Source: a plasmid
Length of the DNA stretch: 64,000 bases
Sequence record: AP029160.1
Strand: one strand, 5' to 3'
Shown: piece after piece, positions 1-64,000 of the stretch
How positions within the stretch are numbered: position 1 is the first letter of the stretch
How the letters are laid out: the number at the start of each line of letters is the position of its first letter
Notes under the pieces: model-generated
What the model was told of the DNA's origin: nothing
The model's input: the letters and a program-made list of their open reading frames with translations, nothing else
Database searches by the model: none
Program-made: the position numbers and the translations under genes

Positions 1-533
1 GTAAATCCAGCCATACTCTTGAAAGAGAGCTTAAACTTAGTAAATACTATATAAATAAACATATTTGGCTCTGCACATGGCCAAAAGAACTTGTTGATTC
101 CTGTTTATTCTATCCTGATATTTTTACACCTCGCATTTTATTTTCCACATTTGCTTCAAGACAAAAATATTATTCAAAAAATGAATTTGAATACCTTAGA
201 ACAGAAATTGAAAAATTAATTCAAAAAGGTGCTAAACATAAGCCCAGGAAAGCAGTCAATTACCCCAAAATGAGGGCAGGCGGTTCTCTTATAACACAAA
301 GAGTTAGAAAAGAAAATCTTAAAAAAATTGAAAAAGAATTAGCTATAAAAAAGAAAATAAATGAAGAATTGAAATTGAATTTAGAAGAACTTTTGTATTA
401 TCAACAGCAATTTAAAGAACTTCTTGGATTTCATGTTGTAGTACAATATTCTAAATCAAAACAAGAGGGAGAAATCAGAATCAACTTTAAAAATGAAAAA
501 GATTTAGATTATTTACTCAGTAAAATGAACTAA
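1..533 (+). CDS. 3' portion of a larger gene that starts upstream of the window; hypothetical protein
   Basis: Frame 3 is open from the window start through the ORF-track 270..533 (...KELVDSCLFYPDIF...KMRAGGSL...). No recognisable domain. Confidence 0.35.
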   Translation, partial: KSSHTLERELKLSKYYINKHIWLCTWPKELVDSCLFYPDIFTPRILFSTFASRQKYYSKNEFEYLRTEIEKLIQKGAKHKPRKAVNYPKMRAGGSLITQRVRKENLKKIEKELAIKKKINEELKLNLEELLYYQQQFKELLGFHVVVQYSKSKQEGEIRINFKNEKDLDYLLSKMN

Positions 534-591
534 AAAATCAGGATAAAATTTGATGTATTTAAATACAAATGAAATTTATAAGTAGAATCAT

Positions 592-1227
592 ATGCAAAAT
601 CAAGAAATATATCATTTCACACATAAAGATAATATTGTTTCTATTATTAAAAGTAATGGGATTTTTTCAACAAATAATGGTAAAATAAATAAAATTGAAT
701 TTAAAGATGCTTCTTATCTTAATATTCAGGATCGAAGAAGTCGCGCTCTAGTCAATACAAAAATAAATGGTGTTTTACATGATTATATACCTTTTTATTT
801 TGCTCCTCGCTCTCCAATGTTATACGCCCACTATAAGAACAAAGTAACTTCTAAAATAAAACAGTCGGATTTGGTATACTTGGTATCTTCCATTGGTTCT
901 GTGGTAAACGATAAATTAAATTATGCTTTTACTGACGGCCATGCTGCTCAAAACATATCTAGTTTTTTTGATGATTTAAAAGATCTCAATCAAATAGATT
1001 GGCCCCTGATGAAAGATAAAATGTGGAATAATACTTTGGAAGATACGGACAGGACAAGACGCAGGCAAGCTGAATTCCTGGTAAAAGATTTTTTTCCATT
1101 TCAATTAGTTCATAAAATTGGGGTCTTTGATGAAAGTAATAAAAAATACATTATATCCATTCTAAAAAATAATGATAAAGAAAATATGGTAAAACATGTT
1201 TTTATCGAACGTTATTGGTATTTTTAG
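592..1227 (+). CDS. darT: DarT, ssDNA thymidine ADP-ribosyltransferase toxin (DUF4433)
   Basis: 211 aa. Carries the DarT signature blocks YHFTHKDN, LHDYIPFYFAPRSPMLY, LVSS, FTDGHAA, RRQAEFLV and the C-terminal ERYWYF. Confidence 0.85.
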   Translation: MQNQEIYHFTHKDNIVSIIKSNGIFSTNNGKINKIEFKDASYLNIQDRRSRALVNTKINGVLHDYIPFYFAPRSPMLYAHYKNKVTSKIKQSDLVYLVSSIGSVVNDKLNYAFTDGHAAQNISSFFDDLKDLNQIDWPLMKDKMWNNTLEDTDRTRRRQAEFLVKDFFPFQLVHKIGVFDESNKKYIISILKNNDKENMVKHVFIERYWYF

Positions 1228-1236
1228 GGGGCAAAG

Positions 1237-2271
1237 ATGATTGAAAATAAATATGAAGATCTACTTGATAGCCAAACTGAAGCTCTTGTAAATACTGTCA
1301 ATTGCGTTGGGGTTATGGGGAAAGGGATTGCATTGCAATTTAAAAAAGCATGGCCAGATAATTTTAAAGCATACGCAAGTGCTTGTAAAAAAGGTGAAAT
1401 ACGCCCTGGAAAAATGTTTGTTTTTGAAACTAAAAACAAACTTATTATAAATTTCCCAACTAAAGTTCATTGGAAAGAAAAGTCAAAAATTGATTTTATT
1501 ATAGAAGGTCTTGAAGACCTTGTTAAAGTTATTGAAAAATATAAAATTAAATCTATCGCTCTTCCTCCTCTTGGTTGCGGAAATGGAGGGCTGAATTGGA
1601 AAGATGTTCAGCCACTCATTACTAAAGCATTTAAATCATTTCCTGATGTTCAAGTTTTTTTATACCCCCCCGCTGAAAATCGAGTTGTAAAAAAAGTTTC
1701 TCTCCAGAAAGAAAATTTAAAAATGACTCCAGGGAGAGCAGCCTTATTATCATTAATGCATTTTTATCGTGGCGGAGCTTACCCACTGACTAAAATTGAA
1801 ATTCAAAAGCTCGCTTATTTTTTACAGAACGCAGGTGAACCCTTGCGTTTAAAATATGAAAAACTCCACTTTGGACCTTATGCTGAGAATTTAAATCATG
1901 CTCTTCAAAATATGGAAGGTCACTTCATTCTTGGATTTGGGGATAGACAACAGCGTTCAGAGATTCGACCAGTAGCTCATGCTTTAGAAAAAGCTCATGA
2001 ATTTCTTAGTGAGTATCCTGAAACTCGTGAAAGAATTCAAATTGTATCAAAATTAATTGAAGGATTTGAAGATTCATTTGGTCTTGAACTTTTAGCAACA
2101 GTGCATTGGGTTCTGCAAAATGAACAAATATCACCTCAAACCATCGAAGAAACAACAAAACATATCCATCGTTGGAATGAGCGCAAAAAATTAATTATAA
2201 AAGAATCACAAGTAGCTGTTGCTATGAAAAGATTAAGTGAACACAATTGGATCATTATTAATAAGAACTAA
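1237..2271 (+). CDS. darG: DarG antitoxin, N-terminal macrodomain with DarG C-terminal domain
   Basis: 344 aa. Macrodomain motifs ALVNTVNCVGVMGKGIALQFKK and ALPPLGCGNGGL. Lies 10 bp downstream of darT in toxin-antitoxin order. Confidence 0.85.
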   Translation: MIENKYEDLLDSQTEALVNTVNCVGVMGKGIALQFKKAWPDNFKAYASACKKGEIRPGKMFVFETKNKLIINFPTKVHWKEKSKIDFIIEGLEDLVKVIEKYKIKSIALPPLGCGNGGLNWKDVQPLITKAFKSFPDVQVFLYPPAENRVVKKVSLQKENLKMTPGRAALLSLMHFYRGGAYPLTKIEIQKLAYFLQNAGEPLRLKYEKLHFGPYAENLNHALQNMEGHFILGFGDRQQRSEIRPVAHALEKAHEFLSEYPETRERIQIVSKLIEGFEDSFGLELLATVHWVLQNEQISPQTIEETTKHIHRWNERKKLIIKESQVAVAMKRLSEHNWIIINKN

Positions 2272-2570
2272 AGTCTTACACATATCATTTGACGTCATAC
2301 GCAACAGCTCTTCAGAAATAGGTAGGCGGTAAGTAACTCTTCCAAATAGGGCGATATTGGTATTTAAATAATTATAATTATTATTTAAACTAGAAAGTTT
2401 TTTTTTAATTCTGCCATTACTCAATTTAAAATGTATTTATTGGCAGTTTAATTTTGGCATGAGTTATGGCAGAGAACTATCCGCTAAAACAGATGCAAAA
2501 ACACCTCGAAGTTAATTATGCCAAAAACCTTGGTTTACGGCAGAAAATTTAAATAGATAGATGTAACGGC

Positions 2571-2720
2571 GCGCATTCCTAGGAGCATGGGCGCGCACTT
2601 ATCCGAAAATTTGGGCGCAAATTAATTGAAATTATCGTTTTGCTTCGGCGCACATTAAATGAAAACGAGAGAATCTCGGCGCACGCTATTTGAAATCGGG
2701 CGCAAGATAATTGAATCTAT
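2571..2720. repeat. Cluster of six GC-rich boxes (GGCGCGCA / GGGCGCAAATTAATTGAAA / CGGCGCACnnTATTTGAAATC), part of a repeated intergenic element
   Basis: Tandem ~22-33-bp units, each a GGCGC(G)CA core followed by TTGAAA-like AT-rich sequence. A near-identical ~90-bp block recurs at 34141..34225. Confidence 0.5.
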
Positions 2721-2830
2721 AATAATTCTCATTGAAGCCTAAAATAACTCAAAAATGTATCTCAAATAAATCATTTGAATTATAAAAATTATTAATTTAG
2801 AATATAAAAAAATAAAGAAGGATTAAAATT

Positions 2831-3568
2831 ATGTTATTTTTAAAAATATTAATTTTGTTTCTATTTAATATATATTTTTCATTGAATATTTATTCAAATG
2901 ATTTTTTAAAGGGTGGATGTGAATCAGATTTTCCACCTTATAATTTTTATGCGAATAATAAGCTAGTAGGTATAGACACAGAAATTATTAGTTTAGTATT
3001 AAATAAAATGGGTGTTCATTTTACTGTCGAAACATATCCTTGGTCAAGGGTTATTATATTGCTTCAAAAACAGGAATTAGATTTTGCATGGCAATTTATT
3101 GATACTCCAGAGAGAAGAATGGATTTTAGTTTAGCAGGACCAATAAGAAGTGGTGAAACTGTTTTTTTTGTACCTAAAGACTCTAAAATAAAATCTTGGA
3201 ATCAATTATCTGATTTTAAAAACCTTGTTATAGGAACTACAAGAGGTTATAAATATACTAATGAGTTTGATAATAATAAAGATTTAAAAAAAGAGGAATC
3301 TAATAACAATCAAACACTGGTTTTAAAAACTATTGGTAAAAGAGTTGATTTATCTATTGGAGATAAAAACACCATCCTTTATATATTAAAAACAACAAAT
3401 AATTTAAATAAAATCAGATTTTTAGAAAAACCATTAAAAATCGTACCAAGATTTGTTGGATTTTCTAAAAATCACTTTAAATTGTCTAAAAAATTCCAAT
3501 TAACTTTAGAGAAGGTTATTAACAAAAAAGAATATAATGATATAATAAATAAATATATCAATGATTAA
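2831..3568 (+). CDS. Family-3 periplasmic solute-binding protein (SBP_bac_3-like)
   Basis: 245 aa. Signal peptide, then a PBPb-like fold (YPWSR, spacing typical of amino-acid-binding proteins). Confidence 0.55.
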   Translation: MLFLKILILFLFNIYFSLNIYSNDFLKGGCESDFPPYNFYANNKLVGIDTEIISLVLNKMGVHFTVETYPWSRVIILLQKQELDFAWQFIDTPERRMDFSLAGPIRSGETVFFVPKDSKIKSWNQLSDFKNLVIGTTRGYKYTNEFDNNKDLKKEESNNNQTLVLKTIGKRVDLSIGDKNTILYILKTTNNLNKIRFLEKPLKIVPRFVGFSKNHFKLSKKFQLTLEKVINKKEYNDIINKYIND

Positions 3569-4332
3569 TTACAATATTTAATTAATTTATTTCCTATTAT
3601 TTTATTGTAAACACCATTTTTTCTTATTTTTTGCAATGAATTATTGAATTTTTTAAGAATTATTTTTGAATTTTTAAACTGTTTAGAAAATATAAGTCCA
3701 TTATTATTTTTCTCTTCAAAGTCATTTATTAAGGATTTAAAATTTAAAATCTCTTTATTAAAATTTTCTTTTATGGAATTTTCAAATACAAGTTCTTCTG
3801 CAATAGCTATATCAATTCGACCGGATTTTAATTTCCATAATAAACTATTATTATCATTTGATTCTTCAAAATTTATATTATTTCTTTCAAGTGCATTTTT
3901 ATAAGAAGCGCCTCTTAAAAAGCCAATAGTATATTTATTTAAATCAGAAATTTTATCAAATTTAAAATCTTTTCCATTATTACTTTTTTTATAATAGAAT
4001 AATTTACTTCTTCCACAAAAAATAGCTTCTGATAAAAAATATTTCTTTCGTCTTCCTGTGTTAAATCGATATGGAAAGGCAGCAAAAACAGTTCCAGACT
4101 CAACTAATTTTTCCGCTCTTACCCAAGGGTAAAAGTCAATTTTACAATCTATATCAGCCTCTTTACAAACTGCCATAATTATCTCTGAATAAAATCCAAA
4201 ATTATTTAACTTTTCTGAGACATAAGGAGGATATTCTCCAGTTACAAATGTAATAATCTCTTTAGAATAGACATTAAAATTAAATAATAAGACATTTGAA
4301 AATATTGCGATATAAATTATATGATTCTTCAT
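3565..4332 (-). CDS. Family-3 periplasmic solute-binding protein
   Basis: 255 aa. Signal peptide; paralogue of 2831..3568, 30495..31343 and 34303..35172 (FYPWVRAEKL motif). Confidence 0.55.
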   Translation of the reverse strand: MKNHIIYIAIFSNVLLFNFNVYSKEIITFVTGEYPPYVSEKLNNFGFYSEIIMAVCKEADIDCKIDFYPWVRAEKLVESGTVFAAFPYRFNTGRRKKYFLSEAIFCGRSKLFYYKKSNNGKDFKFDKISDLNKYTIGFLRGASYKNALERNNINFEESNDNNSLLWKLKSGRIDIAIAEELVFENSIKENFNKEILNFKSLINDFEEKNNNGLIFSKQFKNSKIILKKFNNSLQKIRKNGVYNKIIGNKLIKYCN

Positions 4333-4366
4333 TTATATATCCTATATTTGAATTTAATATTGATTT

Positions 4367-5326
4367 CTAACTTATTCCTAATTTAAGAATTTCTTGATTG
4401 AATTCTTGAGCCTTAGAACCGACTAATTGACCTTTTAAAAACAATCTTAGCTCATTATTTTTTGAATTTAACAAATCGCATAAATATCTATTTGTGTATC
4501 CATTTCTAGCTAATTTTGCATCAAGGCCATTTATTTCAGGAACAAGAACAGACTGAACAATTTCTTTCGTAACAGGTTTAACACCTATCATGTATGCTTT
4601 TTGTAAAGAACTGCTCAAATACTTTATCACTTGTAATGGAGTTAAAAGACTTTCACCAGGTAATTCTATTGCATCTTGATTTAATATATCTTTTGGTTTG
4701 ATATTTTCTGATACGGCTTGTTTTATTATCCATTCGCAATATTTCGCCTTGTTTTCAAGAACACTAAACATATGACTTCTTGCACCAATTTCTTCATTTT
4801 TGGGATGATTTAGTTCGTTGCTAAGCTTTGGTTGGCCTACAAGAATAAATGTAATTTTCCCTTCAGTATCTTTATCTAACTCTCGAATCTTTTTAAGTCC
4901 AATGAAGGTTTGTGTATTTAATTCATGTGCATCATCAATGAGTAAAACAAGATTTTTTTTGTGTTTGTTTAACAGCTCAATAAGCTTTCTTTCTTTTTTT
5001 TCAGCTTTCATGTAACTACCTATATTTTTTTCTTTTACAAGATCTGAAAAAAATGCGCTAAAAATAAGAGGAATTGAAACTGCTTGTTTTTCTGTGGAAA
5101 GAGAGCGACAAACAATTATATTCTTTTCTTCTTGTAATTTTTTTAAGGTTTTATCAAGCAAAGTCGTTTTACCAGAACATGATAAGCCTGTAACAACAAC
5201 AATTCCTCCTAATCTTATACTAAAATGTAAGTCATCCATTAGTTTTTTAGATTTTTCATTTTCAAAATAAGGGACATCTGAAAATCTTTTTAATATTCCA
5301 AAGTGATTCATCACATCAACTTCCAT
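4367..5326 (-). CDS. TniB/MuB-like AAA+ transposition ATPase
   Basis: 319 aa. Walker A GLSCSGKTTL, Walker B LLIDDAHEL. Paralogue of 24280..25263. Confidence 0.7.
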   Translation of the reverse strand: MEVDVMNHFGILKRFSDVPYFENEKSKKLMDDLHFSIRLGGIVVVTGLSCSGKTTLLDKTLKKLQEEKNIIVCRSLSTEKQAVSIPLIFSAFFSDLVKEKNIGSYMKAEKKERKLIELLNKHKKNLVLLIDDAHELNTQTFIGLKKIRELDKDTEGKITFILVGQPKLSNELNHPKNEEIGARSHMFSVLENKAKYCEWIIKQAVSENIKPKDILNQDAIELPGESLLTPLQVIKYLSSSLQKAYMIGVKPVTKEIVQSVLVPEINGLDAKLARNGYTNRYLCDLLNSKNNELRLFLKGQLVGSKAQEFNQEILKLGIS

Positions 5327-5343
5327 ATTGACCTCATTTATAT

Positions 5344-5990
5344 TTAATCATTCACACATGTTCTGATTGTAAAAAACATTTTAATCTTTTCCATAAGGAT
5401 CTTTTTACATAAAGATTCTGAAATAAATTGCTCTATTTGGTTTATTTGATTATCCAATAAAATTGAGAGAGGCTTTCCTAAATACATAGATATTGCTATT
5501 TTTGCATCTATTGGGTCTTTAAAAAATAATTCACTTTCATCATATTCTTTAAATGGAATAAATTTATCTACATTTTCTTCAATAAAACCTGTCTTCTTTA
5601 TTACATCTATTATTTCTTTATCTTCACAATTCATTGTCATTATTGCTCTAGGAATTTTAATACTTTTTACTAAAGAACTTATTTCTTCATCTTGTTTTTC
5701 ATTTTTTGTTTTTTTAAATGAGCGATAAGTTCCTAATGGAATAGGATCTTCTGACTTATAAAAAGGACCAAATTTTTCACCATTAAATTCAGCATAAACT
5801 TCATAATCAAAAACTCCTACTAAAATTGTTACTATTTCTCCAGCCATTTCTGGTAATAATTGATATTGAATTCCATCTAATTTAATTCTTGCATCTGAGC
5901 TGACTTTTCTCTCAACTGGTTCACGCGCCATTTGACAAAATTTCTCCCAAGAACACATTTTGCTGTAACCTTTTTCAGGTAAGTTTAATT
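5344..5990 (-). pseudogene. 3' fragment of a DDE (rve) TniA-like transposase, cut at its 5' side by the Tn3-family inverted repeat
   Basis: Homologous to the C-terminal half of 25274..26470 (MCSWEKFCQMAREPVERKV aligns with MCSWERFSSLVREPVERTV). Homology stops at ~5990, exactly at the GGGG inverted repeat. The ORF-track N-terminus (first ~45 aa) is read-through of the inverted repeat. Confidence 0.65.
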
Positions 5991-5991
5991 T

Positions 5992-6030
5992 GGGGTTATT
6001 TGCAAGAATCCCCGAGATTGTATACCAAAG
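5992..6030. repeat. Tn3-family terminal inverted repeat (IRL) GGGGTTATTTGCAAGAATCCCCGAGATTGTATACCAAAG
   Basis: 39 bp starting with GGGG, ~90 bp outside the tnpA stop. An inverted partner (37/39 identical) lies at 36954..36992. Confidence 0.6.
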
Positions 6031-6119
6031 CTGACTTATTATTGAAAATAGAGGATATCTTTGTTTTTGACGAGTATAAAATCCAAGTACCTGCGTGAGA
6101 ATCATAACGATGATGATTC

Positions 6120-9100
6120 TCACAGTTTATTTTTTACATGCTTTGATATTTTGTCCAAGTTTAATTTTCCTTCTTTTTTAGTGAACTCGAAGCGACCAAA
6201 TAAATTGATGTGCTGCCAAGCTACAGGAGACATGGATTTTATTATATCTTCATTCCATTTTCCGTGTGCCATTAAATTTGAAAATATAGATTCATTATAA
6301 TAAATAATACAAAGCGTAATAAAACGAGCACAAGCATCCCAGACTTGCTGTTCTTCTTCTGTTTTAAATTTTAATTTACCAAAATTTGCATACCCAACCG
6401 CTCGCTTTAATTGATGATAGCTTTCAACTCTGTTTAAAGCTTTTTGTACACCTTGTCTGAGTTCTGACGAATCTAAATAGTCAAGCAAATAGATGCTTTT
6501 TAGAATACGATTATATTCCCATAAAGCATTTTTTGTTTTACTTTTATGAGTATGCGAGCTTATCTTTGCTGTTATTATGCTCTGTGTAGTTTTTTTTATG
6601 CCAAGAGAATCATAATTTTTTGAATATTTTCCCATTCTTCAATTATAATTCTTGTATTAAATCTCTTTTTTGGTCTTAAATTTAAATGACTATAATCGCT
6701 TATATTTTTAAAAGACCCTATGGAATCAGTAAAAACATCATAAAAATCTTTATATCGGGGAGCGAATTGGTACCCAAATGTATACAAAATTGCAAAATTT
6801 ACATCATTAGTTCCATGTGTATCTGTTGAAAAAACTTCAGGATGAACGTCGCTTTTATTGCTAGATATTATATCATAAACATGATGGCTTTCATGATCAT
6901 TTGCGCTAATTATTTTTGAATTAGTAGGAAGGATATTACCAACCATTGAATATGAAACAATACCTTTTTTTCGACCAAAATATTTAGGTGAATGTCTTGC
7001 ATTAATAGTTGATACTTTTACCTCAAACTTTTGACCATCTCCAGCAAAATGAGCTAGCGAATTAATATGATACTTAGAAAAAATTGGTGATTTATAAATT
7101 TCGTTTGTGATTTTATCACAAGCATCTTTCACTGTTTCTAAGCGAATAAAGTTTTTTAAAGATGAGTATAAATTATTGTAAGAAAGATCTGAAACATCAG
7201 AAATTTTTTTAATACCCATATTAGTAGCTATAGCAATAATACAAGCAGTTATTGATTTTATATCTGCTTCTTCCTTTGTAAATCGACATAAAATATGCTC
7301 GAAACAGTCCATAATATTTGCGTTTTTTATGGCAAAATATATAACATCAATAAGATCTATTTGCTCCAATGACTCAAATAAGTATTGGTTTACATCCTCA
7401 GATGATGAAGGAGTTTTTACATTCCATCTTGATTTTTTTAATGTTTTATTTTGTTCAAAATATATATTTTCACCTTTTTCAATTTTATTGTTTACCGTTA
7501 TTAATTTTTTTTCGTATATTTCTTTTAGTTCATTTAGATGCTTTTCTGGTTTTTTATTGAAATTCTTTAGACCTAATTCATGTATAAAATTATCTTTATT
7601 TTCCCATTCTTTATTTGTAACTAATTCACTTGCTAGGCTTTTATATTTTACACTATCCGAACAGTAAATAGAACCTGATTCTAAATTTTCACAAATAAGC
7701 ATATAGATCAAATATTCACATCGATCATAGCTGACTTTATTGTCATTAATTATATATTTTAAAAATTTTTTCGGTATAAAATTTTCCTTAAATTCAAATA
7801 TATTATTTTTATCTAAGTTCTTTTTTGATATGTGATTTTTTAATATATTCAACGCTTCTATCAATTTTGAGTTTTTAGATAAAAATTCAAAATCTATATT
7901 CATAATAATTGGTCTTAAATTTTTTTTAATTTTTTGATTTATTATTTCTATATATTCCCATTCAAATTCACTTTTATCAAAACTTGCTTTATTTTCAATA
8001 TAATCAGCAACAACTGCTAAAAGATTTTCCCTCAATAACGTAAAGGCTCTACCTTTTGTTTTTAAAAAAGTTTCGCTTTCAGGTATTTTTTTATCTAAAA
8101 ATATTTTTAATATTTTACCTGCTTTAGGTACGTATTCATTCCCTTCTATCTTGTATTCTAGTATCTTTTCATCTGCATAAAGCTTATATTCCGCTTCAAA
8201 TAAATTTAAATTATACTTTAAAGCATTAATCATGTTATCATTATATTTATGAAATCTATGAAATAAAAAACAAATTATATATAATCTTACAATTTTTATA
8301 TCTCGAATATTTAATCTATATACAGAGTAAAATTCAACTAAAGAAGCATAATATTTTATACTTTCATTTGAAATCATAAGTCTTGGAATTAAATTTTTTA
8401 TTTTTATATAAAATTTTCTTATTTTACTACCTCTTATTATTTCTTCTTTTATTTCACCATATTTGAAATCTTTTGGGCTATGTTTTAGTGATGTAATTTC
8501 ATATGTTTTATCTTGTTTTAGTTGTATTAATTTATTTAACTCATTTGAAAATCCAATATCTATATTTTCTTCAATAATATTTATCAATCTTGATTCTTCT
8601 GAAAGCAATATTTTGCTTATAAAATCTTGCATGTATGAATATCTTGGAATAATAATTTTATTTTCATCCAAGAAATTAAAAAGTTCTCGAAAAATGTATT
8701 TTTGTTTTGCACTTATTTTAACTAGATTTAGTGCCTTTTCCTCTAATATTTCTAAATCTTTTTTATCAAAGTATTTATACTTGAAAATATCTAATATTGT
8801 TTTTTTATTTTCAGTTGATGTTATTTTACTTACATCTTGTATTTTTTTTATACTTAAAATACTATTCTTAAAATGTTTCTCAACAATAAATTTAATATCT
8901 TCTTCAACTTCATTTAATTTAAAAGAAAAAAATCTATATTTAAATTTGAAATATCCCAATTGTAAAATAAAATTAATTTTTGAATTTAAAATTCTGAGTT
9001 TATTTAAAGCAATATTTTCCTTGTGTGATAAATCAAAATAGATTTCTCTTTCTTCATCTGAAAATAGTGGTCTTTCATAAATTAATTTAATTTCATCAGG

Positions 9101-9172
9101 TTTAAGAATAGTGAGTCGATTTGAATGGTGCTCACTTTCTTCTTTGTATTCATCATCAATTTCCAAAAGCAA
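6120..9172 (-). pseudogene. tnpA: Tn3-family transposase TnpA, split by a frameshift near 6596-6635
   Basis: An 858-aa ORF with the Tn3 TnpA N-terminus (TILKPDEIKLIYERPLFSDEEREIYF) plus a 171-aa ORF with the Tn3 C-terminus (YLLDYLDSSELRQGVQKALNRVESYHQLKRAVGYANFG...WQHINLFGRFEF). The two overlap in different frames. Confidence 0.8.
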
Positions 9173-9296
9173 ATTCCTTATTTATTTTCTTAAAAAGTGT
9201 ACTTTATGAGACATGCCCATTGACGTGTCTCAATAAATGTCTCAAAATACAGTTCTCATAAAGTCAAAGACATTTCGAGACATATTGGGGGCAAAA
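9173..9296. promoter_or_regulatory. Putative res site in the divergent tnpA-tnpR intergenic region
   Basis: Repeated TGTCTCA/TGAGACA half-sites, including the palindrome TGAGACATgcccattgacgTGTCTCA, between divergent tnpA and tnpR. Confidence 0.5.
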
Positions 9297-9851
9297 ATGA
9301 GCATGATTGGTTATGCAAGGGTAAGCTCCACAGGACAAAGTTTAGATATACAAATGGAAAAGCTAAAAAGTTGTCATAAAATTTTTAAGGAAAAAATAAG
9401 TGCTTCTTCTACAAAACGGGAAAAACTTGAAGCCTGCCTTGAATATCTTAGAGAAGGAGACACTCTCGTTGTTACTAAGATTGATAGACTTGCTCGTTCG
9501 ACATGGCATTTATGCCAAATTACGAATGAGTTAGTGCGAAAAAAGGTTAATCTCCAAGTTCTTGATCAAAATATTAATACAAATGACTCTTCTGGACGCT
9601 TGCTTTTTAATATGCTTGGTGCAATTGCTCAGTTTGAAACTGAGATTCGTTTGGAAAGGCAGATCGATGGAATCAATAGGGCAAAAAAAAATGGCGTGCA
9701 TTTTGGCAGACAAAAAAAATTAAATCCAAAAATAATTTTAGAACTTCAAAGTAAAAGAATTCAGATGATAAAAATTAAAGACTTAATGAAAGAATATGGA
9801 TTGTCAAAAGCTAGTATTTATCGATATCTTTCTATTGACTTAAATAATTAA
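9297..9851 (+). CDS. tnpR: Serine recombinase, resolvase TnpR
   Basis: MSMIGYARVSSTGQSLDIQ catalytic-Ser N-terminus and a C-terminal HTH (SKASIYRYLS). The ORF-track start at 9237 is probably too early. Confidence 0.8.
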   Translation: MSMIGYARVSSTGQSLDIQMEKLKSCHKIFKEKISASSTKREKLEACLEYLREGDTLVVTKIDRLARSTWHLCQITNELVRKKVNLQVLDQNINTNDSSGRLLFNMLGAIAQFETEIRLERQIDGINRAKKNGVHFGRQKKLNPKIILELQSKRIQMIKIKDLMKEYGLSKASIYRYLSIDLNN

Positions 9852-9943
9852 AGATTTAGGTTTTTCAATTTATTTATTAAAGATACTTTAGTTTTTTAAT
9901 TAAATTAAAGAAACATTAAAATTAACCTAAAGAGGAATAGCTT

Positions 9944-10235
9944 ATGCCTGAAATTAAATATAGAGAGACTACGCTGGAAGATTCCGATCAAACGGCATTA
10001 ATAATGAAAGAAAACTGGGGTGGTGAACCTCTAATAGTCAGGACTAGAAGTTATTTCCCTAGTAAATTAAACGGTATTATTGCTCAATCAGGTGAAAAAT
10101 GGATCGGATTTTTATTTTACGATATTCGAGGGGATGATTGTGAAATTATTGTCTTTGAAGTTTTCGAAAAGTTTAAGGGAATAGGAACAAAAATCTTAGA
10201 ACAACTTATAACAATTGCTCAAAATAAACTCTGCA
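9944..10235 (+). pseudogene. GNAT N-acetyltransferase, N-terminal part, interrupted by IS6
   Basis: IVFEVFEKFKGIGTKILEQLITIAQNKLC, then read-through into the IS6 inverted repeat (the 345-aa ORF in the track is this fusion). The C-terminal part is at 37080..37275 (-), past the 8-bp duplication ACTCTGCA. Confidence 0.65.
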
Positions 10236-11055
10236 GGTTCTGTTGCAAAAAATATATAAGTGAGAGTGGAGTAACTTTTTTTTGGAGTTGTTTGAGGGGA
10301 GTGGCGATGGATTTCAAGTGGAAGCATACTGATCGTATGATTATCATAATGGCAATCCGTTGGTATGTAGGCTACTCCCTAAGTTATAGGCAAGTAGAAG
10401 AACTTTTAGCAGAGCGTGGTATTTTTGTAGATCACACGACCATTCATCGTTGGATTGTGGAATACAGTCCAAAATTACTTAAGAAGTTTTATAAGCTTAG
10501 AAAGCGTATCTGTGGAAGTTGGCGAATGGATGAGACTTACATCAAAGTAAAAGGTGAATGGTGTTATCTCTATAGAGCCGTGGATAAGCATGGTCAAACG
10601 ATTGATATTTACCTTTCAAAACGAAGAGATACAACAAGTGCCAAACGTTTTTTCCAAAAATGCTTTCGTTCTTCTGGAATCCCAGAAAAGGTAAATATTG
10701 ATAAAAGTGGCTCTAATACGGCAGCATTAAAGGCTATCAACAAAGATCTTAAATCTGAAGATAAAGTTCTAATAAGACAAAATAAATATTTAAATAACCT
10801 TGTAGAGCAAGACCATCGATTTATAAAAAAGAAAGTAAAGCCTATGCTTGGTTTCTTCTCATTGAAATCGGCGAGAGCTACTTTAGCAGGTATTGAACTC
10901 CATCATATGCTCAGAAAAGGGCAATTCAAATTTAAAAGTCATTTGCCTATTTGGGAGCAATTTTGCTCCCTCGCTGGATAATTGCACCTACAGAGGACAT
11001 TCTTGAAAAGTAACAACCCAATGTTTCGTGGCTTCTAATTATTTGCAACAGAACC
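10236..11055 (+). mobile_element. IS6-family insertion sequence, copy A, variant 1
   Basis: 820 bp. 14-bp inverted repeats GGTTCTGTTGCAAA...TTTGCAACAGAACC. Transposase ~10307..10981 (MDFKWKHTDRMIIIMAIRWYVGYSLSYRQ..., IS26 Tnp-like DDE). Confidence 0.85.
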
Positions 11056-11237
11056 CTAGGGACACCCCTAATAGGGATGCCCTTTTTTTTGAGATCGGAA
11101 TATTACACAAAAACACACGATATATCATATTAATATTATTAAATAATTAAATTTATTTATACTTATTTTAAATTTTTATATTTAAATAAAATTTTATTCC
11201 GATAGGAAAATGTTCTTATAAAAAAGGAGACTCTCAT

Positions 11238-12005
11238 ATGTCTAAAAGGATAATCTTATTTACTTTTCTTTCTTTTATCGTTTTTAGCTGCTCAAAAGGT
11301 GAAGGTGGAAGCATTGATAAAAATTCGTCAGATGCAACGGCTAATAACGATCTTTGTAAAATTCATTCAACAGCAATAAATTCTAACGAAAAAATATCAT
11401 ATCAATACAATGCAATTAATTCACAATGGGAACTACTTCCAAGCTATCAAATTACACCTGATACAACACAAGTAAGTGGCACACCAATTCAATTAAGTCC
11501 AAACTCTCCAGAAATGATTATTAGTGGAAATGTTGGGCAAATTCCAAATGTCAACAATTTTATATCTTATACTTTAAGTAATAGTAATTTTGTTTATTTA
11601 ACTAAATTACCTTCAATACCAACTGATAAAAGTATCGTTCAAGTAAATACAAACTCTAATTACATAGCAACAATAGATTCAACATTATTTGGTGGTAATT
11701 TAGCTGACCTTAAAGGAAATGCTGGTAATTTATTTATCCATCATAGTGTAATAACTTCTCCACTCTATTTCATATATGATCAAGCTTCACAGTCTTGGAG
11801 CCTTGTAAATAGTGTTTTAAATTTAATGGCAGGAAGTATTGCTCAATTGAATGGGCAATTACCAAGTGGAAACTTTAGTGCAATTAATTTTAGTTTATCT
11901 GCATATAGCTTTGTAACACCAGTGTATTTACCTAAAAATCCAATTGATAAAATGAAAATTAATATAATTAATAATACGAATCAAAATGCGAATATTTGTT
12001 ACTAA
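11238..12005 (+). CDS. Asn/Ser-rich lipoprotein (lipobox VFSC), copy 1 of 3
   Basis: 255 aa. Signal peptide plus Cys lipobox. Identical copies at 41772..42539 (+) and 62232..62999 (-), each with the same 182-bp leader abutting an IS6 right end. Confidence 0.65.
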   Translation: MSKRIILFTFLSFIVFSCSKGEGGSIDKNSSDATANNDLCKIHSTAINSNEKISYQYNAINSQWELLPSYQITPDTTQVSGTPIQLSPNSPEMIISGNVGQIPNVNNFISYTLSNSNFVYLTKLPSIPTDKSIVQVNTNSNYIATIDSTLFGGNLADLKGNAGNLFIHHSVITSPLYFIYDQASQSWSLVNSVLNLMAGSIAQLNGQLPSGNFSAINFSLSAYSFVTPVYLPKNPIDKMKINIINNTNQNANICY

Positions 12006-12081
12006 ATTACAAATAAATTTTTGCAAATAATTAAGAGTTACGAATCAGAGGTGTGTTACTTTTCAATTAGGTTCCATTTAG
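12006..12081. repeat. Degenerate IS6-family right-end relic (inverted) between the lipoprotein stop and IS6 copy B
   Basis: TTGCAAATAATTAAGAGTTACGAATCAGAGGTGTGTTACTTTTCAATTAGG aligns with the reverse complement of the IS6 right end (TTGCAAATAATTAGAAGCCACGAAACATTGGGTTGTTACTTTTCAAGAATG) but lacks the terminal GGTTCTG. Also present beside copies 2 and 3. Confidence 0.5.
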
Positions 12082-12901
12082 GGTTCTGTTGCAAAAAATA
12101 TATAAGTGAGAGTGGAGTAACTTTTTTTTGGAGTTGTTTGAGGGGAGTGGCGATGGATTTCAAGTGGAAGCATACTGATCGTATGATTATCATAATGGCA
12201 ATCCGTTGGTATGTAGGCTACTCCCTAAGTTATAGGCAAGTAGAAGAACTTTTAGCAGAGCGTGGTATTTTTGTAGATCACACGACCATTCATCGTTGGA
12301 TTGTGGAATACAGTCCAAAATTACTTAAGAAGTTTTATAAGCTTAGAAAGCGTATTTGTGGAAGTTGGCGAATGGATGAGACTTACATCAAAGTAAAAGG
12401 TGAATGGTGTTATCTCTATAGAGCCGTGGATAAGCATGGTCAAACGATTGATATTTATCTATCAAAACGAAGAGATACAACGAATGCCAAACGTTTTTTC
12501 CAAAAATGCTTTCGTACTTCTGGAATCCCAGAAAAGGTAAATATTGATAAAAGTGGCTCTAATACGGCAGCATTAAAGGCTATCAACAAAGATCTTAAAT
12601 CTGAAGATAAGATCTTAATAAGACAAAATAAATATTTAAATAACCTTGTGGAACAAGACCATCGATTTATAAAAAAGAAAGTGAAGCCTATGCTTGGTTT
12701 CTTCTCATTGAAATCGGCGAGAGCTACTTTAGCAGGTATTGAACTCCATCATATGCTCAGAAAAGGGCAATTCAAATTTAAAAGTCATTTGCCTATTTGG
12801 GAGCAATTTTGCTCCCTCGCTGGATAATTGCACCTACAGAGGACATTCTTGAAAAGTAACAACCCAATGTTTCGTGGCTTCTAATTATTTGCAACAGAAC
12901 C
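12082..12901 (+). mobile_element. IS6-family insertion sequence, copy B, variant 2
   Basis: 820 bp, same inverted repeats. Transposase ends at 12827 (variant with TNAKRFFQKCFRTS, KILIRQ). Confidence 0.85.
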
Positions 12902-12902
12902 C

Positions 12903-13700
12903 ACTTATAAACCTAAAGATAAGGCCAAAGTAGAAGTCGGGGTACAAGTAGCACAACGCTGGATCCTTGCTAAACTCAGAAAACAATTATTTTACTCAAT
13001 TCAAGACATTAATGAAGCCATCTCTCCATTACTTGAAGCTTTAAATCATAAAAAGATGAAACACTTAAATGTTTCTAGATATGAATTGTATGAGCAATAT
13101 GAAAAAAACCAACTCAAACCCCTACCTAAAGAACACTTCGAATTATATGAGTGGCGAAAAGCAAAAGTAAATATAGATTACCATGTCCAATTTGAGTGTA
13201 ATTATTACAGCGTTCCTTGTCATTATGTACATAAAAATGTTGAAATACGAATAACAACTAATACAATTGAAATATATTTATCTAATAAAATGATTGCCGT
13301 TCATAAAAGACTTTTTTTAGTTGGCAAATATTCAACATACAAAGAGCACATGCCTCAGTCTCATCAGAAACATGTTGAGTGGACTCCAGAAAGAATGTTG
13401 AAATGGGCCTCCAATATAGGAGTTTCAACAAAAACATGTTTTGAAATTATGATTTCCAGAACTCAACACCCAGAACAAGGATTTCGTTCTTGTCTAGGTA
13501 TACTTCGCCTTGGCCAACAATATTCTAATCTAAGATTAGAAAACGCTTGTTTAAGAGCCCTAAATACCGACCAAGTGAGTTTCAAATCAGTGAAAAATAT
13601 CTTAAAAAACAACTTAGATAAAATAATAATAACTGAAACAAAAAAGAATGTCATAAATATTGAACACGAAAATATACGTGGTTCTGATTATTATAATTAA
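12903..13700 (+). pseudogene. istA: IS21-family istA, 3' portion, 5'-truncated by IS6 copy B
   Basis: The frame is open from the IS6 end (YKPKDKAKVEVGVQVAQRWILAKLRKQLFYSIQDINEAISPLLEALNHKK...), the typical IstA C-terminal region. Confidence 0.7.
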
Positions 13701-13726
13701 TGTAATTAAAAAAAAGGATAAATAGC

Positions 13727-14484
13727 ATGTTGAATGCACAGATTATAGAGCAATTAAAAAAATTAAATTTAAATATGTTTATGCAAGAATTAGAAGAGCA
13801 AGAAAAAAATAATGGCTATAAAGTTCTTTTTCTGATAGATTATCACTTCTGCTACAAAGAGAAATCCTTGAAAGAGAAAATAAAAATATTAAGCGAAAAA
13901 TAACAAATGCAAAATTAAAGCAAAAAGCAAGTCTAGAAAATATTAAAACCAGCCTGGAACGTGGATTAGATAAAACAGCTTTACAATCACTAAGTACCTG
14001 TGAATGGTTAAAAAGAAAACAGAATATCATAATTACAGGAGCAACAGGTGTAGGAAAAAGTTTTTTAGCTTCAGCATTAGCAGAAAAAGCATGCAGATCT
14101 GGATTTCAAGCTAGATATTTTCGCTATCAAAGTCTTTTATCTGAGCTTACGTTTTCAGTTGCTGATGGTTCATTTAAAAACTACTTACTAAAACTAGAAA
14201 AATTAAATTTAATCGTAATTGATGATTGGGCTTTGCATTCTATAACAGAAATAGAACAAAAATATTTATTCGAACTGATTGAAGCTAGAAGTGAAAATTC
14301 TTCTACAATTTTTGTCAGCCAAACACCAATAGCAAGTTGGCATTCTCTCATGCCTAATTCTACCATTGCAGACGCTATTCTGGATAGAATTGTTCACACT
14401 GCGATAAGAATTGAACTCAAGGGGGAATCCATGCGGAAAAAATCAGATCATAAAATTGACGAGGAGACTGCGATTATGAAATAG
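13727..14484 (+). pseudogene. istB: IS21-family istB helper ATPase with a frameshift near 13830
   Basis: N-terminal MLNAQIIEQLKKLNLNMFMQELEEQ; then in another frame GATGVGKSFLASALAEKAC (Walker A)...LIVIDDWALH...SQTPIASWHSLMPNSTIADAILDRIVH. Confidence 0.65.
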
Positions 14485-15022
14485 AATCTTTGAGCAGAAT
14501 CATAGCCTCTACGGATGCCGCTTTCAATCGGAAACCCGTACCGAATTCGATTGGAATTCACCACCGCTTTCAGCGGAATATGCAATAATAACTAAAAATA
14601 ATAAACTATACCTAGGAGAAAGTAAATATCATCATGATAGATACTATTATCAGGATGATGTTTTAAATAAAAGCTATTACATAAATGATCATTCATATTT
14701 TAAATCAGAGAATTTTTTTATTGATAAAGAAAATGAAAAAATAACACTAAAATATAAATATACCTCACCTGTTTGGATTGAAGAAAATAAAGTAAATGAT
14801 GTAATAATTCATAATATAGAAAGAAATAAAAAAATGGCTTTTTTTATAAATAACTTATTTAATTAATTTTTAGTTTAATCTTATTTAAATACGCATTCTC
14901 AACTCTTAAATGGCATATATAGTTCATTGAAATTTCGAAATAAATAATTTAAATTTAAAAATATCTAGAAAAAGAATGCACATTACTAATATTTTAAATA
15001 TTCAAGTTTTACAATTAAGAAT

Positions 15023-15858
15023 TCATTTTAAAGTTTCAAGTATATGATTTCTAGCTTGCTTTTGTATTGTAAATGCATCAAGAATTAAATTTGATGCCAT
15101 ATAACTTTCATATTTATTACTTTCAAAAAATAAATTAAATAGATTTAGAGAAGTATAATACTCCGTATTTACTTTATTAAGTGATTTTGCTCTATACAAT
15201 ATATCTCTTCCTGTTTTTAGCGCCCTTTTGCAAAACCTATCCCATTTTAAGTTTGCATTATGAATTGCATATTCAACTTCCTTAGATTCTAAATAGTTTT
15301 TTCCTATTTTATGATAAGGATACATTGGGGCCCAAGATGCTGAAGATCCCAAATGCATTGATGAAGGAGGATATCCGTTTGCATGCATAAATAAACTACA
15401 GCCCAAACATGATGCAAGTTTTGTAGTTTTCTTACCTACAGCAATTTCATATGGCTTTGATTCATTTCCTTGTGCTAAGCTAATATAAATTCCCTGAACC
15501 ATGCCATGAGTATAACCAACTATATCAGTTTCTATATTACCATCTGAATAAACTACGGAAGCCATACCTTCGATGAGATAATCTTTATCATTTAAATTTT
15601 TTATTGACAGGATTCCCCAAGGAAGATTGTCAGGATAATTTTTTCTTTTTTTTGGATTCCATCTTTCTCCTCTAGAAATTTTATATTCTCTATACATATC
15701 ACTTATGAAATAATAGTTATCCCTAGGAATAGTAGTCCTTATAGTCGATGAATAAGAAGTTCGACCATTTTTGTGCAGCACACAGCCAGTATAAGCACCA
15801 ATACCTTGATATCCAAAACTTTCATCCATAGCAATTTCAATTAAATCTCTAGAAGGTG
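15023..15858 (-). CDS. Hypothetical protein whose 5' end is replaced by IS6 copy C (the first ~37 residues of the ORF-track product are IS-derived)
   Basis: The ORF 15023..15970 runs into the IS6 left end at 15859. No recognisable domain and no target-site duplication. Confidence 0.35.
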
Positions 15859-16678
15859 GGTTCTGTTGCAAAAAATATATAAGTGAGAGTAGAGTAACTT
15901 TTTTTTGGAGTTGTTTGAGGGGAGTGGCGATGGATTTCAAGTGGAAGCATACCGATCGTATGATTATCATAATGGCAATCCGTTGGTATGTAAGCTACTC
16001 CCTAAGTTACAGGCAAGTAGAAGAACTCCTAGCAGAGCGTGGTATTTTTGTAGATCACACGACAATTCATCGTTGGATTGTGGAATACGTTCCAAAATTA
16101 CTTAAGAAGTTTTATAAGCTTAGAAAGCGTATCTGTGGAAGTTGGCGAATGGATGAGACTTACATCAAAGTAAAAGGTGAATGGTGTTATCTCTATAGAG
16201 CCGTGGATAAGCATGGTCAAACGATTGATATTTACCTTTCAAAACGAAGAGATACAACAAGTGCCAAACGTTTTTTCCAAAAATGCTTTCGTTCTTCTGG
16301 AATCCCAGAAAAGGTAAATATTGATAAAAGTGGCTCTAATACGGCAGCATTAAAGGCTATCAACAAAGATCTTAAATCTGAAGATAAAGTTCTAATAAGA
16401 CAAAATAAATATTTAAATAACCTTGTAGAGCAAGACCATCGATTTATAAAAAAGAAAGTAAAGCCTATGCTTGGTTTCTTCTCATTGAAATCGGCGAGAG
16501 CTACTTTAGCAGGTATTGAACTCCATCATATGCTCAGAAAAGGGCAATTCAAATTTAAAAGTCATTTGCCTATTTGGGAGCAATTTTGCTCCCTCGCTGG
16601 ATAATTGCACCTACAGAGGACATTCTTGAAAAGTAACAACCCAATGTTTCGTGGCTTCTAATTATTTGCAACAGAACC
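15859..16678 (+). mobile_element. IS6-family insertion sequence, copy C, variant 3
   Basis: 820 bp. Transposase 15930..16604 (variant with VSYSLSYRQ, EYVPKLL). Flanks differ (agaaggtg vs gttatact), so there is no target-site duplication; this implies IS-IS recombination. Confidence 0.85.
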
Positions 16679-16744
16679 GTTATACTTAGTCCATTTATTT
16701 CAGGAACTATAGAACCATGGGAAAATATACAAATTTGTATAACA

Positions 16745-17371
16745 TTGCTGTGTTTAATGGAACAAAGCAGAATATTTGAGCCATGCTTTATAAGATATAT
16801 TTCAAGTTTAGATAAGCCATATAGTTGTAGCGAAATAAGTCCAGAAAAGGCAATTCCTACATTACCAGTTTTATACAAGGATATAAATAGTCTTTTAAAA
16901 GAAATCCAAGCATTTCAAACAAAAAAAATTATGGATGATATGTCTGTACGATCCGCTTTTAGTTGGTTTCATCGATCACTTAATGTCAATGATGACAACT
17001 TTAAATTTCTTTCAGCTTGGATTGCTTGCGAAACTATAACAAAATCTAAAGAAACTAATGTAAAAAAAATTGTAAGATCTCTTCATGAACATTTAATAAA
17101 TGATTCTAGTTTTTATCAATATAACAATGAAAAAGAAGCAAAAGAGTACCTTTTACTTGGTCGATTGCATGGCATTCGGGGCGCAATTACTCATACTGGA
17201 AATGAAAATATTATTAATAATCTCTTTATAACATATGTACAATTATTATTTGCTGAAATGGTCTTTGCTTATTATAAATTACCACCAACGAAATTAATTT
17301 ATTATTTTTTAAAGGATAATCGTTCAAATTTATGTTCACTTCTTCAGCAACATAAAGCGATTAAATGCTAA
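16745..17371 (+). CDS. Hypothetical protein with a possible HEPN-like Rx4H motif (RGAITH)
   Basis: About 204 aa; the true start is probably the ATG at 16757 (MEQSRIF). The motif is LHGIRGAITHTGNE. No partner gene. Confidence 0.3.
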   Translation: MLCLMEQSRIFEPCFIRYISSLDKPYSCSEISPEKAIPTLPVLYKDINSLLKEIQAFQTKKIMDDMSVRSAFSWFHRSLNVNDDNFKFLSAWIACETITKSKETNVKKIVRSLHEHLINDSSFYQYNNEKEAKEYLLLGRLHGIRGAITHTGNENIINNLFITYVQLLFAEMVFAYYKLPPTKLIYYFLKDNRSNLCSLLQQHKAIKC

Positions 17372-17420
17372 TGAAAACTCTTAAATTGTATTATTCAATA
17401 CTATAGCAGCATTCTCATAT

Positions 17421-17786
17421 TTAATCATTTCGAGAGAAAAAGGCAAAGAAGATCGGTACCTCACTTAGTCTAACCGATTCTAGTCTCAAGGGCTTTGGGA
17501 ATAGTCCAATTGTCTTTGGGAACTGACATACTGGTAATATAATTATTGCTAAAATAGCAATTAAAAGTGGGCATAGATAAAAAGATGAATTATGAAGTTT
17601 CTCAATTTGACAAATTTTTTTATCAATATCTAAGCCAGAAAATATTATTAGAAAAAATTTCCAGTTAACAACTATAAAAAAAATAGAATAGTTAATAACT
17701 AATTTATTAGTAAGTCTTTCATCAATGATTTTTTTTGCAATATCTGTTAATTCAACTTTAGAATTTAACTCCATAGCTATCCTCAT
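17421..17786 (-). CDS. Small hydrophobic membrane protein, hypothetical
   Basis: 121 aa with two predicted transmembrane segments. Confidence 0.3.
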   Translation of the reverse strand: MRIAMELNSKVELTDIAKKIIDERLTNKLVINYSIFFIVVNWKFFLIIFSGLDIDKKICQIEKLHNSSFYLCPLLIAILAIIILPVCQFPKTIGLFPKPLRLESVRLSEVPIFFAFFSRND

Positions 17787-17894
17787 AATTTAATATTATT
17801 TATTAAATTATGATTATATTAAAAAAATATTGATTTTATCGTCAAAATATTTCTGAGTACTTGTTTAAAAAATCTTAAGTTGCAAATTAAATTT

Positions 17895-17912
17895 TTAGTA
17901 TGAGTTAGCAGT
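17895..17912. repeat. 18-bp perfect palindrome AGCAGTCAATTGACTGCT
   Basis: Shares the 14-bp core CAGTCAATTGACTG with the palindrome at 18913..18930. Confidence 0.6.
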
Positions 17913-18340
17913 CAATTGACTGCTAAGAAATTTGATTTTTTAGCTCTTCTGAAATATTTTAAAGACTTACTGAACTAGGCTTGTGGTCTAAAAATAAAAT
18001 TTAGATTGTGAACAAGTTAAAGCTTCTTGAAACGCTCGTCTCTAGCATTAGGGGTAATCTGCAACAAGGGTACTTCTATGTAAGTATTTTTTTTGATAGC
18101 TCATCTGCCAAGTGCGGGGGTTCCTGAATATTCAGGCCAAAAGTCTAACAAAGAAAAAGTTATCATTGCATTTCAATGGTAACTCTTAAAAACCGAAAAA
18201 ACATTATCCTACTTTTTCCCTTTTTCGTTCCAACCACTTTTTAGCCCTCCTTGTGCAAAAAATTTTTCTAACATAGAATGCATACCATTGTAATTGTTAC
18301 AAAATAGAAAATTTTTTTTGCACACAAAAGGAGGAATTTT

Positions 18341-18748
18341 GTGAGATCAATTGTGAAGTTAATCGCAGTTTGCTCAACATTAGCTTTGAGTCATCCAATA
18401 TTTGCAAATACCAATATTGGTATTAATGTTGGTAATCATTACTTTGGTATAAGTCATTATCATAGTAATGGTGATCATTATTATGGTGGTGGTGTCTACT
18501 TTGGAGGAAAATACTATGATGCGGTAGGTGGATATTACTTTAATGGTATTTATTATGATGCCTACGGCGGATATTACTATAATGGTGGTTACTATACTTC
18601 TTCAGGAGTTTTCTTTGGAGGTATTGGTGGATATTATAAAGGAGGTCTCTTCTTCGATATTTATGGTGGATATTATAGTGTAGAAGGCTACTATTATGTC
18701 CCATATGGTGGTTATTACGATCAATATGGTATTTACCATGCTAGTTAA
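18341..18748 (+). CDS. Secreted Gly/Tyr-rich low-complexity protein
   Basis: 135 aa. GTG start after the RBS AAGGAGG. Signal peptide, then GGYY/YYxG repeats (about 35% Tyr plus Gly). Confidence 0.55.
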   Translation: MRSIVKLIAVCSTLALSHPIFANTNIGINVGNHYFGISHYHSNGDHYYGGGVYFGGKYYDAVGGYYFNGIYYDAYGGYYYNGGYYTSSGVFFGGIGGYYKGGLFFDIYGGYYSVEGYYYVPYGGYYDQYGIYHAS

Positions 18749-18854
18749 TTCTGTTCTATTGCAAATAATTAAGAGTTATTTTTAATTACAATGAAAACTC
18801 TTCTTTTGCTAGAATTTTGATCAGTATATCTGAAAAGCCCCAAATGTAGAAAGA

Positions 18855-18890
18855 GAAAAGCCCCACTCTAAGAATGGGGCTTTTTTATTT
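18855..18890 (+). terminator. Rho-independent terminator
   Basis: AAAAGCCCCACTCTAAGAATGGGGCTTTTTTATTTG: GC stem plus a T-run, downstream of the Gly/Tyr-rich gene. Confidence 0.6.
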
Positions 18891-18912
18891 GTCTTGTAAA
18901 TTTTGGAAAGTT

Positions 18913-18930
18913 TGACAGTCAATTGACTGT
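18913..18930. repeat. 18-bp perfect palindrome GACAGTCAATTGACTGTC
   Basis: Same core as 17895..17912; lies just outside the IS200/IS605 right end. Confidence 0.6.
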
Positions 18931-18944
18931 CATGAGGTTTGAGT

Positions 18945-19030
18945 TTTCCCTTTAAAGTTAAAAAAAAGCCCCAACAAAGCTGAGACTTTGTGAACTGCTC
19001 GACCCTAAAGGGAGCGAGCTTCTGAAGTCA
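18945..19030 (-). ncRNA. Putative TnpB omega-RNA (right-end RNA) overlapping the tnpB 3' end
   Basis: Inferred from the architecture of TnpB systems. The hairpin at ~18993..19013 overlaps the tnpB stop. Confidence 0.3.
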
Positions 19031-20369
19031 TAGGAATCAGCGGATTAGATTGCTCTAATCTCGTCTTACATATTCCTCGTCCAGCTTTACTTCGGCTAAT
19101 TCCTAGCCTAGTTCTCGTCTTAGCTTTCGGCTTTGACAAAAGAAATTGAACACCTCTTTTTGCTATTATTTTTGCTGCATTGATATCAGCATTGTCATGA
19201 TTTCCGCATAATAGACATAAGAAATTATCTTGTGTTTTTCTATTATCGGCGTGAGTGTGGCCACAATTGGCACATTCTTGACTAGAATAATGAGGTGAAA
19301 CTTTTATAACTAATTTCCCATATTTTTTAGCTTTATATTCTAAAAATTCTATTGTTTTTGCTAATCCTTTAGAGAGTAATTCTCTATTTAACCCCGCCTT
19401 GGCCTTTCTCATATTTGGCAAATAATTTCCATTTTCATCTTGCTTTGGCTTAGGAGATTTTGTCATATTTTTTAGTTTTAAATCTTCTACTGCAAATATT
19501 TTTGCCTCAGAATTTGCAATAGAATGTGAGACTTTATGACAAAAATCATGTCTTATATTACTTATTTTAGAATGAATTTTGGCAATTCTATTTTTTGTTT
19601 TATTTCTACTTGTAGATCCTTTTTTCTGACGTGCTAATTTTCTTTGGTATTTTTTTAACTTTTTTTGCTTAAGTTTAATTTGATTTTTTAACTTATCATC
19701 GAAATCATAACAAGATTGATTGCTAGTTTGAAATGGAATTACGATACCTCGATCAATTCCAACGGTTAGAGTATTTAGTGATGTTTCATCTAAATTGGAA
19801 TACTCATCCAATAATTCTTGCTCTGATTTTCCTGTATCTTCTACTTCATAACAGAAAGATACATACCATTTTTTATTTTTCTTACCAATTACAATTTGTT
19901 GAGGATTTCCAAATTCTCTATGCGCTTTAAATTTTAAAACACCCAAACTATTTTTCTTAGTACCAATTATAAGATTTTTTAAAACAACTCCATCATCGCT
20001 TATTTCATCTTTAAATTTAAATAATTCACTTGTAAGCAATACAGTATCTTTTATTCCTTTTTTCTTTTTGCGTGGATTATTAGCTATTCCTTTAAAGAAA
20101 CGTTGTTTTGCTGTATACCAAATAGAAGATGCATTACGCAAAACTTGAGAAGGACATTGATTTAACCACTCTCTTTCATCATTTTTAAAATGAGAATAGG
20201 CTTGATTAATAGATATTTTATCGCCAGTACTTTTAAAAATGTTATAATTTTGATTATCTTCTGACACTTTGCAATTATAAATTACTCTAGCACAACCTAT
20301 CCATTGAGAAAGTATGTGAACTTGCTCAGCGGTTGGATATGCTCTAAATTTTACACCACAATTTGCCAT
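19005..20369 (-). CDS. tnpB: TnpB (OrfB) RNA-guided nuclease of IS200/IS605
   Basis: 454 aa. RuvC-like core and C-terminal zinc finger CANCGHTHADNRKTQDNFLCLLCG. Confidence 0.85.
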   Translation of the reverse strand: MANCGVKFRAYPTAEQVHILSQWIGCARVIYNCKVSEDNQNYNIFKSTGDKISINQAYSHFKNDEREWLNQCPSQVLRNASSIWYTAKQRFFKGIANNPRKKKKGIKDTVLLTSELFKFKDEISDDGVVLKNLIIGTKKNSLGVLKFKAHREFGNPQQIVIGKKNKKWYVSFCYEVEDTGKSEQELLDEYSNLDETSLNTLTVGIDRGIVIPFQTSNQSCYDFDDKLKNQIKLKQKKLKKYQRKLARQKKGSTSRNKTKNRIAKIHSKISNIRHDFCHKVSHSIANSEAKIFAVEDLKLKNMTKSPKPKQDENGNYLPNMRKAKAGLNRELLSKGLAKTIEFLEYKAKKYGKLVIKVSPHYSSQECANCGHTHADNRKTQDNFLCLLCGNHDNADINAAKIIAKRGVQFLLSKPKAKTRTRLGISRSKAGRGICKTRLEQSNPLIPMTSEARSL

Positions 20370-20416
20370 AAGTTCTCCTTAATGCTAATCTAGCATTCGT
20401 TTATTTTGGAGTCAAT

Positions 20417-20893
20417 ATGGATCATAAAAATTACGAGTGGAGAACAGGAAGAAGCCAAATATATAAGCATTATTATCATTTAGTATTTGTTACAAAATAC
20501 AGACGTAATGTTTTCACAAATGAAATACTTGAAAGAGTTAAAGTCATTTTTAAAGAAACATGTGAGCAAATTGATTGTGAGCTAATTGAATTTAATGGTG
20601 AAGATGATCATATACATATTCTTATCAGCATTCCTCCAAAACACTCTGTTGCAGTTGTTGTTAGTAAATTAAAAGGAAAATCATCATACTTTATTAGAAA
20701 AGAATTCTGGGATCATATTAAGAAAAAACTATGGGGAGAGCACTTCTGGAGCCCTAGTTATTGCTCTGTTACTTGTGGAGGAGCTCCTCTAGACGTCATA
20801 AAAAAATACATTGATGACCAAAGAAAGCCATCTTCTGAAAAAGGGGTCGCTCAATCAATTCGTGAAAGAAAAGTACGTTTGCGAGCGGACTAA
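20417..20893 (+). CDS. tnpA: IS200-type Y1 HUH transposase TnpA
   Basis: 158 aa. YHLVFVTKYRR, HIHILISIPPKHSV (HxH), and a catalytic Tyr region. Confidence 0.85.
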   Translation: MDHKNYEWRTGRSQIYKHYYHLVFVTKYRRNVFTNEILERVKVIFKETCEQIDCELIEFNGEDDHIHILISIPPKHSVAVVVSKLKGKSSYFIRKEFWDHIKKKLWGEHFWSPSYCSVTCGGAPLDVIKKYIDDQRKPSSEKGVAQSIRERKVRLRAD

Positions 20894-21007
20894 TAGGTTT
20901 AAAAAAAAGCACTGATGTGTTTTTTTAAACCTCCGTTCACTACGCCGACAACAGTTCAAACGGCCTTGACTCGCCCCTAAAGGAGCGAGAATGCGGCCTT
21001 GTTTTAT

Positions 21008-21319
21008 TCAATCCGTAAAAACAATATGTGCTTTTTTCCCATTACAATAAGCAATATGTGCAATGGTTTCTAACGTAAGATTACCTGAGCCTTTGAGGAT
21101 TTTTGAGGCCATGGATAAACTCAAATCGTGCTCTTTGGCAAAACTTCTAAACCCAAGATTATTTTCAGCCATCACTTTTGAAACGAATTTAGAGATATCT
21201 TCTTGAAGAAGCCTTAACGTTTCCAATTCTTGCTCTGCTTCTTTGTCTGCTGCGGCCATTTCTTCTTCTGAAAGAAACTCTTTAAAGACATCATCCACAT
21301 TTTTAAGTCGTATAGTCAT
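21008..21319 (-). CDS. HTH (XRE-like) antitoxin, HigA-like
   Basis: 103 aa, overlaps the upstream toxin by 17 nt. Paralogue of 22325..22687 (LTLETIAHIA aligns with LTLASIAHIA). Confidence 0.65.
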   Translation of the reverse strand: MTIRLKNVDDVFKEFLSEEEMAAADKEAEQELETLRLLQEDISKFVSKVMAENNLGFRSFAKEHDLSLSMASKILKGSGNLTLETIAHIAYCNGKKAHIVFTD

Positions 21320-21707
21320 GAATGCCCTCCTTTAATAATTTATTCCTTCGAGCTTTTGCTCGCTCGATATCTGCTTTTTGCGTGGATTTATCACCTACAA
21401 TTAAGATCACCGTTAAGGTGTTATCGATAAATGTGTAATAAATCCGAAACCCACTGCTTAAGTCCCTGAGTTCGTAAACCCCTTCCCCTAAAAATTTAGA
21501 GGCAGGAGAACCGAGTTCTCTTCCTTGTAGCTGCAACATTCTGATAAGTTTTCTGATTTTTTTAGCATCGTTTTTATCTTTCAAGCTTTTTAAAAACTCA
21601 GATAAAACATCTTGTTTGCCGTCCTCGCAATATGCTTTCACTTCAATTTCCACAGCAACCACTCCTTGTTGTTCGGCATAAGAGAATGATACTTTATAAA
21701 GAATCAC
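21303..21707 (-). CDS. RelE/ParE-superfamily toxin (phage Gp49/HigB-like addiction-module killer)
   Basis: 134 aa. GVYELRDLSSGFRIYYTF...GDKSTQKADIERAKA. Confidence 0.65.
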   Translation of the reverse strand: MILYKVSFSYAEQQGVVAVEIEVKAYCEDGKQDVLSEFLKSLKDKNDAKKIRKLIRMLQLQGRELGSPASKFLGEGVYELRDLSSGFRIYYTFIDNTLTVILIVGDKSTQKADIERAKARRNKLLKEGIHDYTT

Positions 21708-22001
21708 TTGTCAAAGGGTTTTCGCTGAAAGTGTTGCTATTATATCAACAATTCCCCTAATTTAAATGTACAAAAAACACTTAAAACTTCCACGCTCCCC
21801 ACACAACATAATGGGAGTTATCATAACTGACTTGGTAAATGCTCTATTTTTAGGCGGTTACTCTGCCAGTATAGTAGCAAGATTGAAATTTTTTTAGGCC
21901 AGAACTTGATGGTTTGATAGCAAACAAAACGGATTGACTGATACAATATATTATACTACTATAAAGTATATCAGGAGGATGTCGATGTGATAGAGGAATA
22001 G

Positions 22002-22322
22002 GAACTCACGTTTTGGTCAGAAGGAGAAAGTTCTCCGCCCGTACAAGAATGGCTCGATGATTTAACTCAGGAACAGTTGAAAGCAATTTCAAAAGAGCTG
22101 ATGCTTTTAAAAAAAGCTGGGAATAAATTACGTATTCCTCATAGTAAACCTATAGATACTAGTTTGTTTGAATTGAGAGAGCGGCGTTTTGGCTACAGAG
22201 TTTATTATACCTTCGACAAAGGGAAGATTATCATACTCATTGCTGCTGGGGATAAGAGTTCTCAAAAAAGAGACATCAAAATAGCTCGTGAACGTCTCGC
22301 AAAATTAAAAGGCGGTAAGTAA
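22002..22322 (+). CDS. Second RelE/ParE-superfamily toxin paralogue (start codon unclear; possibly TTG, or a degraded 5' end)
   Basis: LFELRERRFGYRVYYTF...GDKSSQKRDIKIARE. The frame is open from 22002 with no ATG before the TTG at 22077. Confidence 0.5.
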   Translation, partial: ELTFWSEGESSPPVQEWLDDLTQEQLKAISKELMLLKKAGNKLRIPHSKPIDTSLFELRERRFGYRVYYTFDKGKIIILIAAGDKSSQKRDIKIARERLAKLKGGK

Positions 22323-22324
22323 AC

Positions 22325-22687
22325 ATGAAAGTAAAAAATTTTAATGACTATCTCAAAACAAGACTTAACGAATCTGAAATTGCTGAAATTGAAGCTCAAG
22401 CAGAAAGAGAGTTTCAAGCATTAAAAGCACTACAACAAGGTGTTGCACAGGCTATCAATGCTTACATGAAAAAAGAAAACATCGGATTTAATGACATGGT
22501 TAGAAAACTTGATATTAGTCCTTCAAAACTCTCTAAAATTCAAAAAGGAGAAGCGAATCTGACTCTTGCGAGTATTGCTCACATTGCAGCATTGCTAAAA
22601 CAAAAACCTATTGTTAATTTTAAAGATGATGAAAAAGAAAATGATTTTCAAATCTACGAATCAAAATTTCACGGTAAAACATTTTAG
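22325..22687 (+). CDS. HTH (XRE-like) antitoxin, paralogue
   Basis: 120 aa, 3 nt after the toxin stop. Confidence 0.65.
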   Translation: MKVKNFNDYLKTRLNESEIAEIEAQAEREFQALKALQQGVAQAINAYMKKENIGFNDMVRKLDISPSKLSKIQKGEANLTLASIAHIAALLKQKPIVNFKDDEKENDFQIYESKFHGKTF

Positions 22688-22743
22688 AGAGGTGAGCTAA
22701 GTAAGGCTGGAATTCAGTGACAAGGGCTCCATCTACTTGCCCT

Positions 22744-23241
22744 TTAAAATCCCCAATCCCCTATTGAATTAATGTAAATAAAAGAATCAGATTGATTATC
22801 TACTTTAATAAGTTTATCAGCTTCAATTCTTTTGTCTTCAATTAATTTATCAACATGAATTTGATTTAATTTAAATGCACTAAACATATTTTGTTTTTGA
22901 TCTACATAACAAGAATGTCCTCCAGTGGCAGGTCCATTACGTTTAATGGAAATGCTTTCGTATCTAGGAGTTCCTCCACAAATTTCAATACAAATTTTAT
23001 CTAAGGATTCAAATATTTTATGCCTAGCCTCCCTATCTTTAAAACTTCCTCTACAAATCATTTGGTGTTCTTGTTCATCATAATTAACTCCTGAAGCTTC
23101 CGAACCTATTAAACTATCTGATGTATTTAAACAAGAATTTATCCATTCTGCGGAGCATTTTGAAAGTTCTGCATTTGCTATAATTGGAGTAAAAAAAGAA
23201 GATAAAAGAGCTGTTGCATTGAATAATAATTTAACTTTCAT
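22744..23241 (-). CDS. Secreted Cys-containing hypothetical protein
   Basis: 165 aa with a signal peptide (LLSSFFTPIIANA). Confidence 0.35.
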   Translation of the reverse strand: MKVKLLFNATALLSSFFTPIIANAELSKCSAEWINSCLNTSDSLIGSEASGVNYDEQEHQMICRGSFKDREARHKIFESLDKICIEICGGTPRYESISIKRNGPATGGHSCYVDQKQNMFSAFKLNQIHVDKLIEDKRIEADKLIKVDNQSDSFIYINSIGDWGF

Positions 23242-23520
23242 TGATTCCTCTTTATAAGAAAAAATACATATAATTTCTAAATTTTACTTTTTCAGTAAAG
23301 ATCGTAAGTATTTTTTTATTATGGCAATAAATTAAATAGGTTCAATCCAAAAAAATAAATTGCTTTTACTTTTAAAAGAATACTTTCTTAACCTAAAAAG
23401 CTTTCGATCGATATCATATAAAAATATAATTTTCAAATTAATCACAGTTATTTAATTATAAAAATTATATTTTAAAATAAAATTAAAAATATTAATTAAA
23501 ATAGAAGTTGTCCAACATAA

Positions 23521-24036
23521 TTATGCTACCAAGTAATCATTATGAATATTGAATTTCTTGATAAATATTAAGCAATGTGCCATCCAAATAAAATCCTCAA
23601 ATAGTTTAGGATTTCTTTCATATCGAACATTGACCTTTCGATAATTTTTTAAATGTGCATTTGTTCTTTCCACTATATATCGTTTTTTTAACCTTCGTGC
23701 TTCTCGACCATCTTGGGTTATGTTTTTACGATTTAGTTTATGATAAGCAACAAGGGTTACTCCCATCTTTTTACACTTCATATCTAACTTATCTGAGTCA
23801 TATGCTCGATCACCCAAAATATATTTAGGCATTGTGTGTGAAATAGAATTTTTTAAAGTTTTTATTAGCAATTGAGATTCATGAGGATTAGCAGAGTCAA
23901 TGTGAAGAGAAATCAATAAACCCTCTTTATCTACCATTTGCATGACTTTTGTGCCTTTTCCTACTTTAGTATTTCCAATCTTACTGCCACTCATTGCAGC
24001 TTTTACAAAAGTTCCATCTACTACAAAAGTATTCAA
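23521..24036 (-). pseudogene. IS5-family (IS4/IS5 DDE) transposase, C-terminal fragment
   Basis: LGDRAYDSDKL...IVERTNAHLKNYRKVNVRYERNPKLFEDF. The N-terminal half is absent; the Tn552-like left end begins 50 bp upstream. Confidence 0.55.
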
Positions 24037-24087
24037 ATTTTCATTGAAATTCTTGGTATATATTTCAAAAAGTATCTGATAGGTATC

Positions 24088-24260
24088 TGTTACGGCTCAC
24101 GAACATCGGAGGGTCTGGATCGCAATCAAAGACAAATTGGGCTCAAATTAAATGCGAATACAAAACTCTTCAAACTCACTTTAAATGCGAATGAGCTCAT
24201 TCGCAAAGCACTCGGGATCGCAATCATCAACTTTGACTCACTTTAAATGCGAATGAAAAA
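24088..24260. repeat. Left inverted end with repeated TTAAATGCGAATG and GGATCGCAATC boxes
   Basis: Aligns with the reverse complement of 28380..28553. Confidence 0.6.
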
Positions 24261-24279
24261 TTGCTTTAAAAGCAAATTA

Positions 24280-25263
24280 TTATCTTGTTGCTCCAATTGT
24301 AATACCAAGATGCGTTAGCTCTTCATCAATTTCATGAGCTCTTCCAGCTGGTAATCTTCCTTTTTGATAATCTTTTATTTCTGAAACAGATACTCCAATA
24401 CTTTCTGATAGTCGACCTATTGGATAACCTTGTCGTGTTAATCGTGATTCTAAAGAATCAAAGTTTTTTCCAATTACATCACAAACCGTATTTTCTGAAA
24501 TAGGTTTTTCAGCAGTTAAATATCCTTCTGATAAAACCCTCCATGTGTAACATTCCATTTCTAAAGGTGTTTTAAGCTTTGAAATAAGAGCTTTTCTAGC
24601 TCCAGCAGTGAAGATATCTGAGATTTTAACATTTGGTTCAAGACAAGAAGAAAGCATCCAATCAAAAAACTTTTCCTCACATCCATCAATTCCCTTCATA
24701 ATAACATGCTGGGTTCGCATTCCTATTTCTTGCATAGATGCTCTGTGGAGTTCAAATTTTAATCTAGGATGCCCTACAAGGACAATGGCAAGCCTTCCTC
24801 CAGCTTTGGAAATAAGTTCCATTAATCTTTTGAGTTCTATAAGTGTCTGCATTGGAAGATCATGTTCTTCGTCTATAAATATTGCTACGGGCACGTTACG
24901 TCTTGTAATCAACTTTTGTATTTGCCTCATTCTGAGCTCAGTACGCTTATGAAGAGTAATAGTGTCTTCATCTGCCAGATCTGCAACCATGGCATCGATT
25001 AAGGTATTTAAATTAACTTTATTTTTATCAATTGAAAGACTAGATACAACAAGGATGTTCCCCTCTTTCTCTAAATCGATCATTATTCTGTGTAGTGAGC
25101 TTGTTTTTCCCACCCCAATCGGACCTGTTAAAGCAATGAGATCTCCTGATGGCATATATTTTTTAAGATCTTCAAACATTGGACCATAGCTTTCATCCAC
25201 AAAATATCCTGCATTTTTAAGTTCTTTTGTTAAGCCGTAGTATTGCATCATTTCAATTATCAT
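24280..25263 (-). CDS. TniB/MuB-like AAA+ transposition ATPase
   Basis: 327 aa. Walker A GPIGVGKTSSL, Walker B IFIDEEHDL. Confidence 0.75.
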   Translation of the reverse strand: MIIEMMQYYGLTKELKNAGYFVDESYGPMFEDLKKYMPSGDLIALTGPIGVGKTSSLHRIMIDLEKEGNILVVSSLSIDKNKVNLNTLIDAMVADLADEDTITLHKRTELRMRQIQKLITRRNVPVAIFIDEEHDLPMQTLIELKRLMELISKAGGRLAIVLVGHPRLKFELHRASMQEIGMRTQHVIMKGIDGCEEKFFDWMLSSCLEPNVKISDIFTAGARKALISKLKTPLEMECYTWRVLSEGYLTAEKPISENTVCDVIGKNFDSLESRLTRQGYPIGRLSESIGVSVSEIKDYQKGRLPAGRAHEIDEELTHLGITIGATR

Positions 25264-25273
25264 TTTTACATCC

Positions 25274-26470
25274 TTATGAACTTTCTTGCCTAAGATTTAG
25301 TTCCTGTTGAATCCATTCGAGGATTTTGTCTTTTTCTAAGGTCTTTGACAAGAAGCTATGAAGATCATTTAATTTTTCTAGAGATAGTTTTCCTAGTGGT
25401 ATACCTATAGTGTGAGCAATGAACTTTCTTGCGGCATATTCTGAAGGGAATCGAATTTCGTTAAATGGGTCAGGATCAACAAAAGGACGCATACGGATGG
25501 TTTCTGAAGGTAAACTTTTATTTTCATTGTTTGCAGGAAGATGAATTGTATCCATAGTTTCTCTTGGTATAGATAGTTCGTTCGCTATTTTTTCTATTTT
25601 ATCAATTCTTCTTTCAGCTTCTGTTTTTTTATAAGATCTGTATTTATTTAATTGCAACGGGTAGCCTGTTTGCTGGAAAGGGCCGTATTTTGCTCCTTCA
25701 AATTCTATAAAAATGTCCGTTTCTAATAAACCATTCCAAACAATTACTGTTTTTCCCATTAACTCATGATCAACGGAATAAATAATACCATCAAGAGAAA
25801 TAGTACAATCAGAATTCACTGTTCTTTCAACTGGTTCTCTAACAAGAGAAGAAAAGCGCTCCCATGAGCACATTTGTCGAATTCCTTCTTCAGGGATATT
25901 TTTAATCCAATCCTCAATTCGAGAGCATTCTTGGCTACGATGAGGCATCTGTGAATAGCGAATTAAAAACGGGAAAAGCCATTTATTAGCTTCTTTTTCA
26001 TCTTTTGGTTTATGGAAATGGTATAAAGTTTCATGAAGCTCTTTGACAGTACGAAATGGTCTTTCAACTTTTCCCTTTGATCTTGCGGTAATTCTTCTAC
26101 CATCCGAATTTCTAGGCATATGGCATCTCAATTCGATTCCTAAATTTTGCATCGCTCGTTGAAAAATCGCACTTTTTGCGATGGGTCCATTATCCATATA
26201 AATAACCTTTGGGATGCCTTGAAAAGGAAAATTCTCATTCTCTTTTTTTGACATAGCATTAAATAAAAACATTAATGCTGCAATAACATCTTCTCCATAA
26301 ACAACATGATATTCTTGATAAGAAACTCCACTCCTGTCATCAACAACACTGTAAAGCATTAGTATTGCTTTACCATGCTTAGGATCCACCCATTCTGGCA
26401 TTATTTCTATATATTTAAGTAGTTTTCGTAGATTAATTAAGGCTTCTTGTGGAATTAGTTTCCGATTCAT
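25274..26470 (-). CDS. DDE (rve-fold) TniA/Tn552 p480-like transposase
   Basis: 398 aa. VIYMDNGPIA...KGKVERPFRTVKE places the catalytic D and E in an integrase core. Confidence 0.7.
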   Translation of the reverse strand: MNRKLIPQEALINLRKLLKYIEIMPEWVDPKHGKAILMLYSVVDDRSGVSYQEYHVVYGEDVIAALMFLFNAMSKKENENFPFQGIPKVIYMDNGPIAKSAIFQRAMQNLGIELRCHMPRNSDGRRITARSKGKVERPFRTVKELHETLYHFHKPKDEKEANKWLFPFLIRYSQMPHRSQECSRIEDWIKNIPEEGIRQMCSWERFSSLVREPVERTVNSDCTISLDGIIYSVDHELMGKTVIVWNGLLETDIFIEFEGAKYGPFQQTGYPLQLNKYRSYKKTEAERRIDKIEKIANELSIPRETMDTIHLPANNENKSLPSETIRMRPFVDPDPFNEIRFPSEYAARKFIAHTIGIPLGKLSLEKLNDLHSFLSKTLEKDKILEWIQQELNLRQESS

Positions 26471-27147
26471 GAAAACCCCACTAAATTTTTATTTAAAGCT
26501 TTAAAAGAAGAATAATTTTTCATTATATCATAATAAGTGCTTCTGGATATCCGAAATTTCTTGCAAAGATCGCTAACTGTTCTTTCCCCTTTACAGGACT
26601 CAACTATCAAAGAGCTAATATCTAGTTCTCCCAATGCTTTAGGACGCCCCCTTCCTTTCATTTTTCCTTGTGCTTTTGCAATTGCAACACCTTCTCTTAC
26701 CCTTTCGCAAATGATATCTCTTTCTAACTGAGCAAATACAGCCATGATTCCTACCATTGCTTGGCTAAAATGATCGTCTTTTGTGGAATCAATGGCTGGT
26801 TCAGAGAGCGATTTATAAGCTATTTTTCTTTGTGAAAGATCTTCTAGAGTCTTCATAATCCCAGAAAGCGTTCTTCCTAATCTATCAAGCCGATAGACAA
26901 AAAGAGTATCTCCTTTTTGTAACTTTGCTAAAAGGGACTTAAGTTGGGGCCTTTCCATGCTTTTTCCCGTAGCGACTTCTGATATGATTTCTTGGGCCCC
27001 AGCTGCTTTTAAGGCTTTAATTTGTAAAGATAAATTTTGATCTGAAGTTGAAATCCGAGCATAACCATAAATTCCCATTTTGGCCTCATTTTTTGGACAG
27101 GGTTTTTCGGACATAAAAAATCTAGTAAATTCAATACATGAAAACAA
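26467..27147 (-). CDS. Serine recombinase (resolvase/BinL-like)
   Basis: MGIYGYARISTSDQNLSLQ...DRLGR...C-terminal HTH. The likely true start is the M at ~27078. Confidence 0.8.
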   Translation of the reverse strand: MFSCIEFTRFFMSEKPCPKNEAKMGIYGYARISTSDQNLSLQIKALKAAGAQEIISEVATGKSMERPQLKSLLAKLQKGDTLFVYRLDRLGRTLSGIMKTLEDLSQRKIAYKSLSEPAIDSTKDDHFSQAMVGIMAVFAQLERDIICERVREGVAIAKAQGKMKGRGRPKALGELDISSLIVESCKGERTVSDLCKKFRISRSTYYDIMKNYSSFKALNKNLVGFS

Positions 27148-27264
27148 GTACTCTTGGTTGTAGTCAAAGATACCTCATATTTTTTGAAATTGTTTCGAAT
27201 ATTTCTAATATTGCATTTATTTCGTTTATGTGGTAGAATATGCTGTGAGTTAAGAAAGGATATT

Positions 27265-27741
27265 ATGAAAATAAGCACTCTAACATTGATAGAAGAATAT
27301 ACACCAACAGTTGAGGATACTAAAAAAGCTGAAATTGTAATTAAAGATATTTCTAATTTCAGTGAAAAGAAAAAGATTAAAAATCTTGAGCTTGCGTTAA
27401 ACTTCCAAGGTAATATAAAGAATTTACAACTTCCATTAAGTATTATGCCATTTTTAATGGATATATTAAATGAAGTTGCTCATGGAAATTCAGTTACTAT
27501 TGTGCCATTTAATAAGGAATTTACAACGCAAGAAGCAGCGGATATTTTAAACGTATCACGCCCATTTATTATTAAAATTCTTGAGTCAGGACAAATACCA
27601 TTTCATAAAGTTGGTGCACACAGAAGAATCAAAGCAAAAGATATTATGGCATTCAAGAAAAAAATGAATAAAAAAAGTAAAGATGCACTTGAAAAATTGG
27701 CAAAAATTTCTCAAGAAGATAAACTTGGTTATGAAGACTAA
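27265..27741 (+). CDS. HTH DNA-binding protein (MerR/excisionase-type), putative antitoxin
   Basis: FTTQEAADILNVSRPFIIKILESGQIPFHKVGAHRRI. Immediately upstream of the PIN gene with a 2-nt gap. Confidence 0.55.
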   Translation: MKISTLTLIEEYTPTVEDTKKAEIVIKDISNFSEKKKIKNLELALNFQGNIKNLQLPLSIMPFLMDILNEVAHGNSVTIVPFNKEFTTQEAADILNVSRPFIIKILESGQIPFHKVGAHRRIKAKDIMAFKKKMNKKSKDALEKLAKISQEDKLGYED

Positions 27742-27743
27742 AA

Positions 27744-28322
27744 ATGAACAGTAATAATTTTGTTGTTATTTATGACGCCTGTATTTTATATCCAGCAAAT
27801 TTAAGAGATTTTTTACTCCATTTGGCTTTAACAAATCAATTTAAAGCTAAATGGAGTGATGATATACATGAAGAATGGATTAATAATTTACTAAAGAATA
27901 GACCTGATTTGAAAATAGAAAGGTTAAATAAGACAAGAGAGCTGATGGAATTGGCTGTGCCTGATGCTAATATTCCAAAATTAAGGTACCAAGAAATATT
28001 AACATCAATTTCTTTACCAGATCCTGACGATAAGCATGTATTAGCAGCAGCAATTGTATGTCAAGCTCAATATATTGTAACTTTTAATTTGAAAGATTTT
28101 CCTAAGAAAATATTAAGTAAATATGAAATTGAAGCAATTCACCCTGATGACTTTATTTGTCATTTAATAAATCTTTCTCCTGAAAATGTACTTGATTCTA
28201 TTTCTAATCAATTAAATAGCTTGAAAAACCCTCCAATAAAAATGAATGATTTGATAAAAATCCATAAAAAAAGCGGTCTTCACAAGAGTATGCAACAAAT
28301 AGAAACCATGCTTGATATTTAA
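27744..28322 (+). CDS. PIN-domain protein, putative toxin
   Basis: 192 aa. VVIYDACILYPANLRDFL with the N-terminal acidic residue of PIN; further D/E residues at the conserved spacing. Confidence 0.6.
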   Translation: MNSNNFVVIYDACILYPANLRDFLLHLALTNQFKAKWSDDIHEEWINNLLKNRPDLKIERLNKTRELMELAVPDANIPKLRYQEILTSISLPDPDDKHVLAAAIVCQAQYIVTFNLKDFPKKILSKYEIEAIHPDDFICHLINLSPENVLDSISNQLNSLKNPPIKMNDLIKIHKKSGLHKSMQQIETMLDI

Positions 28323-28379
28323 ATTTGAAATGATTTACTAAATTTTTTCTTCTGATGATATAAAAATCATTCATCAGCG

Positions 28380-28553
28380 ATTTTTCATTCGCATTTAATC
28401 TGAGCCCATGTTTATGATTGCGATCCCAAGTGCATTGCGAATGAGCCCAATCGCATTTAAAGTGAGTTTGGAGAGTTTCATATTCGCATTTAATTTGATC
28501 CCAATTTGTCTTTGATTGCGATCCAGACCCTCCGATGTTCGTGAGCCGTAACA
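28380..28553. repeat. Right inverted end of the Tn552-like element
   Basis: Three ATTCGCATTTAA boxes, two GATTGCGATCC boxes, and a terminal ...CCGTAACA. Confidence 0.6.
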
Positions 28554-29026
28554 GTTAACGGTTATTATACAAATATATTTTTACCGGATGGGAAAGGAGA
28601 GGAAATTAAATTATTAGAAGAGAAATGTAGAAAAGAGGTGAGCAAATATAATAAAAAATATTTATATGCCCAACCAATTTTTTATTACTTTGGTTTAATT
28701 CCATCTAGTTATTCATTATTTGGAACAAATATCAAGAATACTATTTCATTATCAAATGGATACTTGCCTAAAAAAATAGATTATGATTATATGAATAGTT
28801 TTATAATAGTACCAAAACGTTCTATTAAATCTCTTAATTAGAATATTTCAAAATCAAATTGGAATAAAGAAAAACTTAGGCTTTTAAGTTTAATTAACTT
28901 AAATAGAGTTTAAAATTAATTTACCACAAAAATCTGAAAAAGATGTATTAGAGGATTTAAAAATAAAGCTCAAAAATAAAAAAGAGTTAATAGAAACTGC
29001 GAATCTCATAAAGAATAGAAATTATT

Positions 29027-30235
29027 CTATTTTAAGTTCAACGTTACAACAAATTTTGTATTTAAAGAATTTTCATCATAAATAATTGTACCTTTATGAG
29101 ATTCTATAATACCCTTTGCAACACATAATCCAAGCCCTTTTGGAAAATTAAAAGCTTCCTTTGCTGATATAAATGGTTCCATAATTCTTTTAATAAATTC
29201 TTTATCTTCAATTTTTCTACCGCTATCAATAAAATTAATAACTATATGAGTATCTTTTTCTATACATTCTATATCTATATATTTATTTCCATCATTAATT
29301 TTGCATAAACTTTCATAAGAATTTAAAATTATATTATAAAAAGCGATAGATAAATTAACTAATTTACATTTTATTAATAAATTTTCATTAATATTTAATT
29401 TAATATGGATATTTTCCCTTTCTATAGACTTTTGAAGAAAAAATAATGATGTTTTAATTACATCTAAAATTTTATTTTCAGTTATAATTTCATCTTCATC
29501 TGAATTAGCAAATTTCCGAAGAGAAGAAACAATTTTATGTATTCTTTTTAAACTTAATTCTAAAGCATTAAAGTCGGATTGAAGATTTAGTTGTTTGTAA
29601 TTTTTTAAATTTTCTTTTATTTTTTTATCTATCAGATATATTTTTCCATTGATTATAGCAAGAGGATTATTTATTTCGTGAGCAATACCAGATGAAAGAT
29701 TTAAAATTGAACTAAGTCTTTCTTTTTTTATTAACTCTTTATGAACTTTTTCTAGTTCAATATTTTTTTTGTATATTTCAAAGTAATTAATAATTTGTTT
29801 TGATAAATTTTTTAATATATCAATTTGAAACTTATTAAGTTTTTTTTCTTTCCTATCTATAACGCACAATGTGCCAATATTATACCCATTTTTTGATTTT
29901 AAGGGCTGTCCTGCATAAAATCTTATATTTGGATTTCCTTGAACTAAAGGATCATCTTTAAATCTACCATCACTTATTGCATCTTCTACTATAAATATAT
30001 CGTCGTGTCCAATTGCGTGTGTACAGAATGAAATATTCCTAGGTGTTTCATCTGCTTCTAAACCTATTTTTGACTTAAACCACTGTCTGTTCTCGTCTAC
30101 AAGAGAAATTAAAGCTATCGGTGTTTCACAAACTAAAGAAGCGATTTTAGTTATTTCATCAAGGTCTATATCTTTTGGTGTATCTAACATTAAATAACTT
30201 CTAAGTTCCTCAATCCTTTTAGATTCTAAATCCAT
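29027..30235 (-). CDS. GAF-domain sensor histidine kinase (cytoplasmic)
   Basis: GAF region, then HisKA (SSGIAHEINNPLAIINGK with the phospho-accepting His), then HATPase_c. No response regulator adjacent. Confidence 0.75.
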   Translation of the reverse strand: MDLESKRIEELRSYLMLDTPKDIDLDEITKIASLVCETPIALISLVDENRQWFKSKIGLEADETPRNISFCTHAIGHDDIFIVEDAISDGRFKDDPLVQGNPNIRFYAGQPLKSKNGYNIGTLCVIDRKEKKLNKFQIDILKNLSKQIINYFEIYKKNIELEKVHKELIKKERLSSILNLSSGIAHEINNPLAIINGKIYLIDKKIKENLKNYKQLNLQSDFNALELSLKRIHKIVSSLRKFANSDEDEIITENKILDVIKTSLFFLQKSIERENIHIKLNINENLLIKCKLVNLSIAFYNIILNSYESLCKINDGNKYIDIECIEKDTHIVINFIDSGRKIEDKEFIKRIMEPFISAKEAFNFPKGLGLCVAKGIIESHKGTIIYDENSLNTKFVVTLNLK

Positions 30236-30494
30236 TTAATAACCTTATAGTAAAAATATTTATTTTGCTCTTAGCCAAGATATAGTAACAGAGTCTTTTT
30301 TAGTAAAGCCTGCATTTTTTGCACATGTTTAATATTTTGTTTTTATAGGTCTTTACTTTTATTCGCTTGCTTTTGAAATTTGAATTTCTTTTTTAGGCTA
30401 CAAGGCTAGCTCAATAGGACTTTTTTTAAAGAGTTTCAATTTGATTTAAAATATGATAAGATAGAATAAAATATTTAATTTAAATTTAAAATCT

Positions 30495-31343
30495 ATGAAT
30501 TTTGATTACTATAGGAGAAATATGGATTTATTAAAAATACAAAAATTATACAAAATTACTTTTGTATTTTTTATATTTTTTATACTTAAAAAAGTAGCAT
30601 TTGCCGATGATCTGTGCCCAGCTCCTTGGAAAATTGGAATTTATGATAACCCACCTTTTCAAACATTAATAAATGAAAAGGAAAGTGGCCTAGATATAGA
30701 TATTATTACGGAAGTAGTAAAAAGACTGAATTGTAAAGTTTTATTAATTAAAATTCCATGGAGCAGACAATTTTATGAAGCCAAAACAGGAAAACTCGAT
30801 ATCATAATGGGAGCGGGAAAAAGAAAAGATAGAGAAGAATATTTATATTATTTAACACCTTATAAAAATCTTCCTTCAGTTATTGCATTCATGAATAGTT
30901 CTAAAACTCCTAAATCATTTAATTTAAGTAATTTAAAAAATATGGATATTACTATTGGAGCTTTAATAGGCGCAGTTTATAGTGACGAATATGAAAATTT
31001 AATAAAAGATCCGGAATTTTCCTCAAAAATTGAACTTTCTTCTAAAACTGAATTAATTATTAATAAATTAAGGCTAGGAAGAATAGAGGGTGCCTTTTTC
31101 ACTGGGATTTTAGAGGTAAAAAATCTGATGCCTAAAGAGTACAAAAACAATGAATTAATTATTTATCCAATATCTTCAGTTGACTATGGATATTTTGCAT
31201 ACAGCAAAAAAACTTTTGACCTTATAAAGGCAAAAAAGATAGATAAAGTCATTCAAGACATGAACTCTGATGGAACTATAAAAAAACTAATGAAGAAATA
31301 TTTCAATCAAAATGAAATTAAAAGCATATCTGTATCTTCTTAA
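30495..31343 (+). CDS. Family-3 periplasmic solute-binding protein
   Basis: 282 aa with a signal peptide and IPWSRQFYEA (compare YPWSR in the paralogues). Confidence 0.55.
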   Translation: MNFDYYRRNMDLLKIQKLYKITFVFFIFFILKKVAFADDLCPAPWKIGIYDNPPFQTLINEKESGLDIDIITEVVKRLNCKVLLIKIPWSRQFYEAKTGKLDIIMGAGKRKDREEYLYYLTPYKNLPSVIAFMNSSKTPKSFNLSNLKNMDITIGALIGAVYSDEYENLIKDPEFSSKIELSSKTELIINKLRLGRIEGAFFTGILEVKNLMPKEYKNNELIIYPISSVDYGYFAYSKKTFDLIKAKKIDKVIQDMNSDGTIKKLMKKYFNQNEIKSISVSS

Positions 31344-31576
31344 AAATTGGCACTGAATATCTTTTAAAGGAAATTTAACTCTTCTATAGTCAAAAAATAA
31401 AACACCAATGAATCAATTAAAATCATTTAATTAACCTGATTTTGAAAAATTCAAAAAATCGCCTAAATAATAATCAACTATAAACTAATCTCTTGTTTGC
31501 AAATTTAAAACATCATCCAAATTGGAGAAAATTACAAAAGCTATATTTGAAGAACAAATTTACAAAGAAATATATA

Positions 31577-31645
31577 AAAAACCCCTCACAAGAGGGGTTG
31601 TCTCGAGGAGTGAGACAGGATCTTGGAAATCCCGCTTCCAGTTTA
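31577..31645 (+). terminator. Two consecutive hairpins followed by a T-run
   Basis: ACCCCTCACAAGAGGGGTT, then GTCTCGAGGAGTGAGAC, then ...TTTTTTTT. Confidence 0.4.
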
Positions 31646-31955
31646 GCAAATTTTTTTTGAAAAAAAAGAGATTTTCAAATTAAATCGAAATTATATTTAA
31701 AATTAAACGAAATTAATTACAACAGATTTGAAATACCTTTTGTTATTAATCAGAAAGACATCAATTCTTTTCTTATCAGCAGAAAACTGTCTTAATAAAA
31801 ACTTTGGTACATAATGATGCTTACGTTCTTGAGCCATAGGAATCTCCAGTTAGTATTTCCTTGCTGAATTTTTCTTGTGATGTTATTTTATTTTTAGTTA
31901 ATGCCTCGATTTACAATCTGTGTTTTTATAAAAATGTTTTTGTAATAAATATAAA

Positions 31956-32564
31956 TTAATTCAAACAATGCCCATTTTGTAATTTTTTTATCTTTTGATT
32001 AAATTCATCGAAACTTATTTTGTAGGCAATTTCATCTTTTTGTGGCCATACTTTCATTACATATGTAATTATATTTTGGTGGCGTATAATTTGTTCTTTC
32101 CCCACTATCCAACTTTCAACATTCATTTCTTTTATTTTTGGATACATTAACCTATAGTAATCTTCCATTGCAGCTTGATTATCTGCGTTTTCAGCAAAAA
32201 TTAACAGCGCAACAATCTGATTGCATTTTAAACAAGGCAAAATTTTACTTGGAATTTTATGATAATTAGGCATTATATTTTGTTGGAAATGATGAGAATC
32301 TGTTTCTTTCATTTTTGATTGAGTTGATTTTTCAATTTCAGCAATCATTGATTTTGTTATTGGTTCAAGTATTTCTAAGCGTCTTTTTGTCGTAGGATCT
32401 TGTGGATCTCCGACTACTTCACTTGAGAAATGACACATTCCTTTTTTTTCGCTTACAACAATTCTTCCCAGATCTCCTAAATTTTCATGTCGAATGATAT
32501 AGGCAACTGAATTTTGAATGATTTCTTTTCGACAAGAAATTCCTTTTGGTAATGTGTAATTCAT
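31956..32564 (-). CDS. Hypothetical protein with four Cys (C11, C44, CxxC at 113-116); second gene of a two-gene operon
   Basis: 202 aa. 13 bp downstream of 32578..33705. Confidence 0.3.
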   Translation of the reverse strand: MNYTLPKGISCRKEIIQNSVAYIIRHENLGDLGRIVVSEKKGMCHFSSEVVGDPQDPTTKRRLEILEPITKSMIAEIEKSTQSKMKETDSHHFQQNIMPNYHKIPSKILPCLKCNQIVALLIFAENADNQAAMEDYYRLMYPKIKEMNVESWIVGKEQIIRHQNIITYVMKVWPQKDEIAYKISFDEFNQKIKKLQNGHCLN

Positions 32565-32577
32565 TTAATTATCCTTT

Positions 32578-33705
32578 TTAATCTTCATTGACTTCTTGAA
32601 TATTTGTGGGGAGATTTAACTCCCATTGTTTTCCTTTTTTTATCAGGGTTCCCTGGCATACGATTGGAACTTTTTTGTCATGAGCTACCACAAATTTAGA
32701 ATCATCATCATCAGCAGCACGAATAATTATCGAAGAAAGTTTACCGTCAATTTGAGTTTTAACTGTAACTTTACCTTCAGATTGATTTGCATCTCGTTGT
32801 AATTTTACAATCAATCCAAATATTTTTTCGTCTGGACGAGGTTCTTGATTCGTAAAACGTTTGGCAGCTTCTTCAAGAATACCGCTCCAACGTCCATAAA
32901 AATGTTGCCTGTAGATGGGTTTATTTGAGGGCCTAGAGTTGGCCCATGTGATACTTAATTCTACTTTCTCGGATAATTTAGTTAAATTAGATAGAGCTTG
33001 GCAGATATTCGCATTTACCCCATGTTCTATCCTTGATGAAAATACATCAAAATCCTGACTTGTTTCAGAAATGGTAAGTGCTTTATGTGTTGCTTCTAGA
33101 GCTTCACATAATTTTAATGTTACCTTTCTTTCAAAAGGCTCATCTTCTAAGGAAATCTCATCTCTATTCTTTGAAAATGAAGGATTTACGGGTGAAAGGA
33201 GTGTAAAAATAAAACTTCCTCTTTCCGTGTGGCCTAGTTTGAGTTTTGAAATATAGTTTGCAACTTGGTCTGGCTTCTTCCCTAAATAAGCCGCTCGCGG
33301 CTCTAAAGCAGAGCATGCAGAGGCGTTTGTAAGCTCGTAAATACTCTTTATGGCATCGACTCCTTGCGTTGCAGGAACCCCCTCTGTTGCGCTATTTTCT
33401 GTAATGCGCACTCGAATGACATCGACTTCCGATTTTTTTAATGCTGAGATAATCTCAATTTGAGAACGTTTTTCTTGTTTTTCCAATACACTGACAAGAT
33501 CTCTTATCCTAAATGCATAATCTCCAAATTCTGTTTTAAGTGGACAGAGGACTTCATATGTTTCATTATCTACTTCTTTTTCCCAGATATTTGCTTTGCC
33601 TGGTATGGATTTAGCTGGTCGCCATCCATTAGAGGAAAGATATGAAGAAATATTGTTAGGAGTGATTTGAGAAAAAGTTTCAGAATCTTTTATATCAACC
33701 TTCAT
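32578..33705 (-). CDS. Hypothetical protein, no recognisable domain; first gene of the two-gene operon
   Basis: 375 aa. Locally higher GC than the surrounding DNA. Directly abuts the truncated IS6 copy D. Confidence 0.3.
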   Translation of the reverse strand: MKVDIKDSETFSQITPNNISSYLSSNGWRPAKSIPGKANIWEKEVDNETYEVLCPLKTEFGDYAFRIRDLVSVLEKQEKRSQIEIISALKKSEVDVIRVRITENSATEGVPATQGVDAIKSIYELTNASACSALEPRAAYLGKKPDQVANYISKLKLGHTERGSFIFTLLSPVNPSFSKNRDEISLEDEPFERKVTLKLCEALEATHKALTISETSQDFDVFSSRIEHGVNANICQALSNLTKLSEKVELSITWANSRPSNKPIYRQHFYGRWSGILEEAAKRFTNQEPRPDEKIFGLIVKLQRDANQSEGKVTVKTQIDGKLSSIIIRAADDDDSKFVVAHDKKVPIVCQGTLIKKGKQWELNLPTNIQEVNED

Positions 33706-33804
33706 ATTTTCTCATCCTCATGTAGTTTTTTAAAAAGCAGATCAAGTTGTTCTTTATTAAATATATTTGGTTTTGGACCGTCTAATAGGGACACCCCATA
33801 GAGA

Positions 33805-34139
33805 TAACACCATTCACCTTTTACTTTGATGTAAGTCTCATCCATTCGCCAACTTCCACAGATACGCTTTCTAAGCTTATAAAACTTCTTAAGTAATTTT
33901 GGACTGTATTCCACACTCCAACGATGAATGGTCGTGTGATCTACAAAAATACCACGCTCTGCTAAAAGTTCTTCTACTTGCCTGTAACTTAGGGAGTAGC
34001 TTACATACCAACGTATTGCCATTATTATAATCATACGATCAGATCAGAATGCTTCCACTTGAAATCCATCGCCACTCCCTCAAACAACTCAAAAAGAAAG
34101 TTACTATACTCTCACTTCTATATTTTTTGCAACAGAACC
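33805..34139 (-). mobile_element. IS6-family insertion sequence, copy D, 3'-truncated (left ~335 bp only), variant 3
   Basis: Left inverted repeat at 34139. Homology ends after GEWCYLY; at the breakpoint the junction reads GGGGTGTCCCTATTAG, similar to the GGGACACCCCTAATAGGG motif flanking IS6 right ends in the lipoprotein units. Confidence 0.7.
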
Positions 34140-34140
34140 A

Positions 34141-34225
34141 AAATTTGGGCGCAAATTAATTGAAATTATCGTTTTGCTTTGGCGCACGCTATTTGAAATC
34201 GGGCGCACAATAATTGAATTTATAC
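34141..34225. repeat. Second copy of the GC-box intergenic element (three boxes)
   Basis: AAAATTTGGGCGCAAATTAATTGAAATTATCGTTTTGCTTTGGCGCACGCTATTTGAAATCGGGCGCACAATAATTGAAT, near-identical to 2612..2715 minus a 31-bp internal duplication. Confidence 0.5.
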
Positions 34226-34302
34226 AAAAATACAATTTTTTTAATTAATTTATAAATGAATTTTCTTATTTTTATTATTTATTTAGAAAGCTTAATTTTT
34301 AT

Positions 34303-35172
34303 CTATTTTGAATTTTTTGTACCTGAATCAATATTAGCGGGTTCAATTTTAAAATCCCTTGTTAGAGGAACAAGAGAATCGGGACCAAACCATTTATTAA
34401 AAATTTCTTTTGCTCTTCCTGATTTCTCCATATCTTCTAAAGTATCATTAATGAGTTTTAATAAATCATCTGAATTTTTCCTTACACCAATTCCATAAGG
34501 CTCCGAAGAAATATCAAAGTTTGTTATTTGAAAATCAGATTTACTTTTCATATTTGAAAGAATCCCAGCTAGAACTGATTCATCTGTTGTAATTGCAAAA
34601 ATTTTCTCAAGGTAAAGTGCGTGCGCTGCTTGGGAATAATCTTCTAATCCTAGAACAGTTGCTTTAGGAAGATATTTTTTGGTATTTGTTTCAGCTGTTG
34701 AACCTTTTGAAGTAATAATTATTTTACCATCTAAATCTTTTAATTCATTGACAGTACCTTTATGAACTAAAAATTTCTGTTTTGAAACAAAATATTGATG
34801 ACTAAAGTCAATTTCTTCTTTTCTTTTACTAGTTATTGTCATTGTACATATTAAAATATCTACTTCTTTTTTTATTAACAATGGGATTCTTGTAGATGAA
34901 GTAACTGCTTTAAAAACAGGCTTGACATTTAGCCTATTTGCAATCTCATTAGCAAAATCTATATCATACCCTTCTAATATTCTTGTTTTTTTATCGATTT
35001 TCTTTAAATATCCAAATGGAATTACGTTGTCTTTTATACCAAAAATAATCTCATTTTTCTTTTTAATTTCTGGAATAATATCTGCATAAGATAATTGATT
35101 ATAAGATATGAATTGGCATATAAAAGCAAAGAATATAATAAATTTTATAATAAAATAACTTAATTTAGTCAT
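34303..35172 (-). CDS. Family-3 periplasmic solute-binding protein, co-transcribed with the MCP
   Basis: 289 aa with a signal peptide; start overlaps the MCP stop by 4 nt. Confidence 0.55.
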   Translation of the reverse strand: MTKLSYFIIKFIIFFAFICQFISYNQLSYADIIPEIKKKNEIIFGIKDNVIPFGYLKKIDKKTRILEGYDIDFANEIANRLNVKPVFKAVTSSTRIPLLIKKEVDILICTMTITSKRKEEIDFSHQYFVSKQKFLVHKGTVNELKDLDGKIIITSKGSTAETNTKKYLPKATVLGLEDYSQAAHALYLEKIFAITTDESVLAGILSNMKSKSDFQITNFDISSEPYGIGVRKNSDDLLKLINDTLEDMEKSGRAKEIFNKWFGPDSLVPLTRDFKIEPANIDSGTKNSK

Positions 35173-36659
35173 AAATCTCCTTTAATTAATATTTCAATTT
35201 CTTTTGCTGTTTTGTCTAATTTAGTGCTTTCATCTACTAATTTAATTGCAGAATTTGAGTTAGTTTCAGCCGCCCCCTTACAGTATTGAGTAGTTTTATC
35301 AATATCTCCCATTGATGAAGCAATTTGTCTTACACCAACCTCTTGCTCTTGCGTAGCCTCAGATATATGTGAAATAGTATTTGTCATAGTTGAAATATCT
35401 TCTGCAATTTTTTGGAAAGCATTTTGAGCTTCTGTCGTTACTAATTTTCCTTCATCAATTCTTTCTTTTGTTATTCCAAGAATCTTATTTACTTGTTCCT
35501 GACTTTTTGTAATTAATTCTTGAATTTCATTTGCTGATTTACCACTTATTTTTGCCAATGCCCCAACTTCTTCTGCAACAACAGCAAATCCTTTACCGTG
35601 TTCTCCTGCCCTTGCAGATTCTATTGAAGCGTTTAAGGATAATAACTCAGTCTTTGCAACAATCTCATTAATTACAGTTGTTTTAGAGTTTATTTGTGAA
35701 ATAATTTCAGCAATTTCTTGTAATTTATTATTTGATTCTTGGATATTTTGCATCGCAAATACAAGTTTCCGCATTATTGCCTGGCCTTCATTTGCTTTTG
35801 AAGTCGCACTTTCTGCAATTTTTCTAGATTCATTTGAGTTTTCAGACGTTCTATTTACCATACTTGTAATCTGATTGACCGCAGCCCCCGTTTTTAAAAC
35901 AGCTTCTCCTTGTTCAATAACTGTTTGAGACAATGAATTTGCATCTTTTTTTAAAAGCATAGCAATATCATTTGTTGAAATACTTTGTTTCTTTAAATTT
36001 TCGATCCCATGAATAATAGAACTTGTTGAGATATTTACAATTCTAAAGATTATAATTGAAATAATTAAACTTAGTGTAAATATTATAATCATTCCAATAA
36101 TGGTTATTTTAGTAAAGTAAGCCCCTTTTCTAGTAGAATTAAGTGCTCCTTTATAATTAATATCAGCAATTTCAAAAAAACTCGATTCTGCTTTTTTCAT
36201 AAGAGGTAATGCTTTTGTTTTAATTAAATTAAGAGCTCCTTTTTCATCATTTTTTTCTGTGTTTTTAAAAATTTCATTTACCAAAGAGCGAATTTCATCC
36301 CATATTGGTAAAAATTTTTGCAATTCAGCACGCTCTTCTTTCTCTGTGATTTCTGTTTCATATATGGTAATTAAGGCATTTATTGACTTTATTGTGTCAT
36401 TTATTACAGCTAATTGATCTTGATATTCATCTTTATCTGAAATGGTTAAAAGTTCAAATTGAAGCGACTTTAATAATATAATTCTTGCAACAATGCGTTG
36501 AGCAGTATCAACGCTTGGTAACCAGCTTAGACCTGTTTCATCAGCAAATTTATTTGTTGTGATAATCATTGAAATTGTATAAATTGAAGTAATAAATATT
36601 AAACTAAGTAAGATAAATATTGAAGTATAAAGTTTAAATGGTAAGCTTTTCTTTTTCAT
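35169..36659 (-). CDS. Methyl-accepting chemotaxis protein
   Basis: Two transmembrane segments flanking a periplasmic 4-helix-bundle-like region, then the MCP signalling domain (LLSLNASIESARAGEHGKGFAVVAEEVGALA). Confidence 0.8.
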   Translation of the reverse strand: MKKKSLPFKLYTSIFILLSLIFITSIYTISMIITTNKFADETGLSWLPSVDTAQRIVARIILLKSLQFELLTISDKDEYQDQLAVINDTIKSINALITIYETEITEKEERAELQKFLPIWDEIRSLVNEIFKNTEKNDEKGALNLIKTKALPLMKKAESSFFEIADINYKGALNSTRKGAYFTKITIIGMIIIFTLSLIISIIIFRIVNISTSSIIHGIENLKKQSISTNDIAMLLKKDANSLSQTVIEQGEAVLKTGAAVNQITSMVNRTSENSNESRKIAESATSKANEGQAIMRKLVFAMQNIQESNNKLQEIAEIISQINSKTTVINEIVAKTELLSLNASIESARAGEHGKGFAVVAEEVGALAKISGKSANEIQELITKSQEQVNKILGITKERIDEGKLVTTEAQNAFQKIAEDISTMTNTISHISEATQEQEVGVRQIASSMGDIDKTTQYCKGAAETNSNSAIKLVDESTKLDKTAKEIEILIKGDL

Positions 36660-36953
36660 TTTATTTCTCTTTATAAAAATTGTTAGTATTTATATTTTAT
36701 ATTAATTAAGTGTTAAATCATGTCAAATTTTTTCTATTCTCTATTAGTGATAATAAAATTACAAAATAAATGATGGTAACAGAATATTAAAACATTATTG
36801 GAATTTAAAAAACTCTAAAAATGTATGCCTAACTATTTTGCAATTCGAAGAAAACGATGGTTTATTTGATGCTTTTTTTATTTCAAATACTACGATTAGA
36901 TAGTATTTGCTAAACCGCCTTTTTTCCGTTCCAGCCGCTCGGTACCCCTACTA

Positions 36954-36992
36954 GGGGTTATTTGCAAGAATCCCCGAGATTATATACCAAGA
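36954..36992. repeat. Tn3-family inverted repeat (IRR, 37/39 identical to 5992..6030), moved here by the IS6-mediated inversion
   Basis: GGGGTTATTTGCAAGAATCCCCGAGATTATATACCAAGA, about 90 bp from the GNAT 3' end. Confidence 0.55.
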
Positions 36993-37079
36993 TGAACTTA
37001 TTCTTTAATATGAAGAATATCTTTTCTTTTTGAGTGGATCTAATAACAATCAGATTTAAGAATATCTAATGTAAGCCCC

Positions 37080-37275
37080 TTAAAGTATCAACTCTAAATC
37101 AATTTCATCCCTAATAGGAATGCCATAATCTCCTATTTCTGGGCATGGCTTTATTTTTCTGGCAATTTCCATTGAGTTAATATGTATACAGCAAATATGA
37201 AAACCTCTTCTTTGATAGAATCTTAATGCATCAAGATTATCATTATGCGTCATAAGATAGAGCCTCTTGCAGAGT
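37080..37275 (-). pseudogene. GNAT acetyltransferase, C-terminal part (continues 9944..10235)
   Basis: The reverse complement reads ACTCTGCA|agaggctc... giving LCKRLYLMTHNDNLDALRFYQRRGFHICC..., the GNAT C-terminal motif. The 8-bp ACTCTGCA is identical to the 8 bp preceding IS6 copy A at 10228..10235. Confidence 0.65.
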
Positions 37276-38095
37276 GGTTCTGTTGCAAATAATTAGAAGC
37301 CACGAAACATTGGGTTGTTACTTTTCAAGAATGTCCTCTGTAGGTGCAATTATCCAGCGAGGGAGCAAAATTGCTCCCAAATAGGCAAATGACTTTTAAA
37401 TTTGAATTGCCCTTTTCTGAGCATATGATGGAGTTCAATACCTGCTAAAGTAGCTCTCGCCGATTTCAATGAGAAGAAACCAAGCATAGGCTTTACTTTC
37501 TTTTTTATAAATCGATGGTCTTGCTCTACAAGGTTATTTAAATATTTATTTTGTCTTATTAGAACTTTATCTTCAGATTTAAGATCTTTGTTGATAGCCT
37601 TTAATGCTGCCGTATTAGAGCCACTTTTATCAATATTTACCTTTTCTGGGATTCCAGAAGAACGAAAGCATTTTTGGAAAAAACGTTTGGCACTTGTTGT
37701 ATCTCTTCGTTTTGAAAGGTAAATATCAATCGTTTGACCATGCTTATCCACGGCTCTATAGAGATAACACCATTCACCTTTTACTTTGATGTAAGTCTCA
37801 TCCATTCGCCAACTTCCACAGATACGCTTTCTAAGCTTATAAAACTTCTTAAGTAATTTTGGACTGTATTCCACAATCCAACGATGAATGGTCGTGTGAT
37901 CTACAAAAATACCACGCTCTGCTAAAAGTTCTTCTACTTGCCTATAACTTAGGGAGTAGCCTACATACCAACGGATTGCCATTATGATAATCATACGATC
38001 AGTATGCTTCCACTTGAAATCCATCGCCACTCCCCTCAAACAACTCCAAAAAAAAGTTACTCCACTCTCACTTATATATTTTTTGCAACAGAACC
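37276..38095 (-). mobile_element. IS6-family insertion sequence, copy E, variant 1
   Basis: Transposase ORF 37350..38039 (-). Confidence 0.85.
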
Positions 38096-38638
38096 TGCTA
38101 ATGAACCTCTTAAAGAAAGATTACTTACAAACAACTGGGAGGAAATGCAAAGATTTGCTGCTTCTGTGAAGTTTGGATATATTCCTGCATCATTATTAAT
38201 GACAAGAGTTCTTGCTTATACAAAAAGAAACATGGTTACAAAAGCACTGTAGAACATGGGAAATGTATAAGAACTTTACATTCAATGCGTTGCATGAATG
38301 ACATAAACCACAGAAGGGATATGCAAAAGCAGCTAAATAAAGGTGAGAATGTAAACAATTTAAGAGGATTTTTACGCTTTGGAAACTCTGGTAAAATGAG
38401 AAAATCTCAGGAAGAAAGTCAGGATTGTCAGGCTGCTTGTATTACGTTGCTCACCAACTTAGTCATCATATGGAATACAAAATACATTGAAATTGTTATT
38501 AATGAATTAAAAAAATCAGGAAAAGTCATTCGTGACAAGGATATTCAATATATTACTCCATGTAGATTTGGACATATTAATAAATATGGAAAATACAATT
38601 TAGATTTGGAAAATGGTTTAAGAAAATGGTCAATTTAG
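38096..38638 (+). pseudogene. Tn3-family tnpA 3' fragment (second lineage), 5'-truncated by IS6 and with an internal stop
   Basis: NNWEEMQRFAASVKFGYIPASLLMTRVLAYTKRN...QKQLNKGENVNNLRGFLRFGNSG...IIWNTKYIE...HINKYGKYNLD, the Tn3 TnpA C-terminal signature. No inverted repeat found downstream. Confidence 0.6.
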
Positions 38639-38729
38639 AAGGATAAAGATTGATTAAATTTTTTCTTAATGCTAGTATGTAGGCCTTCTGCAGAGAATTT
38701 TTAAAATGAATGAATAAATTCTTACATTT

Positions 38730-39218
38730 TTGAATGTTTTACATTCAAAAAAAATCAAGCTATTTAGAATAAAGAAAAATATAAATTTATTATATTTTTC
38801 TTTTTTTGGAGTATCTATGAAATTTTGTGGAAAAGTACTTTTAATTTTGAATATCATTAATTTTAATCCAATTTTTGCGGGTGGTTTGTTTAGTAAAGAA
38901 AATGAAGAAAGATCTATAATTGAATTTAATGACGAGGTTATTAAAATTAATGAATATATTGAAAGAATTAAATATTTTGAAAGAGAAGGAGAAAAAGAAT
39001 TAAATATACCTTATCAACACTCAAAAAAAAACAATGAATTTCATGATTTAGCAGTCAATAATCTTGAAAAAATCAAACAATATAAGATACAAGCCGAAAA
39101 TGCATTTAATTCAAGTAATCAATTATATTTTTATGAAAAAATTTTGGAAGATGTTAAACTAAATTTTTGGGATTTAAAGCAGAATGTAGAAAAATCTTTA
39201 AGAGGTATTTCTTACTAA
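38730..39218 (+). CDS. Secreted Glu/Lys-rich hypothetical protein
   Basis: 162 aa. The ORF-track start is likely too early; a signal-peptide-like MKFCGKVLLILNIINFNPIFA begins at 38818. Confidence 0.3.
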   Translation: MNVLHSKKIKLFRIKKNINLLYFSFFGVSMKFCGKVLLILNIINFNPIFAGGLFSKENEERSIIEFNDEVIKINEYIERIKYFEREGEKELNIPYQHSKKNNEFHDLAVNNLEKIKQYKIQAENAFNSSNQLYFYEKILEDVKLNFWDLKQNVEKSLRGISY

Positions 39219-39269
39219 TCACTAGTTGCAATTAATATAATTTTCTCACAATACAAATACGAGGATTGA

Positions 39270-40517
39270 ATGTTTAAAAGAATATTTATATTATTAATTA
39301 TTATCTTTATTTACAATAAAAGCTTTGCTAATAATGTTCCATTTCAAGCTTCTATTTTATATCCTATAATTAAAGATATGGAAAATAAATATGTGTTAGA
39401 TATTTTTGAAAATTATAATTGTGGAGGTGTTGCAGATTCAGTAGAAGAATTTTATTTTAATTGGAGTGATGAGAGAACTGTGAGAGAAAACTTAGACAAT
39501 CTCAGCGAAGCGGTTTTTAGTATAAAAGAATATCAAGAAAATCCTTTCGAACTAAATAAGGTTCAATCTAATAGCAGGCTTAAGAGGTTTGCTTTTCCGA
39601 AATTACATATTCCAACAAGCAAAAGTATTAGAAATTTTCATAAATTAAGCCATACTGGAAAAGGTATTATTTGCAAGATAATTAGGAAAAAATCCCTAAT
39701 TATCTACAATGAAATAAATATTAAAAAAAATAATATTCCTGATAATTTACAAGAATACATTAAAGAATTCCATCCAATACCAGAAAGTTATCATGATGGA
39801 TTTATACAAACTTTAAATAATACTGGCGATGAAGTTTCTATAATAACTTCTATTATAAATAAATTTTTATTTGCTGTTCCTGGAAAAATTGTATATGATG
39901 TTGGATCAGGATTTGGAATAAATACTAAACGAGCATTAGAGAAAGGCGCTAAGCAAGTTGTTGCTATAGACTTTTCAACAGAACAACTACAAACAGTTAT
40001 AACTAGATCTCCTAGAGATAAAGTTGACAATTTATTTATTTTAAAAGGGAAAATTCCTGAAATTTTTGAAAATAATATTGAAAATCAAGCTGATATAATT
40101 TTATTATCACATGTATTGCATTACTTGAATCCTACGGAAGCAGAGTATGCGTTAATTGGAATAAACAAAATACTTAAAAAAGGAGGAACGCTTTATATTC
40201 AGGCTCTAACATATAAAGCAGCTCCATATACTGAAAATTATAACAAAAATAAAATGCTTCTTTACTTAGAATTGTTTAAAAGACAAGACGAATATGAAAA
40301 ATCGGTAGCAAGTGGTAACAAGTATAATACTTGGCCTACATATATAGATTCAGCTAATGATTCACTCACTATGATCCATCCACAATATCTTCCAGCGCTC
40401 ATTGAAGCTTGTAAAAGAAATGGTTTTAAAATATTGGAAACTGAAACCTATAATTTAATAAATGGTCAGAAAAATGAATCTGGCGACGCTATTGGTATCA
40501 TAGCTATAAAAGAATAA
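39270..40517 (+). CDS. Secreted two-domain protein: unknown N-domain plus a class-I SAM-dependent methyltransferase
   Basis: Signal peptide MFKRIFILLIIIFIYNKSFA. Methyltransferase motif I VYDVGSGFGINT; post-I acidic residue in VVAIDFS; motif IV-like ILLSHVLHYL. Confidence 0.55.
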   Translation: MFKRIFILLIIIFIYNKSFANNVPFQASILYPIIKDMENKYVLDIFENYNCGGVADSVEEFYFNWSDERTVRENLDNLSEAVFSIKEYQENPFELNKVQSNSRLKRFAFPKLHIPTSKSIRNFHKLSHTGKGIICKIIRKKSLIIYNEINIKKNNIPDNLQEYIKEFHPIPESYHDGFIQTLNNTGDEVSIITSIINKFLFAVPGKIVYDVGSGFGINTKRALEKGAKQVVAIDFSTEQLQTVITRSPRDKVDNLFILKGKIPEIFENNIENQADIILLSHVLHYLNPTEAEYALIGINKILKKGGTLYIQALTYKAAPYTENYNKNKMLLYLELFKRQDEYEKSVASGNKYNTWPTYIDSANDSLTMIHPQYLPALIEACKRNGFKILETETYNLINGQKNESGDAIGIIAIKE

Positions 40518-40539
40518 AAAATTTTCTAAATTTATTAAG

Positions 40540-40769
40540 ATATTGAGCGTTCTGTTGGGGAAGTTGTGACAACTATCGACTGCATTATTGCATCAGGGGT
40601 TCAATTTATAGCGATAAAGGAAAGCATCAAAATCAAAGATAGACAGGATTTACATACAAAAGTCATGATTACCATGTTTAGCTTATTCGCAGAAGTTGAA
40701 CGGGAGCTTAACTCTCTACGCACAAAAGAGGCTTTGGCATCCCTCAAAGCAGAGGGAATAAAGTTAGGA
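40540..40769 (+). pseudogene. Serine-recombinase internal fragment
   Basis: ...FSLFAEVERELNSLRTKEALASLKAEGIKLGG (the resolvase alpha-E region), truncated by IS6 copy F. Confidence 0.45.
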
Positions 40770-50540: not shown

Positions 50541-52462
50541 GTGCGCGAGGTGAGTAGAGAATCCCCGTTACCAGTGATTCCCCCTCCGCAGAACCCATCG
50601 TGCAGATTTCCCGCAATGGGCTCCCGATATAGAGCAGACCTCTCATTTCAGTGATGGGAGTAGTGATGTAGTTTTCCAAGAAGAGGGAAAACCAATTCGC
50701 TCAAGAAAGCTAATTAATTTCACCCAAGTCATTCCTTTTTGTGAACCTCGAAGTTTAAACCATTTGTATATAATCCGTTTACTGAAATAAATAAATCCAC
50801 TCACCCTACGATGATTGTCAGTCACTGCATGGTAGTTGATCCATCCACGAATAACTGAGATTATTCGCCCGAAAACTGCTGTTATATCTTTTGTATTACT
50901 ATTTTCTAAGAGATATTTTCTTAGCCCTTTGAGCTTAGCACTAAAACGATCTTTCCTACTAGTAAAATTAATTCGCCAATAGTTCTTCGTTGCAGCCTTA
51001 GCCCAGTAGCATGTAAATCCTAGAAAATTAAAAGATGGCAGTTTTCTTCCTTTGGTTCGTGCCCTTTGTGCAAGAACATTCCCGGCCGGAATTATTTGTG
51101 ATTTATCCAGATGAATTCTCAATCCAAATTTGCTCAAACGTTTAGGTAACACCTCGAAAAATCTTTTCGCTTCCAGCATACTCTGGAAAGTAAACACCAT
51201 ATCATCTGCATATCTCACCATTTCACATCGACCTTTTAAGTGTGTTTGTGATATTTCTTGAAACCATTTATCAATCACATGATGAAGATAAATATTTGCG
51301 AGAATTGGTGACACAATTGAACCTTGTGGGCAGCCAATTGTGTTTTCATTAACATTGCCATCTTTCATTATTGGCGCCCTTGCAAGTGTCATAATCAATT
51401 TAATGAATTTATTATCCGAAATTTTCATACGTAGAAAAGTTTCAAGATTTTCGTGAGGAATTTCGTTGAAATATTTACGTATATCCAATTCAACAATAGC
51501 TCCATGTTGATTGTAGAAAGTTTGCCTCGCCAATTCTTTAAGTGCCATGTGGCAATTTCGGTTTTCTCGAAAACCGAATGAAGTATTCAAGAATAATGGA
51601 TCGTAGATTTGAGTTAACAGTTTGCTAACAGCCATTTGGACAATTTTGTCTTTAAGACATGCTATTGCTAACGGTCTAGTGCTTCCATCTTCTTTGGGTA
51701 TTTCAGTTATTCTTGATGGTTTTGGAGCGTATTTTCCATTTCTGATTTTAGAAAGTAGATTTCTAAGGTTTGCTTGAAGATTGACTCTGTATTTCTCCTT
51801 TGTTACGCAATCAATCCCAACGGCTTTGCTTCCGTCGAGTTTGTTAAACATCTCCCACAGCATTTCAATATTTATAATGTATCCAAGATTATTGAATACG
51901 ATATCCTTATTGGAAGCTGATAACTCACCTATGCGTTTGAGTTTCGTTAACCATGTTTGTTCGCCTATGCTGTGTACGACCATTGTTTCCCTCATTCGCT
52001 CCCTATATCTGCCAGCCCTTCGCTCCATGCTCATTACGCAATTCATCACTACTACGGCCGACTCCGCCATCCATAAATTCATCCCACAAGACTTATGTTC
52101 GCAACACTTGAACTTGTAGTACCTATGAAACATAGGAAATAAATGGACTTCCCAAGTTCCGAGCATATCTCTTCCAACTCGCCAACGTCTCTAACTCCGG
52201 TGTTTGAAGCAGTTTGGATTTGTCAGAATAACCTCCCCACTTCTGTTGTCTGCAATGTCCGGTGACACCCCGACTCACACATCTACACGCTATCGGAACC
52301 AACTAACGTTCACCTTTCGGTTTTGGCTCTCTGGATTCGCTGTCTACGCTTAAACCTTGTTGTTGCCTTCAAGACTCCAAGACTCGCTACATAATGGAAC
52401 TGACTTCTCCTTTTATGACAGGACTTTCACCTGCAAGATATGCGCAGTTTTGCTTGGCGCAC
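50541..52462 (-). mobile_element. Group II intron, copy 1 (full length, ~1.9 kb)
   Basis: 5' GTGCGCC at 52462 (- strand). Domain V GAGCCCATTGCGGGAAATCTGCACGATGGGTTC at ~50570..50603 (- strand), then domain VI ending ...CGCGCAC at 50541. The intron-encoded protein lies inside. Confidence 0.75.
50643..51983 (-). CDS. Group II intron-encoded reverse transcriptase/maturase
   Basis: RT motifs including YADD. The ORF-track start at 52166 is upstream read-through of intron domains; the likely start is MVVHSIGEQ at ~51983. Confidence 0.85.
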   Translation of the reverse strand: MVVHSIGEQTWLTKLKRIGELSASNKDIVFNNLGYIINIEMLWEMFNKLDGSKAVGIDCVTKEKYRVNLQANLRNLLSKIRNGKYAPKPSRITEIPKEDGSTRPLAIACLKDKIVQMAVSKLLTQIYDPLFLNTSFGFRENRNCHMALKELARQTFYNQHGAIVELDIRKYFNEIPHENLETFLRMKISDNKFIKLIMTLARAPIMKDGNVNENTIGCPQGSIVSPILANIYLHHVIDKWFQEISQTHLKGRCEMVRYADDMVFTFQSMLEAKRFFEVLPKRLSKFGLRIHLDKSQIIPAGNVLAQRARTKGRKLPSFNFLGFTCYWAKAATKNYWRINFTSRKDRFSAKLKGLRKYLLENSNTKDITAVFGRIISVIRGWINYHAVTDNHRRVSGFIYFSKRIIYKWFKLRGSQKGMTWVKLISFLERIGFPSSWKTTSLLPSLK

Positions 52463-52749
52463 CCCGGATTCGTGTAAAAAACGCACTAGCCCAATATTAA
52501 AGCATTTCAATTTATTAATAGAAAATTTTAGTTCCCAGCTATGCTATCCCCAAATGTAACCGAATCATTCTCAGAGTCCTCAAGACAGGGATAAGACAAT
52601 TTCTCAAGAGCAAAGAATCAAAATAACCCAAGGTGTCAAAATTTCTTTTAATCCTAATATATAATATTTAAAAAAATTTTTCCATTCTAGAATAATTATA
52701 TATTTTTGTAGTTATTCCTTATCTCATCACTTATTCTAAGGAAAGTTTT

Positions 52750-52989
52750 ATGACTGATGTGCTTCCAGGAAAAGATTGTGATGGTACAGAAATTATAAGT
52801 GGTGATAAATTAATTGTTTTAGAAGATGTATATCAATCAGTAGAAAAAAAAGAGGATAATATAGTAGCTGCAAAAGATGATGTATTAGAATTTAGGAATG
52901 TTTTTCACAGTCCAGATCAATTAGAATGTCTTAATGAAACAAAAAATAAAGAAATTGTTATAAACAAACAACTAGTAAGAAAAATTTAA
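52750..52989 (+). CDS. Small acidic hypothetical protein upstream of the HNH gene
   Basis: 79 aa, 35 bp upstream of 53025. Confidence 0.25.
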   Translation: MTDVLPGKDCDGTEIISGDKLIVLEDVYQSVEKKEDNIVAAKDDVLEFRNVFHSPDQLECLNETKNKEIVINKQLVRKI

Positions 52990-53024
52990 TTTTATTTAAT
53001 TGCATTTATAAATTTGGGAAATCT

Positions 53025-54152
53025 ATGACTAATAAATTTTGTATTTTTTGTGGATTACCTCCATCAAGTAAAAACAAAGAACATATTATTCCTGAATGGC
53101 TTTTAAACCTAACTGGAGTGCCTAATCGTAAAGGGAAATTTGGCATTGATTTTTCTACAGGAAAAGAAAGAGAATTTTCTGTAGACTCGTTTGTATTTCC
53201 TGCATGTCAAAAGTGTAATTCTGAAAAAAGTAACTTAGAATCAAAAGTAAAAAATATTATTCTTGATATATTAGATAGGAAAGAAATAATAGCAGAAAAT
53301 TTTAATTTTTTACTTGATTGGTTTGATAAAGTTAGAGTTGGTGTATGGCTTGGATTTGAACAACTAGACAAGAATAAAATGTTTGTACCAAGTTTTTATA
53401 TTAATCAAAGAATAGCAATGAGCGATAGAGTTTTAGTTATATTTGATTATGATGGGATCGGTAATGGCTATACAATTTCTGGAGTAGATACCATTATTTT
53501 TAAATTCATGCCCTCAGCATTTCTCCTTAAAATAAATAATTTTGTATTTATGTCAGTATCAAATCTATTTATATTATCAAAAAAAGTTGGTTTTCCAATC
53601 CCTAAAAAAATAGATATTACTAATATGAATGAATTCTTAATTAAGCAAATGCTTGCCTCCAAAAATGATAATATTACTCAATGGTTTCATGATGACTTTC
53701 CCTTTCCAGATCTTATTGTAGGTCAAGTTATTTTTGATGCTTCTTTAGCCATAAAAAATACTGCACTTTATGATAAAGATTTTATAAAAAAAATGATAAG
53801 TGAAGAATATTTAATTGAATTTGAAAAAATAATTAATAAATCTACTGATAATATGAATCTAAAATTTAAAACAAAAATATTGCAGATAATAAATGGACAT
53901 TTTAAAGTGAATGATAAAAAAGATCTTATTAAATGGAATAGGACAAGAATTAAAGAAGAATCCATTACTGCAATAGAGTTATTAATTCATCTTTATAAAA
54001 TCCAGTTTGAGCTATATAATGATTCTTCGTATAAATACAATAGTGATCATAAAAAAATAATAAAAGAAATAAATAAAACTTTTCATACGCAGACATATCA
54101 AATTAAAAAGTCAGCAAATGACTTCATACGAAAAAATAAAAAAATTAATTAA
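53025..54152 (+). CDS. HNH-endonuclease-domain protein with an uncharacterised C-terminal domain
   Basis: N-terminal CIFCG...KNKEHIIPEWL...GKFG...CQKCNSEKSN (CxxC, His, Asn, CxxC: the HNH/His-Me finger). About 250 aa of unknown C-terminal sequence. Confidence 0.55.
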   Translation: MTNKFCIFCGLPPSSKNKEHIIPEWLLNLTGVPNRKGKFGIDFSTGKEREFSVDSFVFPACQKCNSEKSNLESKVKNIILDILDRKEIIAENFNFLLDWFDKVRVGVWLGFEQLDKNKMFVPSFYINQRIAMSDRVLVIFDYDGIGNGYTISGVDTIIFKFMPSAFLLKINNFVFMSVSNLFILSKKVGFPIPKKIDITNMNEFLIKQMLASKNDNITQWFHDDFPFPDLIVGQVIFDASLAIKNTALYDKDFIKKMISEEYLIEFEKIINKSTDNMNLKFKTKILQIINGHFKVNDKKDLIKWNRTRIKEESITAIELLIHLYKIQFELYNDSSYKYNSDHKKIIKEINKTFHTQTYQIKKSANDFIRKNKKIN

Positions 54153-54547
54153 GCGGCATTTTTTCTATTTTTGTTAGAAATAAATATTTCATTTGTTATG
54201 TGTCCATTGGAAAACAAGTCAAAAAAGAATAGCCGAAATGTCTGCCATGCCGTAGCCGAAATTCCTTTTTTGCGACGCCATTGAGAAATACTTGCAGGAT
54301 CTACATAAATATACTGCGCAATTTCTGAGTTTGTCATACCTGAAATATCAACAAGGAAATTAAATAGTTCAAAACTAACTGCGCTTGGATCTTGTGTTTC
54401 TTTGACTAATTTTTTTCCAAGTTCCCACTGAGCTCGCAAAAAGTCCTCTCCATCTAAAAGTAACTTTCCTTCTTGTTGAGAAGTAACTTCTACAGGTACT
54501 TCATATTCTTTTTCACCAATTTTAATTTTATAATTAATGGTGTTCAT
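54149..54547 (-). CDS. HTH-containing small protein (possible antitoxin or regulator)
   Basis: 132 aa with GMTNSEIAQYIYVDPASISQWRRKKGIS. Overlaps the upstream gene by 14 nt. Confidence 0.35.
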   Translation of the reverse strand: MNTINYKIKIGEKEYEVPVEVTSQQEGKLLLDGEDFLRAQWELGKKLVKETQDPSAVSFELFNFLVDISGMTNSEIAQYIYVDPASISQWRRKKGISATAWQTFRLFFFDLFSNGHITNEIFISNKNRKNAA

Positions 54548-54926
54548 GCCAACCTCCTACAATAGTCATTTCTTTTCTAGTGACATAATCTCTTGCATCA
54601 TGAAGAGTTTCAAACCACAAATAACCAAAGAGCTTAAACAATCTTCGTTCAATAACAGAACCAACAAGGTATTCGTATTTAACTTTATCTGGTAAAAGAG
54701 AACTCCTCGTATCATCCGTAACAGGAACAAGAAACGCATAAATCATTTCTCCCTGTTCCTTCGCTCGATCCAAAGGCCCAAAAGCAAAAGGCTCTGCAAA
54801 ACGTCTAAGTAAACGTAGTCTTTGCAAGCCAATACCGTAGCGGCGGATACGCTCAGGATCTCCATGATTCTCATGCTCAATGATAAGTGGAAAATTCCAA
54901 ATAAAATGCCCAAATCGTTCCTGCAT
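54534..54926 (-). CDS. Hypothetical protein (possible toxin partner)
   Basis: About 130 aa, probably starting at MQERFGH; no recognisable domain. Confidence 0.3.
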   Translation of the reverse strand: MQERFGHFIWNFPLIIEHENHGDPERIRRYGIGLQRLRLLRRFAEPFAFGPLDRAKEQGEMIYAFLVPVTDDTRSSLLPDKVKYEYLVGSVIERRLFKLFGYLWFETLHDARDYVTRKEMTIVGGWHEHH

Positions 54927-55208
54927 TCCCAATATCCTCCTTGATTTAGTTATTATATATAACTCAGTTATAATATGCAATATTTAATTTATAAATAACT
55001 GAAATACTTATATTGAATAAAAATGTCAATTTGAAGTATACCCTATCTTTACAATTTGAAAGCCTAATTTTCTGTCAATTTAGACTCGAAATTTTAATTT
55101 ATTGACACATTTTAAATGAACTCTATAGCTCTAAGCTGACATTTTTAAGAAAGATATAATCAAAATTGTTTAAAAATATAGCTAGTGCGTTTTTTACACG
55201 AATCCGGG

Positions 55209-56631
55209 GTGCGCCAAGCAAAACTGCGCATATCTTGCAGGTGAAAGTCCTGTCATAAAAGGAGAAGTCAGTTCCATTATGTAGCGAGTCTTGGAGTCTT
55301 GAAGGCAACAACAAGGTTTAAGCGTAGACAGCGAATCCAGAGAGCCAAAACCGAAAGGTGAACGTTAGTTGGTTCCGATAGCGTGTAGATGTGTGAGTCG
55401 GGGTGTCACCGGACATTGCAGACAACAGAAGTGGGGAGGTTATTCTGACAAATCCAAACTGCTTCAAACACCGGAGTTAGAGACGTTGGCGAGTTGGAAG
55501 AGATATGCTCGGAACTTGGGAAGTCCATTTATTTCCTATGTTTCATAGGTACTACAAGTTCAAGTGTTGCGAACATAAGTCTTGTGGGATGAATTTATGG
55601 ATGGCGGAGTCGGCCGTAGTAGTGATGAATTGCGTAATGAGCATGGAGCGAAGGGCTGGCAGATATAGGGAGCGAATGAGGGAAACAATGGTCGTACACA
55701 GCATAGGCGAACAAACATGGTTAACGAAACTCAAACGCATAGGTGAGTTATCAGCTTCCAATAAGGATATCGTATTCAATAATCTTGGATACATTATAAA
55801 TATTGAAATGCTGTGGGAGATGTTTAACAAACTCGACGGAAGCAAAGCCGTTGGGATTGATTGCGTAACAAAGGAGAAATACAGAGTCAATCTTCAAGCA
55901 AACCTTAGAAATCTACTTTCTAAAATCAGAAATGGAAAATACGCTCCAAAACCATCAAGAATAACTGAAATACCCAAAGAAGATGGAAGCACTAGACCGT
56001 TAGCAATAGCATGTCTTAAAGACAAAATTGTCCAAATGGCTGTTAGCAAACTGTTAACTCAAATCTACGATCCATTATTCTTGAATACTTCATTCGGTTT
56101 TCGAGAAAACCGAAATTGCCACATGGCACTTAAAGAATTGGCGAGGCAAACTTTCTACAATCAACATGGAGCTATTGTTGAATTGGATATACGTAAATAT
56201 TTCAACGAAATTCCTCACGAAAATCTTGAAACTTTTCTACGTATGAAAATTTCGGATAATAAATTCATTAAATTGATTATGACACTTGCAAGGGCGCCAA
56301 TAATGAAAGATGGCAATGTTAATGAAAACACAATTGGCTGCCCACAAGGTTCAATTGTGTCACCAATTCTCGCAAATATTTATCTTCATCATGTGATTGA
56401 TAAATGGTTTCAAGAAATATCACAAACACACTTAAAAGGTCGATGTGAAATGGTGAGATATGCAGATGATATGGTGTTTACTTTCCAGAGTATGCTGGAA
56501 GCGAAAAGATTTTTCGAGGTGTTACCTAAACGTTTGAGCAAATTTGGATTGAGAATTCATCTGGATAAATCACAAATAATTCCGGCCGGGAATGTTCTTG
56601 CACAAAGGGCACGAACCAAAGGAAGAAAACT
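55209..56631 (+). mobile_element. Group II intron, copy 2 (5' 1.4 kb only; 3' end removed by IS6 copy J)
   Basis: Identical to copy 1 over the shared length. Shares a 28-nt 5' exon (GCTAGTGCGTTTTTTACACGAATCCGGG) with copy 1. The RT ORF 55505..56659 runs out of the intron into the IS6 inverted repeat. Confidence 0.75.
55688..56631 (+). pseudogene. Intron-encoded RT/maturase, 3'-truncated
   Basis: Identical to 50643..51983 up to ...AQRARTKGRKL, then IS6. Confidence 0.75.
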
Positions 56632-57451
56632 GGTTCTGTTGCAAAAAATATATAAGTGAGAGTAGAGTAACTTTTTTTTGGAGTTGTTTGAGGGGAGTGG
56701 CGATGGATTTCAAGTGGAAGCATACCGATCGTATGATTATCATAATGGCAATCCGTTGGTATGTAAGCTACTCCCTAAGTTACAGGCAAGTAGAAGAACT
56801 CCTAGCAGAGCGTGGTATTTTTGTAGATCACACGACAATTCATCGTTGGATTGTGGAATACGTTCCAAAATTACTTAAGAAGTTTTATAAGCTTAGAAAG
56901 CGTATCTGTGGAAGTTGGCGAATGGATGAGACTTACATCAAAGTAAAAGGTGAATGGTGTTATCTCTATAGAGCCGTGGATAAGCATGGTCAAACGATTG
57001 ATATTTACCTTTCAAAACGAAGAGATACAACAAGTGCCAAACGTTTTTTCCAAAAATGCTTTCGTTCTTCTGGAATCCCAGAAAAGGTAAATATTGATAA
57101 AAGTGGCTCTAATACGGCAGCATTAAAGGCTATCAACAAAGATCTTAAATCTGAAGATAAAGTTCTAATAAGACAAAATAAATATTTAAATAACCTTGTA
57201 GAGCAAGACCATCGATTTATAAAAAAGAAAGTAAAGCCTATGCTTGGTTTCTTCTCATTGAAATCGGCGAGAGCTACTTTAGCAGGTATTGAACTCCATC
57301 ATATGCTCAGAAAAGGGCAATTCAAATTTAAAAGTCATTTGCCTATTTGGGAGCAATTTTGCTCCCTCGCTGGATAATTGCACCTACAGAGGACATTCTT
57401 GAAAAGTAACAACCCAATGTTTCGTGGCTTCTAATTATTTGCAACAGAACC
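56632..57451 (+). mobile_element. IS6-family insertion sequence, copy J, variant 3
   Basis: Transposase ends at 57377. Confidence 0.85.
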
Positions 57452-57548
57452 GAACTGCATGCTATTGGCATCATCAAAGGATTTCAGTGGATTGATGGAA
57501 GTTTTTTAGAAAATATCGAAATGCTGGAAGGTAGACCACCCAATGATA

Positions 57549-58368
57549 GGTTCTGTTGCAAAAAATATATAAGTGAGAGTGGAGTAACTTTTTTTTGGAG
57601 TTGTTTGAGGGGAGTGGCGATGGATTTCAAGTGGAAGCATACTGATCGTATGATTATCATAATGGCAATCCGTTGGTATGTAGGCTACTCCCTAAGTTAT
57701 AGGCAAGTAGAAGAACTTTTAGCAGAGCGTGGTATTTTTGTAGATCACACGACCATTCATCGTTGGATTGTGGAATACAGTCCAAAATTACTTAAGAAGT
57801 TTTATAAGCTTAGAAAGCGTATTTGTGGAAGTTGGCGAATGGATGAGACTTACATCAAAGTAAAAGGTGAATGGTGTTATCTCTATAGAGCCGTGGATAA
57901 GCATGGTCAAACGATTGATATTTATCTATCAAAACGAAGAGATACAACGAATGCCAAACGTTTTTTCCAAAAATGCTTTCGTACTTCTGGAATCCCAGAA
58001 AAGGTAAATATTGATAAAAGTGGCTCTAATACGGCAGCATTAAAGGCTATCAACAAAGATCTTAAATCTGAAGATAAGATCTTAATAAGACAAAATAAAT
58101 ATTTAAATAACCTTGTGGAACAAGACCATCGATTTATAAAAAAGAAAGTGAAGCCTATGCTTGGTTTCTTCTCATTGAAATCGGCGAGAGCTACTTTAGC
58201 AGGTATTGAACTCCATCATATGCTCAGAAAAGGGCAATTCAAATTTAAAAGTCATTTGCCTATTTGGGAGCAATTTTGCTCCCTCGCTGGATAATTGCAC
58301 CTACAGAGGACATTCTTGAAAAGTAACAACCCAATGTTTCGTGGCTTCTAATTATTTGCAACAGAACC
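57549..58368 (+). mobile_element. IS6-family insertion sequence, copy K, variant 2
   Basis: Transposase ends at 58294. A 97-bp unrelated fragment (…ELHAIGIIKGFQWIDGSFLENIEMLEGRPPND) sits between J and K. Confidence 0.85.
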
Positions 58369-59570
58369 CTCCTAATTTCGGACCATCTATTACAGCACAA
58401 TATCCCTTAGAAATATTTATGATAGATCATACAAAAGTGGATGTTATTATTGTGGATGAACAGCAGAGGCTTCCCATTGGCAGACCTTGGCTTACATTAG
58501 CTATTGATGTTTTTAGTCGATGTATTGCCGGTTTTTATTTGAGTTTTGAAAGTCCTTCTGCAGTTTCAGTGGGATTATGTTTAACTCACTCTGTATTTGA
58601 TAAAACAGATTATTTAAATAAATTTAATATTCAACATAGCTGGCCTTTAAAAGGTAAGCCAGAAAAAATCATTGTGGATCAGGGTTCTGAATTTAAAAGT
58701 GAGGCTTTACTTAAGGGGTGTGAGCAACATGGAATATCAATTCAATGGAGAAGAATAGGAGCTCCTCATTTAAATGGAGTAATTGAAAGAGTAATTGGAA
58801 ATTTTATGAAAGAAATTCATGAAATTCCTGGAACAACATTTTCAAATATTACCGAAAGAGGGAACTACGATTCGATTAAAATGGCGGTTTTAACCATGCC
58901 TGAATTAGAAAAATGGCTTACCCATGCGATCGTTGGAAAATATCATCTCGAAATTCATTCCTCATTAATGGAGCCTCCACTAGCTTTGTTTCGGCAAGGA
59001 TTAGAAACAAGAAGCAAAGAAATAAATTTAGTAAAAAATCAAAAAGCATTTTTAATAGATTTTTTACCAATTGAGAAAAGAACTTTACAACGTCATGGTT
59101 TTGTAATTGAGCATATATTTTATTTCTCTAATGCTTTAATTCCCTGGATATCTTCAGGGCACGAAAATGAAAAATTTATTATACGCAGAGATCCAAGAAA
59201 TTTAAGTAGAATTTTTGTTCTTCATCCAAAAGAAACTCAGTATTTAGAAGTACCTTATCGAGATTTATCAAGACCCGTCATTACTTTATGGGAACATCGA
59301 GAAACATTAAAAAGATTAAAGGAACGCGGGCTCAGACATTTTGATGAAGCACTCATTTTTAAAACTCTTTTAGAAATGAAAAATATTGTTAAGAATGCTA
59401 AAAAAGAAACTCAATTAGAACGAAAAAAGAGAGTAAAAAATGAAAACGCAAAAAGAAATACACAAGAAATAGATAATTATAAAAAGTACAATGATAATAA
59501 GCTTAATCACATAGAAGAATTTGATATAAACTCCATTAAACCTTTTGAAGATATTGAGGATTGGTCATGA
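58369..59570 (+). pseudogene. tniA: TniA (Tn5053/Tn402-type DDE transposase), C-terminal ~400 aa; its N-terminal part is at 60803..61327 (-)
   Basis: Begins CTCCTAAT|ttcgga right after IS6 copy K. MIDHTKVDVIIVDE...IVDQGSEFKS...NGVIERVIGNFMKE are the DDE integrase-core signatures. Confidence 0.7.
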
Positions 59571-59982
59571 TAGATGTTAATTTTAATCCTTCTTTTTCAC
59601 TAGAACATCTCATTCCTCAAATTAGAAAAACAGCTTTGTTACCTAATGAAGAACGCATTGCTCATATTCTCGCTGATAGATGGATCGGATATTCAAAAGC
59701 ACAAGAAGCAATATCTAAACTTCAAAAATTAATAGATCATCCTAAACGACAAAGAATGCCAAACCTTCTCATTGTTGGTCCGACAAACAATGGAAAATCC
59801 ATGATTATTGAAAAATTTAAACGTATGCATAAATCCATTTCTAAAGAAAATGTACCAAAAGAAATAATGCCAATTGTTTCTTTACAGATGCCAAGTGATC
59901 CAACAATTGCAAGATTTTATGCAATGCTTCTCTATAATTTAGGCGCGCCAGTTACCATGAAATGTAAAGTAGCAGATTTAGA
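59561..59982 (+). pseudogene. tniB: TniB AAA+ ATPase, N-terminal 140 aa, truncated by IS6 copy L
   Basis: ERIAHILADRWIGYSKAQEAISKLQ...RMPNLLIVGPTNNGKSMIIEKFKRMH (Walker A). Confidence 0.7.
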
Positions 59983-60802
59983 GGTTCTGTTGCAAATAAT
60001 TAGAAGCCACGAAACATTGGGTTGTTACTTTTCAAGAATGTCCTCTGTAGGTGCAATTATCCAGCGAGGGAGCAAAATTGCTCCCAAATAGGCAAATGAC
60101 TTTTAAATTTGAATTGCCCTTTTCTGAGCATATGATGGAGTTCAATACCTGCTAAAGTAGCTCTCGCCGATTTCAATGAGAAGAAACCAAGCATAGGCTT
60201 CACTTTCTTTTTTATAAATCGATGGTCTTGTTCCACAAGGTTATTTAAATATTTATTTTGTCTTATTAAGATCTTATCTTCAGATTTAAGATCTTTGTTG
60301 ATAGCCTTTAATGCTGCCGTATTAGAGCCACTTTTATCAATATTTACCTTTTCTGGGATTCCAGAAGTACGAAAGCATTTTTGGAAAAAACGTTTGGCAT
60401 TCGTTGTATCTCTTCGTTTTGATAGATAAATATCAATCGTTTGACCATGCTTATCCACGGCTCTATAGAGATAACACCATTCACCTTTTACTTTGATGTA
60501 AGTCTCATCCATTCGCCAACTTCCACAAATACGCTTTCTAAGCTTATAAAACTTCTTAAGTAATTTTGGACTGTATTCCACAATCCAACGATGAATGGTC
60601 GTGTGATCTACAAAAATACCACGCTCTGCTAAAAGTTCTTCTACTTGCCTATAACTTAGGGAGTAGCCTACATACCAACGGATTGCCATTATGATAATCA
60701 TACGATCAGTATGCTTCCACTTGAAATCCATCGCCACTCCCCTCAAACAACTCCAAAAAAAAGTTACTCCACTCTCACTTATATATTTTTTGCAACAGAA
60801 CC
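59983..60802 (-). mobile_element. IS6-family insertion sequence, copy L, variant 2
   Basis: Transposase 60057..60746 (-). Confidence 0.85.
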
Positions 60803-61327
60803 ATTAGGAGTAAAACTATGAGCTGCTAGTTTTCCAGATCTTTTTTCTACTACTTCTAAAGATGAGAGTTGGGCAATTCTTCTACGAACTGTATTTTGTC
60901 CAGGAGGAGTTATATTTGCTTCCACACATCTTCTACGTACTTCTTGGATAATTTTTGAAATCTTTCTTTTTTGCTTATCTAAATAAAGCTCTCTTACTAC
61001 CTGATGAATTATTGTTTCTACATTTTCGTTTAATCTTGCTTTTCCTACACCTCCATTGGGTGGTTGTGGTGCCAATGAAGTTAATAATCCGCCAGAAGCT
61101 TTAAAACGTTCCAATAATCTTGATAAAGTGCGTTTCGATATGCCAAGATCTTTTGCTGCGGATTGTCTTTTTTTATCTGTTAATTTTGATATATTTAATA
61201 ACGGTTGAATTACTTTAGCTCTTCTTTGAGCTTCAGCCCAAGCCGAATCAGACAGTCTTACGGGACCAATTTCCAAAGAGGATGTCTTTAAATCGGTCTT
61301 TTCTTTTGTAAGATCCTGTTTTTCCAT
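60803..61327 (-). pseudogene. tniA: TniA N-terminal 175 aa (HTH region)
   Basis: LSDSAWAEAQRRAKVIQPLL...ISKRTLSRLLERFKASGG. Ends ...AAHSFTPN with the nucleotides CTCCTAAT adjoining the IS6 left end. The same 8 bp begin the fragment at 58369. Confidence 0.7.
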
Positions 61328-61490
61328 ATTTATAATCCTGTGCCAGGGAGTATGGAAATTTTAGCATATTAGGACAGGATCTATGGAAAAAACTTTTGAC
61401 ATCCTCTTTGGATAACTTATTGATTTTATTTCTGCCTATATGACATCTTCTTTGGAAAATGACATGCGCTTAAAAAAATACCCAAAGAAG

Positions 61491-61549
61491 GTGCGCGAGG
61501 TGAGTAGAGAATCCCCGTTACCAGTGATTCCCCCTCCGCAGAACCTTTT
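61491..61549 (-). mobile_element. Relic of a third group II intron copy: last 57 nt (domain VI) in minus orientation
   Basis: Identical to 50541..50597. Preceded by a degenerate Tn3 tnpA C-terminus-like sequence (…LENDMRLKKYPKK|G). Confidence 0.5.
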
Positions 61550-61552
61550 AAT

Positions 61553-64000: not shown

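Follow-up and report, generated by a model that had tools for sequence, protein, structure and literature searches.

The window (the whole 64-kb stretch of DNA that was analysed) contains a Tn3-family element with a GNAT gene, whose parts now lie at two separate places. As read from the sequence, its layout is IRL-tnpA (leftward)-res-tnpR-GNAT-IRR, in which res is putative, and the reconstructed element, with its halves rejoined and one copy of an 8-bp duplication removed, measures 4558 bp, in agreement with the ~4.6 kb estimated in the initial annotation. A GGGG-type terminal inverted repeat of 38 bp (IRL) is located on the plus strand at 5992..6029, with its outer end at 5992, and the partner repeat (IRR) is found at 36954..36991, also on the plus strand, with its outer end at 36954. 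Both begin with GGGGTTATTTGCAAGAATCCCCGAGATT... on that strand. The two repeats align and lie where the initial annotation had placed them, but the identity of 37/39 given there for the 39-bp pair (5992..6030 and 36954..36992) had to be corrected to 36/39 in an ungapped comparison. Similarity extends subterminally over ~80 bp (85% identity, 3 gaps), reaching ~6070 on the IRL side, and the first 25 bp of the repeat occur exactly twice in the window, compared with 0 occurrences expected from shuffled sequences. In other contigs, the IRR end (...AACCCC) borders at least six different flanks, which defines the outer end, and contigs L004 and L014 both begin 30 bp outside IRL. IRR reads in the same direction as IRL in the window because of an inversion, and the two become inverted repeats once the intervening segment is turned back. 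Searching one genome per species for exact copies of the terminal repeat gave no match, and a blastn comparison of the left part of the transposon with plasmids gave distant matches only, to Bacillus Tn3-family genes (≤67% identity over 28% of the query).

The transposase gene tnpA (6120..9172, minus strand) is a pseudogene of a Tn3-family DDE transposase, with Pfam DDE_Tnp_Tn3 and DUF4158 matches. The frameshift initially annotated in this gene was borne out: tnpA consists of two overlapping minus-strand ORFs (6596..9172 and 6120..6635), between which the DDE_Tnp_Tn3 profile is divided at position 244/245 (E values of 1.7e-59 and 9e-40), and the lesion is the loss of a single base shortly after the ATG at ~6610 (codon 855/856). 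When repaired, TnpA is 1017 aa long, is collinear with full-length relatives, and, across profile positions 1-954, scores 600.5 bits on the NCBIfam model transpos_Tn3 (cutoff 500). The first ORF matches a database protein named 'Tn3 family transposase [Pigmentibacter ruber]' (P0121) at 100% identity. The best named full-length relative, from Bacillus mycoides, is 43% identical, the solved Tn4430 TnpA is matched by the C-terminal 600 aa only, and a protein-pattern scan of the one-genome-per-species collection detected no relative of TnpA. An A6 run sits 10 nt upstream of the deletion. Programmed frameshifting was considered and rejected, since the zero frame lacks a slippery heptamer and the alignment with an intact relative at 78% identity (L015) shows a plain 1-nt gap. 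The large DDE transposase and the ~38-bp GGGG repeats place the element in the Tn3 family. Its initial description as near-complete needs qualifying: tnpA is inactivated by the one-base deletion and the element has no 5-bp target duplication.

The interval that separates the divergently oriented tnpA and tnpR (9173..9296) was assigned as a putative res by position and motif, with TGTCTCA/TGAGACA motifs at 9207-9213, 9226-9232, 9238-9244, 9268-9272 and 9277-9282, which suggests that it functions as res. The adjacent tnpR (9297..9851, plus strand) encodes a 184-aa serine resolvase, consistent with its initial annotation, as judged from Pfam Resolvase and HTH_7 matches and from end-to-end alignment with the Tn3 and gamma-delta resolvase structures (E ~1e-27). 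The GNAT gene follows in two parts. Its 5' part (9944..10235, plus strand; codons 1-97 plus one base) runs into an insertion sequence at 10236, and its 3' part, with the stop codon at 37080..37082, lies on the minus strand at 37080..37275. Both halves, and the absence of a stop codon from the joined frame, had been recognized in the initial annotation: joining them with one 8-mer copy dropped gives an uninterrupted 159-aa ORF ending at 37080, which is 100% identical to database protein P0001 over the full 159 aa. By its matches to Pfam Acetyltransf_1 (47.2 bits, cutoff 20.7) and Acetyltransf_7 (31 bits, cutoff 27), the predicted passenger product belongs to the GNAT acetyltransferase superfamily, with its acetyl-CoA-binding fold. 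It reached no NCBIfam equivalog cutoff and matched no close solved structure. A role as the toxin of a toxin-antitoxin system was also considered, and was rejected because a partner gene is lacking between tnpR and IRR and the product has no specific-family match.

The insertion sequence that interrupts GNAT is present on both sides of the split. IS-A (10236..11055, plus strand) and IS-E (37276..38095, minus strand) are 820 bp long and oppositely oriented, with 14-bp terminal repeats (GGTTCTGTTGCAAA) that match at 14/14 positions. They are 100% identical to each other, with 0 mismatches in 820 bp, and most other copies in the window show 9-10 mismatches to IS-A. In total, the window contains 12 copies or remnants of this IS in both orientations, nine of them complete and non-truncated. 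IS6-family elements are ~790-880 bp long, with short terminal repeats, GG tips and cTGTt...caaa motifs (PMC7986276). The present IS is an IS6-family (IS26-like) element by its Pfam match (DDE_Tnp_IS240, E 3.4e-45), its NCBIfam match (transpos_IS6, 256 bits, cutoff 125), its 820-bp length, its 14-bp terminal repeats and its 8-bp duplication. Exact look-ups of its transposase with three possible start codons returned no database record.

Duplicated target sites can be traced by comparing the 8-bp flanks of the IS copies. The 8-mer ACTCTGCA directly adjoins the L end of IS-A (10228..10235, plus strand), beyond the inverted segment, and, within that segment, the R end of IS-E (37268..37275, minus strand); this identity had been noticed initially, and the 8-mer is found nowhere else in the 64 kb. 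The duplication is verified by the restored GNAT ORF and by the ancestral contig L004. Among 81 pairs of L and R flanks, two matched pairs were observed, compared with ~0.004 expected by chance. The second is an identical footprint: CTCCTAAT forms the R flank of IS-J as well as the L flank of IS-K, and a 583-aa transposase ORF is restored when the sequence is joined across this 8-mer. No matched flank pairs beyond A/E and J/K were found among the IS copies of the window, and a direct 8-bp duplication bracketing a single copy was absent from all nine complete, non-truncated copies. BLAST matches running 6-13 bp past some IS ends were examined as shared flanks and discarded as chance similarities after flank comparison. 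The two inversion footprints, together with the lack of direct duplications around single copies, suggest that this IS moves by replicative, cointegrate-forming transposition, and the second footprint indicates that it makes such inversions repeatedly.

The segment between IS-A and IS-E (11056..37267; ~26.2 kb, or 26-27 kb in round figures) contains other IS copies, a TniA/TniB/resolvase module, IS200/IS605, a histidine kinase, solute-binding proteins, an MCP and the right end of the transposon. The decisive evidence comes from an independent short-read contig (L004, run DRR420811), which consists of 5962..10235 joined to the reverse complement of 37267..34150 and matches the reconstruction without gaps at 100% over 7392 bp. 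Its order is tnpA-tnpR-intact GNAT-IRR-MCP-SBP. This contig is the IS-free, un-inverted ancestral arrangement, and it proves the structural reading, namely that the Tn3-family element had its GNAT gene interrupted by the IS6-family element and was split by an inversion. The order IRL-tnpA-res-tnpR-GNAT-IRR, the IS insertion in GNAT and the inversion of ~27 kb, all proposed in the initial annotation, thus agree with it. The two IS/GNAT junctions of the window, which belongs to P. ruber strain GTC16762 or a near-identical strain, are found in short-read contigs of GTC16762 (DRR523861): L014 matches the window at 5962..10262 at 100% and contains the junction of the GNAT 5' part with IS-A, and L012 matches 37305..34150 at 100% and contains the junction of the GNAT 3' part with IS-E. 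Both the before state and the after state are captured in public reads of two P. ruber strains.

For IS26, matched inverted 8-mers on oppositely oriented copies are by standard explanation the outcome of a one-step trans route (PMC4471558, PMC7986276). We consider it probable that the 4558-bp transposon was split by a single intramolecular replicative transposition in trans of a resident IS26-like element, and we infer one step rather than insertion followed by recombination. The donor would have been an IS26-like element ~26 kb away on the same replicon, its R end bordering the Z segment (from 11056 on) and its L end the Y segment (from 38096 on). It would have attacked ACTCTGCA within GNAT by the 'trans' form of intramolecular replicative transposition, copying itself into the identical IS-A and IS-E, duplicating the 8-bp target in inverted orientation and flipping everything between donor and target. 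The L end of IS-A is then expected to adjoin GNAT(5')-ACTCTGCA, and the R end of IS-E to adjoin ACTCTGCA-GNAT(3')-IRR, on the other strand. The observed geometry, with one 8-mer outside at the L end and the other inside at the R end, is that of the 'trans' pathway. The outer flanks of the presumed donor are unmatched (R flank of IS-A, CTAGGGAC; L flank of IS-E, CATTAGCA), and without a target duplication of its own the history of the donor is not traceable. Since the tnpA deletion is common to the IS-free strain, the transposon was already non-autonomous before the event.

The initial annotation had proposed insertion followed by homologous recombination. The end structure on which that proposal was built is correct, and the end products of the two routes are identical, so the sequence cannot separate them. 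An IS copy could have entered GNAT via a resolved cointegrate, with a plasmid or the sister chromosome, leaving a direct 8-bp duplication; recombination with a pre-existing inverted IS copy ~26 kb off, by a RecA-dependent or a transposase-dependent conservative reaction, could later have flipped the segment. Such a history is possible, although we are inclined to doubt it. It predicts exactly the final structure, recombination partners are plentiful among the 12 copies or remnants in both orientations, the same blocks are extensively reshuffled between strains (L011), and He et al. acknowledge that others attribute missing duplications to homologous recombination (PMC4471558). However, it calls for no fewer than three events (cointegrate, resolution and inversion), whereas one is enough. 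According to PMC7986276, IS6-family elements move via cointegrates and not by simple insertion, and for this reason the one-step route is the one that needs fewer events. Furthermore, direct duplications are lacking at all nine complete copies (0/9), and the simple-insertion intermediate was not found in any contig. It is highly improbable that the 27-kb segment was mis-oriented by the assembler, or that both isomers were present in the culture, the real state being a simple GNAT::IS insertion. Short-read contigs end ~30 bp inside the IS and cannot give orientation, the pairing of flanks through each 820-bp IS comes from the long-read assembly that underlies the window, and identical inverted repeats are well known to give flip-flop isomers. 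Nevertheless, if the window comes from the published GTC16762 assembly, as the 100% matches of L012 and L014 suggest, that assembly used 216x nanopore reads with an N50 of 13 kb, easily spanning 820 bp (PMC11385108).

The rearrangement is of a well-known kind, and the mechanism is not new. As with IS26 in trans (PMC4471558, PMC7986276), two oppositely oriented copies of an IS6-family element, 820 bp long with 14-bp GG-tipped repeats and producing an 8-bp target duplication, bracket an inverted segment; each copy adjoins one of the matched, mutually inverted 8-mers, and the interrupted gene or mobile element is left as two inverted halves separated by tens of kb. In contrast to IS26, no IS6-family protein of the plasmid collection shares more than 58.6% identity with the transposase, the top match coming from a Legionella israelensis plasmid; the host is Pigmentibacter ruber (Silvanigrellaceae), the locus is probably chromosomal and does not lie on an enterobacterial resistance plasmid, there are no resistance genes, and the case is known here from sequence. 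P. ruber is a human pathogen that was described only recently and that, as a member of the Silvanigrellaceae, is distant from the Enterobacteriaceae. By the one-step reading, IS26-type intramolecular transposition would thus be documented in a host where it has been little studied. Given the 12 IS copies or remnants, the two inversion footprints and the strain-variable block order (L011), this IS appears to be a main driver of P. ruber genome rearrangement, which matters for the assembly and comparison of clinical isolates.

The transposon itself resembles Tn3 and gamma-delta/Tn1000 in its module order (IRL-tnpA (leftward)-res-tnpR-passenger-IRR, with res putative here), its ~38-bp GGGG repeats, its ~1000-aa transposase with DUF4158 and DDE_Tn3, and its ~185-aa serine resolvase. 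Unlike Tn3, it carries a 159-aa GNAT gene in the place of bla (blaTEM), its TnpA is distant and its tnpA frameshifted, and it lacks a 5-bp duplication here, with AATTT flanking it on the left and TAGTA on the right. Nor was a 5-bp target duplication of the element found in any other contig, where short-read contigs may be chimeric at repeats. IRL adjoins a 5'-truncated TniA-like gene, and IRR is 5 bp from another GGGG-type end. The flanks have therefore been rearranged, or else the two ends did not arrive together by a simple insertion. The missing duplication concerns the history of this copy and not its family assignment. The sequence beside IRR, GGGGTACCGAGCGG..., is a putative second Tn3-type end, based on its GGGG start and on a homology breakpoint in L011; it presumably resembles the Tn4430 repeat, and a search for it in plasmids gave chance hits only.

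Non-autonomous derivatives of Tn3-family transposons, which lack tnpA and are bounded by Tn3-type repeats, are known, and a unit of this type is related to the present element. Metagenome contigs (L001-L003 and L009) contain a 1445-bp unit, IR-res-tnpR-GNAT-IR with res putative, that has no tnpA and has Tn3-type repeats at its ends but, unlike miniature repeat-only elements, retains the resolvase and the passenger gene. Its homology with the window starts at position 9187, at the margin of the putative res region, and extends to IRR with 99.8-99.9% identity. Its left repeat differs from the IRL of the window at 4/38 positions, which suggests exchange at res with a related transposon and not plain deletion. 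These observations add an unnamed Tn3-family element with a GNAT passenger, together with its tnpA-less derivative, and leave the current understanding of either transposon family unchanged. Sequence reading through the tnpA frameshift site is found in only two database contigs, both from P. ruber runs and both with the same one-base deletion. We speculate, though it seems unlikely, that res-tnpR-GNAT-IRR is a currently mobile non-autonomous cassette, for which transposase would be supplied in trans by an unsampled relative or the frameshift would be partly bypassed at the A6 run. Copies of this module that are 99.8-100% identical occur in at least six flanking contexts, in the 4.56-kb element and in the 1445-bp unit, and some of these contexts are conjugative-plasmid-like contigs with TrwC and type IV secretion genes.

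The window holds the two parts of a 4558-bp Tn3-family transposon. Its terminal repeat (GGGGTTATTTGCAAGAATCCCCGAGATT...) starts at 5992 and again at 36954, on the plus strand in both cases. The 39-mers at these positions do align, as the initial annotation had claimed, but at 36 rather than 37 of 39 identical positions (ungapped), and their similarity extends for ~80 bp at 85%. An exact search with the first 25 bases gave two occurrences in the window and none in 100 shuffles. The tnpA region (6120..9172, minus strand) consists of two ORFs, 858 and 171 aa long, that overlap; jointly they span the Pfam Tn3 DDE domain, with the break exactly at profile position 244/245. The first ORF matches, at 100% identity, a protein named Tn3 family transposase of Pigmentibacter ruber, and the repaired TnpA (1017 aa) exceeds the NCBIfam Tn3 cutoff across the entire profile and aligns with full-length relatives without gaps through the frameshift. 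DNA alignment with an intact 78% relative (contig L015) reveals that tnpA is one base short just after the ATG at ~6610. A 184-aa serine resolvase gene, tnpR (9297..9851), is divergent from tnpA, and the 124-bp spacer between them, the putative res region, contains TGTCTCA/TGAGACA motifs. Repeats, opposite-facing genes and spacer motifs all lie where they had initially been placed. Gene order is the same as in Tn3 itself, with a GNAT gene replacing bla; the encoded protein matches general GNAT families only.

The GNAT ORF starts at 9944 and at 10236 enters an 820-bp IS6-family element (IS-A, 10236..11055, plus strand). A second copy, IS-E (37276..38095), is 100% identical and oppositely oriented. 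The octamer ACTCTGCA directly adjoins the left end of the first copy (10228..10235) and, on the minus strand, the right end of the second (37268..37275), just as reported in the initial annotation, and has no further occurrence anywhere in the 64 kb. When 9944..10235 is fused to 37080..37267 in reverse complement, an unbroken 159-aa GNAT protein results. It matches database protein P0001 at 100% identity from end to end; the two halves are indeed parts of one frame. The 5' half also stays in frame across the IS-A left end and is fused to the transposase ORF, giving a 345-aa ORF (9944..10981, plus strand); this fusion is probably accidental.

Among the contigs encoding P0001 is L004 (run DRR420811); along its entire 7392 bp it shows ungapped 100% identity to window 5962..10235 joined to the reverse-complemented stretch 37267..34150. 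This contig bears out the proposed IRL-tnpA-res-tnpR-GNAT-IRR element and reads tnpA, tnpR, intact GNAT, IRR, a methyl-accepting chemotaxis protein (MCP) gene and a solute-binding protein gene. It is the IS-free, un-inverted ancestral arrangement, present in a different strain. L004 has the same one-base deletion, so the tnpA defect predates the IS event. Two short-read contigs from DRR523861 match the window at 100%: L014 (5962..10262) runs from the GNAT 5' part into the left end of the IS, and L012 (37305..34150) from the right end of the IS into the GNAT 3' part, IRR and the MCP gene. This run is P. ruber GTC16762 (PMC11385108). Judged from these sequence matches and from the P. ruber name of the tnpA match, the window is P. 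ruber DNA, and its structure is that of strain GTC16762. In another strain (L011) the MCP block lies on a 3.59-Mb chromosome, and the locus is therefore probably chromosomal.

Two IS copies, identical but in opposite orientation, flank the inverted segment, and the two 8-mers are mutually inverted, one lying outside the segment at a left end and the other inside it at a right end. Exactly such a product results from intramolecular replicative transposition of IS26 in trans (PMC4471558, PMC7986276). Here, a donor IS between segment Y (38096 onward) at its left end and segment Z (11056 onward) at its right end would, in one transposition event, have generated the second IS copy, the 8-bp duplication and the inversion. 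We consider this single step the probable origin, because each of the nine IS copies in the window that are complete and non-truncated lacks a direct 8-bp repeat across its two flanks, and because the footprint recurs at a second pair. IS-J (57549..58368, plus strand) carries CTCCTAAT at its right flank and IS-K (59983..60802, minus strand) at its left flank; these matched inverted 8-mers are the footprint of a second inversion by the same IS (57549..60810) with a flipped segment of ~1.6 kb. A 583-aa Mu/TniA-like transposase ORF is restored when 60803..61400, reverse-complemented, is joined to 58377 onward. Two matched flank pairs were observed, against ~0.004 expected by chance.

The initial annotation had instead proposed simple IS insertion followed by recombination between inverted copies. 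This predicts an identical end product, and the sequence is compatible with it too; however, more steps are needed, and the literature describes IS6-family elements as cointegrate formers, not simple inserters, so we regard it as possible but the less likely route. The short-read contigs end within the IS, and it is the long-read assembly on which the orientation of the inverted segment depends; that it is an artefact of assembly or of isomers seems highly improbable. The finding holds up, can be verified unusually well, and would not surprise mobile-DNA specialists. All its features fit what is known of IS6- and Tn3-family behaviour. Both elements are unnamed and far from characterised members.

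The IS has 14-bp GGTTCTGTTGCAAA ends and a single transposase gene. Its product exceeds the NCBIfam IS6 cutoff and is at most 58.6% identical to IS6-family proteins in the plasmid collection searched, making it a new family member. Twelve copies or remnants occur within the window, an IS-Z-IS unit of 2666 bp has two 100% identical copies (10236..12901 and 40770..43435), and strain L011 has the same sequence blocks in a different order, which together indicate a major role for this IS in rearrangement within the species. The IS-Z-IS unit resembles a pseudo-compound transposon with IS6 boundaries; the Z product, 255 aa long, weakly matches the StcE beta-sandwich. A third copy (62155..64000, minus strand), 99.35% identical, continues past the window end.

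At least six different sequences adjoin the IRR end (...AACCCC) in other contigs, so IRR is a real mobile end. This transposon copy lacks a 5-bp target duplication (AATTT on the left versus TAGTA on the right). On its left, IRL adjoins a TniA-like (Mu-type) transposase gene without its first ~190 codons; on its right, 5 bp separate IRR from another GGGG-type end (GGGGTACCGAGCGGCTGG...), where homology with L011 starts exactly. The transposon is thus embedded in a nest of mobile DNA with rearranged flanks. This second end (GGGGTACCGAGCGGCTGGAACGGAAAAAAGG, 36918..36948, minus strand) has no partner repeat in the window, and plasmid matches were at chance level only. Given that the L011 chromosome homology begins there, a further Tn3-type element may carry the MCP and solute-binding genes as its cargo.

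A shorter form lacking tnpA (IR-res-tnpR-GNAT-IR, 1445 bp) was found in metagenome contigs L001-L003 (9162..10606) and L009 (31..1475). Its left repeat is a variant differing from the window IRL at 4 of 38 positions, and it is homologous to the window from 9187 on, where the putative res region has its edge, which points to a putative origin by exchange at res with a related element. Neighbours in L001-L003 include TrwC relaxase and UvrD-type helicase genes. L001, which reaches furthest right, also has TrbI-like and lytic transglycosylase genes and so looks like a conjugative plasmid.

Several further elements were noted in the window. The truncated TniA-like gene at IRL is followed by a TniB-like AAA_22 ATPase gene (4367..5985, minus strand). 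A complete paralogous Tn552/Tn5053-like module (resolvase, TniA-like, TniB-like; 24280..27147, minus strand) encodes proteins 29-34% identical to these, and is adjoined by an HTH_17 protein gene and, after it, a PIN_3 domain gene (27154..28322, plus strand), possibly a toxin-antitoxin pair. The degraded 3' end of another Tn3-family tnpA (38096..38638, plus strand), 29% identical to the main tnpA and containing internal stops and frameshifts, is cut by the left end of IS-E. An IS200/IS605-type element (19005..20893) comprises tnpB (454 aa, Cas12f-like TNB domain, minus strand) adjoining a Y1 tnpA (158 aa, plus strand). At 592..2271 (plus strand), a gene for DarT (ssDNA thymidine ADP-ribosyltransferase) precedes one for a macro-domain protein, an arrangement resembling a DarT/DarG toxin-antitoxin or defence pair. 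An intact group II intron reverse transcriptase gene (507 aa, 50643..52166) lies within 50540..52490. Its second copy is in two inverted pieces (55181..56632 and 61545..62039), each 100% identical to the first copy; five bases (ATGGC) are absent between them, and one piece stops at the left end of the IS copy IS-I.

Follow-up and report, generated by a model that had tools for sequence, protein, structure and literature searches.

The 4,466-bp segment at positions 24088-28553 of the window, the 64,000-nucleotide stretch of plasmid DNA analyzed here, is a genuine 4.5-kb transposon of the ISAzs36-like family, hosted by Pigmentibacter ruber, a member of the phylum Bdellovibrionota with a genome G+C content of ~30%. 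Taken together, the observations are very probably explained by an ISAzs36-like copy that carries a toxin-antitoxin-type cargo, was disabled by a 456-bp deletion in its transposase gene and was later rearranged. The element, its left flank and a second family member in the window comprise the following features.

24088-28553: whole element, 4,466 bp, between 173-bp inverted repeats of 91% identity
24088..24260, plus strand: 173-bp terminal inverted repeat next to the ATPase gene, with the tip TGTTACGGCTCACGAAC
24280..25263, minus strand: AAA+ ATPase, 327 aa (Pfam AAA_22, E 2.4e-13)
25274..26470, minus strand: DDE transposase gene, internally deleted (398 aa instead of 550)
26467..27078, minus strand: serine resolvase, 203 aa from MGIYGYARIS (PF00239, E 5.5e-36)
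27079..27264, no strand: spacer separating the divergent resolvase and HTH genes, where promoters and res are presumed to lie
27265..27741, plus strand: HTH_17/excisionase-type DNA-binding protein, putative antitoxin (HTH_17, E 1.7e-12; TIGR01764, E 1.1e-14)
27744..28322, plus strand: PIN_3 domain protein, 192 aa, putative toxin (PIN_3, E 1.3e-9)
28380..28553, minus strand: 174-bp terminal inverted repeat on the resolvase side, sharing its tip and box layout with the opposite end
23521..24087, minus strand: left flank, an IS5-family transposase gene of which the C-terminal two-thirds remain (DDE_Tnp_1, E 1.1e-17)
2562..6123, minus strand: second, distantly related family member, with a multi-box end at 2562-2720, truncated by a Tn3-family transposon; its genes are an ATPase (4367-5326), a transposase C-terminal fragment (5344-5985) and two SBP_bac_3 cargo genes

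The initial annotation had described the ends of the element as reverse complements of about 90% identity, which agrees with the 91% complementarity found over 182-nt arms (24084-24265 and 28376-28557). The sequence TGTTACGGCTCACGAACATCGG opens both ends, at 24088 and 28553, and has 2 matches in the window where 0 are expected. Each end contains three B-type boxes, TTAAATGCGAAT, and two A-type boxes, GGATCGCAATCA, an earlier reading that is borne out by window counts of 9 matches versus 1.6 expected for the former and 4 versus 0.16 expected for the latter. B-type boxes lie at 24148, 24181 and 24243 in the left end and, on the minus strand, at 28387, 28449 (one mismatch) and 28482 in the resolvase-side end; A-type boxes lie at 24117 and 24215 and at 28415 and 28513, and box 2 additionally makes the palindrome TGCGAATGAGCTCATTCGCA. 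The box offsets from the tip, about 29, 60, 93, 127 and 155, agree with those in distant family members and in a sister element carried by a plasmid of Fluviispira. Inverted repeats of relatives span 75-255 nt with tips TGTAGCGGC, and the family-typical end is about 165-190 bp long, with the tip TGT(A/T)(A/G)CGGC and boxes of two types whose offsets are conserved, a pattern to which the window copy conforms. Multi-box ends of ~170 bp, first taken to be unusual, are therefore typical of the ISAzs36-like family. We consider the boxes to be putative transposase-binding sites.

The 398-aa transposase is identical to the Pigmentibacter ruber protein BFD33567.1 and gives weak matches to the Pfam rve and Mu-transpos_C_2 models. 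Its best homologues are all about 545-555 aa, and a length of about 550 aa is seen in over 100 relatives. An intact sister of 550 aa (P0001) is 99% identical to the window transposase and has 152 residues more, and DNA alignment to the homologous locus L001 shows 456 bp to be missing in the window, with the junction at 26417-26419. The deletion is in frame, coincides with a CTT microhomology and removes residues 18-169, so that the DNA-binding helices of the N-terminal part are lost together with the first catalytic Asp; the remaining protein matches residues 1-17 and 170-550 of the full-length form. Asp164, Asp245 and Glu288 are invariant in 103 sequences; Asp164, the counterpart of the Asp in the WQAD motif of Tn552 p480, falls within the deleted segment, and the window protein retains Asp245 (YMDNG), Glu288 (KGKVERPF), the beta-barrel and the C-terminal parts. 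The complete DDE triad, the absence of which had been named beforehand as counting against the original reading, is thus lacking from this copy. Because the deletion takes both the DNA-binding region and the first catalytic Asp, the window copy is non-autonomous, and with Asp164 gone it is a defective rather than a functional family member; both of its ends being intact, it could be moved at most in trans, by an intact relative. The predicted transposase structure (pLDDT 80) most closely resembles TnsB (E 9e-17), IstA (1e-14) and MuA (8e-9) in the PDB, in agreement with a Mu/TnsB-type fold.

The resolvase stop codon overlaps the tnpA start (ATGA), as it also does in L001, Salmonella and Azospirillum, and the order resolvase-transposase-ATPase on one strand, present here, is kept in the majority of 80 loci from different phyla. 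Resolvase residues Arg8, Ser10, Asp65, Arg66 and Arg69 are present, followed by a C-terminal HTH, and the protein is 34% identical to the resolvase adjoining Tn552 p480 in pN315. A search for a res site in 27079..27264 gave no convincing subsite repeats, and promoter-like matches in this region were at chance level. The ATPase contains Walker A (GPIGVGKTS) and Walker B (FIDEEHD) motifs, and Gly47, Gly52, Lys53, Thr54, Asp131 and Glu132 are conserved when family members are aligned. A Pigmentibacter ruber protein in nr has 100% identity to it; its relatives, roughly 325 aa long in the family, are labeled 'ExeA family' or 'AAA family ATPase' at NCBI. Its model (pLDDT 85) matches the ORC/Cdc6 and TnsC folds (E about 1e-7 to 1e-6), a resemblance generic for the AAA+ initiator clade. 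Pfam and fold matches uphold the identification of the three proteins as a serine resolvase, a DDE transposase of the Mu/TnsB fold and an AAA+ ATPase; for the last, which had been called TniB/MuB-like, the Pfam search returned no PF05621 (TniB) match. A true TniB is encoded elsewhere in the window (PF05621, E 2.5e-34). The paralogous genes reported at 4367-5990 were likewise recovered, at 4367-5985, and share 29% (ATPase) and 35% (transposase) identity with those of the 24088-28553 element.

The plus-strand genes had been read as an HTH protein followed by a PIN-domain protein of toxin-antitoxin type, in accordance with the HTH_17 and PIN_3 matches. The HTH protein has 158 aa from MKIS; the mechanical open reading frame begins at 27154 (TTG), and the 158-aa gene is the one called on L088, a database contig identical to the window. 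The PIN gene starts 2 bp past the HTH stop codon, and its product matches the RSP_2648-family PIN model with an E-value of 2.2e-38, under the NCBIfam curated cut-off, and has a precomputed match to PF26343 (VapC50_C) on record. The layout, with small neighboring genes, the DNA-binding protein upstream and the PIN domain downstream, is that of a type II toxin-antitoxin system, and we regard the genes as a putative VapBC50-type pair and lineage-specific cargo. They occupy the slot usual for family cargo, flanked by the resolvase-side end and the resolvase gene; Azospirillum has VapBC at this place, Salmonella a carbonic anhydrase and the Fluviispira sister element a two-component system. The Salmonella carbonic anhydrase gene enclosed by the virulence-plasmid copy is likely mig-5.

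No target duplication is present at the window copy, as had been stated, although the flanks then quoted were one base off: the 6-bp flanks are GGTATC (24082-24087) and GTTAAC (28554-28559), which are equal at 4 of 6 positions and each fit NNTANN. In the family, the duplication is 6 bp, perfect in 9 of 23 elements and recognizable by eye in a tenth (L068), and a central TA is found in 45 of 46 flanks; a perfect duplication is absent from the majority of the family members inspected. The IS5-family fragment in the left flank, which matches the IS5_3 model from position 117 of 258, has a frame uninterrupted as far as the element edge at 24087. It is indeed a C-terminal fragment cut at this edge, but a search to the right of 28553 gave no match to the N-terminal half, and since the other half does not lie across the element, the event was not the simple insertion into an IS5 gene that had been suggested. 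The unequal flanks and the half IS5 gene at the edge point to a rearrangement after insertion.

In the mechanism that we propose, transposase protomers would bind the boxes and thereby pair the ends, the ATPase would capture target DNA and activate the transposase in the manner of MuB, TnsC and IstB, and the 3' ends would be joined to a target staggered by 6 bp with a central TA (NNTANN). Because the element has no TnsA-like second nuclease, the product would be a cointegrate, subsequently resolved by the resolvase. The HTH-PIN pair was acquired by this lineage in the usual cargo slot, the 456-bp deletion at the CTT microhomology disabled this copy and a later rearrangement may have altered its flanks.

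The initial annotation treated the 398-aa length and the missing N-terminal HTH as the design of the transposase, and an autonomous compact transposon could on that basis be imagined in which the ends are recognized by the resolvase or the cargo HTH protein. The 398-aa frame is intact and translationally coupled to the resolvase gene, and the resolvase C-terminal HTH bears a weak likeness to the N-terminal HTH of IS481. Against this, the 99%-identical homologue exposes the missing 456 bp, the invariant first Asp lies inside them, and the 398-aa form is represented in its 90%-identity cluster by this protein alone, on two contigs, one being L088, next to five members of 550 aa, one annotated at 516 aa and one 224-aa fragment; autonomy is already largely refuted and we hold it to be very improbable. 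Still less credible is a Tn5053/Tn402 (TniABQ-R) or Tn7-like element that has lost the TniQ target selector, even though the general set of parts is shared: the tips begin with TGT, and a serine resolvase and an AAA+ ATPase accompany a DDE transposase whose beta-barrel is of the Mu type. Similarity to Tn402 TniA (E 0.006) and TniB (E 0.001) covers only short stretches and the ATPase gives no PF05621 match, gene order, end length and the 6-bp duplication are different, and many whole relatives measure ~3.7-3.8 kb, a length that three core genes and two ~170-bp ends fill, so that a fourth gene would not fit.

The defective copy may instead have been retained for a function, as an immobilized remnant serving multimer resolution by the resolvase, HTH-PIN addiction or defense, or dominant-negative inhibition by the truncated transposase, for which truncated forms in Tn5 and P elements are models. 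The deletion preserves the frame and the start codon and leaves complete the C-terminal half, which would contact the ATPase or other protomers, and the five genes are free of stops and frameshifts and show no decay, with substitutions relative to L001 chiefly synonymous (pN/pS 0.03-0.35). However, a deletion leaves the frame intact by chance in one of three cases, the low pN/pS largely dates from before the deletion, and the deleted form was found in no other genome, so that we consider retention for function unlikely. Equally doubtful is the broader proposal that the deleted transposase is a trans-dominant inhibitor guarding a mobile-element-rich region, and that the family is an experimentally untouched major branch of the Mu/Tn7/IS21 type; if the inhibitor reading were true, the region would be shielded from further family copies.

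With the element read as a deleted ISAzs36-like copy, what is annotated in Pigmentibacter ruber as an 'IS481 family transposase' represents a deletion allele in a defined transposon and not a novel minimal transposase. Gene order, box-bearing ends of 165-190 bp, a 6-bp NNTANN duplication and the cargo slot provide a working definition of the family, by which elements can be delimited in cyanobacterial genomes, on Pseudomonas and Klebsiella plasmids and on Salmonella virulence plasmids, where they are now annotated as three unrelated genes.

The element had been called Tn552/Tn5053-like. It shares with Tn552 of Staphylococcus aureus the parts list of transposase (p480), ATPase (p271) and resolvase (BinL), and p480 gives the best alignment among the characterized elements tested, at 27% identity over 139 aa (E 4e-8). 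This alignment is confined to the core, and Tn552 family membership was rejected on that ground. p271 is likewise an AAA_22 protein, but an AAA_22 ATPase and a serine resolvase are common to several families and are therefore not diagnostic of Tn552. The resolvase gene of pN315, a rearranged copy, overlaps the p480 start as the resolvase and tnpA genes do here. The ends of Tn552 are long (about 116 bp) and multi-site, and the element makes a 6-7-bp duplication; its canonical gene order, p480-p271-binL, is unlike that of ISAzs36-like elements, and p480 itself (480 aa) gives clear Mu-transpos_C and rve matches, whereas the ISAzs36-like family matches these models weakly.

Tn6049 of Cupriavidus metallidurans CH34, a 3.5-kb element carrying a 'gspA' ATPase (PMC2864759), is also small and multi-copy, with an IS481-type DDE transposase (479 aa) followed by an ExeA/GspA-like AAA_22 ATPase (277 aa), but its first gene encodes a 181-aa protein without a resolvase domain. 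Its reported ends are 12-bp inverted repeats with a 4-bp duplication (PMC4739549). The window element matches it at 21% identity in the transposase core (E 3e-4) and at E 1e-4 in the ATPase, and membership was rejected given this low identity, the lack of a resolvase in Tn6049 and the differing ends.

Tn402 has tniABQC, 25-bp repeats and 5-bp direct repeats (PMC4739549); the missing PF05621 match, the absence of a TniQ gene from the element and its 173-bp repeat led us to reject Tn5053/Tn402 membership. Tn5053/Tn402, Tn7-like elements, IS21 and Mu nevertheless share with the window element the fold-level transposase architecture, an AAA+ partner, TGT tips, several transposase sites per end and a resolvase where TnsA is absent, but there is no significant sequence similarity, and TniQ, TnsA and TnsD are lacking here. 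Tn7-like elements without TnsA usually have a separate resolvase, and TGT ends are common to them and IS481-family elements (PMC11406308). The NCBIfam IS481 model is the best match to the catalytic core (E 2.7e-10), far under its cut-off. IS481 of Bordetella shares the TGT ends, and its 6-bp duplication at NCTAGN resembles the family NNTANN, but it is a ~1-kb single-gene element without ATPase, resolvase or long ends.

The end-to-end match is to the ISAzs36-like family, labeled at NCBI, with the ISfinder name, as 'IS481-like element ISAzs36 family transposase', assigned to the IS481 superfamily in this nomenclature and exemplified by plasmid pAB510f of Azospirillum sp. B510. The NCBI-named ISAzs36 family protein and the intact sister P0001 share 47% identity across 551 aa, and the ATPase is 36% identical end to end to that of the Azospirillum element. 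The family ranges over cyanobacteria, proteobacteria and Salmonella virulence plasmids, where on pSLT-type plasmids a copy adjoins spvR; we found no experiments on any member in the searchable literature. The window copy resembles these elements in gene order, overlapping genes, about 170-bp ends, box layout, NNTANN flanks, TGTAGC-type tips and cargo in the resolvase-side slot, including the PIN toxin-antitoxin pair of Azospirillum, and is unlike them in its 456-bp deletion, its HTH_17-PIN_3 cargo in place of VapBC or carbonic anhydrase and its Bdellovibrionota host. The parent family is already database-listed, widespread and little studied, and the window copy is an ordinary, newly found defective representative of it.

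The element at 24088-28553 of the Pigmentibacter ruber plasmid record AP029160.1 is a genuine but ordinary transposon, a defective, cargo-bearing member of a family that is already listed in databases. Five genes lie between its ends, and domain searches agree with the initial annotation, which had placed a resolvase, an rve-type protein and an AAA+ ATPase on the minus strand and an HTH gene followed by a PIN gene on the plus strand:

Minus strand: serine resolvase of 203 aa (PF00239, E 5.5e-36)
Minus strand: 398-aa protein that matches rve, IS481 and Mu-transpos_C_2 weakly
Minus strand: AAA_22 ATPase of 327 aa
Plus strand: HTH_17/excisionase-type protein
Plus strand: PIN_3 protein, 2 bp past the stop codon of the HTH gene

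The four genes other than the transposase are intact. A search of 27060-27290 for a res site and promoters found no convincing repeats, and promoter-like matches there were at chance level.

The 398-aa protein had been read as an rve transposase naturally without an N-terminal HTH domain, but comparison with its relatives identifies this as a deletion artefact. A search of a 5.8-billion-protein collection returned 3,311 relatives; almost all of the top 120 are 540-560 aa long, and the 398-aa query covers only their first 17 and last ~380 residues. The best match, P0001, is a 550-aa homologue (99% identity) with the sequence ...INLRKQLDSF...(152 residues)...SQSDLKYIEIM..., where the window protein reads ...INLRKLLKYIEIM.... 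In DNA, the window lacks a 456-bp segment present in L001, the contig bearing P0001, with flanking alignments of 97-98% on both sides that overlap by 3 bp at 26417-26419, a CTT microhomology at the deletion junction. Three acidic residues are invariant across two family alignments, one of 15 members and the other of 103: D164 (CWxFD), D245 (YxDNG) and E288 (GKVERPF). The Asp of the Tn552 p480 WQAD motif aligns with D164. The DDE-motif check proposed in the initial annotation finds this first Asp missing from the window copy. Since the deletion takes out D164 together with every predicted N-terminal helix, the window transposase is a remnant, catalytically incomplete and DNA-binding-deficient, and the copy is non-autonomous. 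The deletion is probably recent, since the other four genes are intact and have diverged from L001 mainly at synonymous sites (pN/pS 0.03-0.35).

The 398-aa protein exactly matches BFD33567.1 of P. ruber (Silvanigrellaceae, Bdellovibrionota). A public contig of 4,418 bp, L088, matches window 24112-28529 at 100% identity; we considered it as a sign that the deleted element is multi-copy and set it aside as uninformative on copy number, because the contig most likely breaks at the perfectly repeated tips. The L001 copy (run SRR26992862) adjoins a penicillin amidase gene, an insertion context unlike that of the window, and its ATPase-side end (4502-4600), with a tip of its own, TGTAGCAGC, is shortened to 78 bp and keeps a single box of each type, as a deletion between direct box repeats could have left it.

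A GTDB genome scan with P0001 as single query found nothing, while a scan with the family alignment recovered 80 loci from named genomes. Most of these carry resolvase, transposase and ATPase genes in that order on one strand, their hosts include cyanobacteria, alpha-, beta-, gamma- and deltaproteobacteria and acidobacteria, and many fill an entire contig of 3.5-4.2 kb, a pattern typical of a repeated element. The three genes are also present in 791 plasmid records, 392 of them from Salmonella, and are annotated as 'recombinase family protein' (resolvase), 'IS481 family transposase' or 'DDE-type integrase/transposase/recombinase' (transposase) and 'ExeA family protein' or 'AAA family ATPase' (ATPase); on pSLT-type virulence plasmids the family element adjoins spvR. 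On plasmid pAB510f of Azospirillum sp. B510, the transposase carries the NCBI name 'IS481-like element ISAzs36 family transposase'. The family is already database-listed, because this protein is 47% identical to P0001 end to end (551 residues) and the window-type and pAB510f ATPases share 36% identity over 323 residues. Our literature search found nothing on the family beyond ISAzs36 named in plasmid maps, and it appears to have escaped experimental study so far. What interest remains attaches to the whole family rather than to this copy.

The initial annotation had described inverted-repeat ends with three boxes of one type and two of another, and both features hold. Segments 24084-24265 and 28376-28557 form a 182-nt inverted repeat with 91% complementarity, and the tip TGTTACGGCTCACGAACATCGG, common to both ends (24088, and 28553 on the minus strand), has no further site in the window, with 0 expected by chance. 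There are three TTAAATGCGAAT boxes per end, at offsets +60, +93 and +155, one on the right with a mismatch (9 window matches versus 1.6 expected), and two GGATCGCAATCA boxes per end, at offsets +29 and +127 (4 versus 0.16 expected). Such long multi-box ends had been thought unusual but are standard for the family, whose inverted ends span 75-255 nt, the shortest being from contigs broken inside the ends, and mostly start with TGTAGCGGC. Scanning metagenomes for GCTCACGAACATCGGAGGGT, the tip of the ends, yielded nothing. Side-by-side comparison of cyanobacterial, proteobacterial, Salmonella, Azospirillum and window ends gives a common plan:

Tip box
...GCAATCA box near +30, with a second near +127
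ATTAA(A/T)TGC-type boxes near +59, +92, +113 and +153

These arrays are candidate transposase-binding sites, a role that fits their arrangement.

Of 23 relatives in which both tips were locatable, nine show a perfect 6-bp duplication; a tenth, locus L068, was added on manual reading, and four of the 23 match at 5/6 flank positions. The central dinucleotide is TA in 45/46 flanks. Because of these repeats and the near-invariant TA, the family is held to duplicate 6 bp on insertion at NNTANN, a site that recalls the IS481 target NCTAGN. The flanks of the window copy, GGTATC and GTTAAC, both conform to NNTANN and differ from each other, in keeping with the initial observation that no target-site duplication is evident. 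The same annotation suggested insertion into an IS5-family transposase gene, which is borne out on one side only: a frame lacking the first ~100 residues is open up to the left element edge, and no continuation lies to the right of the element. A search for the other half of the gene found no other copies of either flank in the window. We infer that a rearrangement followed insertion, for which recombination between two copies and an intramolecular replicative event are both candidates.

The gap between the resolvase-side end (28380-28553) and the resolvase gene, which holds the HTH-PIN pair in the window, is a recurrent cargo slot, occupied elsewhere as follows:

Azospirillum: VapB/VapC pair
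Salmonella: carbonic anhydrase gene
Fluviispira sanaruensis plasmid AP019369: VOMI-domain protein, GAF-HisKA hybrid histidine kinase and response regulator

The AP019369 element (about 272-8838 of locus L089) has the same 173-bp ends as the window element, and its transposase, intact at 550 aa, clusters at 90% identity with that of the window element. Because its kinase set replaces the HTH-PIN pair beside the same module, one transposition module has had its cargo swapped within one bacterial family. None of the 80 distant loci carries the HTH-PIN pair, which is thus lineage-specific; its designation as a putative toxin-antitoxin pair rests on domain content, gene arrangement and a precomputed VapC50_C match. 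PADLOC returned only weak HTH and ATPase matches to MADS components, and these were set aside as generic. The Salmonella carbonic anhydrase gene is likely to be mig-5. Its length equals the 741 bp that one paper (PMC12393075) gives for mig-5 on these plasmids. On the pSLT-type Salmonella Typhimurium plasmid pSARA13 (locus L082, 1668-6285), a 4.6-kb family element with 170-bp ends has the carbonic anhydrase gene as its cargo, immediately upstream of an IS630 element and spvR; the sequences flanking the family element, CCTAGT and AATAGC, do not form a duplication.

The window, at about 30% G+C, is crowded with mobile DNA, including two further features related to the family:

2562-6123: second, distant family member, cut by a Tn3-family transposon
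34140-34222: relic end of the paralogue type, tip-less, with no adjacent transposition genes

The first upholds the earlier report of a paralogue: its ATPase and transposase fragment are 29% and 35% identical to those of the element. It has its own multi-box end (TGTAACGGCGCGC..., with four GGCGCAMATTAAWTGAAA boxes at 2614-2716) and two SBP_bac_3 solute-binding-protein genes as cargo on the ATPase side. The relic carries three GGCGCA...TTGAA boxes and is nearly identical to 2608-2720 minus one 31-bp unit. The Tn3-family transposon (6120-9851) has a transposase split, probably by a frameshift, into minus-strand ORFs of 858 aa (6596-9172) and 171 aa (6120-6635), and a divergent serine resolvase (9237-9851) is followed by an IS6/IS240-type DDE gene (9944-10981). 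At 58341-60091, an N-terminally short TniA-like DDE protein (Mu-transpos_C, E 5.5e-11) and a TniB (PF05621, E 2.5e-34; 59561-60091) are a genuine Tn5053/Tn7-type pair, the TniB gene being truncated at about 60057 by an insertion sequence with a 229-aa ORF. Also present are a TnpB RNA-guided endonuclease gene (19005-20369, E 2e-69) and group II intron reverse transcriptase/maturase genes at 50643-52166 and 55505-56659, the second truncated. A 255 + 268 + 214-aa ORF set occurs twice (11238-13700 and 41772-44090), with a third 255-aa ORF at 62232, and the 229-aa ORF five times (15915, 37350, 40826, 60057, 63256); these repeats suggest that several insertion sequences are present in multiple copies. 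The region around the element looks like a mobile-element graveyard or plasmid.

The initial annotation had called the element Tn552/Tn5053-like, a placement that comparison with characterised elements does not sustain. Tn552 p480 from pN315 is 27% identical to the window-family transposase over 139 core residues (E 4e-8), and the two resolvases are 34% identical. In pN315 the gene after p480 (L087, 13288-14046) is a hybrid that joins an AAA_22 ATPase N-terminus to a serine resolvase reduced to its C-terminal two-thirds, evidence of deletion or recombination within that Tn552 copy. Tn402 TniA and TniB match at E 0.006 and 0.001, and the window ATPase has no match to Pfam TniB (PF05621). Tn6049, compared as a supposed 3.5-kb resolvase-transposase-GspA element, was rejected as a close relative: it is a real element, but its transposase (pMOL28, pHS87a) is only 21% identical (E 3e-4), its ATPase matches at E 1e-4 and its first gene, unlike that of the window element, has no resolvase domain. 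ISPa40, met in the literature search, is an irrelevant Tn3-family element. A PDB sequence search gave no match for the transposase and generic P-loop matches only for the ATPase. A transposase model built on 103 sequences (pLDDT 80) matches ShCAST TnsB (E 9e-17) and IS21 IstA (1e-14), as well as Tn7 TnsB and MuA (8e-9). For the ATPase (model pLDDT 85), the matches are to ORC/Cdc6 and to a number of TnsC structures, with E about 1e-7 to 1e-6. Because of these sequence and model comparisons, the element would be expected to work in the manner of the Mu/Tn7/Tn552/IS21 class, yet lies outside the Tn552 and Tn5053 families.

Follow-up and report, generated by a model that had tools for sequence, protein, structure and literature searches.

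Two inverted IS6-family copies divide a Tn402-type tniA gene in a plasmid of Pigmentibacter ruber

Organization of the split tniA locus

The window analysed here is a stretch of 64,000 nucleotides of plasmid DNA (record AP029160.1). The locus under study comprises two pieces of a tniA gene, a truncated tniB (tniB'), one transposon end and two copies, K and L, of an IS6-family insertion sequence (Table 1). The geometry is K(+)-t'-segment-L(-)-t (t, target octamer), where the segment bracketed by K and L extends from 58369 to 59982.

Table 1. Features of the split tniA locus and their coordinates in the window
Feature	Coordinates	Strand	Remarks
97-bp remnant, weak match to a DUF6932 gene fragment	57452..57548	+	sits between IS J and IS K
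IS6-family insertion sequence, copy K	57549..58368	+	820 bp, 224-aa DDE transposase
Target octamer CTCCTAAT, copy inside the inverted segment	58369..58376	+	adjoins K IRR
tniA 3' piece, codons 174-572 and stop, with the whole DDE core and the Mu-transposase C domain	58369..59570	+	
tniB', first 138 of 307 codons, 4-nt overlap with the tniA stop	59567..59982	+	PF05621, E 6e-34
IS6-family insertion sequence, copy L	59983..60802	-	IRR adjoins tniB', IRL adjoins the tniA 5' piece
Second target octamer, outside the inverted segment	60803..60810	-	adjoins L IRL
tniA 5' piece, codons 1-175, with the HTH DNA-binding region	60803..61327	-	ends ...AAHSFTPN
Left transposon end: TGTCATTTTCCAAAG... terminal repeat, then subterminal TGTCA-containing repeats upstream of tniA	61328..61464	-	

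An earlier note on this DNA had described an N-terminal piece of TniA and a C-terminal piece right after K, facing each other across about 1.2 kb and sharing an 8-bp duplication, with a tniB cut short by copy L. This anatomy holds, apart from small corrections. The first piece is exactly 175 codons long, the second begins at CTCCTAAT beside K IRR, and the two converge across 1232 bp formed by tniB' and L, whose IRR cuts tniB after codon 138. The octamer is found at K IRR and its reverse complement at L IRL; at 60803-60810 the plus strand has ATTAGGAG and the gene strand CTCCTAAT. Only four occurrences of CTCCTAAT were identified in the window, both strands counted, and the number of identical 8-mers expected by chance is 7e-5 for a single pair and 0.006 for the 81 IRL x IRR flank pairs taken together.

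When the pieces are joined with one octamer removed, a continuous 1722-nt ORF without stop is obtained, coding for a TniA of 572 aa; with both octamers retained the frame is broken. The proposal of an intact Tn5053/Tn402-type TniA was thus right as to continuity, on which it depended, but not as to length, given as about 580 aa. A Pfam search of the rejoined protein identified HTH, rve and Mu-transpos_C domains, PF09299 with 42 bits (cut-off 21.7) and rve with 26 bits, below its cut-off of 32.6. Comparison with Tn402 proteins gave 44% identity over 556 aa, end to end, for TniA (E 8e-164) and 52% for TniB', in line with the family assignment made earlier.

Uninterrupted relatives of the gene were identified on metagenome contigs, where TniA is 99.6-100% identical to the rejoined protein, the 5' piece being 99.8-100% and the 3' piece 99.4-100% identical to the intact loci. 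On contig L001 the two pieces match positions 1929-2593 and 2586-4199, and on contig L008 positions 8123-8788 (99.85%) and 8781-10394 (99.94%), in both with an overlap of exactly 8 bp. Metagenome contig L013 matches at 100% to either side of the site and extends beyond the tniB break, so that it contains the untruncated continuation of this gene. In these three loci CTCCTAAT is present as a single copy, the empty site. With the segment reversed and one IS and one octamer removed, the window becomes collinear from tniA to tniB' with L001, L006, L008 and L013 (99.3-100%). A protein-seeded scan for TniA in contigs of one genome per species gave no confirmed relative.

The IS6-family copies

Copies K and L are each 820 bp long with perfect terminal repeats (14 of 14, GGTTCTGTTGCAAA), the ends of K being GGTTCTGTTGCAAA...TTTGCAACAGAACC. 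The transposase of K, 224 aa counted from ATG, matches NF033587 (transpos_IS6) with 255 bits (cut-off 125; E 4e-76) and PF13610 with E 6e-45. Members of the IS6 family have about 700-890 bp and encode one DDE transposase, in an ORF of about 213-254 aa; their terminal inverted repeats are short and almost perfect, have GG tips and contain cTGTt / caaa motifs (PMC7986276). The element lies within both ranges, and its end has the repeats, the tips and the motifs.

At least 10 full copies of the 820-bp IS are present in the window, where three variants coexist. K and L are identical at 820 of 820 positions and K is also identical to B, G and M, whereas its neighbour J differs from it at 22 positions. 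The exact 31-mer of the IS end had no match in contigs of one genome per species, so this variant is absent from that collection; the IS end had no match in the metagenome scan either, the 224-aa transposase was not on record in an exact look-up on contigs, and a megablast of 57549-61467 against PLSDB plasmids gave no match. The 97-bp remnant beside K matches PF22014 in translation at E 2e-4, under the curated cut-off.

The Tn402/Tn5053-like remnant

Elsewhere the full tniA-tniB-tniQ operon exists in copies 99-100% identical to the genes described here; the window has the split tniA and 138 codons of tniB, whose product is identical to the TniB of L001 over residues 1-138. Homology to L001, L004, L005, L006 and L008 begins at TGTCATTTTCC, with a different flank in each. 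This left terminus, ending at 61464, is the only terminus of this transposon in the window, and an inverted copy of it forms the other end of the element in L004, L005 and L008, which also contain a 188-aa resolvase. Duplications of 5 bp were identified in L008 (ACGGA) and L004 (AAAAT), and none in L005. The rest of tniB, tniQ and the cognate tniR were absent from the window by blastn and tblastn, as is the right end; two resolvases in the window are only 34-39% identical to the TniR of the relatives and belong to other elements. Because tniR is absent, this copy is a remnant and not a complete Tn402/Tn5053 member. As judged from its sequence it is dead, with the DNA-binding N-terminus of TniA parted from the DDE core and TniB truncated.

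The likeness to the Tn402/Tn5053 transposons ('res-site hunters', tniA-tniB-tniQ-tniR) consists of the TniA and TniB' identities given above, which refer to an Escherichia coli IncX1 plasmid module, and in the close relatives of the gene order tniABQ, a serine resolvase close to the opposite end, matching terminal repeats that start with TGTC, and the 5-bp duplications. The window copy differs in having only the left end, the split tniA and 45% of tniB, and the relatives in having chemoreceptor/OmpA-type or efflux genes as cargo, instead of mer or an integron. The stump also resembles the tni truncations of class 1 integrons (In2-type), where a Tn402-type module decays to a stump of tniA or tniB through IS activity, and many plasmid matches to TniA span only residues 19-428. 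Those truncations are deletions, whereas here the stump is also split and inverted with both halves kept.

Origin of the rearrangement

The K/L layout was probably made by one step of intramolecular replicative transposition in trans, a reading that draws on documented IS26-type behaviour. A Tn402/Tn5053-family transposon (left IR, tniA, tniB, tniQ, cargo, tniR, right IR) would earlier have lost its right part, that is, everything past tniB codon 138, and a single 820-bp IS6-family donor would have lain at the break, its IRR adjoining tniB' and its IRL the 97-bp gene remnant. Within that molecule, both 3' ends of this IS would have attacked CTCCTAAT at tniA codons 173-175, at a distance of 1.6 kb. 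Replication across the IS would have given rise to K and L, identical to each other and opposite in orientation, the intervening tniB'/tniA-3' segment (1.6 kb) would have been inverted in the same step, and the octamers, mutually reverse-complementary, would have been left one inside at K IRR and one outside at L IRL. K-IRR and L-IRL, the latter at the tniA 5' piece, would then be the new junctions, and K-IRL and L-IRR the old ones, with the 97-bp remnant as the IRL-side flank of the donor and L IRR/tniB' as its other junction. These two old flanks have no common 8 bp, so the donor itself would have had no direct duplication. The one-step model accounts for the identity of K and L and also for the IS|tniB' junction, which would be an old flank of the donor. 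Two replicas of one donor should be identical, a condition that is necessary although insufficient alone. The predicted precursor, an IS|tniB' junction together with an intact tniA, was not found on any contig in the metagenome scan, and the TniB'-IS read-through ORF was not on record in an exact look-up.

Another such event, also proposed in the earlier note, was confirmed in the window: copies A and E have ACTCTGCA in common and are likewise of identical variant (A = E). The window therefore has two pairs of 8-bp target duplications, CTCCTAAT for K/L and ACTCTGCA for A/E, and in both the removal of one octamer restores a continuous ORF, for A/E one of 159 aa of the GNAT type. The same-variant argument is only modest, as two random pairs would both be of the same variant about 1 time in 7 (our own estimate from the variant frequencies).

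The layout observed is regarded as diagnostic of one-step intramolecular transposition in trans and this reading is preferred over 'insertion then inversion' (He et al. 2015, PMC4471558); the same pathway is described for the IS6 family (Varani et al. 2021, PMC7986276). The footprint of the IS26 trans inversions in clinical plasmids is found here in all its parts: opposite IS copies, inverted identical 8-bp sequences inside and outside the segment, a gene in two inverted pieces that rejoin perfectly with contiguity restored, and other copies on the replicon without direct duplications (PMC4471558). The differences are that the clinical cases come from Enterobacterales, and the present one from Silvanigrellaceae (Pigmentibacter ruber) with another IS6 member, whose ends are GGTTCTGTTGCAAA; that no resistance genes are involved here; and that the mechanism is deduced from the footprint. 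IS26 has the ends GGCACTGTTGCAAA.

The earlier note had proposed a single insertion followed by inversion, and the segment is indeed inverted; the two-step route is possible, but not the most economical. It would consist of the entry of an IS6 element into tniA through cointegrate formation and resolution, leaving a direct CTCCTAAT duplication, followed by a RecA-dependent 1.6-kb inversion with an opposite IS at tniB'. Its end state is identical to the one observed, inverted repeats of 820 bp separated by 1.6 kb are a good substrate for homologous inversion, and resolved IS6 insertions with direct repeats of 8 bp do occur (PMC7986276). Moreover, the same tniA has an independent IS6 junction 114 bp upstream in a related metagenome contig, which indicates that this gene is struck repeatedly. 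Homologous recombination between K and L would also interconvert the present state with an apparent simple insertion flanked by a direct duplication, so that the structure alone is no proof. Nevertheless this route is unlikely, as it requires a cointegrate, its resolution, a pre-existing IS at tniB in the luckily opposite orientation and then a homologous inversion, three or four events against one. Direct 8-bp duplications were identified in none of the 9 complete, scorable IS copies in the window, both octamer pairs being inverted, and resolved simple insertions are thus not the usual outcome there; in addition, K equals L although three variants are present.

That the segment was assembled in the wrong orientation, or in one of two that coexist in the population, is very improbable. 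Full 820-bp repeats in such number are hard for assemblers, and the likely source genome was assembled by Unicycler from ONT and short reads; however, the K-segment-L module has 3.25 kb and the ONT reads a mean of 8.3 kb and an N50 of 13 kb, so spanning reads are expected. Besides, tniA is interrupted by the IS with the same two junctions in either orientation, so the split is real, and an 8-bp duplication is not creatable by assembly error. The independent truncation of two tniA paralogues with a coincidental octamer, for which other Mu-type transposase remnants in the window (13056-13700 and 25274-26470) could be invoked, was dropped as practically refuted, since both pieces match the same single uninterrupted loci (L001, L008 and L013) at 99.4-100% and overlap there by exactly 8 bp, the window has no further copy of the same tniA, tniB or tniQ, and the chance expectation for the octamer is only that given above.

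With one-step transposition as the preferred reading, this is a clean but ordinary case of a well-known rearrangement, in which the mechanism is known and the instance is new. Its significance lies mainly in annotation and bookkeeping, and no new mechanistic question is opened. The hypothetical proteins BFD33608.1 (182 aa, the 5' piece continuing into the IS) and BFD33605.1 (383 aa, the 3' piece from an internal start) of the Pigmentibacter ruber GTC16762 record each represent one half of a single dead TniA. The region is rich in mobile elements and appears to have been reshuffled by an IS6-family element with three variants, through the same replicative route that is known for IS26 of clinical Enterobacterales, and the textbook footprint is extended to Silvanigrellaceae, in this case an emerging human pathogen. 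Synteny in the Pigmentibacter ruber genome should be read with caution, as it is IS-scrambled.

An interrupted group II intron around the module

The whole K/L module lies within a 4.9-kb block (56632-61546) that interrupts a copy of a group II intron, with a loss of 4-6 bp and not a duplication of 8 bp. One edge of the block is a true IS6 end (GGTTCTGTTGCAA), and at the other lies the inverted heptamer GGTTCTG from domain V of a third intron copy; GGTTCTGCGG is a sequence in domain V of the intron. The standard IS6 models (8-bp duplication, deletion in cis, inversion in trans) were considered for the split intron and rejected, as they fit neither the 4-6-bp loss nor the junction without IS. 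The idea that the IS6 transposase, or a recombination guided by its ends, can use the intron-borne look-alike as a surrogate end is highly doubtful; if true, two mobile elements with no relation to each other would be coupled. Less far-reaching is the alternative that K/L may be an invertible module flipping actively in culture.

Rejoining of the interrupted tniA

The splitting of tniA between two IS6-family copies, K and L, was confirmed, and its features are listed in the table below together with other elements of the window. The order is K(+)-CTCCTAAT-[tniA 3' part, tniB']-L(-)-ATTAGGAG-[tniA 5' part], where tniB' stands for the first 138 of 307 tniB codons. Fused with one octamer removed, the two pieces form a stop-free frame of 1722 nt; if both are kept, the frame is lost and runs into stops. 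The intact TniA proposed in the earlier note is therefore continuous, with a length of 572 aa instead of the claimed 580 or so. The domain search suggested there identified rve and Mu-transpos_C in the rejoined protein, along with HTH_23/HTH_29 (Pfam). The octamer match is not chance (7e-5 expected per pair, 0.006 for the whole set of flank pairs at left and right IS ends, IRL x IRR). A 138-aa fragment located 3' of tniA, with a 4-nt overlap, matches Pfam TniB (E 6e-34).

The assignment to the Tn5053/Tn402 type was supported by comparison with a Tn402-type class 1 integron transposon from an E. coli IncX1 plasmid. Its TniA is collinear with residues 19-571 of the rejoined protein at 44% identity (E 8e-164), the alignment being unbroken across the junction region, and its TniB shares 52% identity with TniB'.

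The public Pigmentibacter ruber GTC16762 record lists the N half as BFD33608.1 (182 aa, 60779-61327) and the C half as BFD33605.1 (383 aa, 58369-59570), both annotated as 'hypothetical protein' and unrecognised as one gene. The IS transposase corresponds to BFD33604.1/BFD33607.1. All three of these window proteins are exact matches.

Features identified in the window
Feature	Position	Strand	Remarks
DarT and macro-domain (DarG-like) pair	592-2271
Tn3-family transposase and its resolvase	6120-9851		transposase in two ORFs (likely frameshift)
IS copy A	10236-11055
IS200/IS605 TnpA and TnpB	19005-20893		Cas12f-like TNB domain
Mu-type transposase unit	24084-28557		AAA_22 ATPase, Mu-type transposase, serine resolvase, HTH protein, PIN protein
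IS copy E	37276-38095
Intact group II intron copy	50534-52490	-
Split group II intron copy	55181-56631 and 61547-62039	both +	in order
IS copy K	57549-58368	+
Octamer CTCCTAAT	58369-58376		directly after IRR of K
tniA remainder (3' piece)	58369-59570	+
IS copy L	59983-60802	-
Octamer ATTAGGAG	60803-60810		directly after IRL of L
tniA 5' piece	60803-61327	-	exactly 175 codons, end AAHSFTPN
Full IS6 copies (starts)	10236, 12082, 15859, 37276, 40770, 42616, 56632, 57549, 59983, 63182
Truncated or degenerate IS6 copies	33798-34139, 43437-44164, 46967-47163	-, +, (none given)

Uninterrupted relatives

A protein of 572 aa found by database search is 99.6% identical to the rejoined TniA, with 2 substitutions near the C-terminus, and the metagenome contigs with this relative carry tniA (572 aa), tniB (307 aa) and tniQ (402 aa). 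In contig L001 the window pieces are found at 1929-2593 and 2586-4199, overlapping by exactly 8 bp, and they are likewise adjacent with an 8 bp overlap in L006 and L008 (99.85% and 99.94% identity in the latter), so both come from one gene. Contig L013 (ENA ERZ27275342 k141_161970, 1860 bp) matches the window at 100% identity to either side of a single CTCCTAAT and runs beyond the tniB cut, so that both empty sites are visible in it. Its positions 1-205 comprise a different IS6 IRR junction in an otherwise uninterrupted tniA, 114 bp upstream of the CTCCTAAT site (window 60916), which indicates that the gene or transposon has been struck by IS independently and more than once.

The homology shared by the window and every relative starts at TGTCATTTTCC, the end of which lies at window 61464, and the flank outside this terminus is different in the window, L001, L004, L005 (a Fluviispira sanaruensis plasmid), L006 and L008. 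The L008 element (8127-15995) is closed at its far end by an inverted version of this terminus and has ACGGA as its 5-bp duplication; that of L004 is AAAAT. The relatives contain tniABQ and cargo genes, with a serine resolvase of 188 aa beside the far end, which is the Tn402/Tn5053 architecture. The window retains no more than the left terminus, tniA in its two pieces and 45% of tniB, which is cut at copy L as the earlier note stated; blastn and tblastn detected no tniB remainder, tniQ or cognate resolvase there.

IS6-family copies and a second rejoined gene

The element is an 820-bp repeat with 14-bp perfect terminal repeats, GGTTCTGTTGCAAA (57000-64000 was read and the repeat mapped by BLAST). 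Its 224-aa product matches NCBIfam transpos_IS6 (255 bits, cut-off 125) and Pfam DDE_Tnp_IS240 (E 6e-45). Ten full copies were identified, the last one 1 base short at the window end, plus three partial or degenerate ones: one (IS positions 91-818) starts 1 bp past the end of full copy G, another retains just the first ~340 bp and the third has 79% identity over about 200 bp. Three sequence variants coexist (A=E=F, B=G=K=L=M and C=J), with 9-22 differences per 820 positions. K and L are identical (820/820), while the neighbouring J and K show 22 differences. A direct 8-bp duplication was found in none of the nine scorable copies in the window.

Copies A and E have the same sequence, are oppositely oriented and lie about 26 kb from each other, and ACTCTGCA is common to the IRL flank of A and the IRR flank of E. 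When 9944-10235 (+) is fused to the reverse-complemented sequence below 37275 and one octamer is dropped, an unbroken ORF of 159 aa results, which contains a GNAT domain (E 3e-12, acetyltransferase). Two such events in the window, as had been claimed, were thus found, A/E rejoining the GNAT ORF as K/L rejoins tniA.

Origin of the K/L arrangement

In replicative transposition every daughter IS retains one old flank and acquires one target flank. An intramolecular attack in trans would produce two inverted IS copies, an inverted intervening segment, and two target octamers that are reverse complements of each other, one within the segment and one beyond it, at opposite IS ends; all three predictions are seen at K/L. 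The old flanks of the donor would be the IRL side of K (a 97-bp gene remnant) and the IRR side of L (tniB'), so the tniB truncation would be the prior junction of the donor and a separate explanation is unnecessary.

He et al. 2015 (PMC4471558) take exactly this pattern as evidence that intramolecular transposition in trans occurred in one step, a pathway described as general for the IS6 family by Varani et al. 2021 (PMC7986276). Judging from the sequence, K/L is likely to have arisen in this way. The insertion followed by homologous inversion proposed in the earlier note leads to an identical structure, and the two forms would be interconverted by homologous recombination of K with L. This route is less likely: He et al. 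2015 argue, for a comparable case, against 'insertion of a second IS26 followed by inversion', and the identity of K and L amid three variants, that of the second octamer-sharing pair A/E and the absence of direct duplications at the nine scorable copies all lean to one step. The earlier note was right on the fate of the genes, but its route probably has one step too many. A fault of assembly, heterogeneity or anything else not considered is very improbable. The ONT reads (mean 8.3 kb) used with short reads in the Unicycler assembly of GTC16762 should span the 3.25-kb K-L module.

A rearrangement of this kind is well-documented behaviour of the IS6/IS26 family; the host and the IS family member are new, and the target is an unnamed Tn402/Tn5053-like transposon.

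Mobile elements and scattered pieces in the window

Mobile elements crowd the whole 64 kb, group II introns included. The Mu-type transposase unit, the second in the window, is flanked by 182-bp inverted repeats (24084-24265 and 28376-28557, 91% identical), similar to repeats in the Fluviispira sanaruensis plasmid locus, and is probably another compact transposon. Segments that are contiguous on L008, a related contig of 83 kb, are dispersed in the window: 12902-14514 (L008 1-1617), 58369-59982, 60803-61468 and 31953-33777 (L008 17060-18884). In L008 these pieces lie <=20 kb apart around the intact transposon, whereas in the window they spread over 48 kb; an IS21-like element among them is cut exactly at the IRR of IS B. 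This dispersal fits repeated IS6-driven rearrangement, L008 may represent a near-unscrambled ancestor arrangement, and the truncated and degenerate IS6 copies are evidence of earlier rounds of IS6 activity.

The split group II intron lost 4-6 bp at the break relative to the intact copy, instead of having 8 bp duplicated. Its right-hand junction, where 61484-61546 adjoins the break, has no IS but the final 56 nt of a third intron copy in inverted orientation, starting at the domain V heptamer GGTTCTG, which is also the IS6 tip. The 4.9-kb block in between has therefore GGTTCTG/CAGAACC termini, though it is not a normal IS6 product. None of the standard IS6 outcomes fits, and microhomology recombination at GGTTCTG or pseudo-end use are only guesses.

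Two IS6 copies with a 1026-bp segment between them form a module that is present twice, at 10223-12908 and 40757-43442 (99.8%), with one IRR junction, CTAGGGAC, joined to different IS variants. A third, inverted copy of the segment adjoins IS M without a second IS (62155-64000). The segment codes for a 255-aa protein with a weak StcE beta-sandwich match, and each copy contains a degenerate IS6 end remnant.
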